DNA of 64,000 nt from Escherichia coli. Its GTDB lineage: Bacteria; Pseudomonadota; Gammaproteobacteria; Enterobacterales; Enterobacteriaceae. The notes below the pieces were generated by a model. The model searched no databases. It was not told the origin of the DNA and saw only the letters and a list, made by a program, of their open reading frames with translations. The stretch lies in the NCBI RefSeq assembly GCF_022846255.1, contig NZ_AP025682.1; one strand, 5' to 3'. Of the stretch, positions 1 through 64,000 are shown one piece after another (the first letter of the stretch is position 1; the number at the start of each line of letters is the position of its first letter). The position numbers and the translations under genes are program-made.

Positions 1-893
1 GCAAACAACAGGGGTGGTATAAACAATAAGAGAAAAAGTTCAGGATTGAATTCCACATGCAGACCAAATATAGGCTGGGCCAGTACTGCACCAGCGGCAA
101 TCTGGATTAAAGGAAGTGGTATCTGGACAGGAGACAGACGTGTAAGCACGCTGGTTAATGATACTACCAACGTAAGAATTAAAATTGTTAAAAGTATTTC
201 CATATAATAAACAGGCTTCCTCATTCATAAATAATGGATATTATTAATTTAATTTCATAAAAAGCGCTCTGGTTAGCACTTAACGTTAATCATTAATCAC
301 TGCGTTCACTCACATGATCAGAAGGAACCCAGTAAAATAAGTTTTCAAGTTGATAACAAATTCACCATGTGAATATTTACTGCCTTTCCCCGTTGTAACG
401 AATCGTCCGTTACTCTCTGATTTCCTTGCCGAACAAGTTATTTAGTGAATGACGGCTTTCTTTTAATATCAGCATGAATTATACGTTCAGCAAATGTATT
501 AAATCAGCACTAAATAAATTTAATGGATACCACCATTCTGCGTCAACACTTAGTTTTTATCTGTATTGACAATTTAAAATGGCCGCAGCCAAATTAATGA
601 TTTTATTTTTAATAAATCATCAACAGAATAAGAGATCTTATCAGCGGTAACTAAACTCATCAGAGGGTGTTCCTTGTAACGTCATGCATTACATAACTTT
701 AAAATATACAATCAAAAAATGCATTAAAAACCGATTAAAAGCAGCAAAGTATTACCCGGTGCACGAATTTATGATACATCTGCAGCCATTCTGCTATTCG
801 CTGACTACTTTTCAGTAATGACTGCTTTTTCATAAGGTTTCACTCCCGACAACAATGTTGGAGTTTTATTTTCTTAGCATGGAGTAAGTAAAG

Positions 894-1865
894 ATGAGCA
901 AAATAATAGCGATGCTAATTACTGTCAGTACCTTTTTTTTACCGTCAATAATCCAGGCAAAACCTATTTCAATAAAAGTTGCCTATGAAAATAACCCTGG
1001 AGAACCCCTGGATGTAGTCATGCGTTACTGGGCAGACCTATTAAATAAAAAAAGTAATGGCGAAATAACACTTGCGCTCTATCCCAGCTCCCAATTGGGA
1101 TCAAAACAGGATGTCACCGAGCAAGCCATGATGGGCATGAATGTCATAACCTTGAGTGATGTGGCCTTTCTTGCCGATTATGAACCCGATTTGGGGATTT
1201 TGTTTGGACCGTATCTGACTGACGATCCGCAAAAACTGTTCAAAATATATGAAAGCGACTGGTTTAAACAAAAAAATGAAAGTCTGAAGAAAAAGGGAAT
1301 TCATGTGGTAATGAATAATTATCTCTATGGCACTCGACAGATTATTTCGAAAAAACCCATTCGCACCGTTGACGATCTCGCAGGTTTAAAAATTCGCGTT
1401 CCTAATAACGTCATGCAAATAAAAGCCATTCAGGCGATGGGGGCAACACCAACTCCCATGCCATTAGGCGAAGTTTATCCCGCATTAACCCAGGGCGTTA
1501 TTGACGGCGTAGAAAACCCAATTTCAGTGCTGCAAGGGCAAAAACTGTATGAGCAGGCAAGATATCTGACAATGGTTAACTACCTGACAAATACCTCAGT
1601 GTGGATAGGTGGTGAAGCCTTCTTTAGCACCCTTTCACCAGAACAACTGGAGATGATCCACCAGACCGGCTATGAAGCGGGTGTCTATAGCCAGAAACTC
1701 ACTCTTGAGCGTGATGCCGAAATGTTGAAAACCATGCAGGCAGCCGGCGTCGAAGTGATCTATCCCGATACTGGACCATTCCAGAAGAAAGCACGCGAAG
1801 TTTACTCTCAATTCCCGGAATGGACACCAGGTCTGTACGAAACCATTCAACAGCAACTGCAATAA
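894..1865 (+). CDS. TRAP transporter periplasmic substrate-binding protein (DctP family)
   Basis: 323 aa ORF with N-terminal signal-peptide-like segment; GGAG RBS upstream; followed by small and large TRAP permease genes in canonical P-Q-M order. Confidence 0.75.
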   Translation: MSKIIAMLITVSTFFLPSIIQAKPISIKVAYENNPGEPLDVVMRYWADLLNKKSNGEITLALYPSSQLGSKQDVTEQAMMGMNVITLSDVAFLADYEPDLGILFGPYLTDDPQKLFKIYESDWFKQKNESLKKKGIHVVMNNYLYGTRQIISKKPIRTVDDLAGLKIRVPNNVMQIKAIQAMGATPTPMPLGEVYPALTQGVIDGVENPISVLQGQKLYEQARYLTMVNYLTNTSVWIGGEAFFSTLSPEQLEMIHQTGYEAGVYSQKLTLERDAEMLKTMQAAGVEVIYPDTGPFQKKAREVYSQFPEWTPGLYETIQQQLQ

Positions 1866-1928
1866 GCATTAATGCTCAGCGTCCTGCCTCATCTCTCTTA
1901 GGCAGGACACGCACTAACAGGAGGTTTC

Positions 1929-2402
1929 ATGCGTCTTTTTGGCAAAGTGGCAGAATTTAGTGCTGCCTTTGCGCTATTCGTTCTGGTTGTGGTGACAATT
2001 GGAGCGGTATTTATGCGTTATTTCATCGGCCAACCGCTTCAATGGACAGAAGAAATGTCGGGAATGCTGATGATTTGGGTGGTGATGTTAGGTGGAGTGG
2101 TGGCGGAACGTGACAGGGCGCACCTGACCATTCCCTTCCTGATGGAGATGCTTCCAGGCAAACTCAGGCGTGTTATTGCAGTACTGGTCGCCCTTCTCTC
2201 CATCGCACTGCTGCTTTATATGGCCTGGCTGGGCTACCGACTAGCCGAAATGGCGCAGTTTAAAGTGACACAAATTCTGAAGGTTTCCTGGTTCTGGATC
2301 GATCTGGCGGTCCCTGTCGGCGCACTGGCAACGGCTATTTATACCCTCTACTGGTTAATAAACGATACAAAACAATCCGATAGCGGAGACAAAATGCAAT
2401 GA
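1929..2402 (+). CDS. TRAP transporter small permease (DctQ family)
   Basis: 157 aa hydrophobic protein with about 4 TM segments; AGGAGG RBS; stop overlaps start of downstream large permease. Confidence 0.7.
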   Translation: MRLFGKVAEFSAAFALFVLVVVTIGAVFMRYFIGQPLQWTEEMSGMLMIWVVMLGGVVAERDRAHLTIPFLMEMLPGKLRRVIAVLVALLSIALLLYMAWLGYRLAEMAQFKVTQILKVSWFWIDLAVPVGALATAIYTLYWLINDTKQSDSGDKMQ

Positions 2403-3670
2403 GTTGGTTATTGATTATTCCGCTAATGATCGTCTGTTTGTTTCTCAACATTCGGGTCTATCTGGCGATGTTTATTGGCATCATCGCTTACTTTTTATTC
2501 TTCTCCAGCGTACCGATTGAAATTGCCGTGCAAAGACTAATCGCGCCAACGCAAAGCCCATCATTGCTGGCCATTCCGTTTTTTATCTTGCTAGGCACAC
2601 TAATGAGCTACACCGGCATTGCCGAACGCATCCTGCACATTGCCAACGTTCTGGTGGGGAAAATGCGCGGCGGACTGGGCGTGGCAAACATTCTCGTCAG
2701 CACCATGATGGGCGGCGTCAGCGCCTCTAACCTTGCTGACGCGGCGATGCTGTCGCGCATGATGGTGCCGGAGATGGAGCGTAAAGGCTACAATCGCGCG
2801 TTTGCCGCCGCCATTACCGCTGGTGGCTCGTTAGTCACCCCGATCATACCGCCTGGAATAGCCCTGATTATTTACGGTCTGGTTGCCGACGTCTCTATCG
2901 GAAAAATGTTTATCGCCGGACTGGTACCTGGTTTGCTATGCGCAGTCGTACTGATGTTTACCGTCTACCTTGTCGCCCGCAAAACTAACGCTAAACCCTC
3001 GCGTGAAAGCTGGCCTACGGGCAAAGAGGTGGTGTTCTCGCTGGGACAGGCCTGGCCTGCGCTGTTCCTCATTTTTGCTGTGGTGGGTGGTATTCGCGCT
3101 AACATTTTCACCCCAACAGAAGCAGGTGCAGTAGCGGTGCTAATCGTGCTGGCGATTGGCTTTTTTATCTATCGTGAAATGCGGATTTCTCATGTCGTCA
3201 AAGCATTGGGCGAAACGGCACGCGCAACCGCATCGGTGATGCTGGTAATCATGGCCAGCGCCGCATTGGGATGGATTTTCTCAATGGAACATGCTGGTGT
3301 CGCAGTGGCGAATTTTGTGACTTCGCTGACCGAAAACAAATACATGTTCCTGTTGATTATCAACATATTGCTGCTGACGCTGGGGATGTTTCTGGAAGGA
3401 AACGCCATTTTGCTGATCCTGGTACCACTATTAAAACCGGTGGTCGAACACTTTGGCATCGATCCGGTGCATTTTGGCATCATCATGATCTTCAACCTGT
3501 CGATTGGCGCATTCACGCCACCGGTAGGTACCGTGATGCTGCTGGTATGTAATATCACGCAAGTTTCGGTGGGAAATTTCTTTAAACAATCCCTGCCCCT
3601 ACTGGCGGCTCTACTGTTAATGCTAATGCTGGTGACATATATCCCGGCGATTTCACTGTTCCTGGTTTAA
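2399..3670 (+). CDS. TRAP transporter large permease (DctM family)
   Basis: 423 aa polytopic membrane protein; ATGA start/stop overlap with DctQ-like gene indicates translational coupling. Confidence 0.8.
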   Translation: MSWLLIIPLMIVCLFLNIRVYLAMFIGIIAYFLFFSSVPIEIAVQRLIAPTQSPSLLAIPFFILLGTLMSYTGIAERILHIANVLVGKMRGGLGVANILVSTMMGGVSASNLADAAMLSRMMVPEMERKGYNRAFAAAITAGGSLVTPIIPPGIALIIYGLVADVSIGKMFIAGLVPGLLCAVVLMFTVYLVARKTNAKPSRESWPTGKEVVFSLGQAWPALFLIFAVVGGIRANIFTPTEAGAVAVLIVLAIGFFIYREMRISHVVKALGETARATASVMLVIMASAALGWIFSMEHAGVAVANFVTSLTENKYMFLLIINILLLTLGMFLEGNAILLILVPLLKPVVEHFGIDPVHFGIIMIFNLSIGAFTPPVGTVMLLVCNITQVSVGNFFKQSLPLLAALLLMLMLVTYIPAISLFLV

Positions 3671-3680
3671 TAATAAAAAC

Positions 3681-3703
3681 GCCGGATGAAATACTCATCC
3701 GGC
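3681..3703. terminator. Stem-loop between convergent dctM-like and tsr genes (GCCGGATGA / TCATCCGGC, 9-bp stem)
   Basis: Perfect 9-bp inverted repeat with 5-nt loop sitting between two convergent stop codons; flanks only moderately A/T rich. Confidence 0.45.
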
Positions 3704-3712
3704 ATCATTACG

Positions 3713-5377
3713 TTAAAACGTTTCCCAGTTCTCCTCGCTATCTGCCACGGCCATTTTGCGCGGCGTAGCTGGCGTCACGGTTTTTACCACAGCCGATGCT
3801 TCACGCTGCTGTTGCTGCTGTTGCTGAATCCGGAACACTGCCACTGCTTCGGTCAGGCGACTGGCCTGCTCTTCCAGCGCGGCGGCGGCGGCGGCAGATT
3901 CTTCCACCAGCGCGGCGTTCTGTTGAGTTACCCGGTCCATCTCAGCAACCGCTAAGCCAACCTGATCGATACCACGGCTCTGCTCATCAGAAGCAGAAGC
4001 AATTTCGCCCATAATGTCCGTCACGCGGGTCACGGCACTGACAATCTCCGCCATTGTTTCCCCTGCGCTTTCGACCAGCGTAGAGCCAACATCTACTTTC
4101 CCCACCGAGTCTTCAATCAGGCTTTTAATTTCACGAGCCGCCTGAGCGCTGCGCTGGGCCAGATTACGCACTTCACCCGCGACCACCGCAAAACCGCGCC
4201 CTTGCTCACCCGCGCGCGCTGCTTCAACCGCCGCGTTCAAAGCCAGAATATTGGTCTGGAAGGCAATGCCGTCAATTACGCTGATAATATCGGCGATTTT
4301 CTGCGAACTGGTGGAGATATCGCGCATAGTCTGCACCACGTTATCTACCACTTTGCCGCCGCGTTGCGCCGTTTCAGAAGCACTTAACGCCAGGTGGCTG
4401 GCCTGGCGCGCATTTTCGGCGTTCTGCTTCACCGTTGCGGTCAGTTGCTCCATGCTGGCTGCCGTCTCTTCCAGCGAAGCGGCCTGTTGCTCGGTGCGCG
4501 AAGAGAGATCGTTATTGCCGGTAGCGATTTCGCTGGCACCGCTATAGATGGCATTGGCCCCGTTGCGCACATCACCGACGGTACGCATCAGCTCTCCCTG
4601 CATATGGCGCAAACTCTCAGCCAGTTGCCCCATCTCATTAGAGCCATCCACCTCAATCGGTTTCACCAGATCGCCGCCTGCAATATGACGAATGCTGTCA
4701 ATCAGGCGATTCATTGGCGCTACCAACGAGGCTTTAATACCGAACCAGACGGCGAAGATGACCGCCAGTACGACGATCATCACGCCCACCAGAATCCACA
4801 TCGCCTGGCTGTAGGAGGCATTGTTATCGCTGACGGCGATATCATAGAGCCGATCGTTTTGCTCCATGTAAGCCACATACTGCTTCTCGAAACCGTCCTG
4901 ATATCCCTGGGTCGGCTGATCAAAGAACTCGTTGATTTTGCCTGCACCTAACAGTTGGATCAGCTCCGCCAGCGCATTGTGATAAATATCGTAATTACGT
5001 TTGATCTCTGCCGCTGCGGCGGTGCTCTGACGCGGGTCACGCGGCAACGCTTCGTAATCCGCCCAGTTTTTTTCCGCCTGTTTCAGCGAAATACTGGCAC
5101 TCTGCATCAGCTCAGCAACGGTTGAACCGCTACCAATATTATTCTGATCCATCATGTAGCGGATACCCGCGCGGTTGAGGGTGTTACGCGTCTGCAACAA
5201 CGCGACCCAGCTGCCATTCAGCGTGGATTGCTGCTGGCGAATGGTTTGTAAAACAGTGAAATTTTCTTTGTCATTCTTTAAGGCATTAAAGAACAGACCG
5301 CCTGATGTCAGTTGTAAAAGGCCAAAAACGGCCAAAACCAGCAGTAAGCTGGTCACGATCTTGATACGTTTTAACAT
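3713..5377 (-). CDS. tsr: Methyl-accepting chemotaxis protein I (serine chemoreceptor)
   Basis: 554 aa; matches recalled Tsr sequence essentially throughout, including 2 TM segments, HAMP, methylation helices and C-terminal NWETF pentapeptide. Confidence 0.95.
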
Positions 5378-5407
5378 GGTTTCTCTTTCCTGTGGACCGA
5401 TGCAAGA

Positions 5408-5434
5408 TTTTCGGCCTGGAAAGGAAAAACTTTA
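5408..5434 (-). promoter_or_regulatory. Candidate sigma-28 (FliA) promoter for tsr
   Basis: Minus-strand reads TAAAGTTT-N11-GCCGAAAA, close to the FliA consensus TAAAGTTT-N11-GCCGATAA, about 30 bp upstream of the tsr ATG; tsr is a class III flagellar-regulon gene. Confidence 0.55.
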
Positions 5435-5495
5435 TGAAAAGGTGTAACCCGCCATCCATGGAAAAACCAGGCGCTGGTTATCAGATATTAAAAAG

Positions 5496-5942
5496 TTATT
5501 CATTATCGCCCGGAATGTCTTCTTGTCGGGAATTACCCAGAGCAATAAATTCCTCTAACAGATGGGTTAACTGTTGCATTTTCTCGGCAGTAAACTGAGC
5601 TTCAATCTGCCGATAGGCTTCTTCAATCTGTGTCTGAGCGCGGTTATACAGGGCCTGCCCCTCTTTGGTCAGCGAGATATAGAGCTTCCGCTGATCATTG
5701 ATCGGCTTTAATCGCAACACTAAACCGTCGCGTTCCATCCTCGTGAGGATCCCGGTCAGGCTTGGGCGCAAAATGCAGGCGCGATACGCCAGATCGTGAA
5801 AATCCATTGATGGGCTTTCCGCCAGAATACGCACGATGCGCCACTGTTGCTCAGTCAAATTATGCCGTTTAACGATTGGGCGAAAATAACTCATCGCCGC
5901 TTCTCGCGCCTGGAGCAACGCAATGGTTAGTGAGTCGTGCAT
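5496..5942 (-). CDS. hpaR: MarR-family repressor of the hpa meta-cleavage operon
   Basis: About 148 aa from internal Met MHDSLTIALLQ of the ORF; MarR-like winged helix; divergent from hpaG as in the E. coli W/B/C hpa cluster. Confidence 0.8.
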   Translation of the reverse strand: MHDSLTIALLQAREAAMSYFRPIVKRHNLTEQQWRIVRILAESPSMDFHDLAYRACILRPSLTGILTRMERDGLVLRLKPINDQRKLYISLTKEGQALYNRAQTQIEEAYRQIEAQFTAEKMQQLTHLLEEFIALGNSRQEDIPGDNE

Positions 5943-6091
5943 TATCTTTCCCCTGAAAAATTCAAAATCATTAATATAGAAACAGTTAATCGTCACGTTA
6001 CCGGGACTGAGCTATCCCCGCAATTCCTCATTTTATCAAAATTGAGCATACTTTATTAACTTACTGATATTTAGTATTTTATTACCTGCAA

Positions 6092-6126
6092 ATGTAAATA
6101 GTTTGTTAATTAGATCACATTTACAT
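6092..6126. promoter_or_regulatory. Inverted repeat ATGTAAAT...ATTTACAT in hpaR-hpaG divergent promoter region (candidate HpaR operator)
   Basis: 8-bp arms in inverted orientation separated by about 19 bp inside the AT-rich intergenic region between divergent hpaR and hpaG. Confidence 0.3.
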
Positions 6127-6213
6127 CACTTACTTTTGCCAAACTACGCAATCGGGAATAAAAGTAATCATTAACATATTAATGATTAAAATGATCGAAT
6201 CCGAGGAGTGGTA

Positions 6214-7503
6214 ATGAAAGGCACTATCTTCGCCGTAGCGTTGAACCATCGCAGCCAGCTTGATGCATGGCAGGAAGCGTTCCAGCAATCCCCCTACAAA
6301 GCCCCGCCTAAAACTGCGGTCTGGTTTATTAAACCGCGCAATACGGTGATTGGTTGCGGTGAACCGATTCCCTTTCCACAGGGTGAAAAGGTACTGAGCG
6401 GTGCGACAGTTGCGCTGATTGTGGGAAAAACGGCGACGAAAGTACGTGAAGAAGATGCGGCAGAGTACATCGCCGGATATGCGCTGGCTAACGACGTCAG
6501 CCTGCCGGAAGAGAGCTTTTACCGCCCGGCAATCAAAGCAAAATGTCGTGATGGATTCTGCCCCATTGGCGAAACCGTGGCTCTCAGCAATGTCGATAAT
6601 CTGACCATCTATACCGAGATCAACGGGCGTCCTGCCGATCACTGGAACACCGCCGATTTACAACGTAATGCCGCGCAGTTGCTGAGCGCCCTGAGCGAAT
6701 TTGCCACGCTGAATCCAGGCGATGCCATTCTGCTCGGCACGCCACAGGCGCGCGTGGAAATACAGCCAGGCGATCGCGTTCGTGTTCTCGCAGAAGGTTT
6801 CCCGCCACTGGAAAATCCGGTAGTGGACGAACGTGAAGTGACCACGCGCAAGAGCTTCCCAACGCAGCCACACCCGCACGGCACGCTGTTTGCCCTCGGC
6901 CTGAACTACGCCGACCACGCCAGCGAACTGGAATTTAAGCCACCGGAAGAACCGCTGGTGTTCCTGAAAGCGCCGAATACCCTCACGGGCGATAACCAGA
7001 CCTCCGTGCGCCCGAACAATATTGAATACATGCACTACGAAGCGGAGCTGGTGGTAGTTATTGGCAAGCAGGCGCGTAACGTCAGCGAAGCCGATGCCAT
7101 GGATTATGTCGCGGGCTACACCGTGTGTAACGACTACGCCATTCGCGACTATCTGGAAAACTACTACCGCCCTAACCTGCGGGTAAAAAGCCGCGACGGA
7201 CTGACGCCGATGCTTTTAACCATCGTGCCGAAAGAGGCGATCCCGGACCCGCATAATCTGACCCTTCGCACCTTCGTCAACGGCGAGTTACGCCAGCAAG
7301 GCACCACCGCCGATCTGAACTTCAGCGTGCCCTTCCTGATCGCCTACTTAAGCGAATTTATGACCCTGAATCCGGGCGACATGATCGCCACCGGCACACC
7401 AAAAGGCTTATCTGACGTGGTGCCTGGCGATGAAGTAGTGGTGGAAGTCGAAGGCGTGGGCCGCCTGGTGAACCGAATTGTGAGTGAGGAAACAGCGAAA
7501 TGA
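6214..7503 (+). CDS. hpaG: Bifunctional 5-oxopent-3-ene-1,2,5-tricarboxylate decarboxylase / 2-hydroxyhepta-2,4-diene-1,7-dioate isomerase (tandem FAH domains)
   Basis: About 429 aa from ATG at 6214 preceded by GAGGAG RBS; two tandem FAH-like halves; first gene of hpaGEDFHI order. Confidence 0.85.
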   Translation: MKGTIFAVALNHRSQLDAWQEAFQQSPYKAPPKTAVWFIKPRNTVIGCGEPIPFPQGEKVLSGATVALIVGKTATKVREEDAAEYIAGYALANDVSLPEESFYRPAIKAKCRDGFCPIGETVALSNVDNLTIYTEINGRPADHWNTADLQRNAAQLLSALSEFATLNPGDAILLGTPQARVEIQPGDRVRVLAEGFPPLENPVVDEREVTTRKSFPTQPHPHGTLFALGLNYADHASELEFKPPEEPLVFLKAPNTLTGDNQTSVRPNNIEYMHYEAELVVVIGKQARNVSEADAMDYVAGYTVCNDYAIRDYLENYYRPNLRVKSRDGLTPMLLTIVPKEAIPDPHNLTLRTFVNGELRQQGTTADLNFSVPFLIAYLSEFMTLNPGDMIATGTPKGLSDVVPGDEVVVEVEGVGRLVNRIVSEETAK

Positions 7504-8966
7504 AAAAAGTAAATCATTGGATCAACGGCAAAAATGTTGCAGGTAACGACTACTTCCAGACTACCAATCCGGCAACGGGTGAAGTGCTGGCGGATGTGGC
7601 CTCTGGCGGTGAAGCGGAGATCAATCAGGCGGTAGCGGCAGCGAAAGAGGCGTTCCCGAAATGGGCCAATCTGCCGATGAAAGAGCGTGCGCGCCTGATG
7701 CGCCGTCTGGGCGATTTGATCGACCAGAACGTGCCTGAGATCGCCGCGATGGAAACCGCGGACACGGGCCTGCCGATCCATCAGACCAAAAATGTGTTGA
7801 TCCCACGCGCTTCTCACAACTTTGAATTTTTCGCGGAAGTCTGCCAGCAGATGAACGGCAAGACCTATCCGGTTGACGACAAGATGCTCAACTACACGCT
7901 GGTGCAACCGGTAGGCGTTTGTGCGCTGGTGTCACCGTGGAACGTGCCGTTTATGACCGCCACATGGAAGGTCGCGCCGTGTCTTGCGCTGGGCAATACC
8001 GCGGTGCTGAAGATGTCGGAACTCTCCCCGCTGACCGCTGACCGCCTGGGTGAGCTGGCGCTGGAAGCCGGTATTCCGGCAGGCGTGCTGAACGTGGTAC
8101 AGGGCTACGGCGCAACCGCAGGGGATGCGCTGGTTCGTCATCATGACGTACGTGCCGTGTCGTTCACCGGCGGTACGGCCACCGGGCGCAACATCATGAA
8201 AAAAGCCGGGCTGAAAAAATACTCCATGGAACTGGGCGGTAAATCGCCGGTGCTGATTTTTGAAGATGCTGATATTGAACGCGCGCTGGACGCCGCCCTG
8301 TTCACCATCTTCTCGATCAACGGCGAGCGCTGCACCGCCGGTTCGCGCATCTTTATTCAGCAAAGCATCTACCCGGAATTCGTTAAACGCTTTGCCGAAC
8401 GCGCCAACCGTCTGCGCGTGGGCGATCCGAATGATCCGAATACCCAGGTTGGGGCGCTTATCAGCCAGCAACACTGGGAAAAAGTCTCCGGCTATATCCG
8501 TCTCGGCATTGAAGAAGGCGCAACCCTGCTGGCGGGCGGTCCGGATAAACCGTCCGACCTGCCTGCGCACCTGAAAGGCGGCAACTTCCTGCGCCCAACG
8601 GTGCTGGCTGACGTTGATAACCGTATGCGCGTCGCCCAGGAAGAGATTTTCGGGCCGGTCGCCTGCCTGCTGCCGTTTAAAGATGAAGCCGAAGGCTTAC
8701 GCCTGGCAAACGACGTGGAGTACGGCCTCGCGTCGTACATCTGGACGCAGGATGTCAGCAAAGTGTTACGCCTGGCGCGTGGCATTGAAGCAGGCATGGT
8801 GTTCGTCAACACCCAGAACGTGCGCGACCTGCGCCAGCCGTTTGGCGGCGTAAAAGCCTCCGGCACCGGGCGTGAAGGCGGTGAGTACAGCTTCGAAGTG
8901 TTCGCGGAAATGAAGAACGTCTGCATTTCCATGGGCGACCATCCAATTCCGAAATGGGGAGTCTGA
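7500..8966 (+). CDS. hpaE: 5-carboxymethyl-2-hydroxymuconate semialdehyde dehydrogenase (aldehyde dehydrogenase family)
   Basis: 488 aa; aldehyde dehydrogenase hallmarks (ELGGKSP, cysteine active-site region); ATGA overlap with hpaG. Confidence 0.9.
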   Translation: MKKVNHWINGKNVAGNDYFQTTNPATGEVLADVASGGEAEINQAVAAAKEAFPKWANLPMKERARLMRRLGDLIDQNVPEIAAMETADTGLPIHQTKNVLIPRASHNFEFFAEVCQQMNGKTYPVDDKMLNYTLVQPVGVCALVSPWNVPFMTATWKVAPCLALGNTAVLKMSELSPLTADRLGELALEAGIPAGVLNVVQGYGATAGDALVRHHDVRAVSFTGGTATGRNIMKKAGLKKYSMELGGKSPVLIFEDADIERALDAALFTIFSINGERCTAGSRIFIQQSIYPEFVKRFAERANRLRVGDPNDPNTQVGALISQQHWEKVSGYIRLGIEEGATLLAGGPDKPSDLPAHLKGGNFLRPTVLADVDNRMRVAQEEIFGPVACLLPFKDEAEGLRLANDVEYGLASYIWTQDVSKVLRLARGIEAGMVFVNTQNVRDLRQPFGGVKASGTGREGGEYSFEVFAEMKNVCISMGDHPIPKWGV

Positions 8967-8967
8967 T

Positions 8968-9819
8968 ATGGGTAAGTTAGCGTTAGCCGCCAAGATCACG
9001 CACGTACCGTCGATGTATCTCTCTGAACTGCCAGGGAAAAACCACGGTTGCCGCCAGGGCGCGATCGACGGGCATAAAGAGATCAGCAAGCGTTGCCGGG
9101 AAATGGGCGTCGATACCATTATCGTTTTCGATACTCACTGGCTGGTCAACAGTGCTTATCACATCAACTGTGCAGACCATTTTGAAGGCGTCTACACCAG
9201 CAACGAGCTGCCGCATTTTATTCGTGACATGACCTACAACTACGAGGGCAACCCGGAGTTGGGGCAGCTAATTGCCGATGAAGCGATAAAACTCGGCGTG
9301 CGGGCGAAAGCGCACAACATTCCCAGCCTGAAACTGGAATACGGCACGCTGGTGCCAATGCGCTACATGAATGAAGACAAGCACTTCAAAGTGGTTTCCA
9401 TTTCGGCTTTCTGCACGGTTCACGATTTTGCCGACAGCCGCAAGCTGGGCGAAGCGATTCTGAAAGCGATCGAACAGTACGACGGCACCGTGGCGGTCCT
9501 TGCCAGCGGTTCGTTATCGCACCGCTTTATTGACGATCAGCGTGCGGAAGAAGGGATGAACAGCTACACCCGCGAGTTCGACCGCCAGATGGACGAGCGC
9601 GTGGTGAAGCTGTGGCGCGAAGGCCAGTTCAAAGAGTTCTGCAATATGCTGCCGGAGTACGCCGACTACTGCTACGGCGAAGGCAATATGCACGACACGG
9701 TGATGCTGCTGGGGATGCTCGGCTGGGATAAATACGACGGCAAGGTGGAGTTTATCACCGAGCTGTTCCCAAGCTCCGGTACTGGTCAGGTTAACGCTGT
9801 TTTCCCGCTTCCCGCGTAA
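8968..9819 (+). CDS. hpaD: 3,4-dihydroxyphenylacetate 2,3-dioxygenase (extradiol dioxygenase)
   Basis: 283 aa; position and size match hpaD in the hpa meta-cleavage operon. Confidence 0.85.
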   Translation: MGKLALAAKITHVPSMYLSELPGKNHGCRQGAIDGHKEISKRCREMGVDTIIVFDTHWLVNSAYHINCADHFEGVYTSNELPHFIRDMTYNYEGNPELGQLIADEAIKLGVRAKAHNIPSLKLEYGTLVPMRYMNEDKHFKVVSISAFCTVHDFADSRKLGEAILKAIEQYDGTVAVLASGSLSHRFIDDQRAEEGMNSYTREFDRQMDERVVKLWREGQFKEFCNMLPEYADYCYGEGNMHDTVMLLGMLGWDKYDGKVEFITELFPSSGTGQVNAVFPLPA

Positions 9820-9828
9820 GGAACCACC

Positions 9829-10209
9829 ATGCCGCACTTTATCGTGGAATGTACTGAAAATATTCGTCAAGAAGCCCGCTTACCTGAGCTGTTTGCCAGT
9901 GTTAACACCGCACTGGCAGCGACGGGGATTTTTCCGCTTGGGGGAATACGTAGCCGGGCACACTGGATCGATACCTGGCAAATGGCTGATGGCAAGCACG
10001 ATTACGCCTTTGTGCATATGACGCTAAAAATCGGCAGCGGGCGCAGTCTGGAAAGCCGTCAGGAAGTGGGCGAAATGCTGTTTGATCTGATTAAAACGCA
10101 CTTCGCCTCACTGATGGAGAGCCGTTACCTGGCGCTTTCATTTGAGATTGCAGAGCTGCACCCGACGTTGAATTTCAAACAGAACAACGTACACGCGTTG
10201 TTTAAATAA
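9829..10209 (+). CDS. hpaF: 5-carboxymethyl-2-hydroxymuconate isomerase
   Basis: 126 aa starting [12 protein letters not shown]; size and operon position consistent with HpaF. Confidence 0.85.
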
Positions 10210-10227
10210 ATTTGCACCAGCTTCCAG

Positions 10228-10257
10228 GCCGGATGATAAGGCGCAGCCGCATCCGGC
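10228..10257. repeat. REP-like palindrome (GCCGGATG...CATCCGGC) between hpaF and hpaH
   Basis: Inverted repeat of GCCGGATG arms resembling enterobacterial REP elements. Confidence 0.4.
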
Positions 10258-10276
10258 AATGCCACAGGATATCGCT

Positions 10277-11080
10277 ATGTTCGATAAACATACCCACACC
10301 CTGATCGCCCAGCGTCTGGATCAGGCAGAAAAACAGCGCGAACAGATCCGCGCGATCTCCCTGGATTACCCGGAGATCACCATCGAAGACGCTTACGCGG
10401 TGCAGCGCGAATGGGTTCGCCTGAAAATCGCCGAAGGCCGTACGCTGAAAGGCCACAAAATCGGACTGACCTCGAAAGCGATGCAGGCCAGCTCACAAAT
10501 CAGCGAACCAGATTACGGTGCACTGCTGGACGACATGTTCTTCCACGACGGCAGCGATATCCCGACCGATCGCTTTATCGTGCCGCGCATTGAAGTGGAG
10601 CTGGCTTTCGTGCTGGCAAAACCGCTGCGTGGGCCAAACTGCACGCTGTTCGACGTCTACAACGCCACGGACTATGTGATCCCGGCGCTGGAGCTGATCG
10701 ACGCTCGCTGCCACAACATCGATCCGGAAACCCAGCGCCCGCGTAAAGTGTTCGACACCATTTCTGATAACGCCGCCAATGCCGGGGTGATCCTCGGTGG
10801 TCGTCCCATTAAGCCCGATGAGTTGGATCTACGTTGGATCTCCGCCCTGATGTATCGCAATGGCGTGATTGAAGAAACCGGCGTCGCCGCTGGCGTGCTG
10901 AATCACCCGGCAAACGGCGTGGCCTGGCTGGCGAACAAACTCGCACCGTATGACGTACAACTGGAAGCCGGGCAAATCATTCTCGGTGGTTCGTTCACCC
11001 GCCCGGTTCCGGCGCGTAAGGGCGACACCTTCCACGTCGATTACGGCAACATGGGCTCCATTAGCTGCCGCTTTGTTTAA
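10277..11080 (+). CDS. hpaH: 2-oxo-hept-4-ene-1,7-dioate hydratase
   Basis: About 267 aa from MFDKHTHT; hydratase of the hpa pathway by position and size. Confidence 0.85.
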
Positions 11081-11090
11081 GGAGAGAACG

Positions 11091-11879
11091 ATGGAAAACA
11101 GTTTTAAAGCGGCGCTGAAAGCAGGCCGCCCGCAGATCGGATTATGGCTGGGGCTAAGTAGCAGCTACAGCGCAGAGTTACTGGCCGGAGCAGGATTCGA
11201 CTGGTTATTGATCGACGGTGAGCACGCGCCGAACAACGTGCAAACCGTGCTCACCCAGCTACAGGCGATTGCGCCCTACCCCAGCCAGCCGGTAGTGCGC
11301 CCATCCTGGAACGATCCGGTGCAAATCAAACAACTGCTGGATGTCGGTACACAAACCTTACTGGTGCCGATGGTACAAAACGCCGACGAAGCCCGTGAAG
11401 CGGTACGCGCCACCCGTTATCCCCCCGCCGGTATTCGTGGTGTGGGCAGTGCGCTGGCCCGCGCCTCGCGCTGGAACCGTATTCCGGATTACCTGCAAAA
11501 AGCCAACGATCAAATGTGCGTGCTGGTGCAGATCGAAACTCGTGAGGCAATGAAGAACCTACCGCAGATTCTGGACGTGGAAGGGGTAGACGGCGTGTTT
11601 ATCGGCCCGGCGGATCTGAGCGCCGATATGGGTTATGCCGGTAATCCGCAGCACCCGGAAGTGCAGGCCGCCATTGAACAGGCGATCGTGCAGATCCGTG
11701 AAGCGGGCAAAGCTCCGGGGATCCTGATCGCCAATGAGCAACTGGCAAAACGCTACCTGGAACTGGGCGCGCTATTTGTCGCCGTCGGCGTTGACACCAC
11801 CCTGCTCGCCCGCGCCGCCGAAGCGCTGGCAGCACGGTTTGGTGCTCAGGCCACCGCCGTGAAGCCCGGCGTGTATTAA
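11091..11879 (+). CDS. hpaI: 4-hydroxy-2-oxo-heptane-1,7-dioate aldolase (HpcH/HpaI aldolase family)
   Basis: 262 aa from [19 protein letters not shown] with GGAGAG RBS; class II aldolase family pattern. Confidence 0.85.
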
Positions 11880-11952
11880 TGCCGGATGCGCTTATCCGGT
11901 TTACAGCAGTACCAAATTGTAGCCGGATAAGGCGTTTGTGCTGCATCCGCCA
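11880..11952. repeat. REP element cluster (BIME-like) downstream of hpaI
   Basis: GCCGGATGCGCTTATCCGG and TAGCCGGATAAGGCG...GCATCCGCC palindromic units typical of REP sequences. Confidence 0.5.
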
Positions 11953-11996
11953 TAAACCTTGTCGTACCCTACAAAAATCCCATTAGAGGAAGAAAA

Positions 11997-13373
11997 ATGA
12001 GCGACACCTCACCTGCCATACCGGAGAGTATCGATCCGGCGAATCAGCATAAAGCGCTGACTGCCGGACAACAGGCGGTTATTAAGAAGTTGTTTCGCCG
12101 CCTGATCGTCTTTCTGTTCGTGCTGTTTATCTTCTCGTTCCTTGATCGCATCAACATTGGTTTTGCTGGACTAACGATGGGACGCGACCTCGGTCTGAGC
12201 GCCACCATGTTTGGCCTCGCTACCACCCTGTTCTACGCCGCTTATGTCATCTTCGGCATTCCCAGCAACATTATGCTGAGTATTGTCGGTGCGCGGCGCT
12301 GGATCGCCACCATCATGGTGCTCTGGGGCATCGCCTCTACGGCCACCATGTTTGCCACTGGCCCCACCAGCTTATACGTACTGCGTATACTGGTTGGCAT
12401 TACCGAAGCCGGCTTTCTGCCTGGTATTCTGCTGTATTTAACCTTCTGGTTTCCGGCCTATTTCCGCGCCCGTGCCAACGCCTTGTTTATGGTAGCAATG
12501 CCGGTAACGACAGCGCTGGGATCTATCGTTTCCGGCTACATTTTGTCGCTGGATGGCGTAATGGCATTAAAAGGCTGGCAGTGGCTGTTTTTGCTGGAAG
12601 GCTTCCCGTCGGTATTACTCGGCGTCATGGTGTGGTTCTGGCTTGATGACTCACCGGACAAAGCTAAGTGGCTGACGAAAGAAGACAAAAAATGCCTGCA
12701 AGAGATGATGGATAACGATCGTCTGACGCTGGTTCAGCCAGAGGGAGCCATCAGTCACCACGCCATGCAACAACGCAGCATGTGGCGGGAGATCTTCACT
12801 CCGGTGGTGATGATGTATACCCTGGCGTATTTCTGCCTGACCAACACACTTAGTGCAATCAGCATCTGGACACCGCAGATCCTGCAAAGCTTTAATCAGG
12901 GTAGCAGTAATATCACCATCGGCCTGCTGGCCGCCGTACCGCAGATTTGTACCATTCTCGGGATGATCTACTGGAGCCGTCACTCAGATCGCCGCCAGGA
13001 ACGAAGGCATCACACCGCCCTTCCTTATTTGTTCGCTGCCGCTGGTTGGTTACTGGCTTCGGCAACTGATCACAACATGATCCAGATGCTGGGGATCATT
13101 ATGGCTTCGACCGGATCATTCAGCGCAATGGCGATTTTCTGGACAACACCGGATCAGTCCATCAGCCTGCGGGCACGAGCGATCGGTATTGCGGTGATCA
13201 ACGCCACTGGCAACATTGGTTCAGCGTTAAGTCCGTTTATGATCGGCTGGTTGAAAGATCTGACCGGCAGCTTTAACAGTGGATTGTGGTTTGTTGCCGC
13301 GCTGCTGGTGATTGGTGCGGGGATTATCTGGGCAATTCCAATGCAGTCCTCCCGTCCGCGAGCGACCCCGTAA
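11997..13373 (+). CDS. hpaX: 4-hydroxyphenylacetate permease (MFS transporter)
   Basis: 458 aa 12-TM MFS-like protein located between hpaI and hpaA as in the described hpa cluster. Confidence 0.85.
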   Translation: MSDTSPAIPESIDPANQHKALTAGQQAVIKKLFRRLIVFLFVLFIFSFLDRINIGFAGLTMGRDLGLSATMFGLATTLFYAAYVIFGIPSNIMLSIVGARRWIATIMVLWGIASTATMFATGPTSLYVLRILVGITEAGFLPGILLYLTFWFPAYFRARANALFMVAMPVTTALGSIVSGYILSLDGVMALKGWQWLFLLEGFPSVLLGVMVWFWLDDSPDKAKWLTKEDKKCLQEMMDNDRLTLVQPEGAISHHAMQQRSMWREIFTPVVMMYTLAYFCLTNTLSAISIWTPQILQSFNQGSSNITIGLLAAVPQICTILGMIYWSRHSDRRQERRHHTALPYLFAAAGWLLASATDHNMIQMLGIIMASTGSFSAMAIFWTTPDQSISLRARAIGIAVINATGNIGSALSPFMIGWLKDLTGSFNSGLWFVAALLVIGAGIIWAIPMQSSRPRATP

Positions 13374-13382
13374 GGAACGACG

Positions 13383-14273
13383 ATGTGCGATAGTCAGATT
13401 GCCAATATTGATATCAGCAAAGAGTACGATGAAAGCCTGGGCACGGACGATGTGCATTATCAGTCCTTCGCCCGCATGGCGGCCTTTTTTGGCCGCCATA
13501 TGCTGCCACATCGCCACGAACAGTACTTTCAGATGCATTTCCTCAATAGCGGACAGATTGAGCTACAGCTTGACGATCATCGCTACTCGGTGGAAGCGCC
13601 CCTGTTTGTCCTGACGCCGCCGTCAGTACCTCATGCGTTTATTACGGAGTCTGACGCCGACGGTCATGTGTTGACGGTACGGGAAGATCTGATCTGGCCC
13701 CTGCTGGAAGTTCTTTATCCGGGCACTCGGGAAACCTTCGGCCTGCCGGGGATTTGCCTGTCACTGGCAGATAAACCCGACGAACTGGCAGCGCTGGAAC
13801 ACTATTGGCAACTGATAGAGCGGGAATCGGTAGAACAACTGCCTGGACGGGAACACACCCTGACGCTACTAGCACAGGCAGTATTCACCCTACTGCTGCG
13901 TAATGCAAAACTCGACGACCATGCCGCCAGCGGGATGCGCGGAGAATTAAAACTGTTCCAGCGTTTTAATATGCTGATTGAAAGCCATTTTCATCAGCAC
14001 TGGACGGTACCGGATTACGCTAACGAACTGCATATCACCGAATCACGACTCACCGACATCTGCCGCCGCTTTGCCAACCGTCCGCCAAAACGGTTGATTT
14101 TCGACAGGCAGCTACGAGAAGCCAAGCGGCTGCTGCTGTTTTCTGATAACGCCGTGAACAATATTGCCTGGCAACTCGGTTTTAAGGATCCGGCTTATTT
14201 TGCGCGCTTTTTTAATCGCTTAGTCGGTTGCTCGCCCAGTGCTTATCGCGCCAAAAAAGTACCTGTGACGTGA
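13383..14273 (+). CDS. hpaA: AraC/XylS-family activator of hpaBC
   Basis: 296 aa; C-terminal AraC-type HTH region; immediately upstream of hpaBC. Confidence 0.85.
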   Translation: MCDSQIANIDISKEYDESLGTDDVHYQSFARMAAFFGRHMLPHRHEQYFQMHFLNSGQIELQLDDHRYSVEAPLFVLTPPSVPHAFITESDADGHVLTVREDLIWPLLEVLYPGTRETFGLPGICLSLADKPDELAALEHYWQLIERESVEQLPGREHTLTLLAQAVFTLLLRNAKLDDHAASGMRGELKLFQRFNMLIESHFHQHWTVPDYANELHITESRLTDICRRFANRPPKRLIFDRQLREAKRLLLFSDNAVNNIAWQLGFKDPAYFARFFNRLVGCSPSAYRAKKVPVT

Positions 14274-14523
14274 AAATCCCTTAGCCTTAACGGGAAACCA
14301 GGCACCACCTGCTATTCCCCTTTCTCCGCCTGGAGCAAGGGGATTTAGTAACGTTAAAAATCGCGAAAAGCGACCTCGATCACAAAACCGTACCCGACCT
14401 GAAAAGTACCAGCCATTGTCCCAAAAGTGTCTTCCCGTAATCGCCCCTGCAAGCTTCAATTGAATAACAAAAACAACACACAAAATTAACAATCATATTC
14501 CGATTAATACTGTAGAGGTCGAT

Positions 14524-16086
14524 ATGAAACCAGAAGATTTCCGCGCCAGTACCCAACGTCCGTTCACCGGGGAAGAGTATCTGAAAAGCCTGCAGGATGG
14601 TCGCGAGATCTATATCTATGGCGAGCGAGTGAAAGACGTCACCACTCATCCGGCATTTCGTAATGCGGCAGCGTCTGTTGCCCAACTGTACGACGCGCTG
14701 CACAAACCGGAGATGCAGGACTCTCTGTGTTGGAACACCGACACCGGCAGCGGCGGCTATACCCATAAATTCTTCCGCGTGGCGAAAAGTGCCGACGACC
14801 TGCGCCAGCAACGCGACGCCATCGCTGAATGGTCACGCCTGAGCTATGGCTGGATGGGCCGTACCCCAGACTACAAAGCCGCTTTCGGTTGCGCACTGGG
14901 CGCAAATCCGGGCTTTTACGGTCAGTTCGAGCAGAACGCCCGTAACTGGTACACCCGTATTCAGGAAACTGGCCTCTACTTTAACCACGCGATTGTTAAC
15001 CCACCGATTGATCGTCATTTGCCGACCGATAAAGTGAAAGACGTTTACATCAAGCTGGAAAAAGAGACTGACGCCGGGATTATCGTCAGCGGTGCGAAAG
15101 TGGTTGCCACCAACTCGGCGCTGACTCACTACAACATGATTGGCTTCGGCTCGGCACAAGTGATGGGCGAAAACCCGGACTTCGCACTGATGTTCGTTGC
15201 GCCAATGGATGCCGATGGCGTGAAATTAATCTCCCGCGCCTCTTATGAGATGGTCGCGGGTGCTACCGGCTCGCCATACGACTACCCGCTCTCCAGCCGC
15301 TTCGATGAGAACGATGCGATCCTGGTGATGGATAACGTACTGATCCCGTGGGAAAACGTGTTGATCTACCGCGATTTCGATCGCTGCCGTCGCTGGACGA
15401 TGGAAGGCGGTTTCGCCCGTATGTATCCGCTGCAAGCCTGTGTGCGCCTGGCAGTGAAATTAGACTTCATTACGGCACTGCTGAAAAAATCACTCGAATG
15501 TACCGGCACCCTGGAGTTCCGTGGCGTGCAGGCCGATCTCGGTGAAGTGGTGGCGTGGCGCAACACCTTCTGGGCATTGAGTGACTCGATGTGTTCAGAA
15601 GCAACGCCGTGGGTCAACGGGGCTTATTTACCGGATCATGCCGCACTGCAAACCTATCGCGTACTGGCACCAATGGCCTACGCGAAGATCAAAAACATTA
15701 TCGAACGCAACGTTACCAGTGGCCTGATCTATCTCCCTTCCAGTGCCCGTGACCTGAACAATCCGCAGATCGACCAGTATCTGGCGAAGTATGTGCGCGG
15801 TTCGAACGGTATGGATCACGTCCAGCGCATCAAGATCCTCAAACTGATGTGGGATGCTATTGGCAGCGAATTTGGTGGTCGTCACGAGCTGTATGAAATC
15901 AACTACTCCGGTAGCCAGGATGAGATTCGCCTGCAGTGTCTGCGTCAGGCACAAAGCTCCGGCAATATGGACAAGATGATGGCGATGGTTGATCGCTGCC
16001 TGTCGGAATACGACCAGAACGGCTGGACTGTGCCGCACCTGCACAACAACGACGATATCAACATGCTGGATAAGCTGCTGAAATAA
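14524..16086 (+). CDS. hpaB: 4-hydroxyphenylacetate 3-monooxygenase, oxygenase component
   Basis: 520 aa; matches the two-component flavin-dependent HpaB family in size and operon context. Confidence 0.9.
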   Translation: MKPEDFRASTQRPFTGEEYLKSLQDGREIYIYGERVKDVTTHPAFRNAAASVAQLYDALHKPEMQDSLCWNTDTGSGGYTHKFFRVAKSADDLRQQRDAIAEWSRLSYGWMGRTPDYKAAFGCALGANPGFYGQFEQNARNWYTRIQETGLYFNHAIVNPPIDRHLPTDKVKDVYIKLEKETDAGIIVSGAKVVATNSALTHYNMIGFGSAQVMGENPDFALMFVAPMDADGVKLISRASYEMVAGATGSPYDYPLSSRFDENDAILVMDNVLIPWENVLIYRDFDRCRRWTMEGGFARMYPLQACVRLAVKLDFITALLKKSLECTGTLEFRGVQADLGEVVAWRNTFWALSDSMCSEATPWVNGAYLPDHAALQTYRVLAPMAYAKIKNIIERNVTSGLIYLPSSARDLNNPQIDQYLAKYVRGSNGMDHVQRIKILKLMWDAIGSEFGGRHELYEINYSGSQDEIRLQCLRQAQSSGNMDKMMAMVDRCLSEYDQNGWTVPHLHNNDDINMLDKLLK

Positions 16087-16103
16087 CGCAGCAGGAGGTT
16101 AAG

Positions 16104-16616
16104 ATGCAATTAGATGAACAACGCCTGCGCTTTCGTGACGCAATGGCCAGCCTGTCGGCAGCGGTAAATATTATCACCACCGAGGGCGACGCCGGGCAAT
16201 GCGGGATTACGGCAACGGCTGTCTGCTCGGTCACGGATACACCACCGTCGCTGATGGTGTGCATTAACGCCAACAGTGCGATGAACCCGGTTTTTCAGGG
16301 CAACGGTAAGTTGTGCGTCAACGTCCTCAACCATGAGCAGGAACTGATGGCACGCCACTTCGCGGGCATGACAGGCATGGCGATGGAAGAGCGTTTTAGC
16401 CTCTCATGCTGGCAAAAAGGTCCGCTGGCGCAGCCGGTGCTGAAAGGTTCGCTGGCCAGTCTTGAAGGTGAGATCCGCGATGTGCAGGCGATTGGCACAC
16501 ATCTGGTGTATCTGGTGGAGATTAAAAACATCATCCTCAGTGCAGAAGGTCACGGACTTATCTACTTTAAACGCCGTTTCCATCCGGTGATGCTGGAAAT
16601 GGAAGCTGCGATTTAA
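16104..16616 (+). CDS. hpaC: 4-hydroxyphenylacetate 3-monooxygenase, flavin reductase component
   Basis: 170 aa flavin reductase-like protein directly downstream of hpaB with AGGAGG RBS. Confidence 0.9.
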   Translation: MQLDEQRLRFRDAMASLSAAVNIITTEGDAGQCGITATAVCSVTDTPPSLMVCINANSAMNPVFQGNGKLCVNVLNHEQELMARHFAGMTGMAMEERFSLSCWQKGPLAQPVLKGSLASLEGEIRDVQAIGTHLVYLVEIKNIILSAEGHGLIYFKRRFHPVMLEMEAAI

Positions 16617-16622
16617 GCTCCA

Positions 16623-16658
16623 GCCCCTTCACGTATTCGTCGAAGGGGCATTTTTATT
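16623..16658 (+). terminator. Rho-independent terminator after hpaC
   Basis: GCCCCTTC...GAAGGGGC stem followed by ATTTTTATT run. Confidence 0.6.
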
Positions 16659-16701
16659 GTGATCTCAATCACATATCCACCCGATGAATAATTCTTGCCC
16701 A

Positions 16702-16750
16702 ACCGCTCACCGCCATTCCTGACCGCTTACATCCCTAAAATAACCACTCA
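16702..16750 (+). promoter_or_regulatory. Three direct repeats ACC(G/A)CT(C/T)A spaced about 21 bp upstream of btsT (LytTR-type BtsR/YehT binding motif)
   Basis: ACCGCTCA (16702), ACCGCTTA (16722), ACCACTCA (16743); matches the described YehT/BtsR recognition motif of direct repeats with 13-bp spacer. Confidence 0.55.
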
Positions 16751-16885
16751 GTTATTTACCTTACTTTACGCGCGCGTAACTCTGGCAACATCACTGCAGG
16801 ATAGCGGTCAATTTACCTCCTCAAACGCAACGCAAACCTAGAACGGCTTCGGCCAACTATTAATCAATACATGCCAGGTTTTACT

Positions 16886-19036
16886 ATGGATACTAAAAAG
16901 ATATTCAAGCACATACCCTGGGTGATTCTTGGAATCATCGGTGCATTCTGCCTAGCGGTAGTTGCATTACGTCGGGGGGAGCACGTCAGTGCCCTGTGGA
17001 TCGTGGTCGCCTCTGTGTCAGTGTATCTGGTGGCTTATCGCTACTACAGTCTGTACATCGCCCAGAAGGTAATGAAACTCGACCCCACGCGCGCGACGCC
17101 TGCGGTTATTAACAACGACGGTCTGAACTATGTTCCGACCAACCGTTACGTGTTGTTTGGTCACCACTTCGCCGCTATCGCCGGTGCTGGTCCGCTGGTT
17201 GGTCCGGTTCTCGCCGCGCAGATGGGCTACCTGCCAGGTACGCTGTGGCTGCTGGCGGGGGTAGTGCTGGCCGGTGCGGTACAGGACTTTATGGTGCTGT
17301 TTATCTCCTCTCGCCGTAATGGCGCATCTCTTGGTGAGATGATCAAAGAAGAGATGGGGCCAGTACCGGGGACTATCGCGCTGTTTGGCTGTTTCTTAAT
17401 CATGATCATCATCCTCGCCGTCCTGGCGCTGATTGTGGTTAAAGCCCTGGCCGAAAGTCCGTGGGGTGTCTTCACCGTTTGCTCAACCGTACCGATTGCG
17501 CTGTTTATGGGTATCTACATGCGCTTTATTCGTCCGGGGCGTGTGGGTGAAGTCTCTGTCATTGGTATCGTGCTGCTGGTTGCCTCTATCTACTTCGGTG
17601 GCGTGATTGCTCACGATCCGTACTGGGGTCCGGCACTGACCTTTAAAGACACCACCATTACCTTCGCGCTGATTGGCTATGCGTTTGTTTCCGCACTGCT
17701 GCCAGTGTGGCTGATCCTCGCACCACGCGACTATCTGGCAACCTTCCTGAAAATCGGCGTTATCGTCGGCCTGGCGCTGGGTATCGTGGTGCTGAACCCG
17801 GAACTGAAAATGCCTGCGATGACCCAGTACATTGACGGTACTGGCCCGCTGTGGAAAGGCGCTCTGTTCCCGTTCCTGTTCATCACCATCGCCTGTGGTG
17901 CGGTATCTGGCTTCCACGCGCTGATCTCTTCCGGTACGACGCCGAAACTGCTGGCTAACGAAACCGACGCGCGTTTCATTGGCTACGGCGCAATGCTGAT
18001 GGAGTCCTTCGTGGCGATTATGGCGCTGGTTGCTGCGTCCATCATCGAACCGGGTCTTTACTTCGCGATGAATACCCCGCCTGCGGGCCTTGGCATCACC
18101 ATGCCTAACCTGCATGAAATGGGTGGCGAGAACGCGCCGATCATCATGGCGCAGCTGAAAGACGTTACCGCACACGCGGCAGCGACTGTCAGCTCCTGGG
18201 GCTTCGTGATTTCGCCAGAGCAGATCCTGCAAACCGCGAAAGACATTGGTGAGCCTTCTGTCCTGAACCGTGCAGGTGGTGCGCCGACGCTGGCGGTAGG
18301 TATCGCTCACGTGTTCCACAAAGTGCTGCCGATGGCTGACATGGGCTTCTGGTATCACTTCGGTATTCTGTTCGAAGCCCTGTTCATCCTGACCGCGCTG
18401 GATGCGGGTACCCGTTCTGGCCGCTTTATGCTGCAAGACCTGTTGGGTAACTTCGTGCCGTTCCTGAAAAAAACCGACTCTCTGGTTGCCGGTATCATCG
18501 GTACTGCGGGCTGTGTGGGTCTGTGGGGCTACCTGCTGTATCAGGGCGTGGTCGATCCGCTGGGCGGCGTTAAGAGCCTGTGGCCGCTGTTCGGTATCTC
18601 CAACCAGATGCTGGCAGCCGTAGCGCTGGTACTGGGCACCGTTGTGCTGATTAAGATGAAGCGCACCCAATACATCTGGGTAACTGTTGTTCCGGCTGTA
18701 TGGCTGCTTATCTGCACCACCTGGGCGCTGGGCCTGAAACTGTTCAGTACCAACCCGCAGATGGAAGGCTTCTTCTACATGGCAAGCCAGTACAAAGAGA
18801 AGATTGCTAACGGTACTGACCTGACGGCGCAGCAGATTGCCAACATGAACCACATCGTTGTGAACAACTACACCAACGCAGGCCTGAGTATTCTGTTCCT
18901 GATTGTGGTGTACAGTATCATCTTCTACGGTTTCAAAACCTGGCTGAAGGTGCGTAACAGCGACAAACGTACTGACAAAGAAACTCCGTACGTTCCAATC
19001 CCGGAAGGCGGCGTGAAGATCTCTTCGCACCACTAA
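16886..19036 (+). CDS. btsT: CstA-family pyruvate/H+ symporter
   Basis: About 716 aa from MDTKKIFKHIPWVILG; polytopic CstA-like transporter; followed by yjiX-yjiA as in E. coli. Confidence 0.9.
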   Translation: MDTKKIFKHIPWVILGIIGAFCLAVVALRRGEHVSALWIVVASVSVYLVAYRYYSLYIAQKVMKLDPTRATPAVINNDGLNYVPTNRYVLFGHHFAAIAGAGPLVGPVLAAQMGYLPGTLWLLAGVVLAGAVQDFMVLFISSRRNGASLGEMIKEEMGPVPGTIALFGCFLIMIIILAVLALIVVKALAESPWGVFTVCSTVPIALFMGIYMRFIRPGRVGEVSVIGIVLLVASIYFGGVIAHDPYWGPALTFKDTTITFALIGYAFVSALLPVWLILAPRDYLATFLKIGVIVGLALGIVVLNPELKMPAMTQYIDGTGPLWKGALFPFLFITIACGAVSGFHALISSGTTPKLLANETDARFIGYGAMLMESFVAIMALVAASIIEPGLYFAMNTPPAGLGITMPNLHEMGGENAPIIMAQLKDVTAHAAATVSSWGFVISPEQILQTAKDIGEPSVLNRAGGAPTLAVGIAHVFHKVLPMADMGFWYHFGILFEALFILTALDAGTRSGRFMLQDLLGNFVPFLKKTDSLVAGIIGTAGCVGLWGYLLYQGVVDPLGGVKSLWPLFGISNQMLAAVALVLGTVVLIKMKRTQYIWVTVVPAVWLLICTTWALGLKLFSTNPQMEGFFYMASQYKEKIANGTDLTAQQIANMNHIVVNNYTNAGLSILFLIVVYSIIFYGFKTWLKVRNSDKRTDKETPYVPIPEGGVKISSHH

Positions 19037-19044
19037 CCGTGTTT

Positions 19045-19072
19045 AGCCCCGCTTCGGCGGGGCTTTGTTCTT
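19045..19072 (+). terminator. Hairpin plus T-tract after btsT (terminator/attenuator before yjiX)
   Basis: AGCCCCGC-TTCG-GCGGGGCT stem-loop followed by TTGTTCTTAT. Confidence 0.45.
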
Positions 19073-19085
19073 ATCAGAGTGAACT

Positions 19086-19289
19086 ATGTTTGGTAACTTA
19101 GGACAGGCAAAAAAATATCTCGGCCAGGCGGCGAAGATGTTGATTGGCATTCCAGACTACGACAACTACGTCGAGCATATGAAGACCAACCATCCCGACA
19201 AGCCGTACATGAGCTATGAAGAATTCTTCCGCGAACGCCAGAACGCGCGCTACGGCGGCGATGGTAAAGGCGGTATGCGCTGTTGTTAA
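19086..19289 (+). CDS. yjiX: Small DUF466-family protein accompanying CstA-like transporters
   Basis: 67 aa; conserved partner gene immediately downstream of btsT. Confidence 0.75.
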
Positions 19290-19299
19290 TGGAGAGAGC

Positions 19300-20256
19300 A
19301 TGAACCCGATTGCAGTTACCCTACTCACCGGTTTTTTAGGCGCGGGCAAAACTACCCTGCTGCGCCATATTCTTAACGAACAACACGGCTACAAGATCGC
19401 CGTGATTGAAAACGAATTCGGCGAAGTCTCCGTTGATGATCAACTGATTGGCGACCGCGCCACGCAGATCAAAACGCTGACCAACGGCTGCATCTGCTGT
19501 TCGCGCTCCAACGAGCTGGAGGACGCACTACTCGACCTGCTGGATAATCTCGACAAGGGCAATATTCAGTTCGACCGTCTGGTCATTGAATGCACCGGCA
19601 TGGCCGATCCTGGCCCGATTATTCAGACCTTTTTCTCCCATGAGATTTTATGCCAGCGCTACCTGCTGGACGGGGTGATTGCACTGGTGGATGCGGTACA
19701 TGCCGATGAGCAGATGAACCAGTTCACCATCGCCCAGTCACAGGTTGGCTACGCCGACCGCATTCTGCTGACCAAAACCGACGTCGCAGGCGAAGCAGAA
19801 AAACTGCGTGAACGCCTGGCGCGCATCAACGCCCGTGCACCGGTCTACACGGTTACCCACGGCGATATCGACCTGGGCCTGCTATTCAACACCAACGGTT
19901 TTATGCTGGAAGAGAACGTGGTCAGCACCAAACCGCGTTTCCACTTTATCGCGGATAAACAAAACGATATTTCGTCGATTGTGGTGGAACTGGATTACCC
20001 GGTAGATATCAGCGAAGTTTCTCGGGTGATGGAAAACCTGCTGCTGGAATCGGCAGATAAACTACTGCGTTACAAAGGGATGCTGTGGATTGACGGCGAA
20101 CCTAACCGCCTGCTGTTCCAGGGCGTTCAGCGCCTCTACAGCGCCGACTGGGACCGCCCGTGGGGCGATGAAAAACCGCATAGCACGATGGTGTTTATCG
20201 GGATTCAGTTGCCAGAGGATGAGATTCGGGCAGCGTTTGCGGGGTTGAGGAAGTAA
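19300..20256 (+). CDS. yjiA: CobW/P47K-family GTPase (zinc-associated)
   Basis: 318 aa from MNPIAVTLLTGFLGAGKTTLL (P-loop) with CICC motif; ATG at 19300 in frame with the longer ORF. Confidence 0.9.
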   Translation: MNPIAVTLLTGFLGAGKTTLLRHILNEQHGYKIAVIENEFGEVSVDDQLIGDRATQIKTLTNGCICCSRSNELEDALLDLLDNLDKGNIQFDRLVIECTGMADPGPIIQTFFSHEILCQRYLLDGVIALVDAVHADEQMNQFTIAQSQVGYADRILLTKTDVAGEAEKLRERLARINARAPVYTVTHGDIDLGLLFNTNGFMLEENVVSTKPRFHFIADKQNDISSIVVELDYPVDISEVSRVMENLLLESADKLLRYKGMLWIDGEPNRLLFQGVQRLYSADWDRPWGDEKPHSTMVFIGIQLPEDEIRAAFAGLRK

Positions 20257-20267
20257 TTTTAGATGAT

Positions 20268-20285
20268 GGCCGCCATGTGGCGGCC
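20268..20285. terminator. Hairpin between convergent yjiA and DUF4415 gene (GGCCGCC-ATGT-GGCGGCC)
   Basis: 7-bp GC stem followed on plus strand by a T-rich run; sits between two convergent stop codons. Confidence 0.5.
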
Positions 20286-20289
20286 TGAA

Positions 20290-20592
20290 TTATTTTTTAT
20301 TCTGATCGCGCAGCATCGCTTCACGTAAAATTGCGTTCAGGCGAGTTTGATAGCCTTTACCTGGTCGCTTCAACCATTCCATCACATCAGAATCAATACG
20401 CACCGAGGCCTGAGTTTTCAATGGCCGATAAAACTTACCGCGTTCTGCGTTAGACCATTGCTCATCGCTGGAAGGAGGGATATCACTGTAATCAATCTCT
20501 TCGTCGGATTTATTCGCCAGCGCCTTCAGTTCGGCCTCATGCTGCACATCGAGTGTAGAGGAGGTCCCTCGTTTATGTTTAACCATGCTCAT
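20290..20592 (-). CDS. DUF4415-family protein (BrnA-like putative antitoxin / RHH-like)
   Basis: About 100 aa from MSMVKHKRG with AGAGGAG RBS; sequence SDEEIDYSDIP...VRIDSDVMEWLKRPGKGYQTRLNAILREA matches the DUF4415 pattern as recalled. Confidence 0.65.
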   Translation of the reverse strand: MSMVKHKRGTSSTLDVQHEAELKALANKSDEEIDYSDIPPSSDEQWSNAERGKFYRPLKTQASVRIDSDVMEWLKRPGKGYQTRLNAILREAMLRDQNKK

Positions 20593-20730
20593 AGCGACTC
20601 CTCTCTTTACGATCTGCTTTTCGTGCACTGATGATTCGAATGTTGGAAATAGCATCACGTTTTAGGAAAAGATAGGGAAGTTGATATGAAGGGGCTGGAT
20701 GGCAGCATTGGGACACCATCCAGCACTTAT

Positions 20731-21465
20731 TCAAACCTGATAGCAATCCACCAAAAATGCCATCATTTCACTGGCATCTTTGCTGTGATAAAAGCGCACC
20801 ATTTTGCTGTTGAACTCCAGCGCACGAGCTGCGGGTACACTAATGGGATTGTAACCGTGGCGCATTAACCAGCCGTTCATCATATGGCGACTGGTACGCT
20901 TGTTGCCATCAAAGAAAAACTGAAAATAAGCACCAAATAAAAACATTGCCAGCGCCCCTTCGAATGGTGGCATCTCTTTTATTTGTGCCACACCTGCGGC
21001 GAATATTCGATTCAGTTCAGGTGCACCTGCTTCAGTGGCTGGTGGAAAATGAGCGCCCAGTTCACCGAGATGAACGCGCGCATTGTAATGTAACTCTTCA
21101 CCTTCGCCGCGAAAAACGCCCCACTCCAGCGCCTCATTACGCGCAATAATGCCGTTAAGTAACGTGAACGTTTTCTTATCAAGGTCAAAACGCCCGAATT
21201 GCACAAGTTCAATCAGTTTTTTTGCGCTATCTGCCAGGTTCAACACCTGCTCAGTATCACTGACCTTATGCCCGCCAACAGTGACGCCATCGAGCAACGT
21301 TTTAACTTCAACAAAGGTATAGGGGTTATTTTCCAGTTGCGCGGCATCCCAGACAAACCCAGCCATATGCGTTTTGAAGGTAAATAAGGCTGCGCGCGTA
21401 CCGACAATTTGCATCGCCGGGATGGCATTTGCATTCCAGCTCAGGTCCAGTAGTTTGGTTGTCAT
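20731..21465 (-). CDS. Fic/Doc-fold protein with degenerate active-site motif
   Basis: 244 aa; region FQFFFDGNKRTSRHMMNGWLMRHGY aligns to the Fic motif HPFx(D/E)GNGRxxR but has Gln in place of the invariant His and the Doc-type NKR; AAGGA RBS; 43 bp downstream of GmrSD-like gene. Confidence 0.55.
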   Translation of the reverse strand: MTTKLLDLSWNANAIPAMQIVGTRAALFTFKTHMAGFVWDAAQLENNPYTFVEVKTLLDGVTVGGHKVSDTEQVLNLADSAKKLIELVQFGRFDLDKKTFTLLNGIIARNEALEWGVFRGEGEELHYNARVHLGELGAHFPPATEAGAPELNRIFAAGVAQIKEMPPFEGALAMFLFGAYFQFFFDGNKRTSRHMMNGWLMRHGYNPISVPAARALEFNSKMVRFYHSKDASEMMAFLVDCYQV

Positions 21466-21508
21466 TAGAGGATCCTTGATTGCATGGTAAAGTGGATATT
21501 ATTCCATA

Positions 21509-23608
21509 TTAAACCATCGCGTTATCCATCTGCTTTTCAAATGCCTGACGAATTAATCCCATCACATAAGGAAGCTCAGAAAGATCGCTGAAACCTATTT
21601 CAACATCGCCATTGCCCCAACGGCCTATATCTGTGACATCTTTAGCCATACATTTTGGGTCAACCAGTTCATGGAATGGCATATTTAGTGATAAACGTAA
21701 GCGACTTTTTTGCGGCACCACATCAACAAAATTCGTCTCCGCTTTGAAGGCAACATAGAGCTTCAATATTTCTCGCGTAACCCCAGCGTCCAGCGTCATA
21801 ACGGCATCAGAAAGGCTGTCAAAAAGTACGCGGATGTGCGTACCTTCTTCAAGTTGCGGGAAATCAGCAAGGACATATCCCGTTCCTCGTTCAACGACAG
21901 TGCGATAACGAGCCAACACGTCTTCCGAAAGTTTGGGGATCGCCCAGACGTCTATTGCCAGCTCGGACAGACGTTCCGCTCTCTTTTGTATCGCTGCACG
22001 ATCCCATATTTCACATTGCCCTAACCCCGTGTTCAGGCGTAATGGACTTTCCTTAAAGCCACCTTTTATATCTCGTTTCTTCGCAAATGGACGGTCGCTG
22101 TAGCTTGAGTTATAGCCAGTTAACGTTAAATTACCCAACGTATGGAGCCACTTTTTATGGATACGCTTCCATTCCGGACCAAGGTCATCGCGCCACTTCA
22201 CCGATAAATTAGGGTTCTGCGGCATGATATGTTCAATCGTATAAGTGTCAACATAGACCCGTTCTTTACGATCGTGGTTTTCAAATCTGCGTAGCCAATA
22301 GCTGCGATTACGGAAGTTGTAGAGATCGCGAGTTTTCAGTTCACGTTGAAATTCATCATCATCCGGGAAACGACGGTAGGAAGGCAGATCCAGCAAATGC
22401 GCCGCAATGCTCTCCAGATAACGCTCTTTATCCAGCACTTTGTAAAACGTAGCGAAGGTTTTAGTAAATGAGTTGGTGGGAATTGCACAGACTGCGCGCC
22501 GGAAGATATACGACTCAATTAAACGCGTGGCACCTAAAAAATCCGCGGCAGAAAGGATCCCCTGTTTATAGTCGTGATAAAGCACCAACAGGAACGGCCA
22601 TGCAGCATCAACTTTCAGTTCCCGCAGATCCTGAAACGCCATCTTTAAGGTTTTATCCTTTTCGCTATCCAGCGCCATCGCACAAAAATAGTCAGCAAAC
22701 GTACGAATATCCGCAACCAGCGCCTCCATCCCGCTATCTATTACGCCAGGTTTTCGCGCATAGCGTTTAAAGGCTTCATAGACATCACCAATTCGCGGAA
22801 TCTCACCTGTTTTTACCGTCAGGTAATTACGCATAAAACTGTCGAAATAGTCAGTGTATCCCTTCTGACCAAACGCCAGCTCCATGGGCCGCCAGTAATC
22901 GTCGTACAGTTGGCTTTGATGTTCTGGCTCCAGCCCCATCAAAACATAGTTGCGTACTAGATCCGCCTGACTCAGCGCTTTTCCTGTAGAGTTCATGCTT
23001 TCGAAGATAAGTTGCGGATTATCCTGACCGCGATTCAAGGCGACATCCACAATCAGCAGTTTTGAAAGGCCCTGACATAACGCGGTGAAATTGCCGTGGA
23101 GTTTGCCTATTTGCTCATGGAAAAACTCAAAATTCTCTTTCACGCGTAGAGAGCAATTTTCTGCCAGCGGTTTTTGTCTAATCAATGCCAGCAGGCTTTC
23201 TCTGTCCGTTTGCGTAAGCAGTAACTTAAAACCACGCTCGCCTGATTCATACGGATTGAGCAGATAATAGTTTCGTAATTTCATGGCGGAGAAACCATCC
23301 ATCACCTCGTCATCGCCAAGATGTCTGGACAACGCTTCCAGCAATAACATCGCCGTTGTCAGGCGTTGCTGACCGTCAATCACCAGTAATGGCGAAATCC
23401 CCGAAACCTGATATAGGCCCTGTTCGATATACACCACCGAGCCGATGAAATGCGCCGGGATATCATCACGCTGCCCGGCACGTATTACATCGTCCCAGAG
23501 CTGGCGGCACTGTTCCTCTGACCATGAGTAAGTACGCTGATAAATGGGAATAACGAATTGCTGAGAGCGTTTTAGAAAATCGAGTAATCGGGCTTCGGTG
23601 GCTTTCAT
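21509..23608 (-). CDS. GmrSD-like Type IV restriction endonuclease candidate (DUF262 ParB-like NTPase + DUF1524 His-Me finger nuclease)
   Basis: 699 aa; N-terminal IPIYQRTYSW and DGQQRLT motifs (DUF262); C-terminal EHIMPQ...GNLTLTGYNSSYS motif (DUF1524); AGGAG RBS. Confidence 0.75.
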   Translation of the reverse strand: MKATEARLLDFLKRSQQFVIPIYQRTYSWSEEQCRQLWDDVIRAGQRDDIPAHFIGSVVYIEQGLYQVSGISPLLVIDGQQRLTTAMLLLEALSRHLGDDEVMDGFSAMKLRNYYLLNPYESGERGFKLLLTQTDRESLLALIRQKPLAENCSLRVKENFEFFHEQIGKLHGNFTALCQGLSKLLIVDVALNRGQDNPQLIFESMNSTGKALSQADLVRNYVLMGLEPEHQSQLYDDYWRPMELAFGQKGYTDYFDSFMRNYLTVKTGEIPRIGDVYEAFKRYARKPGVIDSGMEALVADIRTFADYFCAMALDSEKDKTLKMAFQDLRELKVDAAWPFLLVLYHDYKQGILSAADFLGATRLIESYIFRRAVCAIPTNSFTKTFATFYKVLDKERYLESIAAHLLDLPSYRRFPDDDEFQRELKTRDLYNFRNRSYWLRRFENHDRKERVYVDTYTIEHIMPQNPNLSVKWRDDLGPEWKRIHKKWLHTLGNLTLTGYNSSYSDRPFAKKRDIKGGFKESPLRLNTGLGQCEIWDRAAIQKRAERLSELAIDVWAIPKLSEDVLARYRTVVERGTGYVLADFPQLEEGTHIRVLFDSLSDAVMTLDAGVTREILKLYVAFKAETNFVDVVPQKSRLRLSLNMPFHELVDPKCMAKDVTDIGRWGNGDVEIGFSDLSELPYVMGLIRQAFEKQMDNAMV

Positions 23609-23892
23609 GAATGACTCCTGTCAAATTGCGCTGGCAAACGGCGTCATTATGCTGCGAATAAAAAATAAAAGTTAGCGTCTTTGTTTCTGCAAAAATACCA
23701 TTCCAGGATAAATCAAAATATATTAAGAAACACCTCAAAACACATTCATTAGAACAATTAATGCTTCCAATATATATTAATAACGCATTGAAAATGATCA
23801 TGTTTTTGATCATCACAACGATAGTTTGATATAACAAAGCATTCACTTCACATTGAATATCCCCCTCTTTTTCAGGGCAAGGAATGCTTTTT

Positions 23893-26238
23893 ATGTCATC
23901 AACTAATTTCAGCCAGATTGCAGCCTTCCTGTGGTCTGTCGCCGACCTGTTACGCGGCGATTTTAAACAATCACAATATGGGCGAATTATTCTCCCTTTC
24001 ACTCTTCTTCGTCGTCTGGAATGCGTACTCGAAACAACGAAAGACGCGGTCATTGCTGAGGCGCAAAAAGTAAAAGCCATGAAACTACCAGAGGACGCTC
24101 AGGAGAAAATGATCCTGCGGGCGACCAATGGCCTCACGTTCTTTAACGCCTCAGCGATGGACCTCAGCAAAATGGGGCAAAATGGCATACAGGACAACCT
24201 GGAAAACTATATCCAGTCGTTCTCTTCGGATGCCCGAGAAATTTTCGAACACTTCAAGTTCAGCGAATTTGTCGGGCAGCTCGCTGATGCGAACTTACTG
24301 TTCAAAGTGGTGCAAATATTCGCTAAAGCAGATTTATACCCCGGGCGCGTCACCAACCACGACATGGGGCTGGTGTTTGAGGAGCTGATCCGACGTTTTG
24401 CAGAGAGTTCTAACGAAACCGCCGGGGAACACTTTACCCCGCGTGATATAGTCAATCTGACCACCTCGCTGGTGTTTTTCGATGATGATGATGCACTCAA
24501 TAAAGACGGCATCATCCGCACCATTTACGACCCAACAGCAGGAACCGGCGGCTTTCTCTCTTCCGGCATGGAGTACGTCCACAAACAAAACCCCAATGCC
24601 GTGATGCGCGCGTTTGGTCAGGAGTTAAACCCGGAATCCTACGCCATCTGCAAAGCCGACATGCTGATTAAGGGCCAGGACGTCAGCCTTATCAAACTCG
24701 GCAACACCCTTTCCAACGATCAACTCCCCACAGAAAAATTCGATTACATGCTCTCTAACCCACCTTTCGGCGTGGACTGGAAAAAGATCGAAGGCGACAT
24801 CAACGACGAGCACAAACTCAAAGGTGCTGATGGCCGCTTTGGCCCCGGCCTGCCCCGCGTCTCCGACGGTTCGTTGCTGTTTCTGCTGCACCTGATCAGC
24901 AAAATGCGCGATGCCAAAAGCGGTGGTGGGCGGATCGGCATCATTCTTAATGGCTCTCCGTTATTCACCGGCGGCGCGGGCAGCGGTGAAAGCGAGATCC
25001 GCCGCTACATTCTGGAAGCGGATTTGCTGGAAGGCATTATCGCCCTGCCCACCGACATGTTTTACAACACCGGTATCGCTACCTATGTGTGGATTTTGTC
25101 GAATAAAAAAGCGCCAGAGCGCAAGGGCAAAGTCCAGCTTATCGACGCTAGCAACCTGTGCGGCAAGATGCGTAAATCGCTGGGGTCAAAACGCAATATT
25201 CTCGGGGAGGAGGATATTGGTTTAATCACCCGCACGTTTGGCGATTTCGAATTCGTTGCCACCACCACGCTTGCGGCGTTAGGCCTGGAGAAAGCACCCG
25301 AACAAAAATCCAGCCGGGGACGCCAGCCCGCAACAACCAAAACCGAGGCGGCAAAAACCTTTGCCAGCAAAGTCTTTCACAGCACCGAGTTTGGCTATCG
25401 TCGCATCACCGTTGAACGCCCGTTACGCCTGTCGGCTCAGATCACCGATGACGCCATTGCCACATTGCTCTTTGCGCCGAAGCCGTTTAACGCTCCGATG
25501 GCGCAACTGTATGACGCCTTTGCTTTCCAGTGGCAGGACGGTAATTACGGCGACTTAACAGAGATAGAAAGTGAAGCCCGCGCCATTCTTAAAGCCGATT
25601 TTAGCGAGCTGAAAGAGAAGCAAATTAAAGATCTGCTCGACAGCAAATTATGGCTGGTCCAGCGCGGATTAATGGAAAAAGCGCGGCGTATTCAGGCGGC
25701 GATGGGTATGCAGGCGGGCGGCAAAGATACCGTTAGCAATGACTTTAATCAGTTCCAGTTGACGCTGAAAGAGGCGTTCAAAACCGCAGGCGTGAAGCTG
25801 GATGCGAAAGAGAACAAGCAGTTTATTGATGCCATTACCCGCAAAAACCCGGACGCCGAGCCGGTAGTCAGCAAGGTACTGAAAGAAGCGGCCCAACCGC
25901 TGTATGGCGCGTGTGAGTACAACGGAAAGGTTGTGGAGTTTGAGCCGGATGGCGACCTGCGTGATAACGAGAATGTGCCGTTAAATCCGGCGGTATCTAC
26001 CAGCGAGTTGATCGAGGGTTACTTCAAAGCAGAAGTGTTACCGCACGCCGCGGATGCGTGGATTAACGCCGATAAACGCGATGCGAAAGATGGGGATATC
26101 GGGATTGTGGGGTATGAAATTCCGTTTAATCGCCATTTTTATGTTTATACACCGCCGCGACCGTTGGAGGAGATTGATGCTGATTTGGATGCGGTAAGCG
26201 CTGAGATTATGAAACTGTTGCAGGAGGTACATTCCTGA
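23893..26238 (+). CDS. hsdM: Type I restriction-modification DNA methyltransferase subunit M (with long C-terminal extension)
   Basis: About 781 aa; motif [11 protein letters not shown] and motif IV NPPFG present; start taken at second ATG (23893) with AAGGA RBS; stop overlaps hsdS start. Confidence 0.9.
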
Positions 26239-27503
26239 TGGCGGGGTTAAATAAGTATCGGGCGTATCCGGAGTACAAGGATTCTGGGGTGGAGTGGTTG
26301 GGGGAGATACCAGTCCATTGGAATATAAATCGGTTAGGACATTTTTTTGAGGAACGTAGAGAAAAGGTTAGTGATAAGGATTTCCCAGCATTATCAGTCA
26401 CAATGCAAGGGATTGTTCCTCAGCTTGAAACAGCAGCTAAAACGGATGCTGGAGACAATCGTAAATTAGTTTTAAAAGATGATTTTGTAATAAATAGTCG
26501 TTCTGACAGAAAAGGTTCAGCCGGTGTATCTCGGTTAAATGGCTCTGTTTCATTAATTAGCATAGTCATGCAACCAAAAAAAATAAATGTCAATTTTGCC
26601 CATCACCTACTCCGAAGCTATCCCTTCCAGGAAGAGTTTTATCGCTATGGGAAAGGAATCGTAGCAGATCTGTGGAGCACTAATGCCTCCGAGATGAAAA
26701 ATATACTACTCCCTGAAATTCCTGGCAGCGAAAGTGAAAATATTGCAAATTTTCTCAACTATGAAACCGCAAAAATCGATATCCTGATCGAGAAACAACA
26801 ACAACTTATTGAACTGCTGAAAGAAAAACGTCAGGCCGTGATTAGCCATGCGGTGACCAAAGGGCTAAATCCTGATGTGCCGATGAAAGATTCTGGGGTT
26901 GAGTGGTTGGACGAAATCCCTGAACACTGGAGGATATGCAAATTAAAAAACCTAGCTAAAATATGTAATGGACAGGATTATAAACTCGTTCAAGCAGAAA
27001 CCGGTTATCCAGTAATAGGCTTCGGGGGGCAGTTTGCATGGGCGAATACTTTTCTATATGATAAACCATCAGTCCTCTTGGGTAGAAAGGGTACAATTGA
27101 TAAACCATTGTATATAGACAAGGCATTTTGGACCGTCGATACAATGTATTACACGGAAGTATTTGATTGCATTATAGAGAAATATTTATATTATTTAGCA
27201 CTGACAATTCAGTTTAATCGTTATGCAACTAATACCGCACTGCCTAGTATGACTCAAGAACACTTAGGTAATTACTCATTTTCATTGTCATTCAACCTCA
27301 GTGAGCAAAAACTAATAATTAATAGCATTGAAAAATCATTAATTAAAATAGATGCCCTAACCGAAAAACAGTTAAAACAAATCGAACTCCTCAAAGAACG
27401 CCGCACCGCCCTTATCTCCGCCGCCGTCACCGGCAAAATAGATCTCCGCAACTGGACCGCCCCCATCGCCAAAACGGAAGCACCCACGGAGGCCAGCGCA
27501 TGA
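26238..27503 (+). CDS. hsdS: Type I restriction-modification specificity subunit S
   Basis: 421 aa; two AT-rich target-recognition domains separated by conserved repeats (KDSGVEWLGEIPVHW / KDSGVEWLDEIPEHW; LLKEKRQAVIS / LLKERRTALIS); TGATG overlap with hsdM. Confidence 0.85.
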   Translation: MAGLNKYRAYPEYKDSGVEWLGEIPVHWNINRLGHFFEERREKVSDKDFPALSVTMQGIVPQLETAAKTDAGDNRKLVLKDDFVINSRSDRKGSAGVSRLNGSVSLISIVMQPKKINVNFAHHLLRSYPFQEEFYRYGKGIVADLWSTNASEMKNILLPEIPGSESENIANFLNYETAKIDILIEKQQQLIELLKEKRQAVISHAVTKGLNPDVPMKDSGVEWLDEIPEHWRICKLKNLAKICNGQDYKLVQAETGYPVIGFGGQFAWANTFLYDKPSVLLGRKGTIDKPLYIDKAFWTVDTMYYTEVFDCIIEKYLYYLALTIQFNRYATNTALPSMTQEHLGNYSFSLSFNLSEQKLIINSIEKSLIKIDALTEKQLKQIELLKERRTALISAAVTGKIDLRNWTAPIAKTEAPTEASA

Positions 27504-30500
27504 GCAACGACATTACAAAAGAGCTCAACCTGCAAAACGACATCATCGCCCAGATGGTGGAAAAAGGCTGGATTGTCGGCAAAGGTGACGGCTACGACCG
27601 GGAACGTGCGCTATACGCACAAGACGTTCTGCACTTTGTGCAAACCACCCAACCGCAAGAGTGGGAGAAATTCGCCCGCGTTTACCCCAACGACAACGAA
27701 CGCCATTTCCTCGACGCGCTGGTTGCGCAGTTAAAAAAAGCCGACAGCAACGCCACCGACATCCAGACGCGCACCTGGGGTACGCTCGGCGTACTTCGCC
27801 ACGGACTGAAAATCCGCAATGCCCGTTTTTCGCTGTGTCAGTTTAAACCGGAACATAATCTCAACCCGGAAACGCTGGCGCGCTATCAGCAGAATATCTG
27901 CCGTATCGTGCCGGAACTGGTCTACAGCCCATATGCCTCAAATAGCGTCTTTGCAGAAACGGGCGTGAAAGCCAAAAAATGGCGCATCGACCTGGTGCTG
28001 TTTATCAACGGCCTGCCAATTGCCACGCTGGAGCTGAAATCCGAATTCAAACAGGCGGTGCAGAACGCCATTGCGCAGTACAAAAAGACCCGCCTGCCGA
28101 AAGATCCCGCCACCAATAAACCGGAACCGCTGCTGACCTTTAAGCGCGGCGCGCTGGTGCATTTTGCCGTCAGCCAGTATGACGTCTTTATGACCACCAA
28201 ACTCGCGGGTGACAGCACCTTCTTCCTGCCGTTTAACAAAGGCACCAAAGACGGAGGCGCAGGCAACGAGATCCCCGAAGATACCCACCGCTACGCCACC
28301 GATTATCTGTGGAATGAAGTGCTGCTGCCGGACAACTTATTAAAAATCCTCGCCAGTTTTGTCCATTTGCAGATTGAAGAAAAAGAGGACTGGAACGGGC
28401 TGAAAGCGAAGAAAGAGAGCCTGATTTTCCCGCGTTATCACCAGTGGGATGTGGTCAACAAACTGCTGGAGGCCGCAACGGTCGAAGGCACCGGCCATAA
28501 ATACCTGATCCAGCACAGCGCCGGTTCCGGTAAATCGAACTCCATTGCCTGGACCGCCCACCAGCTTTCTCGTCTGTACGACGTGAACGGGGAAAAACAG
28601 TTCCACTCCGTTATCGTGGTGACGGACCGCACGGTGCTGGACGACCAGCTTCAGGACACCATCTGGCAGTTCGAACATGCCGACGGCGTGGTCGGGCGCA
28701 TCAATAACAGAGAGGGCGACGGCTCTAAATCGGAAAAGCTCGCCAACGCGCTGGAAAACTCGCAGCCGATAATCATCGTCACCATCCAGACATTCCCGTT
28801 CGTGCTGAAAGCCATCGAAAACAGCGTCAGCCTGAAGCAGCGTAAATACGCGGTGATTGCCGACGAAGCACACTCCTCGCAGAGCGGTTCTACCGCCCGT
28901 CAGCTTAAAGAAGTGCTGATGAGCGAAGAAATGGATGATGACGTGGTACTGTCGTCAGAAGATATCCTGGATGCGACCATTGCCGCCCGGAAAGGCAGCA
29001 GTAACCTGAACTACTACGCCTTTACCGCCACGCCAAAATCCAAAACCCTCGAACTTTTTGGTCGCCGCCCACGTCCCGATGAACCGGCGTCAAAAACCAA
29101 TAAACCTGAGGCCTTCCACGTCTACTCCATGCGCCAGGCAATCGAAGAAGGCTTTATCCTCGATGTGCTGAAAAACTACACCAACTACAAAGTGGCGTAT
29201 CAGTTGTTGCAAAAGCTGGAAGACAAAGACCGCGAGGTCGATAGCAAACGGGCGAAGATTAAGCTCAACCAGTGGGTGACACTGCACGACCACAATATCT
29301 CGCAGAAGGTGAAGGTGATTGTGGATCACTTCCGCAAACATGTGATGCACCTGCTTGGTGGCCAGGCCAAAGCGATGGTGGTCACCAGTTCACGCAAAGC
29401 CGCTGTGCGCTACAAGCTGGCGTTTGATAAATACATTAGCGAGAACAATTACCAGAAAATCAGCGCGATGGTGGCATTTTCCGGGGAAGTTGAATTCCAG
29501 GAAGGCGACCATAACAGCCTGGCATTGTTAAACCAGAAATTTACTGAAATAAACATGAACCCCGGCCTGAAAGGGCGGGATATGCGCAAAGCCTTCGACA
29601 GCGACGATTATCAGGTGATGTTGGTCGCCAATAAATTCCAGACCGGTTTTGACCAGCCAAAGCTGTGCGCAATGTACGTGGATAAACCCCTCGGTGGCGT
29701 CGAGTGTGTCCAGACGCTTTCCCGCCTGAACCGCACCTATCCGGGCAAAGCGGAATCAGGCACTTTTGTCCTCGATTTTATCAACGATCCGGGCGAGATC
29801 CTCAAGGCATTCCAGCCCTATTACCAGACGGCGGAACTGACCGATGTCAGCGATCCGCAGCAGGTATTCGATCTGTTTGAAAAACTGCGCGCCACGCAGA
29901 TTTTCCAGTGGCATGAAGTCGAGCAGTTCTGCGAGGCATACTTCATCAAAAATAAATCGAATGCGGCGATCAGTAATATCTGCAAACCGGCGGTAGAACG
30001 CTGGAAAAAGCGTTATCTGATGGCGATAGACGCCTATTTGACCGCCAAAGAGATGTTCGAGCGCACCAAAAAAACGGGCGATACGGTGTTAATCACCAAT
30101 GCGGAAAACAGTTTTAAAGCCTGTAAGCAGGAGAAAGATCGCCTGGAAATATTCAAAAAGGATCTCGGCAGCTTTGTTCGCTTTTATGAATTTATGTCGC
30201 AGATCGTCGAGTACGATGACAAAGATCTGGAAAAACTGAGCCTGTTTGCCCGCCATTTGCGTCCGCTGCTGCATGAACAACGTCTGGAAGAGGATGAGGT
30301 TGATCTCAGTAACGTGGAGATCAGTCACTATCGCTTATCGAAAATCCATGAACAAGATTTACGCTTACAGGAAGAAACACCTGACTATACGCTGGATGCA
30401 AGTAATGATATTGGTACGGCAAAAGCGAAAGATAAAAAAGAGGAGTTTTTATCGCAGGTGCTTTCTCGGATGAATGAATTATTCATTAGCGACCATTTGA

Positions 30501-30763
30501 CCGACAAAGATATGATCAGCAATGCTTTTTCGGTGTATAACAAAATAACTGAAAATGAAAATGTTATGACACAAATTAATAATAATCCGCCAGAACAAGC
30601 TATTCTTGGTGATTTCCTCCAGGCAGTTGATAATGCTGTAATGGACAGTAATGACGCTCGACAAGAATTTATGTTGCAATATTTATCCGATCCAGTTCGG
30701 GCAAAGGGCTTTGCTTATCTGATGTTTGATATGCTAACGGGGAAAATTGCTTTGCCAACATGA
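27500..30763 (+). CDS. hsdR: Type I restriction enzyme R subunit (endonuclease/helicase)
   Basis: 1087 aa; N-terminal PD-(D/E)xK-like LELKSE region, Walker A GSGKS, DEAH box VIADEAHSSQ; ATGA overlap with hsdS. Confidence 0.9.
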   Translation: MSNDITKELNLQNDIIAQMVEKGWIVGKGDGYDRERALYAQDVLHFVQTTQPQEWEKFARVYPNDNERHFLDALVAQLKKADSNATDIQTRTWGTLGVLRHGLKIRNARFSLCQFKPEHNLNPETLARYQQNICRIVPELVYSPYASNSVFAETGVKAKKWRIDLVLFINGLPIATLELKSEFKQAVQNAIAQYKKTRLPKDPATNKPEPLLTFKRGALVHFAVSQYDVFMTTKLAGDSTFFLPFNKGTKDGGAGNEIPEDTHRYATDYLWNEVLLPDNLLKILASFVHLQIEEKEDWNGLKAKKESLIFPRYHQWDVVNKLLEAATVEGTGHKYLIQHSAGSGKSNSIAWTAHQLSRLYDVNGEKQFHSVIVVTDRTVLDDQLQDTIWQFEHADGVVGRINNREGDGSKSEKLANALENSQPIIIVTIQTFPFVLKAIENSVSLKQRKYAVIADEAHSSQSGSTARQLKEVLMSEEMDDDVVLSSEDILDATIAARKGSSNLNYYAFTATPKSKTLELFGRRPRPDEPASKTNKPEAFHVYSMRQAIEEGFILDVLKNYTNYKVAYQLLQKLEDKDREVDSKRAKIKLNQWVTLHDHNISQKVKVIVDHFRKHVMHLLGGQAKAMVVTSSRKAAVRYKLAFDKYISENNYQKISAMVAFSGEVEFQEGDHNSLALLNQKFTEINMNPGLKGRDMRKAFDSDDYQVMLVANKFQTGFDQPKLCAMYVDKPLGGVECVQTLSRLNRTYPGKAESGTFVLDFINDPGEILKAFQPYYQTAELTDVSDPQQVFDLFEKLRATQIFQWHEVEQFCEAYFIKNKSNAAISNICKPAVERWKKRYLMAIDAYLTAKEMFERTKKTGDTVLITNAENSFKACKQEKDRLEIFKKDLGSFVRFYEFMSQIVEYDDKDLEKLSLFARHLRPLLHEQRLEEDEVDLSNVEISHYRLSKIHEQDLRLQEETPDYTLDASNDIGTAKAKDKKEEFLSQVLSRMNELFISDHLTDKDMISNAFSVYNKITENENVMTQINNNPPEQAILGDFLQAVDNAVMDSNDARQEFMLQYLSDPVRAKGFAYLMFDMLTGKIALPT

Positions 30764-30828
30764 AAATACGTTGATAGCCGGGGTCGCACTTTCTACCCCG
30801 GCCATATTATTTGCAATAAGGAATAGCT

Positions 30829-31542
30829 ATGCTGAAGATGATTAAAGATTTTAAATTCAAAAAATACATTAAAAAATTACGTGAAGAAGGTTTGTTTTTT
30901 TATGTTTCTTTCGGGTTTATATTAACATTGTTAATGGAAGTTGATGACCGATTACCGTACTATCTTCAACAAGACTTCTTTTTTGATACACTTATAGGAT
31001 TTATGCCAATCAATATACTCTTTGTTTTGATTTGCATAAATGCATTTTTCATTTTCGTCCACACACTTATTTCACCTTATAAAGGTCAAAGAGTTGGTGA
31101 GAAATTTCTCTCTGAACTTGATAAAAGAACGCAACAAATTGGCTTTATTATTTCATTCATATGTTTTGGCATGACATTGTTTTGTGCTCTGGCGTGGTTG
31201 CTGTTTTTTGAGATGAATACTGAAAGTTACTACGCAAAATATACATTAGATTTTTTGGCTGTTTTTATCATTATGATTATGTTTTCTTCAGCAGTTAATC
31301 CAGTCATGAGAAGAATATTCCAAAAAATGAAGGAATCGGACTCACATGGAAATTCAAAAATAATTCTTATAATTATAATCATTACATTATTGCTACTATT
31401 ACCAATTGCGTGCATTATCAATAAAAATAAAACAATTGAAATCAATATTAAGAAAGAAACTTATCAGCAAATAAAAGAAAAAACAAAGATGAAACCAGAA
31501 GATTATATCAAAAAATTGATTGCTGATATTAAATTCAACTAA
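30829..31542 (+). CDS. Hypothetical polytopic membrane protein (AT-rich, orphan)
   Basis: 237 aa; about 5 predicted TM helices; very AT-rich with atypical codon usage; AAGGAA RBS; no similarity recognised to any named family. Confidence 0.55.
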   Translation: MLKMIKDFKFKKYIKKLREEGLFFYVSFGFILTLLMEVDDRLPYYLQQDFFFDTLIGFMPINILFVLICINAFFIFVHTLISPYKGQRVGEKFLSELDKRTQQIGFIISFICFGMTLFCALAWLLFFEMNTESYYAKYTLDFLAVFIIMIMFSSAVNPVMRRIFQKMKESDSHGNSKIILIIIIITLLLLLPIACIINKNKTIEINIKKETYQQIKEKTKMKPEDYIKKLIADIKFN

Positions 31543-31545
31543 TAT

Positions 31546-31572
31546 CTATATGTACCCTAGTTTCTTCCTAGG
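31546..31572. repeat. AT-rich near-perfect inverted repeat (TATATGTACCCTAG-N7-CTAGGTACATATA)
   Basis: 13-14 bp arms with one-base bulge immediately after the membrane-protein stop; not followed by a T-run on the plus strand. Confidence 0.4.
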
Positions 31573-31617
31573 TACATATAAAAAGTTAATATCCTGATTT
31601 ATTCTCAACATCCCCCC

Positions 31618-31782
31618 TCACTCCACATCTTCCCTGCGTAACCCAATATCCCTCAACCGCTCATCACTCATCTGCTGTAACACCCGCCGGGCCTGCATTT
31701 GCCGCCGCCAACGCCTCACTGCCTGCCAGAGTTGTACGATGCCAGTAAACGGCGCTTTGGCTTTGTTTTCGTGAAATTCCAT
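31618..31782 (-). CDS. yjiS: DUF1127-family small protein
   Basis: 54 aa (MEFHENKAKAPFTGIVQLWQAVRRWRRQMQARRVLQQMSDERLRDIGLRREDVE) with GAGGAGG RBS; below the 60-aa cutoff of the ORF track; divergent from yjiR. Confidence 0.7.
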   Translation of the reverse strand: MEFHENKAKAPFTGIVQLWQAVRRWRRQMQARRVLQQMSDERLRDIGLRREDVE

Positions 31783-31958
31783 CTGCTGCCTCCTCATCTT
31801 TCAGAGGCTTCATCATCCGTCTTCTGGCAGTTCACAATACAGATGCAAATATTAGTTTTATTTAACATACAGACAGGTTAAAACAGCATCTGCATCCGGT
31901 TTTTTAGCCTCATCTGTACCGGTTTTTCTCTCTGTATGGTCCAAATAAGGAATACAGC

Positions 31959-33371
31959 ATGACGCGTTATCAACATCTGGCGACTCTACTTGCCGAGCGG
32001 ATTGAGCAAGGGCTGTATCGTCACGGGGAGAAATTGCCGTCGGTGCGCAGCTTAAGTCAGGAGCACGGCGTCAGTATTAGCACCGTGCAGCAGGCGTACC
32101 AGACGCTGGAGACGATGAAGCTCATCACTCCGCAGCCGCGTTCGGGTTATTTTGTCGCACAACGTAAAGCCCAGCCGCCAGTACCGCCGATGACGCGTCC
32201 GGTGCAGCGCCCGGTGGAAATTACCCAGTGGGATCAAGTGCTGGATATGCTGGAGGCGCATAGCGACAGTTCCATTGTTCCGTTAAGTAAAAGCACGCCG
32301 GATGTCGAAACGCCCAGCCTGAAACCGCTGTGGCGGGAGCTAAGCCGGGTGGTGCAGCATAATCTGCAAACCGTTCTCGGTTATGACTTGTTAGCCGGTC
32401 AGCGAGTGTTGCGAGAGCAGATTGCCCGCCTGATGCTCGACAGCGGCTCGGTGGTCACCGCCGATGACATCATTATCACCAGCGGCTGCCATAACTCGAT
32501 GTCGCTGGCGTTAATGGCGGTATGTAAACCGGGCGATATTGTCGCAGTCGAATCCCCCTGTTATTACGGTTCAATGCAGATGCTGCGCGGTATGGGCGTG
32601 AAAGTGATTGAAATCCCAACCGATCCAGAAACTGGCATCAGCGTTGAAGCGCTGGAACTGGCGCTGGAACAGTGGCCGATTAAAGGCATCATTCTGGTGC
32701 CAAACTGTAATAATCCGCTGGGATTTATTATGCCGGACGCACGCAAACGGGCCGTTCTCTCTCTCGCTCAGCGTCATGATATTGTGATTTTTGAAGATGA
32801 TGTCTACGGCGAACTGGCGACGGAGTATCCGCGCCCGCGGACCATTCATTCCTGGGATATCGACGGGCGAGTGCTGCTGTGCAGCTCGTTCAGTAAAAGT
32901 ATTGCACCTGGCCTGCGCGTGGGTTGGGTCGCACCGGGGCGTTATCACGATAAACTGATGCATATGAAATACGCCATCAGCAGCTTTAATGTGCCGTCCA
33001 CGCAAATGGCGGCGGCAACGTTTGTGCTGGAAGGTCACTATCATCGCCATATCCGGCGGATGCGGCAGATCTATCAGCGCAATCTGGCACTTTATACCTG
33101 CTGGATACGGGAATATTTTCCCTGCGAAATCTGTATTACGCGCCCGAAAGGCGGATTTTTACTGTGGATAGAATTGCCTGAACAGGTCGATATGGTCTGC
33201 GTCGCGCGGCAGCTGTGCCGCATGAAAATCCAGGTGGCAGCAGGCTCGATTTTCTCAGCTTCCGGCAAATACCGTAATTGTCTGCGCATCAACTGCGCTT
33301 TGCCGCTCAGCGAAACCTATCGCGAAGCACTGAAGCAAATTGGCGAAGCCGTGTATCGGGCAATGGAATGA
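31959..33371 (+). CDS. yjiR: MocR-family transcriptional regulator (GntR HTH + PLP-dependent aminotransferase-like domain)
   Basis: 470 aa; N-terminal GntR-type HTH, C-terminal fold-type I aminotransferase-like region. Confidence 0.85.
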   Translation: MTRYQHLATLLAERIEQGLYRHGEKLPSVRSLSQEHGVSISTVQQAYQTLETMKLITPQPRSGYFVAQRKAQPPVPPMTRPVQRPVEITQWDQVLDMLEAHSDSSIVPLSKSTPDVETPSLKPLWRELSRVVQHNLQTVLGYDLLAGQRVLREQIARLMLDSGSVVTADDIIITSGCHNSMSLALMAVCKPGDIVAVESPCYYGSMQMLRGMGVKVIEIPTDPETGISVEALELALEQWPIKGIILVPNCNNPLGFIMPDARKRAVLSLAQRHDIVIFEDDVYGELATEYPRPRTIHSWDIDGRVLLCSSFSKSIAPGLRVGWVAPGRYHDKLMHMKYAISSFNVPSTQMAAATFVLEGHYHRHIRRMRQIYQRNLALYTCWIREYFPCEICITRPKGGFLLWIELPEQVDMVCVARQLCRMKIQVAAGSIFSASGKYRNCLRINCALPLSETYREALKQIGEAVYRAME

Positions 33372-33485
33372 ATTCAAAATAGTGGCGAGCCCCCTGATTT
33401 CCTCTCACGAATAGCGTGTGACTCGTTTTATCTTTGCAGGGTCATCTCCACGTTCCAGCATGGCTTAGGCAAAATGCGCTTCGTT

Positions 33486-33586
33486 CATGCCGGATGCCAT
33501 GTGAACGCCTTACCAGGTCTACAAAATTTTTAAAGTTCAATATATTAAATGGGTTATGTAGACCTGATAAGCGTAGCGCATCAGGG
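33486..33586. repeat. Pair of inverted REP elements (BIME-like)
   Basis: GCCGGATGCCATGTGAACGCCTTACCAGGTCTAC and GTAGACCTGATAAGCGTAGCGCATCAGG units in opposite orientation. Confidence 0.5.
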
Positions 33587-33613
33587 TGCTTTGCGTTTGT
33601 CATCAGTCTCTGA

Positions 33614-34570
33614 TTAGTACTCGATCCATGGATCGCGCTTGCTTTCAGGCAAGGGCTGATCTAATGCCTGCATTTGCTCTGCCGAAAGTCCGGTATATCG
33701 TTGTATCCATTCAGGATCCGCCCCATTCTGCAACAACAATCGGAGGAGGCTCTTTTCCCCTTCTTCTTTCCCTTCTTTCCTCCCCCTCTCCCTTCCCAAT
33801 AGCCATCCATCATTATGAATTCGCTCTGCAATCGTCATTATTCGCTCCCTGTGTTGTGGCATTCGACTGGTTAGTTCGCTGATAAACTCTTTAAAACTCG
33901 CTTCATCGCCAGCCAGTAAAATGTAATTTAACAGCGCAGTTATCTGGCTGTCATTAGCACACTCTGTAACCAGTAATACTACCAGTTGGTCAATAAGCCC
34001 CATCAGATCGCGCTGGCGAATATGCTTTTGGATCAACTCCAACAGGGCGACTCTGCGATGCTGCACAATCTCGTCGTCTGGCACGACAGTGATATCCACC
34101 AGCGGGAACGCGGCGGTATAAAGCTTCCGTGCGGTAGTTGGGTCGGCAAATTCGTCCAGCCAGCACAAAGACCAGGGATAAGGGCTACGGCTACCGTGAT
34201 AAAACAGCATCGGGATGACCAGCGGTAGCTGCCGGCGTTTATCATGTTCGATATGGCGCTGCATCACCGCCATGGAATATCGCATCAGACGAAAGGCCAT
34301 ATGAATATCCTCACGGCTCTGATGTTCAATCACTACATAAATATAGCCATCGCCTTCACGGGTCTTTACCGACCACAGAATATCGGAATGTAGCGCCCGC
34401 AATTTTTCATCGACAAAGCTGGCGGATTCCAGTTTTAAGCTATCGAGATCGCACAGTTCACGTAAATCTTTGGGTAAGTGGATCTCCATAAAATCCCGCG
34501 CGGTGTCAGAGTGTGTGAGAAAGGATTTAAATAATGCGTCATGCGGCGTGCTGGTCGTAAAGTTTGTCAT
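33614..34570 (-). CDS. rpnD: Rpn-family recombination-promoting nuclease (PD-(D/E)xK, transposase_31-like)
   Basis: 318 aa starting [18 protein letters not shown] typical of YhgA/Rpn proteins; position corresponds to yjiP/yjiQ of E. coli K-12. Confidence 0.75.
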
Positions 34571-35036
34571 GGCGATCCGTCACCTGTAGATAAGATGGCC
34601 CAACTTTAGCGACTAACAAAGCCATTCACACCTGGCTATTTCCTATTCCCCGAGGCGGTTTCCAGGCTATTTTTATTCTTCTGCAAACGATACATTTTTC
34701 CGGAAACAGGCTCGCATTTTACATTTCCTGTACCCGGCAGATATTCCCCTTTCCACCGCACTCTTTTGATTAACCGCAAATTTTAATTACACTTAAGGTG
34801 TATATTTTCTATGCAACCCATCAATTCAAGAGGTGTAATGTGCTGATGACTATTTGTAATCGTTATACATTCTGACCCGAAGTCAGAAGGTATTTCTCTG
34901 TCTGTGTGTTCACAGGCAGTGTGGTTGATTACATGAAATTCAGTACATTTGTCCTTCTCGCCTGCCTTTCGTCATTACCGACGGTATTGAATTTCGTTTT
35001 CCCCATTGGGGTTCTCCGGACAAGGAGTAGTTTGTT

Positions 35037-36269
35037 ATGCCACGTTTTTTTGCCCGCCATGCCGCCACGCTGTTTTTCCCGATGGCGTTGATTTTGTATG
35101 ACTTTGCTGCGTATCTGTCGACGGACCTGATCCAGCCAGGGATCATTAATGTGGTCCGTGATTTTAATGCCGATGTCAGTCTGGCCCCGGCTGCCGTCAG
35201 TCTCTATCTCGCTGGAGGCATGGCATTGCAGTGGCTGCTGGGGCCGCTTTCCGACAGGATTGGCCGCAGGCCGGTGCTGATTAACGGGGCGTTAATTTTT
35301 ACCCTTGCCTGCGCCGCGACAATGTTCACCACGTCAATGACACAATTTCTTATCGCGCGTGCAATTCAGGGCACCAGTATCTGTTTTATTGCCACCGTTG
35401 GTTATGTCACGGTGCAGGAGGCGTTCGGACAGACAAAAGGGATCAAGTTGATGGCGATTATCACCTCCATCGTACTGATTGCGCCGATTATCGGCCCGCT
35501 TTCCGGCGCAGCTCTGATGCACTTTATGCACTGGAAAGTCCTTTTTGCCATCATTGCGGTTATGGGTTTTATCTCATTTGTCGGCTTGCTGCTGGCGATG
35601 CCAGAGACGGTGAAGCGCGGCGCGGTTCCGTTTAGCGCCAAAAGCGTCTTGCGCGATTTTCGTAATGTCTTTTGCAATCGGCTGTTCCTCTTTGGCGCAG
35701 CAACCATCTCTTTAAGCTATATCCCGATGATGAGCTGGGTGGCTGTCTCGCCGGTGATCCTTATCGATGCAGGCGGCTTAACAACTTCGCAGTTCGCCTG
35801 GACACAGGTTCCGGTGTTCGGCGCGGTGATTGTCGCGAATGCCATCGTGGCGCGTTTCGTTAAAGATCCGACCGAACCGCGGTTTATCTGGCGTGCCGTA
35901 CCCCTTCAACTGGTCGGCCTCTCGCTGTTGATTATCGGCAATCTGCTGTCGCCGCACGTCTGGCTGTGGTCGGTGCTGGGCACCAGTCTGTATGCTTTCG
36001 GGATTGGTTTGATTTTCCCGACCTTATTCCGCTTTACGCTGTTTTCCAATAACTTACCGAAAGGGACCGTCTCCGCATCGCTAAATATGGTGATCCTGAT
36101 GGTGATGTCTGTCTCGGTCGAAATCGGCCGCTGGCTGTGGTTTAACGGCGGTCGCTTGCCGTTTCATCTGTTAGCCGTTTTAGCGGGCGTTATCGTCGTT
36201 TTCACCCTGGCGGGATTGCTCAATCGCGTGCGCCAGCATCAGGCAGCCGAGCTAGTGGAGGAGCAGTGA
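35037..36269 (+). CDS. mdtM: MFS multidrug efflux transporter
   Basis: 410 aa 12-TM MFS protein; sequence matches MdtM (YjiO) as recalled. Confidence 0.9.
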
Positions 36270-36309
36270 TTTTTGCGCGATCCTGCCGTCAGGCTCTATT
36301 CTTAACGTT

Positions 36310-37590
36310 ATGAATAAACTCATTGAACTCAGACGCGCCAAAATGTTGGCGCTCTCTTTACTGCTTATCGCCGCTGCTACCTTTGTCGTTACGCTGTTTT
36401 TGCCGCCCAATTTTTGGGTGAGCGGCGTGAAGGCGATTGCTGAAGCGGCGATGGTCGGCGCGCTGGCGGACTGGTTTGCGGTGGTGGCGCTGTTTCGCCG
36501 CGTGCCGATTCCGATCATTTCTCGTCATACGGCGATTATCCCGCGTAATAAAGACCGGATTGGCGAAAATCTCGGTCAGTTCGTGCAGGAAAAATTTCTC
36601 GATACCCAATCGCTGGTGGCATTGATTCGACGTCACGAACCGGCGTTGTTGATTGGCAACTGGTTTAGTCAGCCGGAAAACGCCTGCCGCGTTGGTCAGC
36701 ATCTGTTGCAGATCATGAGCGGTTTTCTTGAACTGACCGATGATGCGCGTATTCAGCGCCTGCTTAAGCGCGCAGTCCATCGGGCGATTGATAAGGTCGA
36801 TCTCTCCGGCACCAGTGCGTTGATGCTGGAGAGTATGACCAAAAACGATCGTCATCAGGTGCTGCTCGATACGCTGATCGCACAGTTGATCGCCCTTCTC
36901 CAGCGCGATAAATCGCGCAAGTTTATTGCCCAGCAGATTGTTCGCTGGCTGGAGAGCGAGCATCCGCTAAAAGCCAAAATTTTGCCCACTGAATGGCTGG
37001 GCGAACATAGCGCGGAGTTAGTTTCTGACGCGGTGAATTCTTTGCTTGATGATATTAGTCGCGATCGTGCGCATCAGATCCGCCATGCGTTTGATCGCGC
37101 CACCTTTGCCCTGATCGACAAGCTGAAAAACGATCCTGAAATGGCAGCGCGAGCCGATGCCGTAAAAAGCTATCTGAAAGAAGATGAAGCTTTTAACCGC
37201 TATCTCAGTGAATTGTGGGGGGATTTACGGGAATGGCTGAAAGCGGATATCAACAGTGAAGATTCTCGTGTGAAAGAACGTATCGCACGAGCGGGTCAAT
37301 GGTTTGGCGAAACGTTAATTGCCGATGATGCCTTGCGGGCGTCGTTAAATGGTCATCTGGAACAAGCCGCGCACCGCGTTGCGCCTGAGTTTTCCGCATT
37401 CCTGACGCGCCACATCAGCGATACGGTAAAAAGCTGGGATGCGCAGGATATGTCGCGGCAAATCGAGTTAAATATCGGCAAAGATCTGCAGTTTATCCGT
37501 GTCAACGGTACGCTGGTTGGCGGTTGTATTGGGCTAATTTTGTATTTGCTTTCGCAGCTCCCGGCCTTGTTCCCCCTCGGCAATTTTTAG
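36310..37590 (+). CDS. yjiN: DUF445-family inner membrane protein
   Basis: 426 aa; conserved position between mdtM and yjiM. Confidence 0.8.
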
Positions 37591-37705
37591 AAATCCATGA
37601 AAAACTAAGTGGCTAACCGCGAGAGAGATCAAATAAACCACACTAAAAGAATGGTAATAATGTGGCCTCTTTTCATTATCTCCCGTGGTACGGGGAAGGA
37701 AAATC

Positions 37706-38857
37706 ATGTCACTTGTCACCGATCTACCCGCCATTTTCGATCAGTTCTCTGAAGCTCGCCAGAAAGGCTTTCTCACCGTCATGGATCTCAAGGAGCGCGG
37801 CATTCCGCTGGTTGGCACTTACTGCACCTTTATGCCGCAAGAGATCCCGATGGCAGCCGGTGCGGTTGTGGTTTCGCTCTGTTCCACCTCTGATGAAACC
37901 ATTGAAGAAGCCGAGAAAGATCTGCCGCGCAACCTCTGCCCGCTGATTAAAAGCAGCTACGGCTTTGGCAAAACCGATAAATGCCCCTACTTCTACTTTT
38001 CGGATCTGGTGGTCGGTGAAACCACCTGCGACGGCAAAAAGAAAATGTATGAATACATGGCGGAGTTTAAGCCTGTTCATGTGATGCAGCTGCCGAACAG
38101 CGTTAAGGACGATGCCTCGCGTGCATTGTGGAAAGCCGAGATGCTGCGCTTGCAAAAAACGGTAGAAGAACGTTTTGGGCACGAGATTAGCGAAGATGCT
38201 CTGCGCGATGCCATTGTGCTGAAAAACCGCGAACGTCGCGCACTGGCCAACTTTTATCATTTGGGGCAGTTAAATCCTCCAGCGCTTAGCGGCAGCGACA
38301 TTCTGAAAGTGGTCTACGGCGCAACCTTCCGGTTCGATAAAGAGGCGTTGGTTGACGAACTGGATGCAATGACCGCCCGCGTTCGTCAGCAGTGGGAAGA
38401 AGGCCAGCGACTGGACCCGCGTCCACGCATTTTAATCACCGGCTGCCCAATTGGCGGCGCAGCAGAGAAAGTGGTGCGCGCGATTGAAGAGAATGGCGGC
38501 TGGGTTGTCGGTTATGAAAACTGCACCGGGGCGAAAGCGACCGAGCAATGCGTGGCAGAAACGGGCGATGTCTACGACGCGCTGGCGGATAAATATCTGG
38601 CGATTGGCTGCTCCTGTGTTTCGCCGAACGATCAGCGCCTGCAAATGCTCAGCCAGATGGTTGAAGAATATCAGGTCGATGGCGTAGTTGATGTGATTTT
38701 GCAGGCGTGCCATACCTACGCGGTGGAATCGCTGGCGATTAAACGTCATGTGCGTCAGCAGCACAACATTCCTTATATCGCTATTGAAACAGACTACTCC
38801 ACCTCAGATGTCGGGCAGCTCAGCACCCGTGTCGCGGCCTTTATTGAGATGCTGTAA
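37706..38857 (+). CDS. yjiM: 2-hydroxyglutaryl-CoA dehydratase D-component-like protein
   Basis: About 383 aa from MSLVTDLPAIFDQ with AGGAA RBS; cysteine-containing HgdB-like family. Confidence 0.8.
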   Translation: MSLVTDLPAIFDQFSEARQKGFLTVMDLKERGIPLVGTYCTFMPQEIPMAAGAVVVSLCSTSDETIEEAEKDLPRNLCPLIKSSYGFGKTDKCPYFYFSDLVVGETTCDGKKKMYEYMAEFKPVHVMQLPNSVKDDASRALWKAEMLRLQKTVEERFGHEISEDALRDAIVLKNRERRALANFYHLGQLNPPALSGSDILKVVYGATFRFDKEALVDELDAMTARVRQQWEEGQRLDPRPRILITGCPIGGAAEKVVRAIEENGGWVVGYENCTGAKATEQCVAETGDVYDALADKYLAIGCSCVSPNDQRLQMLSQMVEEYQVDGVVDVILQACHTYAVESLAIKRHVRQQHNIPYIAIETDYSTSDVGQLSTRVAAFIEML

Positions 38858-38860
38858 GGA

Positions 38861-40813
<1,953 letters not shown>

Positions 40814-40880
40814 CAGGCTGGCATGTTTCACCTTTTTGTTATTAACTTGTTAACAGCAAAAATGACAAACAAGGTTAAAC

Positions 40881-42059
40881 ATGCCTTCGCCCTCGCATCC
40901 CGTAGAACGCTTTTCTTTCAGCACCGCGCTTTTCGGGATGCTGGTTCTGACCTTAGGTATGGGTTTAGGCCGCTTCCTTTATACACCTATGTTGCCCGTC
41001 ATGATGGCGGAAGGATCGTTCTCATTTAGCCAGCTCTCGTGGATTGCCAGCGGCAACTATGCGGGGTATCTGGCTGGCAGTCTGCTATTTTCTTTTGGCG
41101 CATTTCACCAGCCATCGCGCCTGCGCCCATTTCTGTTGGCTTCTGCCCTGGCGAGCGGGTTGTTGATCCTCGCAATGGCATGGTTGCCGCCATTTATTCT
41201 GGTGTTATTGATTCGCGTCCTGGCGGGTGTCGCCAGCGCCGGAATGCTGATTTTTGGTTCGACGCTGATTATGCAGCACACGCGCCATCCTTTTGTGCTG
41301 GCAGCTTTGTTTTCTGGCGTTGGCATTGGCATCGCACTGGGCAATGAATATGTTCTGGCAGGCCTGCATTTTGACCTCTCCTCGCAAACGTTATGGCAAG
41401 GCGCCGGGGCGCTTTCTGGCATGATGCTGATTGCACTTACGCTTTTAATGCCCTCGAAAAAACACGCCATCACACCAATGCCATTGGCAAAAACGGAGCA
41501 ACAGATAATGAGCTGGTGGTTACTGGCTATTCTGTACGGCCTGGCGGGATTTGGTTATATCATCGTCGCAACTTACCTGCCGCTCATGGCGAAAGATGCA
41601 GGCTCACCATTGTTAACCGCCCATCTCTGGACGTTAGTCGGCTTATCAATTGTGCCTGGTTGCTTTGGCTGGCTATGGGCAGCAAAACGTTGGGGGGCTT
41701 TGCCCTGCCTGACGGCGAATTTGCTGGTGCAGGCTATTAGTGTGTTGCTTACTCTCGCCAGCGACTCGCCTCTCTTGCTTATCATCAGCAGTCTTGGTTT
41801 TGGCGGTACCTTTATGGGCACGACATCTCTGGTGATGACTATCGCCCGCCAACTGAGCGTACCGGGAAATCTCAATCTTTTAGGCTTTGTGACGCTCATT
41901 TACGGCATTGGGCAAATTCTTGGCCCGGCGCTGACCAGTATGCTTGGCAATGGAACATCGGCGCTTGCCTGCGCCACTCTCTGCGGCGCGGCGGCGTTGT
42001 TTATTGCTGCGCTTATCAGCACAGCGCAATTATTTAAGCTGCAAGTGGTCACTTCATGA
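40881..42059 (+). CDS. yjiJ: MFS-family transporter
   Basis: 392 aa, about 12 TM helices. Confidence 0.8.
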
Positions 42060-42071
42060 GGGAAGTTTCCC

Positions 42072-42626
42072 TTACCACTCAAGAAACTCAACCGCAACCG
42101 TTGATGTCAGCCAGACCCCGTTTTCCGCTTGCCAAAAAGGGATGCCTCGTTTCGCCATTTCCTGTGCTTTGACGGTTAAAATAACTGGCGATCCGTGTCT
42201 TGCTCCCACTTTGCGTGCCGTTGCTTCATCAGCAGAGAGATGCACGTAATGGCGCTCCCCTGCAATCAGCCCTTGTTTTTTTATCTCGTCAAGAAAACGG
42301 CTTGCCGTACCATGGTAGAGAAATTGTGGCGGTGTTTTTTCGATGAAGCCAATGGCGACCTGCGAAGTCGAATGCCCCTGAACGGCGCGAATACACGTAC
42401 CATCACTGGAATAACTAAAGCGCTTTTTATCGCTGGTAGCGACAACGATATCCAGTAATGCGCGGGTTAACCGCTTGCCCGCTTTTTGGGCACAGAGTAT
42501 GAGCTTATCGATATCCGCCCATCCTTCACGGTCCAGCACGATACCAATCGCCTCTGGTTTATGTCGGAGGACAAAACTTAAAAACTTGCTCGTCTCTGCC
42601 AGCTCTTTGTCGTTGTATTTTGCCAT
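42072..42626 (-). CDS. kptA: RNA 2'-phosphotransferase (Tpt1/KptA family)
   Basis: 184 aa from [25 protein letters not shown]; conserved Tpt1 HxT and R residues. Confidence 0.85.
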
Positions 42627-42863
42627 CGCGTTTTCGTCCCTGGATTTTCTGTTTTTATTTACTGATGTCATTGTCACTGGGTTTATGAATTTTCTGCAAC
42701 TCAATCCTGCGCAGAACCTTTGCCACACAGCGTCATTTTTCCGCTATGCAAAAAACGCATAGCAAGAAACATACTTGCATTTTCCCCATACCCACATGAC
42801 TGATAAGGTTTTTCAGCTCCAGGAATTTTCCTGGCTCAAGCAACACACATACACAAAAAAACA

Positions 42864-43559
42864 ATGGGGATTGTTATGACACAACAAGGGGATGCTGTAG
42901 CTGGGGAGCTGGCGACAGAAAAAGTGGGTGTTAAAGGGTATCTGGCCTTTTTTCTCACGATTATCTTTTTTTCCGGAGTTTTTTCCGGGACAGACAGTTG
43001 GTGGCGCGTTTTTGACTTTTCCGTTCTGAACGGATCGTTTGGGCAACTGCCTGGTGCGAATGGCGCTACCACCTCGTTTCGCGGCGCAGGTGGCACAGGA
43101 GCTAAAGATGGCTTTCTCTTCGCACTGGAACTGGCTCCGTCAGTGATTCTCTCTCTGGGAATTATCTCGATTACCGATGGTCTTGGCGGATTGCGCGCCG
43201 CGCAGCAGTTAATGACGCCCGTGCTAAAACCGTTGTTGGGCATTCCAGGCATCTGTTCACTGGCGCTGATTGCTAACCTGCAAAACACCGATGCCGCCGC
43301 AGGTATGACCAAAGAACTGGCGCAGGAAGGGGAAATTACCGAACGTGATAAAGTGATATTCGCCGCCTATCAAACCAGCGGTAGCGCCATCATCACCAAC
43401 TACTTCTCTTCCGGCGTCGCGGTGTTTGCCTTTCTGGGCACGTCCGTAATCGTACCTTTAGCCGTCATCCTGGTGTTTAAATTTGTCGGAGCCAACATTT
43501 TGCGCGTCTGGCTTAACTTCGAAGAACGTCGCAACCCAACGCAAGGAGCGCAAGCATGA
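42864..43559 (+). CDS. yjiH: Nucleoside-recognition-domain membrane protein
   Basis: 231 aa (start may be a few codons downstream); stop overlaps yjiG start. Confidence 0.7.
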   Translation: MGIVMTQQGDAVAGELATEKVGVKGYLAFFLTIIFFSGVFSGTDSWWRVFDFSVLNGSFGQLPGANGATTSFRGAGGTGAKDGFLFALELAPSVILSLGIISITDGLGGLRAAQQLMTPVLKPLLGIPGICSLALIANLQNTDAAAGMTKELAQEGEITERDKVIFAAYQTSGSAIITNYFSSGVAVFAFLGTSVIVPLAVILVFKFVGANILRVWLNFEERRNPTQGAQA

Positions 43560-44017
43560 CAACTCAGGTCCGCAAAAACGTCATGGATATGTTTATTGAT
43601 GGCGCGCGCCGTGGCTTTACTATCGCTACCACCAACCTGCTGCCAAACGTGGTGATGGCCTTTGTCATCATCCAGGCGCTGAAAATTACTGGCCTGCTCG
43701 ACTGGGTGGGACATATCTGTGAACCCGTAATGGCGCTGTGGGGATTGCCCGGTGAAGCGGCAACCGTCCTTTTAGCCGCATTGATGAGCATGGGCGGCGC
43801 AGTCGGTGTTGCCGCCAGTCTGGCAACCGCTGGCGCATTAACCGGCCACGATGTCACCGTTTTACTGCCCGCGATGTATTTAATGGGCAACCCGGTGCAA
43901 AATGTCGGTCGCTGCCTGGGAACAGCCGAAGTGAATGCCAAATATTACCCGCATATCATTACGGTCTGCGTGATTAACGCATTGCTGTCGATCTGGGTTA
44001 TGCAGCTTATTGTTTAA
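43556..44017 (+). CDS. yjiG: SpmB-like inner membrane protein
   Basis: 153 aa; ATGA coupling with yjiH. Confidence 0.7.
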   Translation: MTTQVRKNVMDMFIDGARRGFTIATTNLLPNVVMAFVIIQALKITGLLDWVGHICEPVMALWGLPGEAATVLLAALMSMGGAVGVAASLATAGALTGHDVTVLLPAMYLMGNPVQNVGRCLGTAEVNAKYYPHIITVCVINALLSIWVMQLIV

Positions 44018-44029
44018 CAAGGAGTTACC

Positions 44030-45202
44030 ATGATTGATTATTCCGCAGCCGGTTTTACCCTGCTGCAGGGAGCGCATTTGTATGCGCCGGAAGATCGGGG
44101 AATTTGCGATGTCCTCATCGCTAACGGCAAAATTATTGCCGTTGCCAGCAACATCCCTTCTGACATCGTACCGGACTGCACGGTTGTCGATCTCAGCGGG
44201 CAGATCCTCTGCCCAGGTTTTATTGATCAACACGTCCATTTGATTGGTGGTGGCGGCGAAGCAGGTCCCACGACACGCACGCCAGAAGTGGCGTTAAGTC
44301 GTCTGACGGAAGCGGGCGTCACGTCAGTGGTTGGTCTGCTGGGCACCGACTCTATCTCTCGCCACCCGGAATCCCTGCTCGCCAAGACCCGTGCGCTCAA
44401 TGAAGAAGGCATCAGCGCCTGGATGCTGACCGGCGCTTATCATGTCCCTTCCCGCACTATTACGGGTTCCGTGGAAAAAGACGTGGCGATTATCGATCGC
44501 GTGATTGGTGTGAAATGCGCCATCTCTGATCACCGTTCTGCCGCACCGGACGTTTATCACCTGGCTAATATGGCGGCGGAATCCCGCGTTGGCGGTTTGC
44601 TTGGCGGTAAACCTGGCGTCACCGTGTTCCACATGGGCGACAGTAAAAAGGCGTTACAGCCTGTCTATGACCTGCTGGAAAACTGCGATGTGCCGATCAG
44701 CAAGCTGCTGCCGACCCACGTTAACCGCAACGTACCGTTGTTTGAGCAGGCGCTGGAGTTCGCGCGCAAAGGCGGCACTATCGACATCACCAGCAGCATT
44801 GACGAACCGGTCGCCCCTGCCGAAGGTATTGCCCGCGCCGTTCAGGCGGGTATTCCGCTGGCACGCGTCACCCTCAGCTCTGACGGCAACGGTAGCCAGC
44901 CGTTCTTCGATGACGAAGGGAATTTAACCCATATCGGTGTTGCAGGTTTTGAAACGTTGCTGGAAACCGTGCAGGTGCTGGTCAAAGACTATGATTTCAG
45001 TATCAGCGATGCCCTGCGCCCGCTCACCAGTAGCGTAGCCGGTTTCCTTAACCTGAGCGGGAAAGGCGAAATTCTGCCAGGCAATGACGCAGACTTACTG
45101 GTCATGACGCCAGAATTGCGCATTGAGCAGGTATACGCTCGCGGCAAACTGATGGTCAAAGACGGCAAAGCCTGCGTGAAAGGAACGTTTGAAACGGCTT
45201 AA
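44030..45202 (+). CDS. iadA: Isoaspartyl dipeptidase (amidohydrolase superfamily)
   Basis: 390 aa; metal-binding HxH near N-terminus (IDQHVHLIGGGGE). Confidence 0.85.
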   Translation: MIDYSAAGFTLLQGAHLYAPEDRGICDVLIANGKIIAVASNIPSDIVPDCTVVDLSGQILCPGFIDQHVHLIGGGGEAGPTTRTPEVALSRLTEAGVTSVVGLLGTDSISRHPESLLAKTRALNEEGISAWMLTGAYHVPSRTITGSVEKDVAIIDRVIGVKCAISDHRSAAPDVYHLANMAAESRVGGLLGGKPGVTVFHMGDSKKALQPVYDLLENCDVPISKLLPTHVNRNVPLFEQALEFARKGGTIDITSSIDEPVAPAEGIARAVQAGIPLARVTLSSDGNGSQPFFDDEGNLTHIGVAGFETLLETVQVLVKDYDFSISDALRPLTSSVAGFLNLSGKGEILPGNDADLLVMTPELRIEQVYARGKLMVKDGKACVKGTFETA

Positions 45203-45266
45203 ACGGTTGTCAGCCGCCCGAATGGACGTAGAATGCCCGCAAGGGCGGCTGACAGAGTAAAACGTA

Positions 45267-46178
45267 ATGGATGACTGTGGTGCGGTTTTGCATAATATTG
45301 AAACAAAATGGCTTTATGATTTTCTGACCCTGGAAAAATGCCGCAACTTTTCCCAGGCGGCAGTCAGTCGCAACGTCTCGCAACCAGCATTCAGCCGCCG
45401 CATCCGTGCGCTGGAACAGGCGATTGGTGTTGAATTGTTTAACCGCCAGGTAACGCCGCTGCAACTCTCAGAACAAGGGAAAATCTTCCATTCGCAGATC
45501 CGCCATCTGTTGCAACAGTTAGAGAGCAATCTGGCAGAGCTGCGTGGCGGCAGCGATTACGCGCAACGTAAAATCAAGATAGCCGCTGCACACTCTCTTT
45601 CCCTCGGTCTGTTACCGTCCATTATCAGCCAGATGCCGCCGCTCTTTACCTGGGCAATTGAAGCCATTGATGTCGATGAAGCGGTCGATAAACTGCGTGA
45701 AGGGCAAAGTGACTGTATTTTTTCCTTTCACGACGAAGATTTGCTGGAAGCGCCGTTTGACCACATCCGCTTATTTGAATCTCAATTGTTCCCCGTCTGC
45801 GCCAGTGACGAACACGGAGAAGCACTTTTTAACCTCGCTCAGCCACACTTTCCGTTACTGAATTACAGCCGCAACTCCTACATGGGGCGATTGATTAATC
45901 GCACCCTGACGCGCCACAGCGAGTTAAGTTTCAGCACCTTTTTTGTCTCTTCGATGAGCGAGCTATTAAAGCAGGTTGCCCTCGACGGCTGTGGGATTGC
46001 CTGGCTGCCGGAGTATGCCATCCAACAAGAAATTCGCAGCGGGCAGCTCGTTGTACTGAATCGGGACGAACTGGTGATCACGATTCAGGCCTATGCATAC
46101 CGGATGAATACCCGCATGAATCCAGTTGCCGAACGCTTCTGGCGTGAACTGCGCGAGCTGGAGATTGTGCTTAGCTGA
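45267..46178 (+). CDS. hypT: LysR-family transcriptional regulator (hypochlorite-responsive HypT/YjiE)
   Basis: 303 aa; N-terminal LysR HTH; position after iadA as in E. coli. Confidence 0.75.
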   Translation: MDDCGAVLHNIETKWLYDFLTLEKCRNFSQAAVSRNVSQPAFSRRIRALEQAIGVELFNRQVTPLQLSEQGKIFHSQIRHLLQQLESNLAELRGGSDYAQRKIKIAAAHSLSLGLLPSIISQMPPLFTWAIEAIDVDEAVDKLREGQSDCIFSFHDEDLLEAPFDHIRLFESQLFPVCASDEHGEALFNLAQPHFPLLNYSRNSYMGRLINRTLTRHSELSFSTFFVSSMSELLKQVALDGCGIAWLPEYAIQQEIRSGQLVVLNRDELVITIQAYAYRMNTRMNPVAERFWRELRELEIVLS

Positions 46179-46264
46179 CATTATTCTGCAAAACATGGAA
46201 TTTTGACATTAACGCCGGATGGAGATTAATCCATCCGGCAAACGCATTTATTATCTTGAATAAC

Positions 46265-47668
46265 TCAGGCCTTTGCTTCGTTGAAGCGCAGTAAACGGAA
46301 ACCTGTAGAAGCATAGATCAACGCAAATATCATCGAGCAGAAACAGAATACACAGTACGGCAAGTAACTAAACGTCGGCACGCCTAGTGTTGTCGCCATA
46401 TACAATCCGGCAGCTGACCACGGAATAATTGGCGCGCTCATGGTGCCAAAATCTTCCAGCGTTCGGGCTAAGACTAACGGTGATAAATTAAGATCTTCGA
46501 ATTTCTTCATCATCAATTCAGATATAACAATCTTATTCAAACCATCAGAACCGGTAAGTAAGTTAATGATGATCGCTAAAACACCGCTTGCCAGAATAGC
46601 GCCAAAGGCACTTTTTATTTTGTTTGCCGCACTTTGTAATGTGACATCCATCATTCCTGTTCCCGTCAGGATGCCAGCAAACATCATGGCGCAGATAATA
46701 AATGACAGGAATCCGCCCTGATTATTCAGGCCGCCTTGTTCAAGCAGTTCTTTCACAGAAGGTAACAGCGTCGTTGAATCAGTGATCATCGTCAGACGGA
46801 AACCACTCATTGTGGCCTTAATACCTTCGGCCAGCGGGAAACCTTGATACAGCCATCCAACCAATACGGCCACGAACGCACTGCTTAATAATGCCGGTAC
46901 TGTAGGCAAACGCAAAAAGGTAAAGCACAGAACAATAAGCATAGGCAGTAGCGGTAACAGACCAAACTTATATAACTCTTTGAGCTGTACCAGCATCTGC
47001 ATGCTTTCTGGTGAAATAGAGCCCGTAGAAGTATGAATCATTCCCAGCCAGGTAAAAAACAGCAGGCTAATAATCGTTGATGGGATGGTCGTCCAGAGTA
47101 GATATTTAATCAGATCATAAAGTTTAGTTTTGGTTACCGCTGAAGTCAGGTTAGTGGTATCACTTAACGGTGAAAGTTTGTCGCCAAAATAAGCCCCGGT
47201 AACAATGGCTGCCGCCAGAATTGGAAGATCGGCATGTAAGCCGGAACCGATGCCCATTAATGCAACACCAATAGAAGCGACAGATCCCCATGATGCCCCG
47301 GAAACATAGGACAATACTGCGTTCAGAAAAAACGCTATGGCATAAAGCCATGCGGGCGCAACCAGTAACATACCGTAATAAACCAGCATCGGCAGTGTAC
47401 CTGCATAGCTCCATGTCGCGACCATAAAGCCAACGAAAATAACGATAAGTACTGGTGCCATCACCGCCGAAATCTTATCGATAATAAACCCCTGGATTTC
47501 ATCCCAGGTATATTTCAGCTTAGCCATTGCAATAATGCAGGAAAACGCCGCTGAAATTAATAAACAGACGCTGGCAGGCCAGCCCATAACACCGATGCCA
47601 ACAACCAACACGATCATCATAAAAATGATCGGTGTAAGCGCGACATAAAAACTGGGTTTTTCTCTCAT
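46265..47668 (-). CDS. NhaC-family transporter (Na+/H+ antiporter-like)
   Basis: 467 aa polytopic membrane protein; 12 nt upstream of the FAD-oxidoreductase stop (same operon). Confidence 0.65.
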   Translation of the reverse strand: MREKPSFYVALTPIIFMMIVLVVGIGVMGWPASVCLLISAAFSCIIAMAKLKYTWDEIQGFIIDKISAVMAPVLIVIFVGFMVATWSYAGTLPMLVYYGMLLVAPAWLYAIAFFLNAVLSYVSGASWGSVASIGVALMGIGSGLHADLPILAAAIVTGAYFGDKLSPLSDTTNLTSAVTKTKLYDLIKYLLWTTIPSTIISLLFFTWLGMIHTSTGSISPESMQMLVQLKELYKFGLLPLLPMLIVLCFTFLRLPTVPALLSSAFVAVLVGWLYQGFPLAEGIKATMSGFRLTMITDSTTLLPSVKELLEQGGLNNQGGFLSFIICAMMFAGILTGTGMMDVTLQSAANKIKSAFGAILASGVLAIIINLLTGSDGLNKIVISELMMKKFEDLNLSPLVLARTLEDFGTMSAPIIPWSAAGLYMATTLGVPTFSYLPYCVFCFCSMIFALIYASTGFRLLRFNEAKA

Positions 47669-47682
47669 AACTTTATTCCCTG

Positions 47683-49053
47683 TTAAAAGACTTTTACGCC
47701 ATTTTGCTGTAAGCGTTCCTGTACCGTCTGAATATCTACCTGTGAAACGGTAGTGTTATTTTTAATGGCAATAGCAGCGGCAGTCCCTGCACCTTCTCCA
47801 GTGACAATACAACACCCCATATTACGGATTGTCGCGTAGGCGAAATTATCTGCATCGATTGCCCGTCCGCAAACCAACAGGTTTTCAACTTGCTGCGGAA
47901 TCATTACGCCATAAGGGATTTGAAAATAGTTCGCTTCAAGAGGTAATTTAAGATGACCATTTCCATCTATAAACTCAGGGAATACCCCTATTGAATCCGC
48001 ATGACGTCCCTCATTACAAATATCATTTTCAGTTAATTGTGTTCGCCCGAGAATATGTCTTGATTCCCTTGTTCCCACCGTCATACCGAAGTTTTTTAAT
48101 TGTGCCTGTTCAAATCCTGGCTGGAATTGACGCAACGCTTCTATCGCCTGCATGGCTTGTTTGCGGCCCTCTATTTCGGCACGCGTCAGGTCAAAAACAT
48201 CTGTACAATCAACGGCAGGGATGCTGACAACGTTCAAGTAATTCGCATCACCATACTCGGTGACCGTACTCCAGGAACCGCCTAATGTCACATCTTCAGG
48301 AATAATTCCTGCCGCCTTTCCTTTCGCAAAGACTTTACCCAGATAAGGGCTAAACATATCGCGACAAGATTCATGAACATCATAAGACCAGTTTTTATTT
48401 TCTTCATCCGCCCCCCAGTCTCCATATTTAGGTTCCGTGCTCTTAATATTTTGCATGAACGCGTTTTTATTTATATTTGCGCAACTAAAAACGGTTGTCA
48501 TACACATTAGCTCTTCGCGTTCACGCTTAATAAATGGTGCTCCGGCAAACCATGCAATATCAGCATCGCCAGTACAGTCAATAATGACATTTGCCAAAAT
48601 AGCCTGACGACCAGATTTACTCTCTGTTATTACGCCGAGTAAATTATTGCCCTGCTTGATAACATCAACGGCGGTAATGTGTAGTACGCGGCGCACACCT
48701 GCCTGTTCAAGCATTGCATCCGCAACCAGTTTGAAACGCTCGGCGTTAATAGCCTGACTATTCGATTGCGGCTCAGGGCTGGACGCCCCCATTGATTTTG
48801 CCGTTTCTTCTATTTCGCGTGCCAGTCCACCTGACTCTACCGTATTTTCATGACGCCACCAGGCAATTGACTCGACGCCAGCCGTTGTCATCATTCCGCC
48901 AAAACAACCGAAACGTTCAATCAGCATAGTAGCTGCGCCTTCACGAGCGGCACTCATTGCTGCGGCAATACCCGATGGACCACCACCAACAACTAACACT
49001 TCCGTGGTTGCCAGCACAGGTATATTACGAGCGGGTTCCAGATAAAATTCCAT
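47683..49053 (-). CDS. FAD-dependent oxidoreductase
   Basis: 456 aa; N-terminal Rossmann dinucleotide motif VLVVGGGPSGIAAAM; paralogue of the gene at 58207-59571. Confidence 0.7.
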   Translation of the reverse strand: MEFYLEPARNIPVLATTEVLVVGGGPSGIAAAMSAAREGAATMLIERFGCFGGMMTTAGVESIAWWRHENTVESGGLAREIEETAKSMGASSPEPQSNSQAINAERFKLVADAMLEQAGVRRVLHITAVDVIKQGNNLLGVITESKSGRQAILANVIIDCTGDADIAWFAGAPFIKREREELMCMTTVFSCANINKNAFMQNIKSTEPKYGDWGADEENKNWSYDVHESCRDMFSPYLGKVFAKGKAAGIIPEDVTLGGSWSTVTEYGDANYLNVVSIPAVDCTDVFDLTRAEIEGRKQAMQAIEALRQFQPGFEQAQLKNFGMTVGTRESRHILGRTQLTENDICNEGRHADSIGVFPEFIDGNGHLKLPLEANYFQIPYGVMIPQQVENLLVCGRAIDADNFAYATIRNMGCCIVTGEGAGTAAAIAIKNNTTVSQVDIQTVQERLQQNGVKVF

Positions 49054-49339
49054 ACTTTATCTCCGTATTCAATAATTGAGTAAAACAATCCCCCGCGCTT
49101 ATATAAGCGCGTTGATATTTTTAATTATTAACAAGCAACATCATGCTAATACAGACATACAAGGAGATCATCTCTCTTTGCCTGTTTTTTATTATTTCAG
49201 GAGTGTAAACACATTTTCCGCCTCCCTGGCTAATAACCACATTGGCATTTATGGAGCACATCACAATATTTCAATACCATTAAAGCACTGCACCAAAGTG
49301 AAACACTGCGACATTAAAATTATTTCAATTTGAAAAGCA

Positions 49340-51289
49340 TCAATCTGCATGCTCAACATTTGGATAGAGATTATAGATTTTAAGTTTGCGCCATAATGTT
49401 GTACGACCAATTTTTAATACTTCAGCTGCTTTAGTTAGATTCCATTCGCAGACACGACATGTATGCTCAATAGCTTGCATCTCCAATTCTGCCAGTGAAG
49501 TAAGATGAGGGATATCATCGTCGCCACTACTGTTATTTTGTCGGATATCCAGAGGAATATTCTCTAACCCGAGGACAAGTCGATTGCAGTTAATAAATAC
49601 CTTCTCCATTCGATTTTTGAACTCGGAGATGTTCCCAGGCCAACGGTACTCAAGCAGAACTGAATTTGCGTCAGGCGTGATTGTCATTTTTTTTCGAGTG
49701 CGCTCCTGATACTTATCAATAATATCGTCAATCATTTGCTTGAGATCTTCACGACGTTTGCGCAATGGCGGAATTTCAATTTCATTCATGGAGATCTCAT
49801 AATATAGCTGTCGGCTAAAAGCCCCTTGTTGCACGTACTCACGTAAAGAACTACTGGTACATGTAATCAGGCGAAAGCGTACGGGGATCAAACGATGGCT
49901 GTCTGAGCGAGTAACAAGCCCCGTTTTCAATACTTTCAATAAAACACTCTGAACTTCCCCTGATAGATATTCGACTTTATCCAGATATAAGGTGCCATTA
50001 TGAGCCAGTTCAAATTTCGATGGCGAAGGGCCAACATCAGAGCCAAGAAGTTCGTGTAAGATATTTTCTGGTGATAGCATCTGACAATCTACAGAAATAA
50101 ATGGCCCATCACGTTGCTCGCTCTCATTATGTATTGCCATCGCCAAACTCAATTTTCCCACACCTTCTTCGCCATTGATCAAAATCGGAGAGATGGATTT
50201 AATTGCCCGGCGAGCGATAAGTAATACCTGCTTCATACCACCTGAAGCCGCATGTAAACTGTCAAAGGTAAAATTTGCATTAGTGCTTATTTGCTGTTGG
50301 GCTATTTTCCTGATTTTGTCTAATGGATGAAGAAAAAGCAAAAACGAACCATCGCTTAACGGGCGAAGGGTAACCATAAGTTCAATAAATTCGCCACGGC
50401 ATTCGAGGACAATTTGCTTTTGCGATAGTTTGTTTCGTTGTGTAATTGCCTCATTCAAAATCGGCGGAAATACGAATCCTTTTCGGATGTTCTGACCAAT
50501 TAAACTTTCTTTATCAATATTCAGTAATGTTTGTGCTTGAGAATTAACCATCGTAATTAAAGAATGACTATTCCAACAAATAAAACCGTCATCCATACAT
50601 TCAATCACAGCATTATGCTGGCAAAGTACTTTGTTTATTAACTTTTGTTCATTCTCAATATAGATATAATTAGCGATTTCTGTTGCACATGAATATGATG
50701 TTTTTAATTTAACAAGCTCGGCGGTGGTTTCAATTATACATACAATGTATCCATGTATATTACCATAATAATCAATGACCGGAGCTGCGCTCATCGCATA
50801 ACAATGTAGCTGTTCACTAAAATGTTCTGCTCCTTCCAGTTGTGTATATAAATTTGTTTCCCGACAAAGACTATATACATTGGTTCCAATGCCATCTTCG
50901 GCCCATGACATACCAGATTCAATTCCTAACTCTCGCAATTGACTGGAATAATCGCCTGCTGCATTCAACGATAGAACCCAGCCGTGTGGGTCAATGATCA
51001 AAAATGCCAACCGGTCGTCACCAGCCAGGGTGAAATGGTCTTCAACAACTCTTTGTGAAATTCTAATAAACTCTTCGTTACGAGAAAAAATCGTCTGCAA
51101 TGTTTGCCCGGAAGCTTTGACAGGCGTGTTCCAGTGGCGAGGGTCACAATGCTTGAGACATTTTTGCCATGACCTCAGCATCACATGATTAGTCGAATTT
51201 GTCGCGACCCAACCATGCTTAACAAACATTTTCCATTTATTTTTTAGATCATTATGATACGACTCTTTATTCATTATAATAATATCCAT
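49340..51289 (-). CDS. DhaR-like transcriptional regulator (sensing domain + AAA+ sigma-54-interaction-like domain + Fis-type HTH)
   Basis: 649 aa; LINGEEGVGK atypical Walker A, SRQLYY and C-terminal GRTTLWRKLK HTH as in DhaR; no GAFTGA motif seen. Confidence 0.7.
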   Translation of the reverse strand: MDIIIMNKESYHNDLKNKWKMFVKHGWVATNSTNHVMLRSWQKCLKHCDPRHWNTPVKASGQTLQTIFSRNEEFIRISQRVVEDHFTLAGDDRLAFLIIDPHGWVLSLNAAGDYSSQLRELGIESGMSWAEDGIGTNVYSLCRETNLYTQLEGAEHFSEQLHCYAMSAAPVIDYYGNIHGYIVCIIETTAELVKLKTSYSCATEIANYIYIENEQKLINKVLCQHNAVIECMDDGFICWNSHSLITMVNSQAQTLLNIDKESLIGQNIRKGFVFPPILNEAITQRNKLSQKQIVLECRGEFIELMVTLRPLSDGSFLLFLHPLDKIRKIAQQQISTNANFTFDSLHAASGGMKQVLLIARRAIKSISPILINGEEGVGKLSLAMAIHNESEQRDGPFISVDCQMLSPENILHELLGSDVGPSPSKFELAHNGTLYLDKVEYLSGEVQSVLLKVLKTGLVTRSDSHRLIPVRFRLITCTSSSLREYVQQGAFSRQLYYEISMNEIEIPPLRKRREDLKQMIDDIIDKYQERTRKKMTITPDANSVLLEYRWPGNISEFKNRMEKVFINCNRLVLGLENIPLDIRQNNSSGDDDIPHLTSLAELEMQAIEHTCRVCEWNLTKAAEVLKIGRTTLWRKLKIYNLYPNVEHAD

Positions 51290-51543
51290 TCAAGTCATTT
51301 TCAGAACTTGTATCAGAATGCTATGCCAGTAAGCTTGATCAAACGCAATAATATCTAGCCTGGATCATTACAAAAACAGACCTTATCAACAATGTAATCA
51401 CACATACATTAGAAATAATAACCGTTAAAGCAATAAAAAACGAATGATACATTAGATAAATTTTAAAACTGCCAACAACATCTGAAATCTTTGCGTTTGA
51501 TATTTATAATTATTCAAACTGAAACAACACAGGCATACGAGTT

Positions 51544-51558
51544 GTTTCACTGTGAAAC
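51544..51558. promoter_or_regulatory. 15-bp palindrome GTTTCAC-T-GTGAAAC upstream of gcl-like operon (candidate operator)
   Basis: Symmetric except for the centre base; located about 110 bp upstream of the gcl-like ATG in the divergent regulator/operon intergenic region. Confidence 0.35.
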
Positions 51559-51667
51559 AGTGCAGCGAAATTTGTTCTGCCCTTTTATTTCCTCAAAGAT
51601 ATTTCATCGTTAAATTCCAAAATTGACTGACTATTCAACTCAGCGTAAATATCAGGAGAAATAATGT

Positions 51668-53407
51668 ATGGCGAGGATGCGTGCAATCGAAGCTGCAGTA
51701 GAAATACTGAAAAAAGAAGGCATTAGCGTTGCTTTTGGTGTACCCGGCGCAGCAATAAACCCACTCTATGCCGCGATGAAAAAATCAGGCGGTATTGATC
51801 ATATTCTGGCCCGTCATGTTGAGGGCGCCTCGCATATGGCTGAAGGTTACACCCGCAGTCAGAATGGCAATATTGGCGTGTGTATTGGCACATCAGGCCC
51901 TGCGGGCACTGATATGATTACCGGGCTGTATTCTGCCTCTGCGGATTCCATTCCTATTCTCTGCATTACTGGTCAAGCTCCCGTAGGAAAACTTCATAAA
52001 GAAGATTTCCAGGCCGTCGATATTGAGGCTATCGCCACGCCAGTAACCAAAATGGCTCGCACAATTCTCGAAGCGGGTCAGTTGCCGGGGATATTCCAGA
52101 AAGCCTTCTGGGAAATGCGTTCAGGCCGCCCTGGCCCGGTTCTTTTAGATCTCCCTTTTGATGTTCAGATGACCGAAATTGAGTTTGATATCGATCTCTA
52201 TCAGCCACTCACTCCCTGGAAACCCCAGGCGACGCTGGCCCAGGCCGTACGCGCATTAGAAATGCTAAATGACGCCGAAAAGCCCGTCATCATCGCTGGC
52301 GGTGGCATTATTAACGCCGAAGCGAGTGAATTGTTGCGTGAGTTTGTCGAGTTAACTGGCGTTCCCGTCATTCAAACCTTACGCGGTTGGGGCGCTTTAT
52401 CAGACGATCACCCCCTAATGATTGGTCGCATGGGATGTCAGGCGGGTCATCGCTATGGTAACGCCAGTTATCTGGCCTCAGATTTTGTTTTTGGTATCGG
52501 TAACCGTTGGGCAAACCGCCATACCGGAGCCATTGAGACCTACACCGAAGGCCGCAAATTCATTCATGTTGATATCGAACCTGCACAAATTGGCCGGATA
52601 TTTGCGCCGGATCTGGGCATTGTTTCTGATGCTGAAAGCGCCTTAACGCTATTTATTCAGGTCGCCCGTGATATGAAGTCACGTGGAGAACTGAAAGACC
52701 GCAGTCGCTGGATTGCCGAATGTGCCGAGCGTAAACGCACAATGCTTCGTCGTTCAGACTTTGACTGCAATCCAATTAAACCGCAGCGCGTGTATCACGA
52801 AATGAATAAGGTTTTCGGACCGGAGACACGCTATATTTCGACAATTGGTCTGGCGCAAATCGCCGCAAACCAATTTTTACATGTTTACCGCCCACGCCAC
52901 TGGATTAATGCCTGTCAGGCTGGGCCGCTAGGCTGGACAATGCCCGCAGCACTGGGCGCGGTAAAAGCTGATCCATCTGTTCCCGTTGTGGCAATATCCG
53001 GTGATTACGATTTTCAGTTCTTGATTGAAGAATTAGCCGTCGGCGCACAATTTAATCTTCCGTATATCCATATTTTACTTAACAACGCTTATCTTGGTTT
53101 GATTCGTCAATCACAACGTGCATTTGATATTGATTATTGCGTTCAACTGTCATTTGAAAATATTAATGCTCCAGAAATTAATGGTTATGGCGTTGATCAT
53201 AAAGCTGTGGTTGAAGGATTAGGATGTAAAGCGATTCGCGTATTCGCATCACAGGATATTGCGCCTGCACTGCAAGAAGCCCAGCGTTTGCGTGACGAAT
53301 TTCACGTACCTGTTGTTGTGGAAATTATTACTGAACGCGTGACTAATATCGCTATGGGACCTGACATTAATAAAGTCACAGAATTTGAAGAAATTCTCGA
53401 TTTATAA
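51668..53407 (+). CDS. gcl: Glyoxylate carboligase (tartronate-semialdehyde synthase), TPP-dependent
   Basis: 579 aa; N-terminus [39 protein letters not shown]...[18 protein letters not shown] nearly identical in pattern to E. coli Gcl. Confidence 0.85.
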
Positions 53408-53419
53408 GGAAACAGGATT

Positions 53420-54202
53420 ATGGCAAAGTTTGCAGCAAATTTATCTATGCTCTTTACCGAGTATCCATTTATTGAACGTTTTGCACAAGCAAGTCACGCA
53501 GGATTCCACGGCGTTGAGTATCTTTTCCCCTATGACTTTTCCGCAGATGAGTTGGTTTCGCAACTGCATCAACATAATCTGACGCAGGTTCTGTTTAATC
53601 TTCCTGCGGGTAACTGGCAAGAGGGTGAACGGGGTATTGCATGTCATCCTGGTCGGGCAAAAGAATTTCAGGAGGGCGTTTCCAGGGCAATAGAGTATGC
53701 ATTGGCCCTTAATTGTTCACAAGTTAATTGCCTTGCAGGAAAACATCCAGGTGGTTATTCGCATGAACAATGTCATGAAACACTGGTCGAAAATTTGCGC
53801 TATGCAGTAGATAAATTGGCTTCTCATGGCATAAAGTTAGTTCTGGAAGCCATTAATACAAAAGATATTCCCGGTTTTTTTGTTAACAACACCAGACAAG
53901 CTCTCAATATTATTCATGATGTAAATCATCCTGATTTTCGCTATCAATACGATATTTATCATATGCAAATCATGGAAGGGAATATTGCTACAACAATCAA
54001 AAACAACCTGAATAACATTGGACATATTCAATTAGCCGATAACCCTGGGCGTCATGAACCAGGGACGGGAGAAATTAATTACCCGTGGTTGTTAAATTAT
54101 ATAGACCAGATTGGTTATCAGGGATGGATTGGTTGCGAATATGTTCCATCTACGACAACGACTGAAAGTCTACGCTGGCTAAAAAACGAGACTCAATTTT
54201 AA
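53420..54202 (+). CDS. hyi: Hydroxypyruvate isomerase
   Basis: 260 aa; N-terminus MAKFAANLSMLFTEYPFIERF matches Hyi (TIM-barrel); directly downstream of gcl. Confidence 0.8.
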   Translation: MAKFAANLSMLFTEYPFIERFAQASHAGFHGVEYLFPYDFSADELVSQLHQHNLTQVLFNLPAGNWQEGERGIACHPGRAKEFQEGVSRAIEYALALNCSQVNCLAGKHPGGYSHEQCHETLVENLRYAVDKLASHGIKLVLEAINTKDIPGFFVNNTRQALNIIHDVNHPDFRYQYDIYHMQIMEGNIATTIKNNLNNIGHIQLADNPGRHEPGTGEINYPWLLNYIDQIGYQGWIGCEYVPSTTTTESLRWLKNETQF

Positions 54203-54219
54203 TCCCTGAGGTATTTATC

Positions 54220-55107
54220 ATGAATATTGGATTTATCGGCACCGGCATAATGGGTAAGCCGATGGCTTATAATTTACAACAAGCCGGACATACTCTTTAT
54301 TTTTCAGCGCATTTTGAACCTGCACCGCAAGAGCTTATTGGTGAACGTGGCATTGTTTGCTCTACACCGCGTGAAGTCGCGCAGGAGTGTGAGGTCATCA
54401 TCACCATGCTCCCTGATACCCCACATGTTGAGGATGTTCTTTTTCATCCCAACTATGGCGTAATACACGGTTTAAGCCACGGGAAAATTGTGATTGATAT
54501 GAGTTCAATTTCCCCGGTTGCCACCAAAGCATTTGCACAACGTATTATCGCGGGAGGCGCGGAATATATCGATGCGCCCGTCTCTGGCGGTGAAGTTGGC
54601 GCGAAAGCCGGGACGCTTTCCATTATGGTTGGCGGATGTGAAGAGGTTTATTTGCAGATCAAACCGATTCTGGAATTGATGGGTAAAAATATCACTCTGG
54701 TCGGTAACGTCGGTGATGGTCAAACGTGCAAAGTCGCTAACCAAATTATTGTTGCACTGAATATTGAAGCGGTGGCTGAAGCCCTGCTCTTTGCCAGTAA
54801 ATCAGGTGCCGATCCCGCCCGCGTACGTGAAGCGCTGATGGGAGGGTTTGCCTCCTCTCGCGTGCTGGAAGTTCATGGCGAACGGATGATTAAAGGAACA
54901 TTCGAACCCGGTTTTCGTATTAGTCTGCATCAAAAAGATCTGAATCTGGCGCTGGAGAATGCCCGCCTGTTGAATACCCCGCTTCCTAACACGGCGACGA
55001 CACAGCAGTTATTTAGCGCCTGCGCCGCGCTCGGTGGTAAAGAGTGGGATCATTCTGCGTTAATTCGGGCGCTTGAAACACAAGCCAATTTCACTATCCG
55101 TAAATAA
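54220..55107 (+). CDS. glxR: Tartronate semialdehyde (2-hydroxy-3-oxopropionate) reductase
   Basis: 295 aa; NAD-binding GFIGTGIMGKPMAYNL at N-terminus; 3-hydroxyisobutyrate dehydrogenase family. Confidence 0.8.
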   Translation: MNIGFIGTGIMGKPMAYNLQQAGHTLYFSAHFEPAPQELIGERGIVCSTPREVAQECEVIITMLPDTPHVEDVLFHPNYGVIHGLSHGKIVIDMSSISPVATKAFAQRIIAGGAEYIDAPVSGGEVGAKAGTLSIMVGGCEEVYLQIKPILELMGKNITLVGNVGDGQTCKVANQIIVALNIEAVAEALLFASKSGADPARVREALMGGFASSRVLEVHGERMIKGTFEPGFRISLHQKDLNLALENARLLNTPLPNTATTQQLFSACAALGGKEWDHSALIRALETQANFTIRK

Positions 55108-55181
55108 TGAATTAAGGGAACCACCGGTTCCCTTCGTTCACTCATTGCCCTGCCCCATTCCCCTATTTTGAGAGACCTGCT

Positions 55182-56324
55182 ATGAAGATAGTTATCTCCC
55201 CCGACTCCTTTAAAGAATGCCTTCCTGCATGGAAAGTCGCCGAAGCGCTGGCAACCGGCTGGCGCAAGGTCCTGCCTGGCAGCCAACTGGTGTGTTTGCC
55301 CGTGGCTGATGGCGGCGAAGGCACGCTCGAAACACTCATTCATGCGACTGACGGTACGTTTTACACTAAAAAAGTCACCGGACCGCTTGGCGAATCAATA
55401 CATGCGCAATACGGTATTTTAGGCAACCAAACCACCGCAGTGATAGAACTGGCACAAGCTTCAGGGCTGGAACTGGTTTCTCCTGTCCAGCGTTCTCCCC
55501 TTTATACGACGTCGTTTGGCACTGGCGAACTTATTCTCGCCGCCCTGGAACACAATATTGATACCGTTATTCTATGCCTGGGTGGCAGTGCTACAAATGA
55601 TGGCGGTATTGGGTTGATGTCGGCACTTGGCGCATCGTTTACAGACGCCGAAGGGCTATCAGTCTCTGTTAATGGGATGGGGCTGGCGGCAATTCACCAC
55701 ATTGACTTACAGCACCTCGATCCACGATTGAAAAATGTGAAATTTATTGCGGCCTGTGATGTCACCAACCCACTAACCGGCGATAACGGCGCGACCCGGG
55801 TTTTTGCTCAACAAAAAGGGGCCAGTGCTAACGACCTTGAGCAACTGGAACAGGGAATGAAAAACTATGCCCGTTGCATCTACCGTTGTTGTGGTAAAGA
55901 CGTCGATACGATACCCGGTTCTGGGGCGGCTGGCGGCGTTGGCGCGGCCTTGATGGCTTTTCTCGATGCTCGCTTACAACCGGGTATTTCGCTCGTGCTG
56001 GAAGCGATTCAATATACCCAACATTTAAAATACGCAGCATTGGCCATTGTCGGTGAAGGGAAATTAGATAGTCAGAGCCTGAATGGCAAAGCGCCCGTAG
56101 GCGCAGCCAAAGTTGCCCAGATGATGGGCGTTCCGGTTATCGCAATTGCCGGGTATATCGATGATCAACTTGATCTGAATGAGTTACGCCAGTGTGGAAT
56201 AGAAGCCTGTTTTTCCGTCGTCAATGGTCCTTGTGATTTCCCCACCGCGCTGAGTCAGGGAGAAAATAATTTAATTCGTCTTGGGGAAAATCTGGCGGGA
56301 TATTTTCGTGCGATCCTGAGTTAA
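55182..56324 (+). CDS. Glycerate kinase
   Basis: 380 aa; N-terminus MKIVISPDSFKECL characteristic of GlxK/GarK glycerate kinases. Confidence 0.8.
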   Translation: MKIVISPDSFKECLPAWKVAEALATGWRKVLPGSQLVCLPVADGGEGTLETLIHATDGTFYTKKVTGPLGESIHAQYGILGNQTTAVIELAQASGLELVSPVQRSPLYTTSFGTGELILAALEHNIDTVILCLGGSATNDGGIGLMSALGASFTDAEGLSVSVNGMGLAAIHHIDLQHLDPRLKNVKFIAACDVTNPLTGDNGATRVFAQQKGASANDLEQLEQGMKNYARCIYRCCGKDVDTIPGSGAAGGVGAALMAFLDARLQPGISLVLEAIQYTQHLKYAALAIVGEGKLDSQSLNGKAPVGAAKVAQMMGVPVIAIAGYIDDQLDLNELRQCGIEACFSVVNGPCDFPTALSQGENNLIRLGENLAGYFRAILS

Positions 56325-56379
56325 TTCCCGTTCGTTAAAATGCCCGATAATGCAAATTACCGGGCATTCCTGAATATCA

Positions 56380-57906
56380 TTATTCATCTCTCGCGGTTTT
56401 CTCTTCAGCCGCAAGCTGTGTCAAAAAACTCTTCAATAAAATAAACACTACGCCGCAAAGCGGTAGTCCGGCCAGGATAGAGACCGTTTGTAGCGGCTGC
56501 AAACTCTGCGCATCAAGAAGATAGAGTGTGATGGCGACGATTCCAGTCATAATCAACCAAAATGCCACGTTCCAGAATGCCGGTTCACTCTCACTATCTG
56601 CCCGTTTTTGCGTCGCAAAACCGAGGGCATAACCCACAGTACAGTGTCCGGTAATATATGAAATTAATGCTATAGCCCCAAAAGCAACCAAAAACACCTG
56701 ACTTGCGGGTAGCTGCTCCAGTAAACGAGAAACGACAACGCCTCGCCCTTGTTCGTTAAGTATGGGAACAAAATCGATGACATGAGTTGTCTGCAACGAT
56801 AAGCCGAAATTAGCCAGTACCATGTAAAAAAACATGCATCCCAATGAACCTGCCAGAGCTCCACATACAATCAATTGCCGGATCGTCCTTCCTTTTGAAA
56901 TACGGGCGATAAATAAACCGAATGGGATGGCATACACGACCCACCATGAAAAATAAAATACGGTCCACATCTGTGGAAATCCGCTACGACCAATAGCATC
57001 GGTACTTAAACTCATCGCTACAAAATTTTGCAGCATCAGGCCGAGACCATCAATTGATTGATTAAGTATAAATGCCGTTGGTCCACAAATCAGTATTGCA
57101 AGTAGCATCAAAATGTCAGCACGAATATTCCAGTTACTGGCCCATGCCACACCTTTTTTAAGTCCAAAAAAGAGAATGAATAATGGCACTAGCGTCCAGA
57201 TAAAAATAACCATGACATTGATAAACTGCCCGGCAGGATCCAGATGAAACACATGGCAAAATACGGCAGAAATCATCGGCGTTCCCAGCGCCAGAGACGT
57301 TACCGCGCCGCCGAGCAAACCAAACATGTAGAAAAAATTCACACAATGCCCGCAAAAACCATCCGCACGCGCTCCCAAACATCCACGACATAAATCACTG
57401 ACCTTTAATGAGTTTGTTTTCTTAACATGCATAAACCAACCAATAGGAACGGCACAAATCAGATACCACGCCCATGCGGACGGCCCCCAATGGAACATGC
57501 CATAAGCAGAGGCCCAACGAGCAGCCTGAGCGCTTCCTGCTGTTGCGCCAAAAGGCGGTTGCTGAATGATCCAAATCCACTCTACAGAGGCCAGATATAA
57601 CAAGCTGCCCCCCGTTCCAGAAGTAAAAATAAGTCCAAGCCAGGTTAACAAGCTGAAGTCAGGTTTTTCTCCCGACTGACCTAACAAGATATCGCCATAA
57701 CGTGAGAAGGCCAGCCACAGACAACAAAGTACAACCAGAAAAATCCCGCCCATTTCCCAGGTTAAAAAATGATGTATTTTATTTATATACCGGCTGGTAT
57801 CTTGTGGATATATCGTCAAACACAGAATGATTACCGCAATAAATAATATTGCTGGGATAAACACATTCAGTTCAATCAAAGAAAAGCGTTTTTTTAAATA
57901 TTGCAT
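56380..57906 (-). CDS. BCCT-family transporter (betaine/carnitine/choline-type)
   Basis: About 508 aa from MQYLKKRF with AGGAG RBS; BCCT signature WTVFYFSWWVVYAIPFGLFIARISKGRTIRQL. Confidence 0.75.
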   Translation of the reverse strand: MQYLKKRFSLIELNVFIPAILFIAVIILCLTIYPQDTSRYINKIHHFLTWEMGGIFLVVLCCLWLAFSRYGDILLGQSGEKPDFSLLTWLGLIFTSGTGGSLLYLASVEWIWIIQQPPFGATAGSAQAARWASAYGMFHWGPSAWAWYLICAVPIGWFMHVKKTNSLKVSDLCRGCLGARADGFCGHCVNFFYMFGLLGGAVTSLALGTPMISAVFCHVFHLDPAGQFINVMVIFIWTLVPLFILFFGLKKGVAWASNWNIRADILMLLAILICGPTAFILNQSIDGLGLMLQNFVAMSLSTDAIGRSGFPQMWTVFYFSWWVVYAIPFGLFIARISKGRTIRQLIVCGALAGSLGCMFFYMVLANFGLSLQTTHVIDFVPILNEQGRGVVVSRLLEQLPASQVFLVAFGAIALISYITGHCTVGYALGFATQKRADSESEPAFWNVAFWLIMTGIVAITLYLLDAQSLQPLQTVSILAGLPLCGVVFILLKSFLTQLAAEEKTARDE

Positions 57907-57929
57907 TTCAGTCTCCTGAATGTTTTCAT

Positions 57930-58154
57930 TCAATGAGGACGAATATTTCGCCGTTCCTTTTTCATGTGTTGCAATTGTCGGGAAAGGCGTAAAGAAAAAA
58001 AGGCGCAAATAAGTGAAAGAGCCGCAATACAATACAGAGCTAAACCACGCTGATGCTGTTGCAGCATGAACAGGAATATCCCCAAAAAGAGGCCGCAGAG
58101 AACTGTGGTTATCCAGTAATTGGCACTTAAGTGCTCCAGGTCATCATCCCTCAT
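57930..58154 (-). CDS. Small two-TM membrane protein upstream of BCCT transporter
   Basis: 74 aa from MRDDDLEHLSANYWITTVLCGLFLGIFLF with AGGAG RBS 7 nt upstream; two hydrophobic helices. Confidence 0.45.
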   Translation of the reverse strand: MRDDDLEHLSANYWITTVLCGLFLGIFLFMLQQHQRGLALYCIAALSLICAFFSLRLSRQLQHMKKERRNIRPH

Positions 58155-58206
58155 GGTCTTTCTCCTGCAAGGCGCAGACAGGCTTTCAGCTCTCTGCGCC
58201 TTGTTG

Positions 58207-59571
58207 TTATGCCAGACGTACGCCCTGCTGTTGCAGCGTGTTTTGCAAATCAGGGATAGCAACCTGACGCACGGTGCAATTTTGCTGTAGCGAAACCACG
58301 GCGGCAGTACCTGCGGCCTCACCGGTAACGGCACAACACATCATGTTACGCATAGAAGTATGTGCAACTACGCCTGCGGAAATACAGCGACCGGCGACCA
58401 AAAGGTTCTCCACTTTTTGCGGCACCAGACAACCATAAGGGATCTGAAAGAAACGCCCGGTCGTTGGCAAAATGAGATAACCGGAACCATCAATAAATTC
58501 CGGGAAAATCCCTACACTGTCCGAACAACGCCCCTGATTAAGGACGTAATCATCAGCAATACGTATTTCCCCCTCAATAAGCCGTGATTCACGCGTCCCC
58601 AGCGTGGCACCAAAATTGCGTAACCGTACATTTTCAAAGCCCGGAACATAATGGCGTAGAGCGTCAATTGCCCATAATGCTTGCTGCCTTCCGGCAATCT
58701 CAGCTTTGGTTAAATCGAAGACATCGGTACAGTCAAAACCAAAGGCGTACACCATATTCATCTGGAAAGCCTCACCGCTTTCAGAAAAGGTCGACCAGGT
58801 TCCGGCAATCGCCTGGGCGTCACCTGGAATCACACCATCCTGTTGCGCGCGGGTAAAAATATCCTCCATATACGGGCTAAACATCGGGTCTTCTTTACCC
58901 GTGGTTTGAATCGTCCAGTTTTTGCCCCAATCCGCGTAGGTCGGCTTAAGTTCTTCCGCAACAAAACGGTTAAAGCGTGCCACATCAACACCTGCGCAAC
59001 TGAACATCACGGTGACGCCCATCAGTTGGTCCTTGCTCCGTTTCGTCCAGGGCGCGCCTGCACGAGCGGCAATATCAGCATCCCCCGTGCAATCGACGAT
59101 TCTTTTCGCCAGAATTGCCCCTCGACCTGATTTATTCTCGACGATAACACCGCATAACGTATTCCCGTCCTTGATCACGTCCACAACCCAGGAGTGATAT
59201 AACGGCTCAACGCCAGATTCCGTAATCATCTGATCGGCGACAACTTTAAATCCTTCAGTATCTATAACTTCGCTAATTGACTGAGGTTCTGGTCGTGTGA
59301 AGCCCAATGCTCGCGCGCGGCCTTCATATTCACGACAAATCCCTTCACAATCTTCCGTCCCCGGATGGCGATACCAGGCAAAACTTTCCACACCAACCTG
59401 CGTCAATACGCCGCCTAGTGAGCCGTAACGCTCAACAATCATGGTTCTGGCACCTAGCCGCCCCGCCGCTATCGCCGCCGTTAATCCTGCCGGACCGCCC
59501 CCGATAACCAGAACGTCCGTTTGTGCAATGACTGGCGTTTGCCGTGCACTTTCATTAATCATGTCCACCAT
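58207..59571 (-). CDS. FAD-dependent oxidoreductase (paralogue of 47683-49053)
   Basis: About 454 aa from MVDMINES; dinucleotide motif VLVIGGGPAGLTAAIAA; shared CTGDADIA and GVESxAW motifs with the paralogue. Confidence 0.7.
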   Translation of the reverse strand: MVDMINESARQTPVIAQTDVLVIGGGPAGLTAAIAAGRLGARTMIVERYGSLGGVLTQVGVESFAWYRHPGTEDCEGICREYEGRARALGFTRPEPQSISEVIDTEGFKVVADQMITESGVEPLYHSWVVDVIKDGNTLCGVIVENKSGRGAILAKRIVDCTGDADIAARAGAPWTKRSKDQLMGVTVMFSCAGVDVARFNRFVAEELKPTYADWGKNWTIQTTGKEDPMFSPYMEDIFTRAQQDGVIPGDAQAIAGTWSTFSESGEAFQMNMVYAFGFDCTDVFDLTKAEIAGRQQALWAIDALRHYVPGFENVRLRNFGATLGTRESRLIEGEIRIADDYVLNQGRCSDSVGIFPEFIDGSGYLILPTTGRFFQIPYGCLVPQKVENLLVAGRCISAGVVAHTSMRNMMCCAVTGEAAGTAAVVSLQQNCTVRQVAIPDLQNTLQQQGVRLA

Positions 59572-59588
59572 TGGTTCCCCCGTCAGAT

Positions 59589-60857
59589 TCAGGATGCGCA
59601 ATCCGCATTGTTTTGAGTGATTTCATTGACTTGATTTTTACTTTTACGATTCACACGCTGGAGGACCAGTGCGGCGATAAGGCCGATGAATGCGCAAACC
59701 AACATGAACAGGAAAACATCCTGATAACCGGCAATACCCGGTTTGCGGTCGACCATATTGCCCACCATCGTGTAGCAGTAGATTTCCGGGAAATAGGTCA
59801 GTAAAGAGATCAGACCCGCAGCAGTCCCTGTGACTTTTGCCGGGATCCGAACCTCATCAATAATTGAGAAGAACACGGCATTCGCAGAGTAAATAAACAC
59901 GCCCAACGCAACCATATTCGCCAGCGCAATAGTGACGTAGCGCGACTCACCGGGCAGGAAGAAATAAACGGTAGTAAAGACAATCATGCCGATAAAGGCG
60001 TAAATCATAAAACGCGTGCGTGACGCACAGCGGTCGGCCAGTTGTCCGCCAATTAATCCCCCCATCGCAAATAACACATAGGCGCGAAGAATACTGGCAA
60101 CTGCCACTTCCGATTCGCCCATATGCAGGATCTGCGTGAGATACGGCGTGACCATGCCAAAGCCGATATAAATTGACCACATACAAAAGGTCACAACACC
60201 TGCCAGCCAAACCGTCGGCATTTTCAGCACGAATGCCATATCTGCCAGACGGAAATTCGCTTTATCTTCGCTGTGCGTTTCATCCTGACAAACAAACCAG
60301 GCTAAAACACCGGCCAGAATAGTCACTACGGAATAAAAAATAATTGTCGCCCGTAAACCATCAACACCTTCGCCAAATTTGGCAAATACCGGCACGGAAA
60401 GAAATCCCAGTACAATGGAGGTTAATCCCTTACCCAGAAACCAGTAACCGTATAAGCGACCTTGTTCTTCGCTGGTTCCCAGGGTACGAATAATTCGCAC
60501 ACACACGGCCCAAAACGTAAATACGGTTGTAACAGCCCAAAGTGCATGTAACAAACAGATCATGGTATACGAGGGGAAGGTCGCATAATAAAAACCACTT
60601 ATCCCGGTGGAAATTAATGAAAAGGTCATTAATTTACGTGCAGAAAATCTATCGGCAGCCCAACCGCCAGGTAGATATAATAAAAAGTTCACCAGACCAT
60701 AGGCTGTCATTAGAAAACCAAGTTCAGCATTAGTCGCTCCTGTAGCCTGCTGCATCGCGTCGTAATAGGTTTCCCGTAAATAAGGCAATTTATATATTGC
60801 ACTTCCGGCAATACCACATAACGCCAGCGTGATCCAACGTTTCCAGTTACTGGTCAT
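59589..60857 (-). CDS. MFS-family transporter
   Basis: 422 aa, about 12 TM helices; between the glycerol-dehydrogenase-family gene and the FAD oxidoreductase. Confidence 0.75.
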   Translation of the reverse strand: MTSNWKRWITLALCGIAGSAIYKLPYLRETYYDAMQQATGATNAELGFLMTAYGLVNFLLYLPGGWAADRFSARKLMTFSLISTGISGFYYATFPSYTMICLLHALWAVTTVFTFWAVCVRIIRTLGTSEEQGRLYGYWFLGKGLTSIVLGFLSVPVFAKFGEGVDGLRATIIFYSVVTILAGVLAWFVCQDETHSEDKANFRLADMAFVLKMPTVWLAGVVTFCMWSIYIGFGMVTPYLTQILHMGESEVAVASILRAYVLFAMGGLIGGQLADRCASRTRFMIYAFIGMIVFTTVYFFLPGESRYVTIALANMVALGVFIYSANAVFFSIIDEVRIPAKVTGTAAGLISLLTYFPEIYCYTMVGNMVDRKPGIAGYQDVFLFMLVCAFIGLIAALVLQRVNRKSKNQVNEITQNNADCAS

Positions 60858-60922
60858 ATTTATTCCCGAATGAAGTATTTAAAATGACACCAACGGCCTG
60901 CTTTGCACAGGCCGTATTATTT

Positions 60923-62005
60923 TTAAAGTCCCAAATGATGTGCAGTTAAAATTGCACAAAGAACGTCCTGCGCTGTTACTACGAATGGCATATTATGGAT
61001 AGTTTCCCCTTCAGCAGTCGCGGCTTTAGCCACTGCCCGTAATTTATCTTTATTAATTTCCTTCACGCCTAACATATGAAGATTTGTCGGCAAGCCAACG
61101 CTATGGCAGAAATTGAGTACGGTTTCAATTTCCTCCTGTGGTGCGTTTTCCAGTACGAGCTGTACCAGGACGCCAAATGCCACTTTTTCACCGTGGTAGC
61201 AATGATGGCATTCCTCCAGTTGCGTCATGCCGTTATGAATGGCATGAGCTGCCGCCAGGCCGCTACTTTCAAATCCAATGCCGCTAAGATAGGTATTAGC
61301 TTCGATAATATTCTCTACCGCTTTGGTGCTAACACCTTGTTCAACCGCGACTTTTGCCTTATAGCCATCTTCCAGTAGCGTGGTATAACAGAGTCGGGCA
61401 ATAGCCAGTGCCGCCAGTGTCGACGCCCCACCTGCCATTGTGGCTTTTCCTGACGCCTGATTGGCTCTCGCCTCAAACCAGGTTGACAATGCATCTCCCA
61501 TACCGGCCACCAGCAGACGCACTGGCGCGGCTGAAATGACGCCAGTATCCATAATCACCATATCCGGGTTTTTCGGGAAAAACAGATATTCGCTAAACTG
61601 ACCTTCCGGGGTGTAAATTACCGCCAGAGAACTGGTTGGCGCATCTGTGGAAGCAATTGTCGGCACCACCACCACCGGAATTTTTTGGTAATACGCTACG
61701 GCTTTTGCCGTATCCAACGTTTTACCGCCGCCAATACCAATAACGACATTATATTTACGCTGATTAAATTTCTCACGAATTCGAGAAATTTCATTTTGCG
61801 AGCATTCACCACAAAAGATATCAAAATCTGCAGTAATATTTTCTTTTGCAAAGCTCTGGCTTACTCTGTCACCCACCAGACCGGTCACAAATTCATCTGC
61901 AATAATTAATGGTTCTGTTCCCAAACTCGCCGCATATGTAGCAATATTATCCAGAGAACCATTTCCCTGGATATATTTAGCCGGACTTATAATAATCTTA
62001 TCCAT
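60923..62005 (-). CDS. Glycerol dehydrogenase family (iron-containing/group III polyol dehydrogenase)
   Basis: 360 aa; GldA-like N-terminus MDKIIISPAKYIQG, GGGKTLDTAK NAD-binding motif; GAGGA RBS. Confidence 0.8.
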   Translation of the reverse strand: MDKIIISPAKYIQGNGSLDNIATYAASLGTEPLIIADEFVTGLVGDRVSQSFAKENITADFDIFCGECSQNEISRIREKFNQRKYNVVIGIGGGKTLDTAKAVAYYQKIPVVVVPTIASTDAPTSSLAVIYTPEGQFSEYLFFPKNPDMVIMDTGVISAAPVRLLVAGMGDALSTWFEARANQASGKATMAGGASTLAALAIARLCYTTLLEDGYKAKVAVEQGVSTKAVENIIEANTYLSGIGFESSGLAAAHAIHNGMTQLEECHHCYHGEKVAFGVLVQLVLENAPQEEIETVLNFCHSVGLPTNLHMLGVKEINKDKLRAVAKAATAEGETIHNMPFVVTAQDVLCAILTAHHLGL

Positions 62006-62117
62006 ATCATTCCTCGCGTAACTTGTTTTGCTTCACTGTTAACCTACTCGTTGCATCCAGTAGCGGCAAACATTTCATTCGCGAAAAATTATGTTTTATG
62101 ATCGCGCTGTAAAAAAC

Positions 62118-62133
62118 ATCATCTGCAGATGAT
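62118..62133. promoter_or_regulatory. 16-bp perfect palindrome ATCATCTGCAGATGAT in the divergent gldA-like/dhaK intergenic region (candidate operator)
   Basis: Exact reverse-complement symmetry, AT-rich flanks, between two divergently transcribed operons. Confidence 0.4.
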
Positions 62134-62330
62134 AATAAAAAACACTTTTCATGCCTTAATCACAATATATCAATATCCACGCTGGTCCCATTTCATTTTG
62201 GAACAACACAATGAATTAACTGTTTCATTATGAATCTTATTATCGTGCGATTTGTTTTATTGCGGCTGGAGAATTAATCTCGCAAGCATATTTAGCGCGA
62301 TTTACGTAATTTATCAGAACAGGAATGACT

Positions 62331-63395
62331 ATGAAGAAATTAATTAACCAGATTGATTCTGTTGTCACAGAACAAATGGAAGGACTCATCGCCACCTGGC
62401 CACACCTGCAGGCAAATTACGCGCCCCGATATGTGTGGTGCAAACAAACCGATAATGCAGTGGCGCTGATTTCAGGCGGCGGCTCAGGCCATGAACCACT
62501 GCATGCAGGTTTTGTCGGTATGGGAATGTTAACCGGTGCATGTCCTGGTGAAATCTTCACATCGCCCACACCAGATCAAATGATCGAATGTGCCAAAGCG
62601 GTTGATAATGGTTCTGGCGTTCTGTTTTTCATCAAAAATTACACTGGCGATATTCTGAATTTCGAAACGGCAGTCGAGATGTTACACGAAGAAGGCATCG
62701 CCGTTGGGACCGTCATTATTGATGATGATGTAGCGGTAAAAGATAGCCTGTATACAGCCGGACGTCGCGGTGTTGCGGGTACAGTTTTTGTTGAAAAGAT
62801 TGTCGGTGCGGCTGCACTTCAGGGATATAACCTGGGGCAGTGCGAGCAACTTGGCAAAGATGTTAACAATGCCACCCGTTCTTTTGGCATCGCACTGTCA
62901 GCCTGTACGGTTCCCGCCGCGGGAAAACCCTCATTTGAACTGGCTGATAATGAAATCGAATTTGGTGTCGGGATCCACGGTGAACCCGGCATTGAACGCC
63001 GCACTTTGCAAGATCTGAACACTTTAATCGACAGCGTGATAGCGCAATTACTGGATAATACCCCCTGGCGACGCACATTACGCCATTGGGATCGCCATGC
63101 GGGGGGATGGATTGACGCATCATCAATGAATGAGTCATTCGATCAAAATGCCGAATATATTGTGTTAATTAACGGACTTGGCAGCACGCCTGAATCAGAG
63201 TTATATGGTGTAGCCAGGGTATTTATGTGCGCCGCACAGCGCCAGGGAATTAAAATTAGCCGCCAGTTGGTCGGTAATTATTGTACATCATTAGATATGG
63301 CCGGATTTTCCATTAGCCTGCTGAAATGTACCCCAGAGTTTTTGCAACTTTGGGATGCCCCGGTCAATACGCCAGCGCTTCGTTGGGGATGTTAA
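62331..63395 (+). CDS. dhaK: Dihydroxyacetone kinase, DhaK subunit
   Basis: About 354 aa from MKKLINQ with AGGAA RBS; GGGSGHEP motif and strong pattern match to E. coli DhaK. Confidence 0.85.
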   Translation: MKKLINQIDSVVTEQMEGLIATWPHLQANYAPRYVWCKQTDNAVALISGGGSGHEPLHAGFVGMGMLTGACPGEIFTSPTPDQMIECAKAVDNGSGVLFFIKNYTGDILNFETAVEMLHEEGIAVGTVIIDDDVAVKDSLYTAGRRGVAGTVFVEKIVGAAALQGYNLGQCEQLGKDVNNATRSFGIALSACTVPAAGKPSFELADNEIEFGVGIHGEPGIERRTLQDLNTLIDSVIAQLLDNTPWRRTLRHWDRHAGGWIDASSMNESFDQNAEYIVLINGLGSTPESELYGVARVFMCAAQRQGIKISRQLVGNYCTSLDMAGFSISLLKCTPEFLQLWDAPVNTPALRWGC

Positions 63396-63407
63396 TAAGG
63401 ACATTAT

Positions 63408-64000
63408 ATGAAAATTCAAAACAAACATGTTATTGCCTGGCTGGAGAGTTGTGCTGCACATCTTACTGAACAACAAGATTTTCTAACCGCACTTGACAGA
63501 GATATTGGTGATGCCGACCACGGCCTCAATATGAATCGTGGTTTCAGTGCCGTGAAAGCGACGTTGCCCGACATTGAACGTCAGCATATTGGCAATATCC
63601 TTAAAAATACTGGCATGAAACTACTTTCCAGCGTTGGCGGTGCCAGTGGTCCTCTTTACGGCACATTATTTATTCGCGCTTCTGCGGCAGTGGGAGCCAG
63701 AACAGAATTAAGTCTGGAAGAGTGGCTGGCGTGTCTGGAAGAAGGGATTGCAGGCGTTATCGCACGAGGAAAAGCAGAACAAGGGGATAAAACACTGTGT
63801 GATGTCTGGGTTCCAGTCCTCCACGAAGCCAAAAAGAACCTGCAAGCCGGAATGTCGCCTTCCCTTCTGCTGAATACGATGGTGCAAGATGCGGCAACAG
63901 CCGTCGATAACACCATCAATATGCAGGCGAAAAAAGGACGTGCCAGTTATCTCGGCGCTCGCAGTGTGGGCCATCAGGATCCAGGCGCGACCTCCTCCTG
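63408..64000 (+). CDS. dhaL: Dihydroxyacetone kinase, DhaL (ADP-binding) subunit, 3'-truncated by window edge
   Basis: Starts MKIQNKHVIAWLESCA with DRDIGDADHG motif; ORF runs off the end of the window. Confidence 0.8.
   Translation, partial: MKIQNKHVIAWLESCAAHLTEQQDFLTALDRDIGDADHGLNMNRGFSAVKATLPDIERQHIGNILKNTGMKLLSSVGGASGPLYGTLFIRASAAVGARTELSLEEWLACLEEGIAGVIARGKAEQGDKTLCDVWVPVLHEAKKNLQAGMSPSLLLNTMVQDAATAVDNTINMQAKKGRASYLGARSVGHQDPGATSS

What the first reader, a model, noticed from the sequence alone, without database searches (positions are those of the whole stretch)
30829..31572. AT-rich orphan membrane protein plus palindrome immediately downstream of hsdR
A 237-aa protein with about five TM helices is encoded in a markedly AT-rich stretch with atypical codon usage, directly after hsdR and ending in a 13-14 bp AT-rich inverted repeat. 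Stand-alone membrane proteins embedded in R-M/defence islands are frequently abortive-infection effectors or phage-exclusion proteins; I recognise no known family.
Basis: inference. Interest (0 to 1): 0.6.

Follow-up and report, generated by a model that had tools for sequence, protein, structure and literature searches.

The report
Membrane protein with RHH-like tail
The gene after hsdR is a real, selected gene for a five-helix inner-membrane protein with a small ribbon-helix-helix-like tail; it belongs to a tiny uncharacterised family that sits at the same edge of the restriction-gene island in Escherichia and Salmonella, so it is a credible but untested candidate barrier to incoming DNA.

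Summary
Window 30829-31542 (+) encodes a 237-aa protein at 27.6% GC (neighbours 50-55%). It has five hydrophobic segments, starts 65 nt after hsdR, and is followed by a 13-pair AT-rich hairpin at 31547-31580.

It is not a true orphan. About 20 clusters of 215-266-aa proteins in Gammaproteobacteria share its architecture, including Salmonella STM4522. The architecture is a basic N-terminus, five TM helices, and a C-terminal strand-helix-helix of about 40 aa. The family profile of that tail matches solved ribbon-helix-helix proteins (HP0222, E=1.7e-7). The membrane part has no relative in Pfam, NCBIfam, PADLOC, PHROGs, PDB or BFVD.

dN/dS of 0.2-0.33 shows purifying selection. Loop charges place the N-terminus inside, so the tail is predicted to be periplasmic.

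In E. coli the gene is present in 114 of 5426 complete genomes, the same number that carry this hsdR. In Salmonella it follows symE and a different hsd family, yet again abuts yjiS. A Vibrio homologue lies between E1/ubiquitin-like and dGTPase defence genes. Other homologues lie among housekeeping genes.

The hairpin is an ordinary gene-end stem-loop. My best guess, at low confidence, is an envelope-level DNA-entry exclusion protein. No function has been shown.

The parts
27500..30763 (+). hsdR (type I restriction subunit R, 1087 aa). This is the upstream same-strand neighbour and is context only.
   Evidence: ORF. PADLOC REase_I 1.5e-39. RefSeq annotation of the 97% identical E. coli C4 gene.
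30774..30805 (+). GC-rich hairpin (GCCGGGGT...ACCCCGGC) 11 nt after the hsdR stop, followed by CATATTATTT. It is a likely weak terminator or attenuator between hsdR and the membrane-protein gene.
   Evidence: Inverted repeat I13. Fold -17 kcal/mol but z only -1.4. The terminator scan did not call it because the loop is 10 nt.
30818..30822 (+). Shine-Dalgarno AAGGA, 6 nt before the ATG.
   Evidence: Read from the sequence.
30829..31542 (+). Coding sequence of the 237-aa inner-membrane protein (stop included). It is a member of a small uncharacterised gammaproteobacterial family; the Salmonella homologue is STM4522.
   Evidence: dN/dS 0.33 between E. coli alleles. All 114 E. coli copies are full-length matches.
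30829..30891 (+). Residues 1-21: basic N-terminal tail (8 K/R), predicted cytoplasmic.
   Evidence: Charge count.
30892..31419 (+). Residues 22-197: five transmembrane helices. Loops 82-103 and 160-177 are basic (inside). Loops 39-60 and 128-138 are acidic or short (outside). Residues 61-81 (TM2) carry most of the amino-acid differences between alleles.
   Evidence: Hydropathy and family-wide loop charges. AF2 helices 20-41, 61-80, 84-129, 134-169 and 174-196. 11 of 15 nonsynonymous differences from the C4 allele fall in codons 61-81.
31420..31539 (+). Residues 198-237: strand-helix-helix tail (TIEINI / ETYQQIKEKTK / PEDYIKKLIADI), ribbon-helix-helix-like. It is the most conserved part within Enterobacteriaceae and is predicted to face the periplasm.
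   Evidence: Family C-terminal profile against PDB: HP0222 1x93 1.7e-7, 2k1o 0.006, ParD, ParG and PutA RHH weaker. Sub-threshold Pfam RHH families map to the C-termini of 5 members. AF2 helices 209-219 and 223-233 at pLDDT about 80-88. No nonsynonymous change among E. coli alleles. Caveat: the enterobacterial subgroup alone gives no RHH hit.
31547..31580 (.). AT-rich hairpin (10 perfect pairs plus 3 after a bulge, 7-nt loop) between the convergent membrane-protein gene and yjiS. It is a gene-end stem-loop belonging to the variable cassette.
   Evidence: Present with a tighter stem (-19.6 kcal/mol) in E. coli C4 and E69. Backbone homology to other E. coli starts only at about 31607-31618.
31607..31618 (.). 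Junction between the variable island and the conserved yjiS-side backbone.
   Evidence: Partial matches in about 3600 E. coli genomes start at query positions 128-139 of window 31480-31960.
31618..31782 (-). yjiS (DUF1127 small protein). This is the convergent backbone neighbour and is context only.
   Evidence: ORF. Annotation.

Best explanation
Shown:
- Window 30829-31542 is an expressed-type, selectively maintained gene for a homodimer-prone inner-membrane protein.
- The protein has a basic cytoplasmic N-terminus, five transmembrane helices, and a roughly 40-residue C-terminal strand-helix-helix domain of the ribbon-helix-helix (RHH) type.
- It belongs to a very small, sporadically distributed gammaproteobacterial family. 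In Escherichia and Salmonella that family occupies the yjiS-proximal edge of the immigration control region, as horizontally acquired AT-rich cargo.
- The hairpin at 31547-31580 is its 3' stem-loop.

Inferred:
- With five helices and the N-terminus inside, the RHH-like tail lies on the periplasmic face, immediately against the membrane.
- There it would pair with the tail of a second subunit through the two-stranded ribbon.
- The dimer would act as an envelope-level 'immigration control' factor. It would interfere with passage of foreign DNA, or of the phage or conjugative proteins that conduct it, across the inner membrane, in the manner of superinfection or entry-exclusion proteins.
- It would complement the cytoplasmic restriction enzymes encoded beside it and would work independently of the hsd genes.
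For: Real gene:
- dN/dS is 0.33 (window vs E. coli E69; dS 0.20) and 0.2-0.3 against Salmonella, with synonymous sites saturated.
- All 114 E. coli matches are full length.

Family and architecture:
- 23 representatives at E<1e-3 among 1.84 billion cluster representatives.
- The alignment shows shared helices and a shared tail.
- The AF2 model has pLDDT 76.8.

RHH tail:
- The profile of 17 C-termini hits the solved RHH proteins HP0222 (1.7e-7), 2k1o, ParD, ParG and PutA.
- Pfam NikA-like, RHH_7, TacA1 (two members) and DUF6290 all map to the C-termini.

Topology:
- Mean K+R per segment is N-terminus 4.8, loop1 0.9, loop2 4.3, loop3 1.2, loop4 3.2 across 20 members.

Context:
- The window island contains BrnA, Fic, GmrSD, hsdMSR, this gene, then yjiS.
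- STM4522 lies between symE and yjiS after hsdR-M-S of another family.
- A third enterobacterial copy lies beside an Mrr remnant.
- The V. parahaemolyticus copy lies between an E1/Multi_ubiq/BubE system and a dGTPase (PADLOC 1.6e-53).

Independence from hsd:
- Distant homologues have no hsd genes nearby.

Foreign origin:
- GC 0.28 against 0.49 for the window.
- The gene diverges faster than its neighbours: 86% aa identity against 95-96% for HsdR and HsdM in E69.
Against: - No experiment or homology links the protein to any exclusion or defence family. PADLOC, PHROGs and BFVD were all negative.
- No copy was found on phages, IMG/VR contigs or plasmids, where exclusion genes usually live.
- At least three distant homologues lie among housekeeping genes: the hut operon, GST/permease genes, and a DeoR regulator.
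- The topology rests on the positive-inside rule alone. The tail itself carries about 8 K/R.
- The RHH signal comes from the distant members. The Escherichia/Salmonella subgroup has a helix-helix turn shorter by 3 residues and gives no RHH hit on its own.
- The ribbon residues that would face outward are often acidic, which argues against DNA binding.
- No sigma-70-like promoter was found in the 65-nt spacer, and AT-rich genes of this kind are commonly H-NS-silenced (general knowledge).
Confidence: 0.3

Rival explanations
1. Non-defence envelope protein. Examples would be an orphan immunity protein against a membrane-targeting bacteriocin or secreted effector, or a small sensor or scaffold. 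On this reading its place in the island reflects only that the yjiA-yjiS hotspot accumulates any horizontally acquired DNA.
For: Several homologues are single genes among housekeeping genes. No defence-family match was found. The TM helices almost lack charged residues, so a channel or transporter is unlikely. Rapid, locally clustered amino-acid change in TM2 would suit an immunity protein that tracks a membrane toxin.
Against: No toxin or effector gene is next to it in any locus seen. Two independent defence-island contexts were found. There was no match to colicin-immunity or other immunity families in Pfam.
Confidence: 0.22
2. Abortive-infection effector. The protein would be a latent membrane-disrupting toxin that is triggered on infection and kills or arrests the cell.
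For: It is a stand-alone membrane protein in defence islands. There is precedent for a suicide effector embedded in a type I R-M cassette: PrrC in EcoprrI (general knowledge). The RHH tail most resembles antitoxin-type RHH families, TacA and ParD.
Against: No sensor domain or partner gene is conserved. The TM helices lack the charged or amphipathic features of pore formers. Only one noise-level holin match turned up, one member at E = 0.004, and there was no PADLOC match at all. There is no evidence of toxicity.
Confidence: 0.13
3. Membrane-tethered DNA-binding protein with the RHH tail in the cytoplasm. It would be either a transcription regulator that senses an envelope signal or a tether that holds DNA at the membrane. 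The downstream palindrome would be a possible operator.
For: RHH domains are, as a rule, cytoplasmic DNA-binding dimers, and the profile hits are to such proteins. The tail is lysine-rich in the Escherichia copy (11 K/R). An inverted repeat lies 8 nt after the stop codon.
Against: Five TM segments with a strongly basic N-terminus and basic loops 2 and 4 put the C-terminus outside. The strand starts about 5 residues after TM5, leaving little room for DNA. Ribbon positions are often acidic across the family. The palindrome is not conserved in any other homologue. No conserved target gene is adjacent.
Confidence: 0.12
4. Accessory subunit of this particular type I R-M system, for example a membrane anchor or regulator of HsdR.
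For: In complete E. coli genomes this hsdR and the membrane-protein gene are each found in 114 of 5426. In every case checked they lie 65-68 nt apart in the same genome. They are on the same strand, with no recognisable promoter between them.
Against: Salmonella STM4522 is separated from a different hsd family (order R-M-S; HsdM only 25% identical) by symE. Homologues in Vibrio, Pseudomonas, Enterobacter and others have no hsd genes nearby. A hairpin separates it from hsdR. The E. coli linkage is explained by inheritance of one cassette at one locus.
Confidence: 0.06
5. Silenced, functionless passenger DNA on its way to decay.
For: Very low GC is typical of H-NS-silenced DNA (general knowledge). 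The S. diarizonae type-strain copy is frameshifted. Many Salmonella database entries are partial.
Against: dN/dS is well below 1 at all distances. The tail is conserved at the protein level while synonymous sites are saturated. All 114 E. coli copies are full-length matches.
Confidence: 0.07

Closest known systems
Ribbon-helix-helix (MetJ/Arc/CopG) superfamily: HP0222 (PDB 1x93), ParD, ParG, the PutA N-terminus, and TacA/DUF6290/NikA-type domains
   Same: The C-terminal 40 residues have a strand with alternating hydrophobic residues followed by two helices. In most family members there is a polar turn before helix 2. The profile match to HP0222 has E = 1.7e-7.
   Different: The domain is fused to the end of a five-helix membrane domain and is predicted to be periplasmic. 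Ribbon positions are often acidic. The Escherichia/Salmonella subgroup has a turn shorter by 3 residues and no match on its own. Dimerisation and DNA binding were not tested.
Inner-membrane superinfection or entry-exclusion proteins (P22 SieA, T4 Imm, HK97 gp15, F-plasmid TraS), and the lipoprotein Ltp of phage TP-J34, which displays DNA-binding-type folds outside the membrane (general knowledge)
   Same: It is a small, AT-rich, fast-evolving, single-gene inner-membrane protein. The proposed action is at the step of DNA entry. For Ltp, a nucleic-acid-binding-type fold is likewise used on the outer face.
   Different: No sequence or fold similarity to any of them was found. The gene is chromosomal island cargo, not prophage- or plasmid-borne. 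Function is untested.
PrrC anticodon nuclease within the EcoprrI type I R-M cassette (general knowledge)
   Same: It is an extra gene of unrelated function travelling with hsd genes in an enterobacterial R-M cassette.
   Different: PrrC is a cytoplasmic ATPase-nuclease placed between hsdS and hsdR and is functionally coupled to the enzyme. This gene encodes a membrane protein placed after hsdR and behind a hairpin, and its homologues occur without hsd genes.
Salmonella Typhimurium STM4522 (SL4453), annotated as a putative inner membrane protein
   Same: It is a true homologue (37.7% identity over 93% of the protein). It has the same architecture and the same position abutting yjiS at the island edge.
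   Different: Its upstream neighbour is symE rather than hsdR. It is equally uncharacterised: no paper in the library describes it beyond a polar-effect mention.
DUF898 / YjgN family (Pfam PF05987)
   Same: This is the weakest resemblance, limited to hydrophobic helices 4-5 and the tail (E = 9e-5, 22.2 bits).
   Different: The score is below the curated cut-off of 28 bits. Only 3 of 20 family members match, and the match region is Ile/Leu-rich. I treat it as compositional.

Membership tests
Ribbon-helix-helix superfamily (C-terminal domain only) | Sequence-profile similarity to solved RHH proteins | tested here: met
   The family C-terminal profile hits 1x93 HP0222 at 1.7e-7 and 2k1o at 0.006, with ParD, ParG and PutA RHH among the next hits. 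The full-length profile still hits 1x93 at 1.5e-4. Caveat: the enterobacterial subgroup alone and the window sequence alone give no RHH hit.
Ribbon-helix-helix superfamily (C-terminal domain only) | Strand-helix-helix secondary structure with alternating hydrophobic residues in the strand | tested here: met
   TIEINI is followed by helices 209-219 and 223-233 in the AF2 model at pLDDT about 80-88. The alternation is visible in all 17 aligned tails.
Ribbon-helix-helix superfamily (C-terminal domain only) | Dimerisation through an antiparallel two-stranded ribbon, and DNA binding by that ribbon | not testable with these tools
   Only monomer prediction was available. Acidic residues at outward ribbon positions in many members and the predicted periplasmic location argue against DNA binding.
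Type I R-M system component | Co-occurrence with hsd genes of one family wherever the gene is found | tested here: not met
   The linkage is 114 of 114 within E. coli. Salmonella, however, has a different hsd family with symE in between, and homologues in Vibrio, Pseudomonas and others have no hsd genes.
Known anti-phage defence families (PADLOC-DB 2.0) | Match to a model of a known or candidate defence protein | tested here: not met
   0 families at E<=10.
Phage superinfection-exclusion, holin or other phage protein families (PHROGs, Pfam SieB, BFVD folds) | Sequence or fold similarity to a phage-encoded family | tested here: not met
   PHROGs gave only E>=0.004 hits in single members. Pfam SieB matched 1 of 20 members at 0.001, below threshold. 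The best BFVD Foldseek E-value was 0.47. No IMG/VR locus was found.
DUF898 (PF05987) | Score at or above Pfam gathering threshold | tested here: not met
   22.2 bits against a cut-off of 28.
Defence-island gene (guilt by association) | Recurrent neighbourhood of defence genes in independent lineages | tested here: inconclusive
   Yes in the Escherichia/Salmonella island and the related L002 locus and in the V. parahaemolyticus island. No, or unknown, in Pseudomonas prosekii, the hut-operon, GST/permease and Enterobacter GFA loci, and on short contigs. There are too few informative loci for statistics.

The most novel reading that the evidence does not exclude
A ribbon-helix-helix domain is exported to the periplasmic face of the inner membrane and used there, as a membrane-hugging dimer, to catch or block incoming phage or conjugative DNA (or its conduit proteins). 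This would be a single-gene, pre-entry layer of the enterobacterial immigration control region, and the first RHH domain working outside the cytoplasm.
Probability: 0.1. Interest if true: 0.8.

Novelty: new variant of a known kind. Interest (0 to 1): 0.45.

Why it matters
The yjiA-yjiS immigration control region is a classic locus. Yet a gene that keeps the same position at its edge in both Escherichia and Salmonella (STM4522) has never been studied.

Its architecture, five membrane helices ending in an RHH-like tail that is predicted to face the periplasm, is not represented in any curated family. If it does act on DNA entry, it would add a membrane-level layer to a locus known only for cytoplasmic nucleases. 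It would also extend the RHH fold to a new cellular compartment.

If it does not, the finding is an uncharacterised membrane-protein family with a clean and cheap set of experiments to run.

Tried and rejected
Searches that gave nothing usable:
- Pfam, NCBIfam and PADLOC on the protein gave only sub-threshold hydrophobic matches: DUF898, MscS_TM and MATE.
- PHROGs on all 23 members gave noise only.
- The first AlphaFold run with 8 sequences was unusable (pLDDT 52.7).
- afdb50 was not available.
- The full-family alignment was too divergent for the genome-contig scan.
- The closer alignment found only E. coli E69 and a frameshifted S. diarizonae copy among 100,044 species genomes.
- There were no hits on plasmids, true phages or IMG/VR.
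- Rfam found nothing around the hairpins.
- The promoter/terminator scan found no promoter in the hsdR-ORF spacer and called neither hairpin a terminator.
- The literature library holds nothing on STM4522, SL4453 or WP_000916451 beyond a polar-effect remark in the YjiS paper.
- Most metagenomic homologues sit on contigs too short to give context.

Ideas rejected:
- The palindrome as a conserved operator or mobile-element end. It is absent from other homologues, each of which has its own stem-loop.
- Recent recombination as the cause of tail conservation. Synonymous sites are saturated.

Full report
**Observation**

Window 30829-31542 (+) is an ATG-started ORF of 237 codons. An AAGGA Shine-Dalgarno sequence lies 6 nt upstream. 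GC is 0.276 and GC3 is 0.28. For hsdM, hsdR, yjiR and mdtM, GC is 0.50-0.55 and GC3 is 0.61-0.66, and the window as a whole is 0.49.

Five hydrophobic segments are present, with Kyte-Doolittle peaks of 1.6-3.4. The hsdR stop is at 30763, 65 nt upstream. The inverted repeat at 31547-31580 folds to -13.2 kcal/mol with z = -3.4, and 1 of 200 shuffles folds as well.

**Setting**

The window carries the enterobacterial immigration control region between yjiA and yjiS. In order it holds:
- a BrnA-domain ORF (20290-20658, -)
- a Fic-domain ORF (20731-21465, -)
- a GmrSD type IV enzyme (21509-23608, -)
- hsdM, hsdS and hsdR (23884-30763, +)
- the 237-aa ORF
- convergent yjiS, followed by yjiR, an Rpn gene, mdtM and yjiN

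The region is 97% identical to E. coli strain C4, where the ORF is annotated as hypothetical protein WP_000916451.1.

Backbone homology with other E. coli genomes (K-12 derivatives, O157 and about 3600 others) begins only at window 31607-31618, at the yjiS stop. The ORF and its hairpin therefore belong to the variable cassette.

**Is it a gene?**

Yes. Between E. coli alleles (window vs E69), dS is 0.198, dN is 0.066 and omega is 0.33. Against Salmonella and two other enterobacterial homologues, omega is 0.2-0.3 with synonymous sites saturated. All 114 E. coli matches are full length at 93.7-97.5% nucleotide identity, and nearly all are annotated as a single CDS.

The protein evolves faster than its neighbours. 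In E69 it is 86% identical, against 95.6% for HsdR and 95.3% for HsdM. Eleven of the 15 nonsynonymous differences from the C4 allele fall in codons 61-81, the second helix.

**Family**

A word-indexed search of 5.8 billion proteins found only Escherichia copies and two 226-aa proteins at 41-43% identity. An exhaustive profile search of 1.84 billion cluster representatives found 23 proteins at E<1e-3, mostly 215-266 aa.

Named members come from Escherichia, Salmonella, Pseudocitrobacter, Enterobacter wuhouensis and E. bugandensis, Vibrio parahaemolyticus, Alishewanella, Rheinheimera and Pseudomonas prosekii. This is a very small, patchy gammaproteobacterial family.

The alignment shows these shared features:
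- a basic N-terminus
- five helices
- a loop-1 motif, LPxxxxRGxFxxLLxDHIP in distant members and LPYYLQQDFFFDTLIGFMP here
- invariant G114 and Y135
- a C-terminal strand-helix-helix

**The tail**

A profile of 17 C-termini matches the solved ribbon-helix-helix protein HP0222 (1x93) at E = 1.7e-7. It then matches 2k1o, ParD, ParG and the PutA RHH domain. Sub-threshold Pfam hits to NikA-like, RHH_7, TacA1 (two members) and DUF6290 all map to the last 40 residues of five different members.

In the AlphaFold model built from 23 sequences (pLDDT 76.8, pTM 0.64), residues 197-208 are extended. Residues 209-219 and 223-233 are helices at pLDDT about 80-88. That is what an RHH monomer looks like before its strand pairs with a partner.

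There is a caveat. The Escherichia/Salmonella subgroup has a helix-helix turn shorter by three residues. Neither that subgroup's profile nor the window sequence alone finds RHH structures. The assignment for this protein therefore rests on homology within the family; members such as P0023 and P0027 bridge the two forms.

Within Enterobacteriaceae the tail is the most conserved part (TIxIxKExYQQIKEKTKMKPEDYI), while its codons are saturated with synonymous change. This is selection on the protein, not recent recombination.

**The membrane part**

It has no detectable relative:
- Pfam, NCBIfam, PADLOC and PHROGs
- PDB sequences
- Foldseek against viral models

The DUF898 hit (22.2 bits, cut-off 28) covers Ile/Leu-rich helices, and I regard it as compositional. 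The helices are almost free of charged residues, which does not suggest a channel or transporter.

**Topology (inferred)**

Mean K+R per segment across 20 members:

| Segment | Mean K+R |
|---|---|
| N-terminus | 4.8 |
| Loop 1 | 0.9 |
| Loop 2 | 4.3 |
| Loop 3 | 1.2 |
| Loop 4 | 3.2 |

This alternation fits N-terminus-in with all five segments spanning the membrane. That places the tail in the periplasm, starting about 5 residues after helix 5. Treating helix 1 as non-spanning would put the two most basic loops outside, which is a much worse fit.

I put about 70% on a periplasmic tail. No dedicated topology predictor or model coordinates were available. Outward-facing ribbon positions are frequently acidic across the family. 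Together with the short tether, this makes classical operator binding unlikely.

**Linkage and context**

In complete E. coli genomes this hsdR type and the ORF are each present in 114 of 5426. Wherever coordinates were listed, they are 65-68 nt apart in the same genome. That is one cassette at one locus, so it does not establish functional coupling.

The Salmonella homologue is STM4522 (37.7% identity). It lies between symE and yjiS, after an hsdR-hsdM-hsdS array of a different family whose HsdM is only 25% identical. What is conserved between the genera is the position abutting yjiS.

Other contexts:
- A third enterobacterial copy has an Mrr remnant upstream and the aldehyde dehydrogenase of the same neighbourhood downstream.
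- The V. parahaemolyticus copy lies in an island with VspR, ImmA/HTH, and a Multi_ubiq-E1-BubE system upstream, and a dGTPase defence gene downstream (PADLOC 1.6e-53).
- One copy neighbours an HNH-domain protein.
- Other copies lie beside a DeoR regulator and unknown genes in Pseudomonas, beside the hut operon, beside GST/permease genes, or directly after a GFA-domain gene in Enterobacter.
- The rest are on contigs too short to judge.
- No copy was found on plasmids, on true phages or in IMG/VR.

Defence association is therefore real in two lineages but is not a family-wide rule.

**The hairpins**

The AT-rich hairpin is kept, with a tighter stem (-19.6 kcal/mol), in E. coli C4 and E69. Salmonella and all other homologues have unrelated stem-loops after their stop codons. 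It lacks a U-tract in either direction, so it is not a canonical intrinsic terminator. It is best read as a gene-end stem-loop between two convergent genes, not as an operator or mobile-element end.

A second, GC-rich hairpin (30774-30805) follows hsdR. No sigma-70-like promoter was found in the spacer. How the gene is transcribed is therefore open.

**Interpretation**

- **Shown:** this is a real, selected gene for a five-helix membrane protein with an RHH-like C-terminus. It is a member of a tiny uncharacterised family and is cargo at the yjiS edge of the island in two genera.
- **Inferred:** the tail is periplasmic, and it dimerises through the ribbon.
- **Speculative but preferred (about 0.3):** it acts at the envelope against incoming DNA or its conduits, in the manner of superinfection or entry-exclusion proteins, independently of the hsd enzyme.

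The rivals, in order of my confidence, are:
- a non-defence envelope or immunity role (0.22)
- an abortive-infection effector (0.13)
- a cytoplasmic membrane-tethered RHH regulator (0.12)
- silenced passenger DNA (0.07)
- an accessory of the type I enzyme (0.06)

The literature library holds nothing on the Salmonella gene. The only mention is that it changes expression through polar effects in a yjiS complementation strain.

**Verdict**

The architecture is a new variant built on a known domain, joined to a membrane domain with no known relative. I score interest as moderate (0.45). The experiments are cheap, the locus is classical, and a periplasmic RHH would be a real surprise, but nothing yet shows a function.

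Noticed in passing
window 20290-21465 (-): A Fic-domain ORF (20731-21465) is followed on the same strand by a BrnA-antitoxin-domain ORF (20290-20658), with no BrnT toxin seen. This may be a Fic/BrnA toxin-antitoxin pairing next to GmrSD.
   Followed up: no
window 26238-27503 (+): hsdS has GC 0.41 and is only about 35% identical to the hsdS of E. coli C4 and E69, whereas hsdM and hsdR are 95-97% identical. This looks like a specificity-subunit swap within one cassette.
   Followed up: partly
window 30200-30763 (+), HsdR residues about 1005-1082: The 3' end of hsdR drops to GC 0.38-0.40. Its last roughly 80 residues match PADLOC candidate family PDC-S15 (E = 4e-6). The C-terminal module may have a separate origin.
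   Followed up: no
window 31009-31071 (codons 61-81 of the ORF): Amino-acid differences between E. coli alleles cluster in the second transmembrane helix: 11 nonsynonymous against 2 synonymous differences from strain C4. This may reflect local diversifying selection, but the numbers are small.
   Followed up: partly
window 30774-30805 (+): A GC-rich hairpin lies immediately after the hsdR stop and is followed by a T-rich stretch. The terminator scan did not call it because of its 10-nt loop.
   Followed up: partly
L010 9993-10691 (Salmonella enterica subsp. diarizonae CCUG 30040T): The family gene is frameshifted in this type strain, and many Salmonella database entries of the cluster are partial. 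This may reflect recurrent inactivation or A/T-run sequencing errors.
   Followed up: no
L022 66-3472: A distant family member is followed 10 nt later by a 284-aa protein with an N-terminal Cys/His zinc-ribbon-like motif. A convergent unknown of at least 589 aa follows. Neither has a Pfam or PADLOC match, so this may be a small uncharacterised island.
   Followed up: partly
L005 9355-9885 (Vibrio parahaemolyticus): The gene just upstream of the Vibrio homologue has a sub-threshold HEPN_AbiU2 match (E = 7e-4). The island also carries a Multi_ubiq-E1-BubE system and a dGTPase.
   Followed up: partly
protein P0030 (42 aa, metagenomic): A stand-alone 42-residue ORF closely resembles the C-terminal tail alone (EITLKIDKSKYIEIKEKTQAKPEEYIENIIKNLNFD). 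It is either a fragment or a free-standing version of the domain.
   Followed up: no
window 31618-31782 (-), yjiS: The convergent neighbour YjiS is reported to associate with the inner membrane and with inner-membrane proteins in Salmonella (PMC11707872). Whether it has any relation to the adjacent membrane protein is unknown.
   Followed up: no

Follow-up and report, generated by a model that had tools for sequence, protein, structure and literature searches.

What does an intact rpnD do at a locus where Escherichia coli K-12 carries a broken copy, beside a variable island of restriction and defense genes? The question arises from an initial annotation of the window, the 64,000-nucleotide stretch of E. 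coli contig NZ_AP025682.1 analyzed here, which proposed that an active Rpn nuclease next to the island could contribute to its recombinational turnover. The analysis shows an ordinary intact copy of an already known gene in its usual state. [quoted passage not shown] Published work (Kingston 2015, 2017; Zhong 2023; 2025 EcoSal review) already covers the gene and its family, the stop codon in K-12, how prevalent intact copies are, and the idea of island recombination.

The initial annotation described a continuous 318-residue Rpn-family ORF, and the ORF list bears this out, with one minus-strand frame running from an ATG at position 34570 to a stop codon at 33614–33616. The Pfam profile PF04754 (Transposase_31/YhgA-like) aligns to residues 8–210 over 202 of its 203 positions (E = 4.5e-86; 288 bits with a cutoff of 21), and the NCBIfam model TIGR01784 (Rpn family recombination-promoting nuclease/putative transposase) scores 170.8 bits with a cutoff of 52.1. 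Two NCBIfam equivalog models stay under their cutoff of 583 bits, RpnA at 374 bits and PRK09956 ("ISNCY family transposase") at 390 bits. As judged from these profiles, rpnD is no chance ORF and is a full-length member of the Rpn PD-(D/E)xK nuclease family. The exact 318-residue protein is already in RefSeq and GenBank (WP_137501638.1 and BDH35005.1, E. coli TRECRb50), and its 90%-identity cluster holds 3,918 member sequences.

The names of two of these profiles, Transposase_31 and the ISNCY family transposase, would suggest that rpnD encodes the transposase of a mobile element resembling an insertion sequence. The score for the latter model is below its cutoff, however, and the interval 33372–35036 has no terminal inverted repeats or target-site duplications save a REP pair and a 14-nucleotide inverted pair inside the ORF. 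The rpnD locus is present in 4,259 of 5,426 complete E. coli genomes as one copy at a fixed syntenic site, with a median of one place per genome and 4,288 of 4,290 places on the chromosome; synteny was seen in the sampled genomes examined. For the Rpn family, Zhong et al. saw no sign that its members transpose autonomously (PMC10400941). A transposase is thus highly improbable, and we reject it on the sub-cutoff equivalog score, the absence of ends, and the single syntenic copy.

The gene order yjiS, yjiR (31959–33371), rpnD, mdtM (35037–36269), and yjiN is the order found at K-12 rpnD (NC_000913.3) and in strain YZLc4-1. Protein identity likewise marks the gene as the RpnD orthologue, at 91% to K-12 RpnD as against 56% to RpnA and 61% to RpnB, the three proteins compared. 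The REP element and mdtM that had been placed on either side of the gene are both there. The REP element (33558–33586, minus strand) lies 28 nucleotides 3′ of the rpnD stop codon and has two mismatches to a REP consensus, with 0 chance matches expected; inverted arms lie at 33509–33526 and 33554–33571. Another REP consensus gave no site within three mismatches, and Rfam returned sub-threshold matches only. A hairpin in the rpnD 3′ untranslated region has a folding energy of −12.9 kcal/mol (z = −1.65). The features of the locus are collected in Table 1.

Table 1. Features of the rpnD locus in the window and repeat-tract alleles of the gene
Feature	Position	Strand	Basis or detail
rpnD full-length coding sequence (RpnD_L, toxin/nuclease form)	33614..34570	−	318 aa + stop; ORF, PF04754, TIGR01784, exact protein match
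Predicted internal in-frame ORF rpnD_S (M245–Y318, antitoxin form)	33614..33838	−	74 aa + stop; M245 aligned to RpnA M244
Transposase_31/YhgA-like domain with PD-(D/E)xK core	33941..34549	−	Pfam span, residues 8–210
Catalytic codon D11	34538–34540	−	alignment with RpnA, RpnB
Catalytic codon D63	34382–34384	−	alignment with RpnA, RpnB
Catalytic codon E82	34325–34327	−	alignment with RpnA, RpnB
Catalytic codon Q84	34319–34321	−	alignment with RpnA, RpnB
Catalytic codon R94	34289–34291	−	alignment with RpnA, RpnB
Catalytic codon D165 (PDDE)	34076–34078	−	alignment with RpnA, RpnB
Codon 104, CAG (Gln) in window, TAG (amber) in K-12	34259..34261	−	alignment, K-12 ORFs, translation
Candidate internal sigma-70 promoter, ATGACA-18 nt-TAAATT with extended TG, ~90 nt upstream of internal ATG	33925..33954	−	weak consensus scan
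Shine-Dalgarno-like AGGGAG, 6 nt upstream of internal ATG	33845..33850	−	sequence; kept in K-12 and YZLc4-1
Hypervariable purine-rich tract of 4-aa repeats, including 36 bp absent from K-12	33749..33805	−	indel and allele series
Inverted REP-like pair (BIME-like) between rpnD stop and yjiR	33488..33586	.	REP match and inverted arms
Repeat tract, 306-aa allele			YIKGEQR
Repeat tract, 310-aa allele			WLLGREEGEQH
Repeat tract, 314-aa allele			WLLGMEKGKEEGEQR
Repeat tract, 318-aa allele (window)			19 residues
Repeat tract, 321-aa allele			WLLGREEGRSEGKEEGKEEGEQR

The initial annotation described the K-12 locus as a split pseudogene, and this is accurate. The annotation of NC_000913.3 gives rpnD (b4584, 4568998..4569918, 921 bp) as a pseudogene, and PGAP labels the gene in K-12 derivatives "internal stop." DNA alignment of the window with K-12 yjiP/yjiQ locates the disruption at codon 104 as a single C>T change (CAG>TAG), which splits the frame into ORFs of 103 residues (yjiP) and 190 residues (yjiQ). 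What breaks the K-12 frame is a nonsense mutation rather than a frameshift. Apart from this, the two genes differ in length solely by 36 bp, an in-frame indel within the C-terminal repeat tract that gives the window exactly three four-residue units more than K-12. Because APEC O1 strain E16002 carries the K-12-length allele, annotated as intact and encoding a protein equal to that of K-12 except for Gln104, the indel is allelic variation and no lesion. The K-12 amber codon is lineage-specific, and it removes the toxin while leaving the antitoxin ORF. Kingston et al. (2015) had already found YjiP to be complete in most E. coli and to be interrupted in K-12 by a stop codon that a point mutation created (PMC4498929).

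We judged the intactness of rpnD elsewhere in the species with lesion-specific probes and a sample of 18 annotated genomes. By annotation the gene is intact in 12 of the 15 sampled genomes that are not K-12, with products of 318, 314, or 306 residues. The exact 63-mer that spans the K-12 amber codon occurs in 338 of the 5,426 genomes; the eight 100%-identity matches listed include the K-12 laboratory strains ER1709, MG1655, JM83, and MC4100, and one chicken isolate. Other lineages have lost the gene by other routes. O157:H7 has a 25-bp tandem duplication just past the internal ATG that causes a +1 frameshift (its junction is found in 279 genomes), E. coli B has an IS1 insertion directly after codon 255, and O145 strain RM9873 has a stop at codon 40. 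Some database alleles have in-frame deletions within the nuclease part. Intact rpnD is therefore the norm and K-12 the exception, and the recurrent loss in K-12, O145, O157:H7, and B shows that the gene is dispensable. The contrast between an intact gene here and a broken one in K-12, to which the initial annotation had drawn attention, is real; it is less noteworthy than it appeared, being published and reflecting the usual state of the gene in E. coli.

Does the intact frame encode a working nuclease? Kingston et al. (2017) mutated RpnA and found every phenotype abolished by D11A, D63A, E82A, or Q84K, altered behavior with R94A or Q84A, and hyperactivity with D165A, a change within the PDDE motif (PMC5350276). 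When the window protein is aligned with K-12 RpnA and RpnB, residues D11, D63, E82, Q84, R94, and P164-D165-D166-E167 are invariant, with Q84 occupying the lysine position of the PD-(D/E)xK motif. All positions probed in RpnA are thus present, and the nuclease motif carries no inactivating substitution, in keeping with the intactness first claimed for the ORF. An AlphaFold2 model built from a 20-sequence alignment is of low confidence (mean pLDDT 57.7, pTM 0.37) and too weak for a fold search. Its order of elements (strands 40–47, 64–70, and 76–84, helix 91–109, and strand 117–124) is compatible with an alpha-beta-beta-beta-alpha-beta core in which D63 opens one strand and E82 and Q84 fall in the following one.

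An intact frame could still be silent or decaying, on its way to the pseudogene state of K-12, O145, O157:H7, and B. Four independent inactivations in a small sample and the nuclease-part deletions in database alleles would fit such a course, as would the consensus promoter scan, which gave no convincing promoter for full-length rpnD. The substitution pattern, however, speaks of a maintained function. Across codons 1–210, Nei-Gojobori comparisons of the window gene with five divergent alleles give dN/dS of 0.05–0.09 at dS of 0.16–0.23; a sixth comparison, with strain 2779, was uninformative because that allele is nearly identical to the window over these codons. Purifying selection on the nuclease core is thus strong, and the alleles compared are old. 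The catalytic residues are moreover all kept in every intact allele checked, and the high share of intact genes among the sampled non-K-12 genomes runs the same way. We therefore regard decay as unlikely.

The function best suited to a maintained nuclease of this family comes from the work of Zhong et al. (2023), who described rpn loci as genes within genes in which the full-length RpnL is a toxic DNA endonuclease (PMC10400941). Translation from an internal start in the same frame, on transcripts that come mostly from an internal promoter, yields a small C-terminal protein, RpnS, which binds and blocks RpnL (PMC10400941). The two proteins share a helix of four-residue repeats; the repeat count differs from strain to strain, and inhibition requires equal counts in both proteins. 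The repeats, each of one hydrophobic residue with charged residues or glycine, start 8–20 residues after the internal methionine (PMC10400941). Inhibition of the long protein by the small one was reported for RpnA, RpnB, and RpnC only, and RpnS proteins are specific for their own RpnL (PMC10400941). The plasmid-borne RpnP2 protects against T-even phages, and antiphage activity was reported for RpnP2 only (PMC10400941). Mg2+-dependent DNA endonuclease activity was measured with purified RpnA only.

The window gene carries the sequence features of such a system. The codon for M245 (ATG at 33836–33838) is invariant in the alignments with RpnA and RpnB and is aligned with M244, the internal-start methionine of RpnA. 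Judged by sequence, an internal ATG in frame, preceded by a good ribosome-binding site, occupies exactly the place of the internal start of RpnA: AGGGAG and M245 correspond in position to the ribosome-binding site and internal start (K240/E241/M244) that were mutated in RpnA (PMC10400941). In K-12, Ribo-RET shows peaks of in-frame internal initiation in all five rpn genes, rpnD included. Immunoblots of MG1655 detected all five RpnS proteins, among them RpnD_S (PMC10400941). RpnD_L was not detected in MG1655, as would be expected because of the amber codon in K-12. An internal transcription start has been cited for all rpn genes (PMC10400941). The candidate internal promoter in the window, whose sequence is identical in K-12, is a lead only, as the scan that gave it performed at the chance rate (3 sites with 3.0 expected).

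Residues 17–60 of RpnD_S have a weak phmmer match to the RpnA_S crystal chain 7TH0 (E = 0.0035, 44 of 49 residues), and the low-confidence AlphaFold2 model places C-terminal helices at 238–261, 267–281, and 286–302. A Pfam search with the isolated RpnS peptide returned nothing significant. The top PDB matches were designed ankyrin repeats, which we rejected as RpnS homologues; only a short LLLxNGADP motif is common to them and RpnS, and no stretch is individually significant. A precomputed PF27070 annotation is present on relatives.

From the characterized paralogs RpnA, RpnB, RpnC, and RpnP2 and from overexpression of repaired K-12 RpnD, we predict that RpnD_L would act as a Mg2+-dependent DNA endonuclease of low sequence specificity and that in excess it would cause DNA damage, SOS induction, and cell death. 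By analogy with the paralogs, the 74-residue RpnD_S would arise as a separate, more abundant product of the internal start, and it would bind RpnD_L through the common helical repeat region and block it. Because the same DNA encodes both proteins, their repeat numbers would always be matched. Were the toxin set free, as might happen when a phage infects the cell, the outcome could be a defense of the abortive-infection type. A search of PADLOC-DB 2.0.0 found no model that matches RpnD; the date of the library accounts for this result, which is no evidence against a defense role.

How does this predicted system relate to the island beside it? A variable island occupies 20731–31542, and rpnD lies about 2 kb from its border. 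Between yjiA (19216–20256) and yjiS the window encodes a Fic-like ORF, a GmrSD type IV enzyme, and type I hsdM/S/R. The GmrSD enzyme and the type I restriction-modification system, at 21509–30763, make the gene a neighbor of a variable restriction and defense island, as had been proposed. The island is the ICR, with contents unlike those of K-12. The 2025 EcoSal review sets the boundaries of the ICR at yjiA and yjiN and counts rpn among its toxin–antitoxin systems.

The idea that natively expressed, intact RpnD drives replacement or turnover of this island is an explicit hypothesis of Kingston et al. (2015), who overexpressed repaired K-12 YjiP (YjiPc) and saw toxicity, SOS induction, and, in recA-deficient recipients, a roughly 5-fold rise in RecA-independent recombination, with replacements that span the ICR among the events (PMC4498929). 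Besides the closeness of rpnD to the island border, the idea can draw on the divergence of the gene, which is greater (94% and 85% identity to K-12 in its two parts) than that of its flanks (97–98%) and which, together with the mosaic makeup of the window allele, indicates that recombination occurs here. Deletion of rpnA–D left basal recombination unchanged, a result that counts against a native role; for rpnD, however, this K-12 test is silent because the K-12 copy is already a pseudogene. [quoted passage not shown] The lineages with broken rpnD (K-12, B, and O157:H7) still have diverse islands. Finally, the co-encoded antitoxin would be expected to hold the nuclease inactive under normal conditions, and for this reason a turnover role is not favored. 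Of the role in island turnover first suggested for this gene, the stimulation of recombination by overexpressed protein stands, and the targeting of the ICR is not supported. We consider native RpnD unlikely as a driver of turnover, and a toxin–antitoxin and antiphage nuclease checked by an internally translated antitoxin appears to be the better-supported function.

Variation among alleles bears on how this toxin–antitoxin gene evolves. The four-residue repeat tract begins 12 residues after M245, within the published range. The alleles compared have from 0 to 5 units, giving proteins of 306, 310, 314, 318, and 321–322 residues in steps of four. At the DNA level the repeats are degenerate; TRF gives a weak period-12 signal at 33758–33784 and also a period-9 signal, with scores of 33–36. 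About 1,503 genomes match the internal-start-plus-repeat segment of the window over at least 80% of its 106 nucleotides. The best DNA match to rpnD as a whole is 96.6%, and the flanking genes are 97–98.6% identical to those of other E. coli genomes; the low identity reflects allelic diversity at rpnD, and an origin of the window in an Escherichia other than E. coli is rejected on the flanks and on the exact RefSeq protein match. Identity to K-12 is 94.4% over the N-terminal part of the gene and about 85% over the RpnS part, as against 98.4% for yjiR, 97.6% for mdtM, and 97.0% for yjiN. The dN/dS of the C-terminal cassette is 0.58–0.70.

Up to about residue 220 the window protein is the same as that of strain 2779, down to the rare residues S21 and Q114. 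Its RpnS part matches those of Nissle 1917 and Ec394-330266 at 100% identity. This makes the allele a mosaic, with an N-terminal part of the 2779 type and an RpnS of the Nissle type, a combination found in neither strain. Such a mosaic fits a tentative description of rpnD as a gene of two modules, a conserved nuclease and a fast-evolving antitoxin/oligomerization cassette, which recombination near the internal start would reshuffle. The repeat tract may in addition be a fragile hotspot at which lineages repeatedly disable the system, as by the duplication in O157:H7 and the IS1 insertion in B; in K-12 and O145 the loss may affect the toxin alone and leave the antitoxin as an orphan. Taken as a whole, this description is possible, and we would place it on the less likely side.

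Among the closest known systems, K-12 RpnD, or repaired YjiPc, lies at the same yjiR–rpnD–mdtM locus and has the catalytic residues and the internal start in common with it. It differs from the window gene in having the amber codon in place of Gln104, in a repeat tract that is 12 residues shorter, in ten amino acids within residues 1–244, and in its C-terminal cassette (~85% nucleotide identity, dN/dS ~0.7). RpnA (YhgA) has D11, D63, E82, Q84, R94, PDDE, and the internal methionine at corresponding positions, but in K-12 it lies at a different chromosomal locus and is without the inserted four-residue repeats and a 13-residue C-terminal extension. The plasmid-encoded RpnP2_LS belongs to the same family and by inference has the same gene-within-gene architecture, whereas protection against T-even phages was reported for it only.

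Though of little weight as a discovery, the intact gene is of some modest use as a reminder. K-12 naturally lacks the RpnD toxin while still encoding its antitoxin, and for that reason deletion experiments in K-12 are silent on native RpnD_L. Strains with an intact rpnD, like the source of this window, are the right background in which to look for phage defense or recombination at native levels of RpnD. The rpnD allele series is a clean natural example of the hypervariability of the four-residue repeats of Rpn proteins. Should native RpnD, placed at the border of the ICR, prove to work as an antiphage system, most work on rpnD in K-12 will have been done in a natural toxin-null background, and the number of repeats could set the specificity of the system or serve to evade phage anti-defense.

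By sequence comparison, the rpnD allele of the window (33614-34570) is of mosaic origin. Over the first ~220 residues its product is identical to that of strain 2779, including the rare residues S21 and Q114; the C-terminal RpnS part, the predicted antitoxin, is identical to that of Nissle 1917 and Ec394. This arrangement suggests that the nuclease and antitoxin modules have been joined by recombination within the gene.

Elsewhere in the species, rpnD has been broken close to the internal start codon of the antitoxin and the hypervariable repeat tract. O157:H7 strain ECP19-2498 (positions 312-1269 of its rpnD locus, L007) carries a 25-bp tandem duplication (ATTGCAGAGCGAATTCATAATGA..) directly 3' of the internal ATG, at the equivalent of window ~33800-33838. 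The resulting +1 frameshift destroys the antitoxin ORF as well as the C terminus of full-length RpnD, and a probe search found the duplication junction sequence in 279 complete genomes. In E. coli B-LamR (positions 1-1366 of locus L009), an IS1 element lies right behind codon 255 (HNDG), where the repeat tract begins, at the equivalent of window ~33805. The IS1 insertion in B and the duplication in O157:H7 arose independently, so two separate lesions lie only a few codons from the hypervariable site.

A segment of RpnS, RpnD residues ~275-290 (window 33700-33745, minus strand), resembles the ankyrin-repeat consensus, and a PDB sequence search with RpnS placed designed ankyrin proteins above the true homologue, 7TH0. 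The likeness is confined to a short motif, and none of the matched stretches in that search was individually significant. Downstream of rpnD, between two REP-like elements, an Rfam match to the sRNA ES036 (CssrF) lies at 33523-33565 on the plus strand; with 28.8 bits (E = 0.013) it stays below the gathering score, 37.6, and it is probably REP-related.

The surroundings of rpnD vary as well. The gene content of the immigration control region at window 20731-31542 is unlike that of K-12 and is listed in the table. In strains 2779 and 1296KP, mdtM is absent, with yjiN directly following rpnD, and yjiR is truncated or absent; strain 2779 also has a partial gene for a DUF262-domain (GmrSD-type) protein just past rpnD. 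In some lineages, then, rearrangement has also affected the border of the island and the sequences flanking rpnD.

Genes of the immigration control region in the window
Feature	Position	Strand
Fic-like ORF	20731-21465	-
GmrSD type IV enzyme, DUF5655 at C terminus	21509-23608	-
Type I R-M HsdM, 784 aa, unusually long	23884-26238	
Type I R-M HsdS	26238-27503	
Type I R-M HsdR	27500-30763	
Membrane ORF, low GC (36-39%), weak DUF898 match	30829-31542	

Two lineages have nonsense mutations confined to the nuclease part of rpnD, at codon 40 in O145 RM9873 and at codon 104 in K-12. Because the RpnD_S ORF is still whole in both, these strains represent natural "orphan antitoxin" states. Among the database alleles, P0005, P0013, P0022, P0024, P0029, P0032, P0047, and P0051 keep the reading frame but have deletions or short duplications in the nuclease part; in P0032, for example, the strand bearing E82-x-Q84 is missing, and in P0051 residues ~117-157 are deleted. 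Such in-frame changes look like toxin-inactivating events that spare RpnS.

The K-12 stop (positions 7308-7310 of locus L001; window 34259-34261) is an amber codon in place of a Gln codon. The glnV44 (supE44) suppressor carried by common laboratory strains inserts Gln at UAG, so such strains would remake the exact wild-type long form. From what is generally known of supE44, glnV44 derivatives of K-12 would therefore contain wild-type RpnD_L at suppressor efficiency.

Follow-up and report, generated by a model that had tools for sequence, protein, structure and literature searches.

The lower-GC segment at positions 46265-64000 of the 64,000-nucleotide stretch of Escherichia coli DNA analyzed here (the window) is the GimA island of extraintestinal pathogenic E. 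coli, a locus that carries the "invasion" gene ibeA and has already been described. We think it rather probable that GimA operates as a single DhaR-type regulon through which one small polar compound, or a few, would be broken down and fed into central metabolism. The sequences argue for one such regulon rather than chance juxtaposition, because the gene set recurs in other genera and a candidate operator motif is shared among its promoter regions.

Identity and setting of the island

Every gene that the preliminary description had listed for this segment is present, with the positions and strands given in Table 1. Its lower GC content was borne out (45.6%, versus 50.8% for the flank at 1-46264), and the departure from K-12 gene order after hypT is real: in MG1655 hypT and iraD are convergent and overlap, with no gene between them, and the overlap involves the 3' end of hypT, where the left island junction is found here. 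The three transcription units originally proposed become four, with dhaK-dhaL-(DhaM::EI) counted as a separate unit.

Table 1. Features of the GimA island and its left junction in the window
Feature	Coordinates	Strand	Evidence or detail
Left junction, 86-bp AT-rich spacer after hypT stop	46179..46264	.	
Inverted repeat GCCGGATGG/CCATCCGGC in left-junction spacer	46214-46239		
ibeT, NhaC-family carrier, 467 aa	46265..47668	-	TIGR00931 379.9, cut-off 370
ibeA, PF12831 FAD-dependent oxidoreductase, 456 aa	47683..49053	-	Pfam E 3e-93, full length
Degenerate DhaR-type palindrome pair, 286-bp ibeR-ibeA gap	49289..49337	.	3 mismatches each, 32 bp apart
ibeR, DhaR-type regulator	49340..51274	-	NF008485 DhaR equivalog 985.8, cut-off 551
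ibeR/gcl divergent-region palindrome pair, TTATTCAAACTGAAACA and perfect TGTTTCACTGTGAAACA	51510..51559	.	33 bp apart
gcl (gcxC), glyoxylate carboligase paralogue	51668..53407	+	NF008431 1076.9, cut-off 791
hyi (gcxI), hydroxypyruvate isomerase family	53420..54202	+	TIGR03234 388.5, cut-off 353
glxR (gcxR), tartronate semialdehyde reductase	54220..55107	+	TIGR01505 384.6, cut-off 340.75
Glycerate kinase (gcxK)	55182..56324	+	TIGR00045 547
BCCT-family carrier (cglC), 508 aa from ATG at 57906	56380..57906	-	88% orthologue has PF02028
74-aa membrane protein, two hydrophobic segments	57930..58154	-	
cglE, second PF12831 FAD oxidoreductase	58207..59571	-	Pfam E 2e-97, full length
MFS carrier (cglT)	59589..60857	-	
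GldA-like glycerol dehydrogenase (cglD)	60923..62005	-	NF006941 560.7, cut-off 336
gldA/dhaK divergent-region palindrome pair, CATTTCATTTTGGAACA and TGTTTCATTATGAATCT	62189..62237	.	32 bp apart
dhaK, DHA-binding subunit of PEP-dependent dihydroxyacetone kinase	62331..63395	+	TIGR02363 460.4, cut-off 406
dhaL, ADP-binding subunit, cut by window end	63441..64000	+	

The segment matches E. coli chromosomes with an annotated ibeA at 99.4% over 18 kb, the closest allele being that of strain MS20657, relative to which the BCCT gene of the window carries a 15-nt in-frame deletion (5 codons). The window copy stops inside dhaL and thus lacks ~2.4 kb of the full island; in the closest genome (L001 23458-26442) this remainder encodes a 793-aa DhaM fused to full enzyme I, and is followed by iraD. 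The complete island was found, on the chromosome, in 246 of 5426 complete E. coli genomes. The gene ibeA occurs in the same number (246/5426), always chromosomal and single-copy, and is 98-99.9% identical to that of the window.

In the published description (PMC2878320), GimA comprises ibeRAT, gcxKRCI, cglDTEC and ptnIPKC, lying between yjiD (iraD) and yjiE (hypT), and the 2001 annotation assigned its four operons to metabolism and transport of carbon sources. Phenotypic work published on GimA deals with invasion, type 1 fimbriae, biofilm, and resistance to H2O2 or stress. The insertion point, ~46% GC, four operons and gene content of GimA in strains RS218, UTI89, APEC O1 and BEN2908 (Huang et al., 2001; Homeier et al., 2010, PMC2878320) are all shared by the segment, with no essential difference. 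We identify it as GimA because its position, GC and operon content fit that description and because it matches the ibeA-annotated chromosomes. The bearers of GimA are phylogroup B2/F-type E. coli, in which a ~20-kb insertion of foreign appearance separates hypT from iraD.

Relation to K-12 loci and recurrence in other genera

The preliminary description had allowed that the island might be an already characterized allantoin/glyoxylate plus dha locus of the species, which would refute its reading. The island is indeed not new, the locus having been described in E. coli as GimA; the loci of K-12 are nevertheless different ones. Identification with the K-12 allantoin/gcl or dha locus was rejected, the island proteins being paralogues at 33-70% identity, i.e., Gcl 70%, Hyi 55%, GlxR 63%, the kinase 48% (to GlxK), DhaK 59%, DhaL 57%, DhaM 37.5% and IbeR 33% (to DhaR). 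By sequence identity, they are nearer to Vibrio copies (Gcl 80% in strain VB16, GldA 76%, CglE 73-78%) than to the host's own paralogues.

The island has in common with the K-12 allantoin regulon (gcl-hyi-glxR ... glxK) four enzyme families, 48-70% identical, and the gcl-hyi-glxR order, but its kinase gene directly follows glxR, allA/B/C/D/E and allR/S are absent from the block and from its immediate surroundings, and a DhaR-type candidate operator lies upstream of gcl. Shared with K-12 dhaKLM-dhaR are DhaK, DhaL and DhaR homologues that pass curated equivalog models, whereas DhaM is fused to full enzyme I, and the regulon appears to add a glycerol dehydrogenase, carriers, flavoenzymes and the glyoxylate pathway. 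The dha regulon of Klebsiella and Citrobacter (dhaD, dhaK, dhaR, dhaB, dhaT), which serves anaerobic glycerol dissimilation (PMC5890353), likewise clusters a glycerol dehydrogenase, DHA kinase and DhaR-type regulator; the island has neither its glycerol dehydratase nor its 1,3-propanediol dehydrogenase, and has instead carriers, PF12831 flavoenzymes and gcl genes.

Curated NCBIfam cut-offs were passed by Gcl, Hyi, GlxR, glycerate kinase, DhaK, DhaR, the GldA family and NhaC, and DhaK retains the GGGSGHEP and GIHGEPG motifs. Hyi also passed a 2-oxo-tetronate isomerase model (375.6, cut-off 325); the glycerate kinase fell below the cut-offs of both the 2-kinase and 3-kinase equivalogs, and cglD below that of the K-12-type GldA equivalog (516, cut-off 700). 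The best model for the BCCT carrier, the CaiT carnitine/gamma-butyrobetaine antiporter, scored 385.6, under its cut-off of 541. The MFS carrier CglT is weakly similar to anion:cation symporter and organophosphate antiporter families. A family search with the 74-aa membrane protein gave no match; it is kept beside CglE-type genes in C. freundii (71%) and Citrobacter sp. NCU1 (38%).

The set of gldA, dhaKL with DhaM::EI, gcl-hyi-glxR, a PF12831 flavoenzyme and BCCT/MFS/NhaC carriers is found again, with the genes rearranged, in C. freundii, Citrobacter sp. NCU1, Vibrio jasicida, Vibrio sp. VB16 (gldA / dhaKLM-porin-BCCT-cglE-...-gcl-hyi-glxR-regulator) and Pseudovibrio stylochi (gcl-hyi-glxR...gldA-dhaKLM-cglE-MFS, all on one strand). 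Serratia sp. S1B has the dha/IbeA/NhaC part (dhaKLM-ibeA-nhaC), with no gcl genes found within 10 kb. Carrier genes keep their partners: MFS homologues of cglT follow cglE-type genes in Pseudovibrio (25% identity, E 1e-36) and Citrobacter NCU1, Vibrio copies of cglE adjoin a BCCT gene, and an NhaC gene of the ibeT type (the RefSeq name of ibeT is nhaC) adjoins the IbeA orthologue in Citrobacter, Serratia, Vibrio and a metagenome contig.

This recurrence in Citrobacter, two Vibrio species and an alphaproteobacterium counts against reading GimA as a patchwork of independent modules that are merely adjacent and have no common substrate, as does the presence of ibeA and of at least 80% of the block in the same 246 E. 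coli genomes, the latter judged by equal counts (246 each). We regard such a patchwork as unlikely, and equally its itemized form, in which the dha-type glycerol/DHA regulon and the glyoxylate-to-glycerate pathway are both spare copies and the two transporter-flavoenzyme pairs serve unrelated functions. It would account for the stand-alone, well-understood K-12 counterpart of every module, for the gcl-free Serratia cluster, for the many IbeA-family genes that occur without a dha or gcl module, and for the spread in GC among island genes (39.6% to 51.8%).

IbeR and the shared operator motif

Bearing on the same question, every island promoter region contains paired palindromes of the K-12 dhaK type. 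The candidate operator is TGTTTCA-N3-TGAAACA, in pairs 31-33 bp apart; one pair precedes ibeA, and one each lies in the ibeR-gcl and gldA-dhaK intergenic regions. The K-12 dhaK promoter also has a pair, with a spacing of 31 bp (32-33 bp in the island); the motif was derived from these same sequences, and its match to K-12 is by position only. The window has a single perfect palindrome, located in the ibeR-gcl region; identical sites lie between dhaK and dhaR in K-12 and between ibeR and gcl in C. freundii. When up to three mismatches were allowed, six of nine matches in the window fell in the three island intergenic regions (simulated mean 0.16; six reached in 0/3000 simulations). These six form three pairs, whereas no pair of any kind arose in 300 shuffled windows. 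The Vibrio islands have similar pairs upstream of BCCT, gcl and gldA/dhaK, and Citrobacter NCU1 has one upstream of cglE. Such pairs before gcl, gldA/dhaK and ibeA, and before the BCCT gene in Vibrio, argue further against a patchwork.

IbeR contains a sensing domain followed by PAS, AAA+ and HTH domains. As in K-12 DhaR, the GAFTGA sigma-54 contact motif is absent from its sequence, and no -24/-12 promoter was found in the island intergenic regions; both are expected for a DhaR-like, sigma-70 activator. IbeR would act from the paired palindromes on sigma-70 promoters, being switched on by DhaL-ADP during DHA phosphorylation and off by free DhaK, following the control mechanism of K-12 DhaR (Bachler et al., 2005, as summarized in PMC5890353). 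The host's core DhaR could also act at these sites.

Flavoenzymes and the proposed pathway

IbeA and CglE, the second having been proposed earlier as a paralogue of the first, are indeed 51% identical, and the family assignment called for in the preliminary description placed both in PF12831 over their full length. There was neither a solved structure nor a characterized relative close to either protein. The IbeA family has the two-domain FAD fold of flavin amine, opine and sarcosine oxidases and of fumarate-reductase-like soluble flavoenzymes. In papers citing Paris et al. (2024), IbeA appears as an FAD-binding flavoprotein and homodimer, with no substrate assigned in those accounts, which agrees with the earlier remark that substrate and flavoenzyme role are not obvious. 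Relatives at 46-53% identity come from marine Alpha- and Gammaproteobacteria, Chloroflexi and Desulfobacteraceae; most of them have no dha or gcl genes in their neighborhood, and the flavoenzyme family is therefore not generally tied to DHA. They adjoin aminotransferases, MttB-like methyltransferases, betA/betB or ABC transporters, and the proximity to uptake carriers and aminotransferases resembles that of catabolic amine oxidases.

In the regulon that we propose, substrate would enter through three secondary carriers (BCCT, MFS and the NhaC-type IbeT), IbeA working with IbeT and CglE with BCCT/MFS, and the two cytoplasmic flavoenzymes may carry out the first conversion, probably to a carbonyl product. 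In a C3 branch, the GldA-like dehydrogenase would interconvert glycerol (or glyceraldehyde) and dihydroxyacetone, which DhaK/DhaL and the self-sufficient DhaM::EI fusion would convert to DHAP at the expense of PEP. In a C2 branch, Gcl would join two glyoxylate into tartronate semialdehyde, with hydroxypyruvate equilibrated by Hyi, and GlxR and the kinase would yield glycerate and then phosphoglycerate. The earlier proposal that a single imported compound is cleaved to give C2 and C3 units finds partial support but is unproven.

A large literature instead treats GimA as a pathogenicity island, in which IbeA, as an invasin either exposed at the surface or secreted, recognizes host vimentin, PSF and Caspr1 and promotes invasion of brain endothelium, and in which the metabolic genes merely modulate invasion by carbon source. 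Reduced invasion and virulence of mutants in ibeA, ibeT and ibeR and host receptor interactions have been reported, and GimA is enriched among neonatal meningitis and avian pathogenic strains; metabolism or redox state can, however, cause such phenotypes indirectly. IbeA lacks a signal peptide, carries its Rossmann GxGxxG motif from residue 23 onwards, and forms one PF12831 flavoenzyme fold over its whole chain (AF2 model pLDDT 94.7), consistent with the FAD-binding homodimer of the papers cited above and with its RefSeq product name (gene ibeA), intracellular-survival FAD-dependent oxidoreductase. Many free-living marine bacteria and MAGs encode relatives (46-56% identity; 68-69% in Vibrio/Photobacterium), and GimA, which has no mobility genes or tRNA, has been argued to be an ancestral B2 locus (PMC2878320). 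Both the invasin role and the subordinate role of the metabolic genes appear improbable to us.

It is just as doubtful that IbeA and CglE are redox-defense enzymes, e.g., thiol- or peroxide-linked reductases, of a stress-response locus under IbeR: although loss of ibeA, ibeR or the whole of GimA increases sensitivity to H2O2, IbeR has been described as an RpoS-like stress regulator, and Cys191 and Cys414-Cys415 (IbeA numbering) are invariant across the close subfamily, the weak similarity to thioredoxin reductase and AhpF is confined to the FAD-binding N-terminus, similarity to disulfide reductases spans only the dinucleotide-binding motif, and the tight, conserved pairing with uptake carriers and catabolic operons is typical of a catabolic first step.

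The GimA island and its gene content

Searched with the 18-kb island block, E. coli chromosomes matched at up to 99.4% identity, and their records annotate ibeA, dhaR, gcl, the BCCT transporter and the other genes. That the locus is GimA is, in our judgement, close to certain. GimA has been described as a 20.3-kb cluster of 46.2% GC between yjiD and yjiE, largely found in phylogroup B2 and without flanking mobility genes or tRNA (PMC2878320; PMC4359115); its 14-15 genes form four operons, ptnIPKC, cglDTEC, gcxKRCI and ibeRAT, which were assigned to transport and carbon-source metabolism (PMC2878320). The operon names used here are those of PMC2878320, from which we infer the individual gene letters of the open reading frames. 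The preliminary description was to fall if the block proved to be an already characterised locus of this species. As GimA, a textbook island of extraintestinal pathogenic E. coli, is exactly that, the locus is not a discovery, and its value lies in its biochemistry and in a testable model of its regulation.

Open reading frames and curated family models recovered every gene that had been named from the sequence, with agreeing coordinates and strands. The window holds 13 complete island genes and a truncated dhaL (see table), the final island gene lying beyond its end. In the closest genome, E. coli MS20657, dhaL is followed by a gene for a 793-residue EIIA-HPr-EI protein (DhaM fused to full enzyme I, DhaM::EI) and then by iraD (yjiD); the same domain set is present in the Vibrio, Serratia and Citrobacter copies.

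Features of the island and its intergenic regions
Feature	Position	Strand	Support or remark
NhaC-type carrier (ibeT)	46265-47668	-	ORF listing, curated family models
ibeA, PF12831 FAD oxidoreductase	47683-49053	-	PF12831 full-length, E 3e-93
ibeR-ibeA gap	49054-49339		286 bp, 35% GC
18-bp perfect palindrome	49094-49111		CGCGCTTATATAAGCGCG
Candidate palindrome pair	49289/49321		upstream of ibeA; sites degenerate
ibeR, DhaR-type regulator	49340-51274	-	NF008485 985.8, cut-off 551
Candidate palindrome pair	51510/51543		ibeR/gcl
Perfect palindrome TGTTTCA-N3-TGAAACA	51543-51559		between ibeR and gcl
gcl	51668-53407	+	NF008431 1076.9, cut-off 791
hyi	53420-54202	+	above cut-offs of both hydroxypyruvate isomerase and 2-oxo-tetronate isomerase models
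glxR, tartronate semialdehyde reductase	54220-55107	+	TIGR01505 384.6, cut-off 340.75
Glycerate kinase	55182-56324	+	TIGR00045 547, cut-off 168
BCCT carrier (cglC)	56380-57906	-	RefSeq name; model scores under cut-offs
74-aa two-helix membrane protein	57930-58154	-	ORF listing
cglE, second PF12831 oxidoreductase	58207-59571	-	PF12831 full-length, E 2e-97
MFS carrier (cglT)	59589-60857	-	ORF listing, family models
GldA-like dehydrogenase (cglD)	60923-62005	-	ORF listing, curated family models
Candidate palindrome pair	62189/62221		gldA/dhaK
dhaK	62331-63395	+	TIGR02363 460.4, cut-off 406.25
dhaL	63441 onwards	+	cut by window end; ORF listing, curated family models

Besides Hyi, which passes the models of two different isomerases (see table), two further assignments call for qualification. 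The glycerate kinase reached neither equivalog cut-off, that for the 2-kinase or that for the 3-kinase. The BCCT carrier likewise scored below threshold with TIGR00842 (354.5, cut-off 407.55) and with the CaiT model (385.6, cut-off 541), but RefSeq names it a BCCT family transporter and an 88% identical orthologue has an unmarked PF02028 match; membership of the BCCT family is likely. Comparison of the small proteins with the PHROGs library, which is ill-suited to this purpose, gave nothing informative.

At the left junction hypT (yjiE) ends at 46178 and the island starts at 46265; the right junction lies outside the window. Because iraD and hypT overlap convergently in K-12, the island represents a clean extra block. 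It has a GC content of 45.6%, falling to 31-36% in its intergenic regions, where the remainder of the window has 50.8%. Of 5426 complete E. coli genomes, 246 had ibeA, each time on the chromosome and in single copy; since at least 80% of the 18 kb was also carried by 246 genomes, the island appears to be kept or lost whole. In the closest genome no tRNA, integrase, IS element or direct repeat is annotated in or beside it, and Homeier et al. likewise found GimA to be without the marks of a classical horizontally acquired island (PMC2878320). Two features suggest a foreign origin, i.e., the GC content and the fact that the proteins are closer to their Vibrio counterparts (Gcl 80%, GldA 76%, CglE 73-78% identity) than to the paralogues of the host.

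Those paralogues also allowed us to reject the reading of the block as the K-12 allantoin or dha locus. Identity to the K-12 proteins was 70% for Gcl, 55% for Hyi, 63% for GlxR and 48% for GlxK, and 59% for DhaK, 57% for DhaL, 37.5% for DhaM and 33% for DhaR (over 462 residues); the island contains none of the all (allantoin) genes, and the K-12 loci lie elsewhere in different company. The DhaK motifs GGGSGHEP, YTGDILNF and GIHGEPG align with those of K-12 DhaK.

Small differences from MS20657 were also seen. At about 57734 in the BCCT gene (minus strand), 15 nt (five codons), one copy of the near-repeat ACCAGAAAA, are absent relative to MS20657, an in-frame change near the N-terminus of the carrier, and a 1-nt indel at about 60920 falls in a terminator-like hairpin between the MFS gene and gldA. 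Upstream of the island, kptA (RNA 2'-phosphotransferase) is frameshifted according to the closest-genome annotation; by collinearity with that genome (L001) and a second sequence (L090) it would occupy about 42.1-42.6 kb of the window.

Recurrence of the gene set in other genera

The preliminary description had proposed that the modules act together, one imported substrate being split into C2 and C3 units, and had suggested asking whether the island occurs as a unit elsewhere. The set recurs, in shuffled order, in Citrobacter, Vibrio and Pseudovibrio, and in Serratia without gcl. Citrobacter freundii has an arrangement like that of E. coli in another chromosomal context. In Citrobacter sp. NCU1, gcl-hyi-glxR-glxK is followed by reversed dhaMLK and then gldA-small ORF-cglE-MFS. 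In Serratia sp. S1B, MFS and gldA genes diverge from dhaKLM-ibeA-nhaC, and no gcl lies within 10 kb. The order in Vibrio jasicida is BCCT-cglE (78%)-FADox-cyclophilin-like-NhaC-PatB-like lyase-ibeA (68%), with gldA, dhaKLM, a regulator and gcl further on, and in Vibrio sp. VB16 it is gldA, then dhaKLM-porin-BCCT-cglE (73%)-FADox-cyclophilin-like-chemoreceptor-gcl-hyi-glxR-regulator. Even the alphaproteobacterium Pseudovibrio stylochi carries gcl-hyi-glxR and gldA-dhaK-dhaL-dhaM::EI-cglE (55%)-MFS, on one strand throughout. In the islands compared the flavoenzymes fell into two orthologous groups, the IbeA type always beside an NhaC-type carrier and the CglE type beside BCCT and/or MFS carriers.

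That the gene set persists despite these changes of order argues for functional coupling of the modules. Together with the shared palindrome pairs described below it makes the coupling plausible, the part of the earlier interpretation that stands, and on balance we favour the view that GimA is a single coupled DhaR-type catabolic regulon. Under this model the carriers would import one or a few polar compounds, which IbeA and CglE would convert; GldA and DhaKLM would turn C3 units into DHAP, and Gcl, Hyi, GlxR and the kinase would turn C2 units into phosphoglycerate. The main competing explanation, that the modules are independent and merely adjacent, would suit the Serratia locus, which lacks gcl, and K-12, where the core dha and allantoin loci are separate; given the recurrence and the shared palindromes we consider it unlikely.

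Some features were peculiar to the marine islands. There, the CglE-type gene is followed by a distant second PF12831 gene (about 425-450 residues, 23-27% identity) and, in the two Vibrio islands, by a cyclophilin-like protein of 124-126 residues. This stretch lies at 5038-6784 in the V. jasicida contigs L002/L003, 11444-13109 in that of VB16 (L095) and 11402-12676 in that of P. stylochi (L008); the E. coli island has neither gene and carries the 74-residue membrane protein instead. In V. jasicida the genes for the NhaC-type carrier and for the IbeA orthologue are separated by one (L002, 8789-9961) for a PLP enzyme resembling PatB/MalY-type C-S lyases (309 bits, just under the cut-off of 340). 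Its presence there hints at an amino-acid-like compound, perhaps S-substituted, as a possible substrate of the IbeA/NhaC pair.

Putative shared operators and DhaR-type control

Within the 64-kb window the palindrome TGTTTCA-N3-TGAAACA has a single perfect copy, between ibeR and gcl; a perfect copy is also present in the orthologous region of C. freundii and in the dhaK-dhaR intergenic region of K-12. Allowing up to three mismatches brought the number of matches in the window to nine, of which six fall in the three island intergenic regions; simulation of these regions gave a mean of 0.16 matches, and none of 3000 runs reached six. The six form three pairs (see table) with a spacing of 32-33 bp, compared with 31 bp for the single K-12 pair, and none of 300 shuffled windows contained any such pair. 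Comparable pairs precede BCCT, gcl and gldA/dhaK in both Vibrio islands; in Citrobacter NCU1 they precede cglE. An initial operator model, GAAACA-N16-TGTTTC, proved to be the outer halves of two neighbouring palindromes and was replaced by the pairs. We infer that the palindrome is the operator for DhaR and IbeR.

At the position expected for the GAFTGA loop IbeR has HELLGSDVGPSPSKFELAHNGTLYLD, and the loop is absent. The -24/-12 promoter TGGCAC-N5-TTGC had no match in the island intergenic regions and a total in the window below the chance level, and sigma-54 control was rejected. Together with the match to the DhaR equivalog model, these findings fit a sigma-70-dependent activator of the DhaR type. 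In K-12, DhaR is turned on by DhaL-ADP, with DhaK as its antagonist (Bachler et al. 2005, as summarised in PMC5890353). By analogy, all four GimA units may belong to a single regulon that phosphorylation of DHA, a product of the pathway, would switch on.

The gap between ibeR and ibeA contains a perfect 18-bp palindrome beside the degenerate DhaR-type pair, so that ibeA-ibeT may have a regulated promoter of its own. This would differ from the operon name ibeRAT, which implies co-transcription with ibeR.

The flavoenzymes IbeA and CglE

Both FAD oxidoreductases, whose family had been left to be assigned, are full-length members of PF12831 and share 51% identity. No signal peptide is present in IbeA, whose GxGxxG motif starts at residue 23; V19, G23, G25 and G28 were invariant in 52 sequences. 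In the PDB, no sequence relative of the family was found beyond the FAD motif, fold neighbours being generic, and a literature search on PF12831 revealed no functional study and no characterised member.

Few virulence markers are typed as often as ibeA in meningitis-causing, avian and Crohn's-associated E. coli, yet it encodes a cytoplasmic-looking flavoenzyme. If the island is one DHA-sensing catabolic regulon, common to Vibrio and Pseudovibrio, metabolism would explain the phenotypes of GimA mutants (invasion, fimbriation, peroxide) better than a surface invasin, and invasion as the primary function, the reading of the literature, seems to us improbable. A primary role in redox defence would agree with papers citing Paris et al. 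2024, which describe IbeA as a FAD-binding homodimer that has been implicated in resistance to H2O2 and name no substrate, but the recurring catabolic set makes this equally doubtful. With a single catabolic regulon, the compound oxidised by IbeA could be sought directly by way of the operator sites, DHA as the signal and a few candidate substrates.

More than 4700 IbeA homologues were found. Among the matches listed, relatives at 46-56% identity came mainly from marine Rhodobacteraceae, Halieaceae, SAR86, Endozoicomonas, Chloroflexi and Desulfobacteraceae; the listed contig-scan matches are mostly distant marine relatives, and the close enterobacterial and Vibrio ones came from a separate search of encoding contigs. 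The 46-56% relatives typically adjoin a BCCT or Dpp-type uptake system together with one of several partners, which may be an aminotransferase of class V or class III, a methyltransferase resembling MttB, or betA/betB. Such neighbourhoods point, though not specifically, to small zwitterions or quaternary amines as substrates, with a carbonyl compound as product. In three Halieaceae MAGs (L032, L040 and L042) the gene adjoins betA (choline dehydrogenase, above cut-off), betB (betaine-aldehyde dehydrogenase) and an alkaline-phosphatase-superfamily gene, with a TonB-dependent receptor and a BCCT-like carrier also nearby in L040 and L042; this choline-linked context differs from the enteric one.

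A very long shot is that IbeA and CglE are ether- or acetal-cleaving catabolic enzymes for betaine-lipid head groups or zwitterionic glycerol conjugates. Speculatively, the best-fitting candidate is glycerylcarboxy-hydroxymethylcholine (GCC, C10H21NO6), the deacylated head group of the microalgal betaine lipid DGCC, in which one acetal carbon bears carboxylate, choline and glycerol (PMC10362313); from that structure we deduce that GCC is an acetal of glyoxylate with glycerol and choline. One oxidation beside an ether oxygen would release a choline-type quaternary amine, glycerol or glyceraldehyde, and glyoxylate. The amine would fit both BCCT uptake and the betA/betB neighbours that the family has in Halieaceae, the C3 product could enter GldA and DhaKLM, and glyoxylate the Gcl-Hyi-GlxR-kinase route; these three product classes correspond to the three capacities that co-occur in E. 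coli, Citrobacter, Vibrio and Pseudovibrio. No obvious source would supply E. coli with such a compound in the gut or at extraintestinal sites. Literature searches combining DGCC or BCCT with glyoxylate or DHA kinase returned no link, nor any connecting GCC to bacteria. If the GCC reading were true, the famous "invasin" would be an enzyme that scavenges nutrients, marine or host-associated in origin.

Plasmid-borne homologues in Sulfitobacter and Roseovarius had uninformative gene contexts. A 205-kb contig binned to a Candidatus Lokiarchaeota MAG (L023) carries an IbeA-family gene at 5847-7247, its product 47% identical to the E. coli protein, reflecting either horizontal transfer into the archaeon or a binning artefact.

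Follow-up and report, generated by a model that had tools for sequence, protein, structure and literature searches.

IbeA and CglE, two paralogous flavoenzymes of the Escherichia coli GimA island, and their partner transporters: possible uptake-and-oxidation modules for small nitrogen solutes

In this study, two paralogous FAD-dependent oxidoreductase genes, ibeA and cglE, were analyzed in a 64,000-nucleotide stretch of Escherichia coli DNA (the window). Each of the two enzyme clades keeps its own transporter partner in other bacteria, IbeA with the NhaC-family protein IbeT and CglE with the BCCT-family protein CglC. We regard it as an even call whether these pairs are cytoplasmic uptake-plus-oxidation modules that feed C2/C3 metabolism from small zwitterionic nitrogen solutes, a substrate class that we infer. 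The region is the already described GimA genomic island of extraintestinal pathogenic E. coli (ExPEC); as a genome-scan finding the locus is ordinary and not new, and its genes already bear the names ibeA/ibeT and cglE/cglC.

The GimA island in the window

Over 15.9 kb, the region matches annotated ibeA/nhaC/dhaR/gcl/BCCT loci next to hypT at 99% identity or more, and the island is carried by 246 of 5426 complete E. coli genomes. GimA was reportedly described earlier by Huang et al. 2001. It is known from meningitic, avian and adherent-invasive E. coli (Homeier et al. 2010, PMC2878320), with the operons ptnIPKC, cglDTEC, gcxKRCI and ibeRAT, a G+C content near 46% and an insertion site between yjiD and yjiE (PMC2878320). 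The island studied here agrees with that description in its insertion site beside hypT/yjiE, gene order, operon structure and low GC, and differs from it in nothing essential. The hypT gene directly adjoins ibeT and is the chromosomal flank marking one island border, outside the island itself; the iraD (yjiD) side lies past the window end and was seen in the 99%-identical locus of strain MS20657, relative to which cglC carries a 15-nt indel. The GC content is 45.5% in the island part of the window and 50.8% in the remainder. The full gene sets of three GimA operons and dhaK lie within the window, which stops inside GimA1, where dhaL starts near 63441 and continues beyond the window end. The genes are as follows:

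45267..46178, plus strand: hypT (yjiE), LysR regulator (NCBIfam NF007488 HypT, 693 bits against a cut-off of 301; annotated hypT in MS20657)
46265..47668, minus strand: ibeT, NhaC-family secondary transporter (TIGR00931, 379.9 bits against a cut-off of 370)
47683..49053, minus strand: ibeA, FAD-dependent oxidoreductase (PF12831), 456 aa, ATG start (ORF, BLASTP, Pfam)
49340..51274, minus strand: ibeR, DhaR-type regulator (NF008485 DhaR, 985.8 bits against a cut-off of 551)
51668..53407, plus strand: gcl, glyoxylate carboligase, first GimA3 gene (annotation of the 99%-identical locus L001)
53420..54202, plus strand: hyi, hydroxypyruvate isomerase (RefSeq annotation of the matching locus)
54220..55107, plus strand: 2-hydroxy-3-oxopropionate (tartronate semialdehyde) reductase (RefSeq annotation of the matching locus)
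55182..56324, plus strand: glycerate kinase (RefSeq annotation of the matching locus)
56380..57906, minus strand: cglC, BCCT-family transporter, 508 aa (Pfam PF02028, E 4.4e-115, positions 1-483 of 485)
57930..58154, minus strand: predicted membrane ORF, 74 aa, between cglE and cglC ('hypothetical protein' in MS20657)
58207..59571, minus strand: cglE, FAD-dependent oxidoreductase (PF12831), 454 aa, ibeA paralogue (ORF, BLASTP, Pfam)
59589..60857, minus strand: cglT, MFS transporter (weak matches to PgtP and galactonate-transporter subfamilies)
60923..62005, minus strand: cglD, GldA-like glycerol dehydrogenase (NF006941, 560.7 bits against a cut-off of 336)
62325..63395, plus strand: dhaK, GimA1, ptn operon (L001 annotation and collinear alignment to L001)

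The accessory genes of GimA are paralogues of modules present in E. coli K-12, namely dhaR-dhaKLM, gldA and gcl-hyi-glxR...glxK. GimA clusters them with two PF12831 flavoenzymes and three transporters, none of which is known alongside the K-12 modules; the enlarged GimA-like combination is also found in Vibrio, Serratia and Citrobacter. K-12 DhaR works without sigma-54. IbeR, whose gene is separated from ibeA by 286 nt, has the features of a DhaR-type regulator, with no GAFTGA-like motif and a degenerate Walker A in a motif check.

The gene layout around the two enzymes largely bears out the original prediction, which had placed an NhaC-family transporter 12 nt after the first enzyme and a small membrane protein followed by a BCCT transporter after the second. 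The adjacency of ibeT downstream of ibeA is correct, but the gap between stop and start is 14 nt. Downstream of cglE there follow a 52-nt gap, the 74-aa ORF, a 23-nt gap and cglC (PF02028), in the order foreseen. Same-strand linkage of each enzyme to a different secondary transporter, NhaC-family or BCCT, likewise stands, although a third transporter had been missed: the same-strand MFS gene cglT ends 17 nt upstream of cglE, which gives cglE a transporter on each side (MFS and BCCT) instead of a single one. Shine-Dalgarno-like sequences precede these enzyme-linked genes, and a simple scan found no minus-strand terminator-like sites in the ibeA-ibeT or cglT-cglE-small ORF-cglC junctions. Co-transcription within each of these two runs is thus plausible and agrees with the published operon assignment. 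A homologue of the 74-aa ORF, 42% identical, lies between the genes for GldA and the FAD enzyme in Citrobacter sp. NCU1; as the ORF has this counterpart of its own and does not resemble the other small neighbours, the idea that it is a relic of the second flavoprotein gene of Vibrio was rejected.

Two paralogous flavoenzymes

Both predicted oxidoreductase genes were recovered as minus-strand ORFs. CglE has 454 aa counted from the ATG at 59571, and a longer TTG-initiated ORF extends to 59601. BLASTP aligned IbeA and CglE over essentially their full length, with 232/452 identities (51%), 70% positives, 7 gaps and an E value of 7e-171, and the conserved blocks named in the original prediction, VLV(V/I)GGGP(S/A)G, GVES(I/F)AW, DCTGDADIA and ENLLV(C/A)GR, are all present in the alignment. 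The similarity thus reaches far beyond the Rossmann motif. In Pfam, PF12831 (FAD_oxidored) covers both proteins end to end, at model positions 1-416 of 416 in each case (E 3.2e-93 for IbeA, 2.2e-97 for CglE), and the dinucleotide-binding GxGxxG motif appears in the two N-termini as VVGGGPSG and VIGGGPAG. In alignment A1, residues H125, R297, R329, R397, R410 and C415 are invariant. Neither flavoenzyme is covered by an NCBIfam family model, and the hits there were confined to the Rossmann motif.

IbeA is reported to be a homodimeric enzyme that binds FAD (Paris et al. 2024, FEBS J 291:177, as cited in PMC13192267 and PMC12940985), and RefSeq names the ibeA product 'putative intracellular survival FAD-dependent oxidoreductase IbeA'. 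The AF2 model of IbeA (pLDDT 90) is a soluble two-domain flavoprotein over the whole chain, and the N-terminus enters the FAD-binding beta-alpha-beta fold at once, with a strand at 13-22, a helix at 26-37 and the Rossmann fold from residue 17. Neither a signal peptide nor a membrane segment was found in the IbeA sequence and model, and they contain no export signal or membrane anchor of the kind that a surface invasin would have. Lacking signal peptides, IbeA and CglE should be cytoplasmic. Some databases label homologues as pyridine nucleotide-disulfide oxidoreductases, an assignment that we rejected: no redox-active CxxxxC disulfide was present on reading either sequence, no second NAD(P)H-binding Rossmann domain was detectable in either protein by Pfam, and Pyr_redox_2 matches were restricted to residues 18-58 of IbeA and 19-52 of CglE.

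A PDB search with IbeA and a 37-sequence family profile matched only the N-terminal FAD-binding motif, which indicates that neither IbeA nor any close relative has a solved structure; in AFDB, every relative is uncharacterised. By structure, the enzymes that come nearest are all reductases, namely geranylgeranyl reductase, FixC, and the urocanate and fumarate reductases. Geranylgeranyl reductases (3oz2, 3atq) and FixC (7koe) show 13-20% identity and a Foldseek TM of about 0.45-0.5, and only their FAD domain superposes. For the substrate domain, no solved structure comes close. Heteromeric amine-oxidising flavoenzymes, such as sarcosine oxidase, the flavin-containing opine dehydrogenase and the archaeal L-proline dehydrogenase, have no sequence relationship to the family beyond the FAD-binding motif. 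In contrast to those enzymes, both subunits here are PF12831 rather than DAO or Pyr_redox_2, and E. coli has only the 452-aa enzyme type, whereas a Vibrio CglE has a 425-aa partner. The resemblance to them is best taken as analogy, not membership.

Linked transporters

IbeT passes the cut-off of the NhaC Na+/H+ antiporter family only narrowly and scores 291 bits on the ArcD model; the NhaC family also includes solute exchangers. Its conserved placement beside a flavoenzyme suggests that the IbeT substrate is organic. CglC scores 354.5 bits on the NCBIfam BCCT model TIGR00842, under the cut-off of 407.55. Its nearest curated model is that of CaiT (NF002887), yet the score of 385.6 bits stays under the cut-off of 541. 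CglC and five BCCTs that are linked to family flavoenzymes in other bacteria show no variation at the positions matching CaiT W142, W147, Y150, W316, W323, W324 and Y327; from the CaiT/BetP structures, we take these aromatic positions to be the binding box for a quaternary ammonium or sulfonium head group. CaiT R262 and M331, which stand in for the sodium sites, are N and F at the aligned CglC positions. A CaiT-like antiporter signature was rejected for CglC because neither of these CaiT-specific residues is conserved, and nothing therefore supports CaiT-type exchange. An orthologue of CglT, 82% identical, occurs in Serratia (locus L094), and an MFS protein with 31% identity to CglT is encoded in one run with a family member in Woeseia (L029).

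In the cai operon, the BCCT antiporter CaiT and the flavoenzyme CaiA act on a quaternary amine. GimA is like the cai operon in that a BCCT transporter, with CaiT as its closest curated model and six CaiT aromatic positions kept, lies beside a flavoenzyme. It is unlike it in that CglE is a PF12831 two-domain flavoprotein and not an acyl-CoA dehydrogenase, in that GimA has no CoA-transferase or ligase genes, and in that CglC scores under the CaiT cut-off and lacks R262 and M331.

Distribution and gene neighbourhoods of the family

Relatives of the two enzymes in Vibrio are 68% (IbeA) and 78% (CglE) identical to them, against 51% between the E. coli paralogues. Each copy is thus nearer to a Vibrio protein than to its E. 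coli paralogue; the duplication is ancient and not local, and a recent in-situ duplication was rejected. Since the partner transporters come from unrelated families, only the enzyme was duplicated, and the 'duplicated enzyme-transporter pairs' of the original prediction have to be restated in this way. IbeA-type proteins of 68-89% identity occur in Serratia and Vibrio, where IbeT orthologues belong to the same run of genes. In Serratia L094, the IbeA orthologue (76% identity) adjoins an IbeT orthologue (73%), and in Vibrio jasicida (L007) an IbeA-type protein (68%) and an IbeT-type protein (60%) share a co-directional run with a PatB-type C-S lyase gene between them. CglE-type proteins of 68-78% identity adjoin CglC-type BCCTs in V. 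jasicida, Vibrio sp. VB16, Polycladidibacter and Endozoicomonas. An uptake/oxidation module, proposed originally with its specificity left unstated, is supported by these comparative data, in which IbeT is kept in Serratia and Vibrio and a CglC-type BCCT in four other bacteria. The FAD enzyme and a transporter also occur with gldA and dhaKLM, and usually with gcl-hyi-glxR, in Citrobacter sp. NCU1, Serratia, two Vibrio and an Oscillospiraceae MAG.

Relatives at 45-55% identity were found in SAR11, roseobacters, Chloroflexi, Lokiarchaeota and algae (haptophyte/dinoflagellate). The family is common in strict anaerobes (Desulfobacterales, Anaerolineae, Lokiarchaeota, Oscillospiraceae), and many members are in aerobes (SAR11, SAR92, SAR116, roseobacters); the genome census covered 80 of at least 579 genome matches. 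Hints at the substrate class came from a neighbourhood survey of 68 loci, in which BCCT or Opp-type ABC importers, class V aminotransferases and 2OG-Fe(II) oxygenases were recurrent neighbours. Some family members also have a neighbouring gene for an MttB-family methyltransferase, the choline dehydrogenase BetA or a class III aminotransferase. In a SAR92 MAG, the enzyme lies within a carnitine operon consisting of a BCCT, the FAD enzyme, BKACE and carnitine 3-dehydrogenase. Across the family, most neighbour genes belong to no recurrent cluster, and this heterogeneity leaves the inferred substrate class soft. A riboswitch that would name the ligand was looked for with Rfam on 13 family-member loci, and nothing reached the gathering score. 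No paper discussing cglE was found in the open literature, and a literature search on PF12831 or on the combination of gcl, BCCT, DHA kinase and FAD oxidoreductase gave nothing useful.

Discussion

According to the reading proposed here, the transporter would import a small zwitterionic nitrogen solute related to quaternary or N-alkyl amines (near betaine, carnitine and choline), and the FAD enzyme would dehydrogenate it in the cytoplasm, with a C-N bond as the likeliest site. The C2/C3 carbonyl fragments freed in this step could be glyoxylate, hydroxypyruvate or dihydroxyacetone; they would be assimilated via gcl-hyi-glxR-glycerate kinase, and via gldA with dhaKLM. Control of the gene set would fall to the DhaR-type regulator IbeR, and the virulence and H2O2 phenotypes of ibeA mutants would be indirect metabolic consequences. 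A difficulty for this reading is that one solute would have to supply glyoxylate as well as a C3 unit. It also counts against the reading that GimA itself lacks genes for an aminotransferase, a methyltransferase or an aldehyde dehydrogenase, and that CglC stays under the NCBIfam BCCT and CaiT cut-offs. As single substrates, we considered sarcosine/dimethylglycine, N-carboxymethyl amines, serinol/serine derivatives and sulfonates, as well as carnitine/gamma-butyrobetaine/crotonobetaine and deacylated betaine-lipid head groups; the heterogeneous neighbourhoods singled out none of them.

The flavoenzymes could also work in the opposite direction, as an electron sink. They would then be reductases that dispose of the NADH formed by GldA in fermentative glycerol-to-DHA conversion by reducing an imported unsaturated or oxidised solute (e.g., a crotonobetaine-like one), and the transporter would swap substrate for product, like CaiT with CaiA. 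With reductases as the nearest structures and many members in strict anaerobes, a reductive role fits as well, and the repeated linkage to gldA-dhaKLM, an NADH-producing fermentative glycerol branch, points the same way, as do the carnitine/gamma-butyrobetaine antiporter CaiT as the nearest curated model of CglC and exchangers such as ArcD among the NhaC-family members. However, many members of the family are in aerobes and lie there in catabolic operons with ABC/TRAP importers, with which no product exchange is possible, and with aminotransferases or carnitine dehydrogenase; the CaiT residues R262 and M331 are replaced in CglC, and the second domain that would bind NAD(P)H is not detectable. 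On balance, we think that such an electron sink is unlikely.

Two further explanations take the virulence literature as their starting point. IbeA, and perhaps CglE, might act mainly on an endogenous redox metabolite as a defence against H2O2 and macrophage stress, with neighbouring transporters that are functionally unrelated. Mutants of ibeA, ibeR and GimA are more sensitive to H2O2 (PMC4359115; Flechard 2012, as cited), and reviews propose that IbeA modulates the intramacrophage environment (PMC13192267). Yet enzyme and transporter have stayed paired in lineages as far from E. coli as Vibrio, Endozoicomonas and alphaproteobacteria, the family is part of nutrient-uptake operons in marine bacteria and archaea whose free-living habit never brings them into contact with macrophages, and the thiol-disulfide CxxxxC motif is missing; redox defence as the main role is therefore quite improbable. 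Classically, IbeA is seen as an invasin on the cell surface that binds the host receptors vimentin, PSF and Caspr1, with cglE as an unrelated housekeeping paralogue. A large literature on IbeA-dependent invasion and receptor binding stands behind this view. Against it are the missing signal peptide and membrane segment, an FAD-binding fold that begins at residue 17 within a confidently modelled full-length flavoenzyme, the relatives in non-pathogens, archaea and algae, the enzymatic characterisation of IbeA (Paris 2024, as cited), and the RefSeq name, which now refers to intracellular survival. The surface-invasin view is already largely refuted, and we consider it almost certainly wrong.

In sum, ibeA is a widely used ExPEC/AIEC virulence marker that has long been called an 'invasin'. 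That IbeA and CglE belong to a widespread family, have dedicated transporters and recur beside dihydroxyacetone/glyoxylate assimilation genes argues that GimA is a nutrient-utilisation island, and after this comparison the substrate can be sought more narrowly, among small zwitterionic nitrogen solutes. More broadly, and only as a tentative proposal with the chances somewhat against it, IbeA and CglE may represent a ubiquitous, biochemically undescribed family that performs an unrecognised step in the turnover of zwitterionic/quaternary-amine osmolytes. In that case, GimA would serve the catabolism of such a solute, supplied by the host or the diet, and the 'invasin' phenotypes of ibeA would arise as by-products of metabolism. 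Identification of the substrate would explain a 25-year-old virulence factor and annotate thousands of marine and anaerobic homologues.

The ibeA and cglE genes of the GimA island

The locus in the window is GimA, a long-known genomic island of extraintestinal pathogenic E. coli whose genes have already been named and annotated. Its operons are ptnIPKC, cglDTEC, gcxKRCI, and ibeRAT (PMC2878320). RefSeq annotates nhaC, ibeA, and dhaR; next gcl, hyi, 2-hydroxy-3-oxopropionate reductase, and glycerate kinase; next a BCCT transporter, a hypothetical protein, an FAD-dependent oxidoreductase, an MFS transporter, and a glycerol dehydrogenase; and last dhaK-dhaL-ptsP, all bordered by hypT (yjiE) and iraD (yjiD). 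The IbeA product is called 'putative intracellular survival FAD-dependent oxidoreductase IbeA'. GC content is 45.5% in the island part of the window and 50.8% in the remainder, the former in agreement with the 46.2% published for GimA. Thus, the two flavoenzyme genes of the original prediction are ibeA and cglE, and the transporter genes are ibeT, cglC, and cglT. The main features are as follows.

47683-49053, - strand: ibeA, FAD-dependent oxidoreductase, 456 aa
49340-51274, - strand: ibeR, DhaR-type regulator
57930-58154, - strand: small ORF between cglE and cglC, 74 aa, predicted membrane protein
58207-59571, - strand: cglE, FAD-dependent oxidoreductase, 454 aa counted from the ATG at 59571

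ORF listing and translation confirmed both flavoenzyme genes, and the four conserved blocks that had been quoted for them all appear in the BLASTP alignment of IbeA with CglE. This alignment runs over the full length (232/452 identities, 51%; 70% positives; E 7e-171), and both proteins match PF12831 (FAD_oxidored) end to end, over model positions 1-416 (E 3e-93 for IbeA and 2e-97 for CglE); therefore, the similarity is not confined to the Rossmann motif. The gene 3' of ibeA, ibeT, belongs to the NhaC family as predicted (TIGR00931, 379.9 bits against a cut-off of 370), with a spacing of 14 nt rather than the 12 nt given. The predicted link from cglE to a BCCT gene through a small ORF was borne out (PF02028, E 4e-115): a 52-nt gap, the 74-aa ORF, a 23-nt gap, and cglC follow cglE in that order. 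The MFS gene cglT, which had been overlooked, lies on the same strand and ends 17 nt upstream of cglE.

A megablast search of 5426 complete E. coli genomes found the 15.9-kb stretch 46200-62100 whole in 246 of them, always chromosomal and in single copy, with best identities of at least 99%. The ibeA and cglE genes are each present in exactly 246 E. coli genomes, so both travel together in this species. Conservation within the island is lowest across cglC-cglE (56380-59500; 97.9-98.5% versus 99.3-99.9% elsewhere), and cglC has a 15-nt indel when compared with strain MS20657. The 65 nt that separate cglD from cglT contain a GC-rich palindrome (ACGGCCTG...CAGGCCGT; 60893-60915), which could serve the cglDTEC operon as an internal attenuator or as a site of RNA processing. 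Positions 1-46000 contain the E. coli hpa operon, tsr, btsT, a type I restriction-modification (hsd) region, yjiN/yjiR through iadA, and hypT; their best complete-genome matches are only 95-97.5% identical at 85-96% coverage. Low-GC stretches occur at 1-2 kb (40%) and 30-32 kb (37.6%).

Ancient paralogues with separate transporters

A protein search with IbeA yielded 4760 relatives with E <= 1e-20. Identities in the upper range (68-93%) belong to E. albertii, Citrobacter, Pluralibacter, Serratia, Photobacterium, and Vibrio, and a second range forms a plateau at 45-56% that includes CglE. Pairwise comparison of relatives against both IbeA and CglE defined two clades, between which identity stays at 51-56%. 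Proteins of Serratia sp. S1B (76%) and Vibrio jasicida (68%) belong to the IbeA clade; another V. jasicida protein (78%) belongs to the CglE clade, together with those of Vibrio sp. VB16 (73%), Polycladidibacter (73%), and Endozoicomonas (68%). Every inspected IbeA-clade locus has an IbeT orthologue in the same gene run: directly downstream of the IbeA orthologue in Serratia (73% identity), and upstream of the IbeA-type gene in V. jasicida (60%), where a gene for a PatB-type C-S lyase intervenes. Likewise, a CglC-type BCCT adjoins the CglE-type gene in every inspected CglE-clade locus. The CglC-type transporters form a tight group; when CglC and five BCCTs of other bacteria were aligned together with CaiT, mean column identity was 67%. 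CglT has an orthologue in Serratia (82%) and a 31% relative 3' of a family member in Woeseia. This clade structure and conserved pairing indicate that the ibeA/cglE duplication is old and that each copy co-evolved with a transporter. The enzyme-transporter module of the original prediction is a reasonable idea, for which the clade-specific pairing is the strongest support.

Outside E. coli, a divergent second PF12831 protein (425-445 aa, 22-31% identity) usually accompanies CglE-type genes, suggesting a heteromeric enzyme there. This protein and its companions were found at comparison loci L007 (V. jasicida, 5056-6393), L095 (11444-12721, 12735-13109), L008 (11402-12679), L011, L012, L017, L038, and L086. 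Vibrio CglE-type loci also encode a cyclophilin-like protein of ~123 aa (PF04126). The E. coli GimA has neither protein.

Recurrence with C2/C3 metabolism genes

The GimA-type gene combination is not specific to E. coli, as the following loci show.

V. jasicida: BCCT, CglE-type, divergent 445-aa PF12831, cyclophilin-like, NhaC, C-S lyase, IbeA-type, gldA, dhaK-dhaL-dhaM/ptsI, DhaR-type regulator, gcl
Vibrio sp. VB16: gldA, dhaKLM, porin, BCCT, CglE-type, 425-aa paralogue, cyclophilin-like, MCP, gcl-hyi-glxR, DhaR-type regulator
Citrobacter sp. NCU1: gcl-hyi-glxR-glxK, dhaKLM, gldA, small ORF, FAD enzyme, MFS gene
Serratia: cglT, gldA, dhaKLM, ibeA-ibeT pair
Oscillospiraceae MAG: co-directional gldA, fused dhaKL, FAD enzyme, TRAP dctPQM, BCCT; eutABC adjoining

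Because this association is repeated across Gammaproteobacteria and a Firmicute, it suggests that the flavoenzyme and transporter modules are functionally coupled to DHA/glycerol and glyoxylate/hydroxypyruvate assimilation. The Citrobacter small ORF (L093, 9389-9604), between the gldA and FAD-enzyme genes, is a 42%-identity homologue of the 74-aa ORF; the similarly placed small ORFs of Serratia, Vibrio, and Oscillospiraceae are not related to the 74-aa ORF.

The wider family and its neighborhoods

One scan of species-representative genomes revealed at least 579 relatives, of which 80 loci were kept, all at 44-52% identity. Their hosts include Anaerolineae and other Chloroflexi, Desulfobacterales, Lokiarchaeota, Oscillospiraceae, SAR11, SAR92, SAR116, many roseobacters, Woeseia, and Acidimicrobiia. 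AFDB50 adds algal relatives at 38-47% identity (Cladocopium goreaui, Emiliania huxleyi, Chrysochromulina tobinii, and Chrysophaeum taylorii), a more distant one in Chloropicon, and another in a rotifer assembly; all AFDB50 relatives are uncharacterized entries.

Neighboring genes were clustered in 68 loci, and recurrent clusters were annotated and counted within the same co-directional run. These comprise Opp/Dpp-type ABC importers (9 loci), 2OG-Fe(II) oxygenases (8 loci, confirmed by Pfam), class V aminotransferases related to AGXT, PhnW, and BhcA (7 loci), BCCT transporters (5, and 8 nearby), MttB-superfamily methyltransferases (3, with an M20 peptidase nearby), class III aminotransferases (3 loci, Roseibium), a second divergent PF12831 protein of 425 aa (Chloroflexi, Polycladidibacter, Vibrio), and BetA choline dehydrogenase (SAR116, Halieaceae). 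In a SAR92 MAG (L025, 7273-17086), the family member lies within an apparent carnitine catabolic operon with genes for a BCCT, a nitroreductase-like protein, the FAD enzyme, BKACE, carnitine 3-dehydrogenase (709.5 bits against a cut-off of 592), acyl-CoA dehydrogenase, and ADP-forming acyl-CoA synthetase. MttB-superfamily genes adjoin the flavoenzyme gene at L021, L023/L092, L032, and L041. In the Anaerolineales MAGs the MttB-superfamily gene lies directly upstream, with an M20 peptidase nearby, and its product is of the non-Pyl type, scoring 275 bits with the TMA methyltransferase model. L092 also has a folate/biopterin-type MFS gene. L041, from a Comamonas MAG, has its adjacent MttB gene on the opposite strand.

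The common thread may be small nitrogen-containing zwitterions and quaternary-amine metabolism, a soft inference because many neighborhoods are unrelated to either. CglC is conserved at the positions that correspond in the alignment to CaiT W142, W147, Y150, W323, W324, and Y327; in CaiT/BetP structures, these residues make up the aromatic box for the trimethylammonium head group.

Structure and possible function

The AF2 model of IbeA, built from a 37-sequence alignment (pLDDT 90.4, pTM 0.92), is a soluble two-domain flavoprotein with an FAD-binding beta-alpha-beta fold from residue 13-17; neither sequence nor model contains a signal peptide or membrane segment. Foldseek of the model against the PDB never gave a TM above about 0.5, and PDB sequence and profile searches matched the N-terminal FAD motif alone, finding no solved structure of a close relative. 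Residues invariant in the family alignment include H125, R297, R329, R397, R410, and C415, and several conserved arginines would suit an anionic substrate group.

In the literature, IbeA was originally described as an invasin. According to citing papers, ibeA mutants were later found to have reduced type 1 fimbriae and to be sensitive to H2O2 (Cortes 2008, Flechard 2012). PMC13192267 and PMC12940985 cite Paris et al. 2024 (FEBS J 291:177) as having shown that IbeA binds FAD, forms a homodimer, and is related in structure to FAD-dependent oxidoreductases. No discussion of cglE or its relation to ibeA was found in the open-access literature, and no substrate for any family member was found in the literature.

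The gene identities, the paralogy, the enzyme-transporter pairing, and the clustering with gldA/dhaKLM and gcl-hyi-glxR are observed directly. An uptake and oxidation module is a reading of GimA that we hold at about even confidence overall, and its chemistry less firmly. Each transporter would import a small zwitterionic nitrogen solute, whose cytoplasmic dehydrogenation by the flavoenzyme would probably take place at a C-N bond. The gene order in Chloroflexi operons (ABC importer, two flavoproteins, aminotransferase) suggests oxidative cleavage of an N-substituted amine, followed by transamination of the product. C2/C3 carbonyl products may enter the Gcl-Hyi-GlxR-glycerate kinase branch, and GldA with DHA kinase. 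IbeR, scored as a DhaR equivalog, may couple expression to DHA. A motif check found no GAFTGA in IbeR and its Walker A is degenerate (GEEGVGKL), so it is probably not a sigma-54-dependent ATPase activator; K-12 DhaR is not known to have a GAFTGA motif either.

The main rival is that the flavoenzymes serve as a reductive electron sink coupled to fermentative glycerol oxidation. The predicted fold would fit an oxidative and a reductive role alike and does not discriminate between them. The structural neighbors and the many anaerobic hosts favor the sink, but ABC and TRAP importers stand beside family members, and some members lie in aerobic catabolic operons, both of which count against it; we consider it unlikely. 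A role purely in stress defense fits the data poorly and is less probable still, and the view of IbeA as a surface invasin, also a poor fit, is very improbable.

In sum, this study adds to the known GimA that its flavoenzymes are ancient paralogues, that each has a conserved transporter partner, and that the gene combination recurs outside E. coli. The IbeA/CglE family is very widespread.
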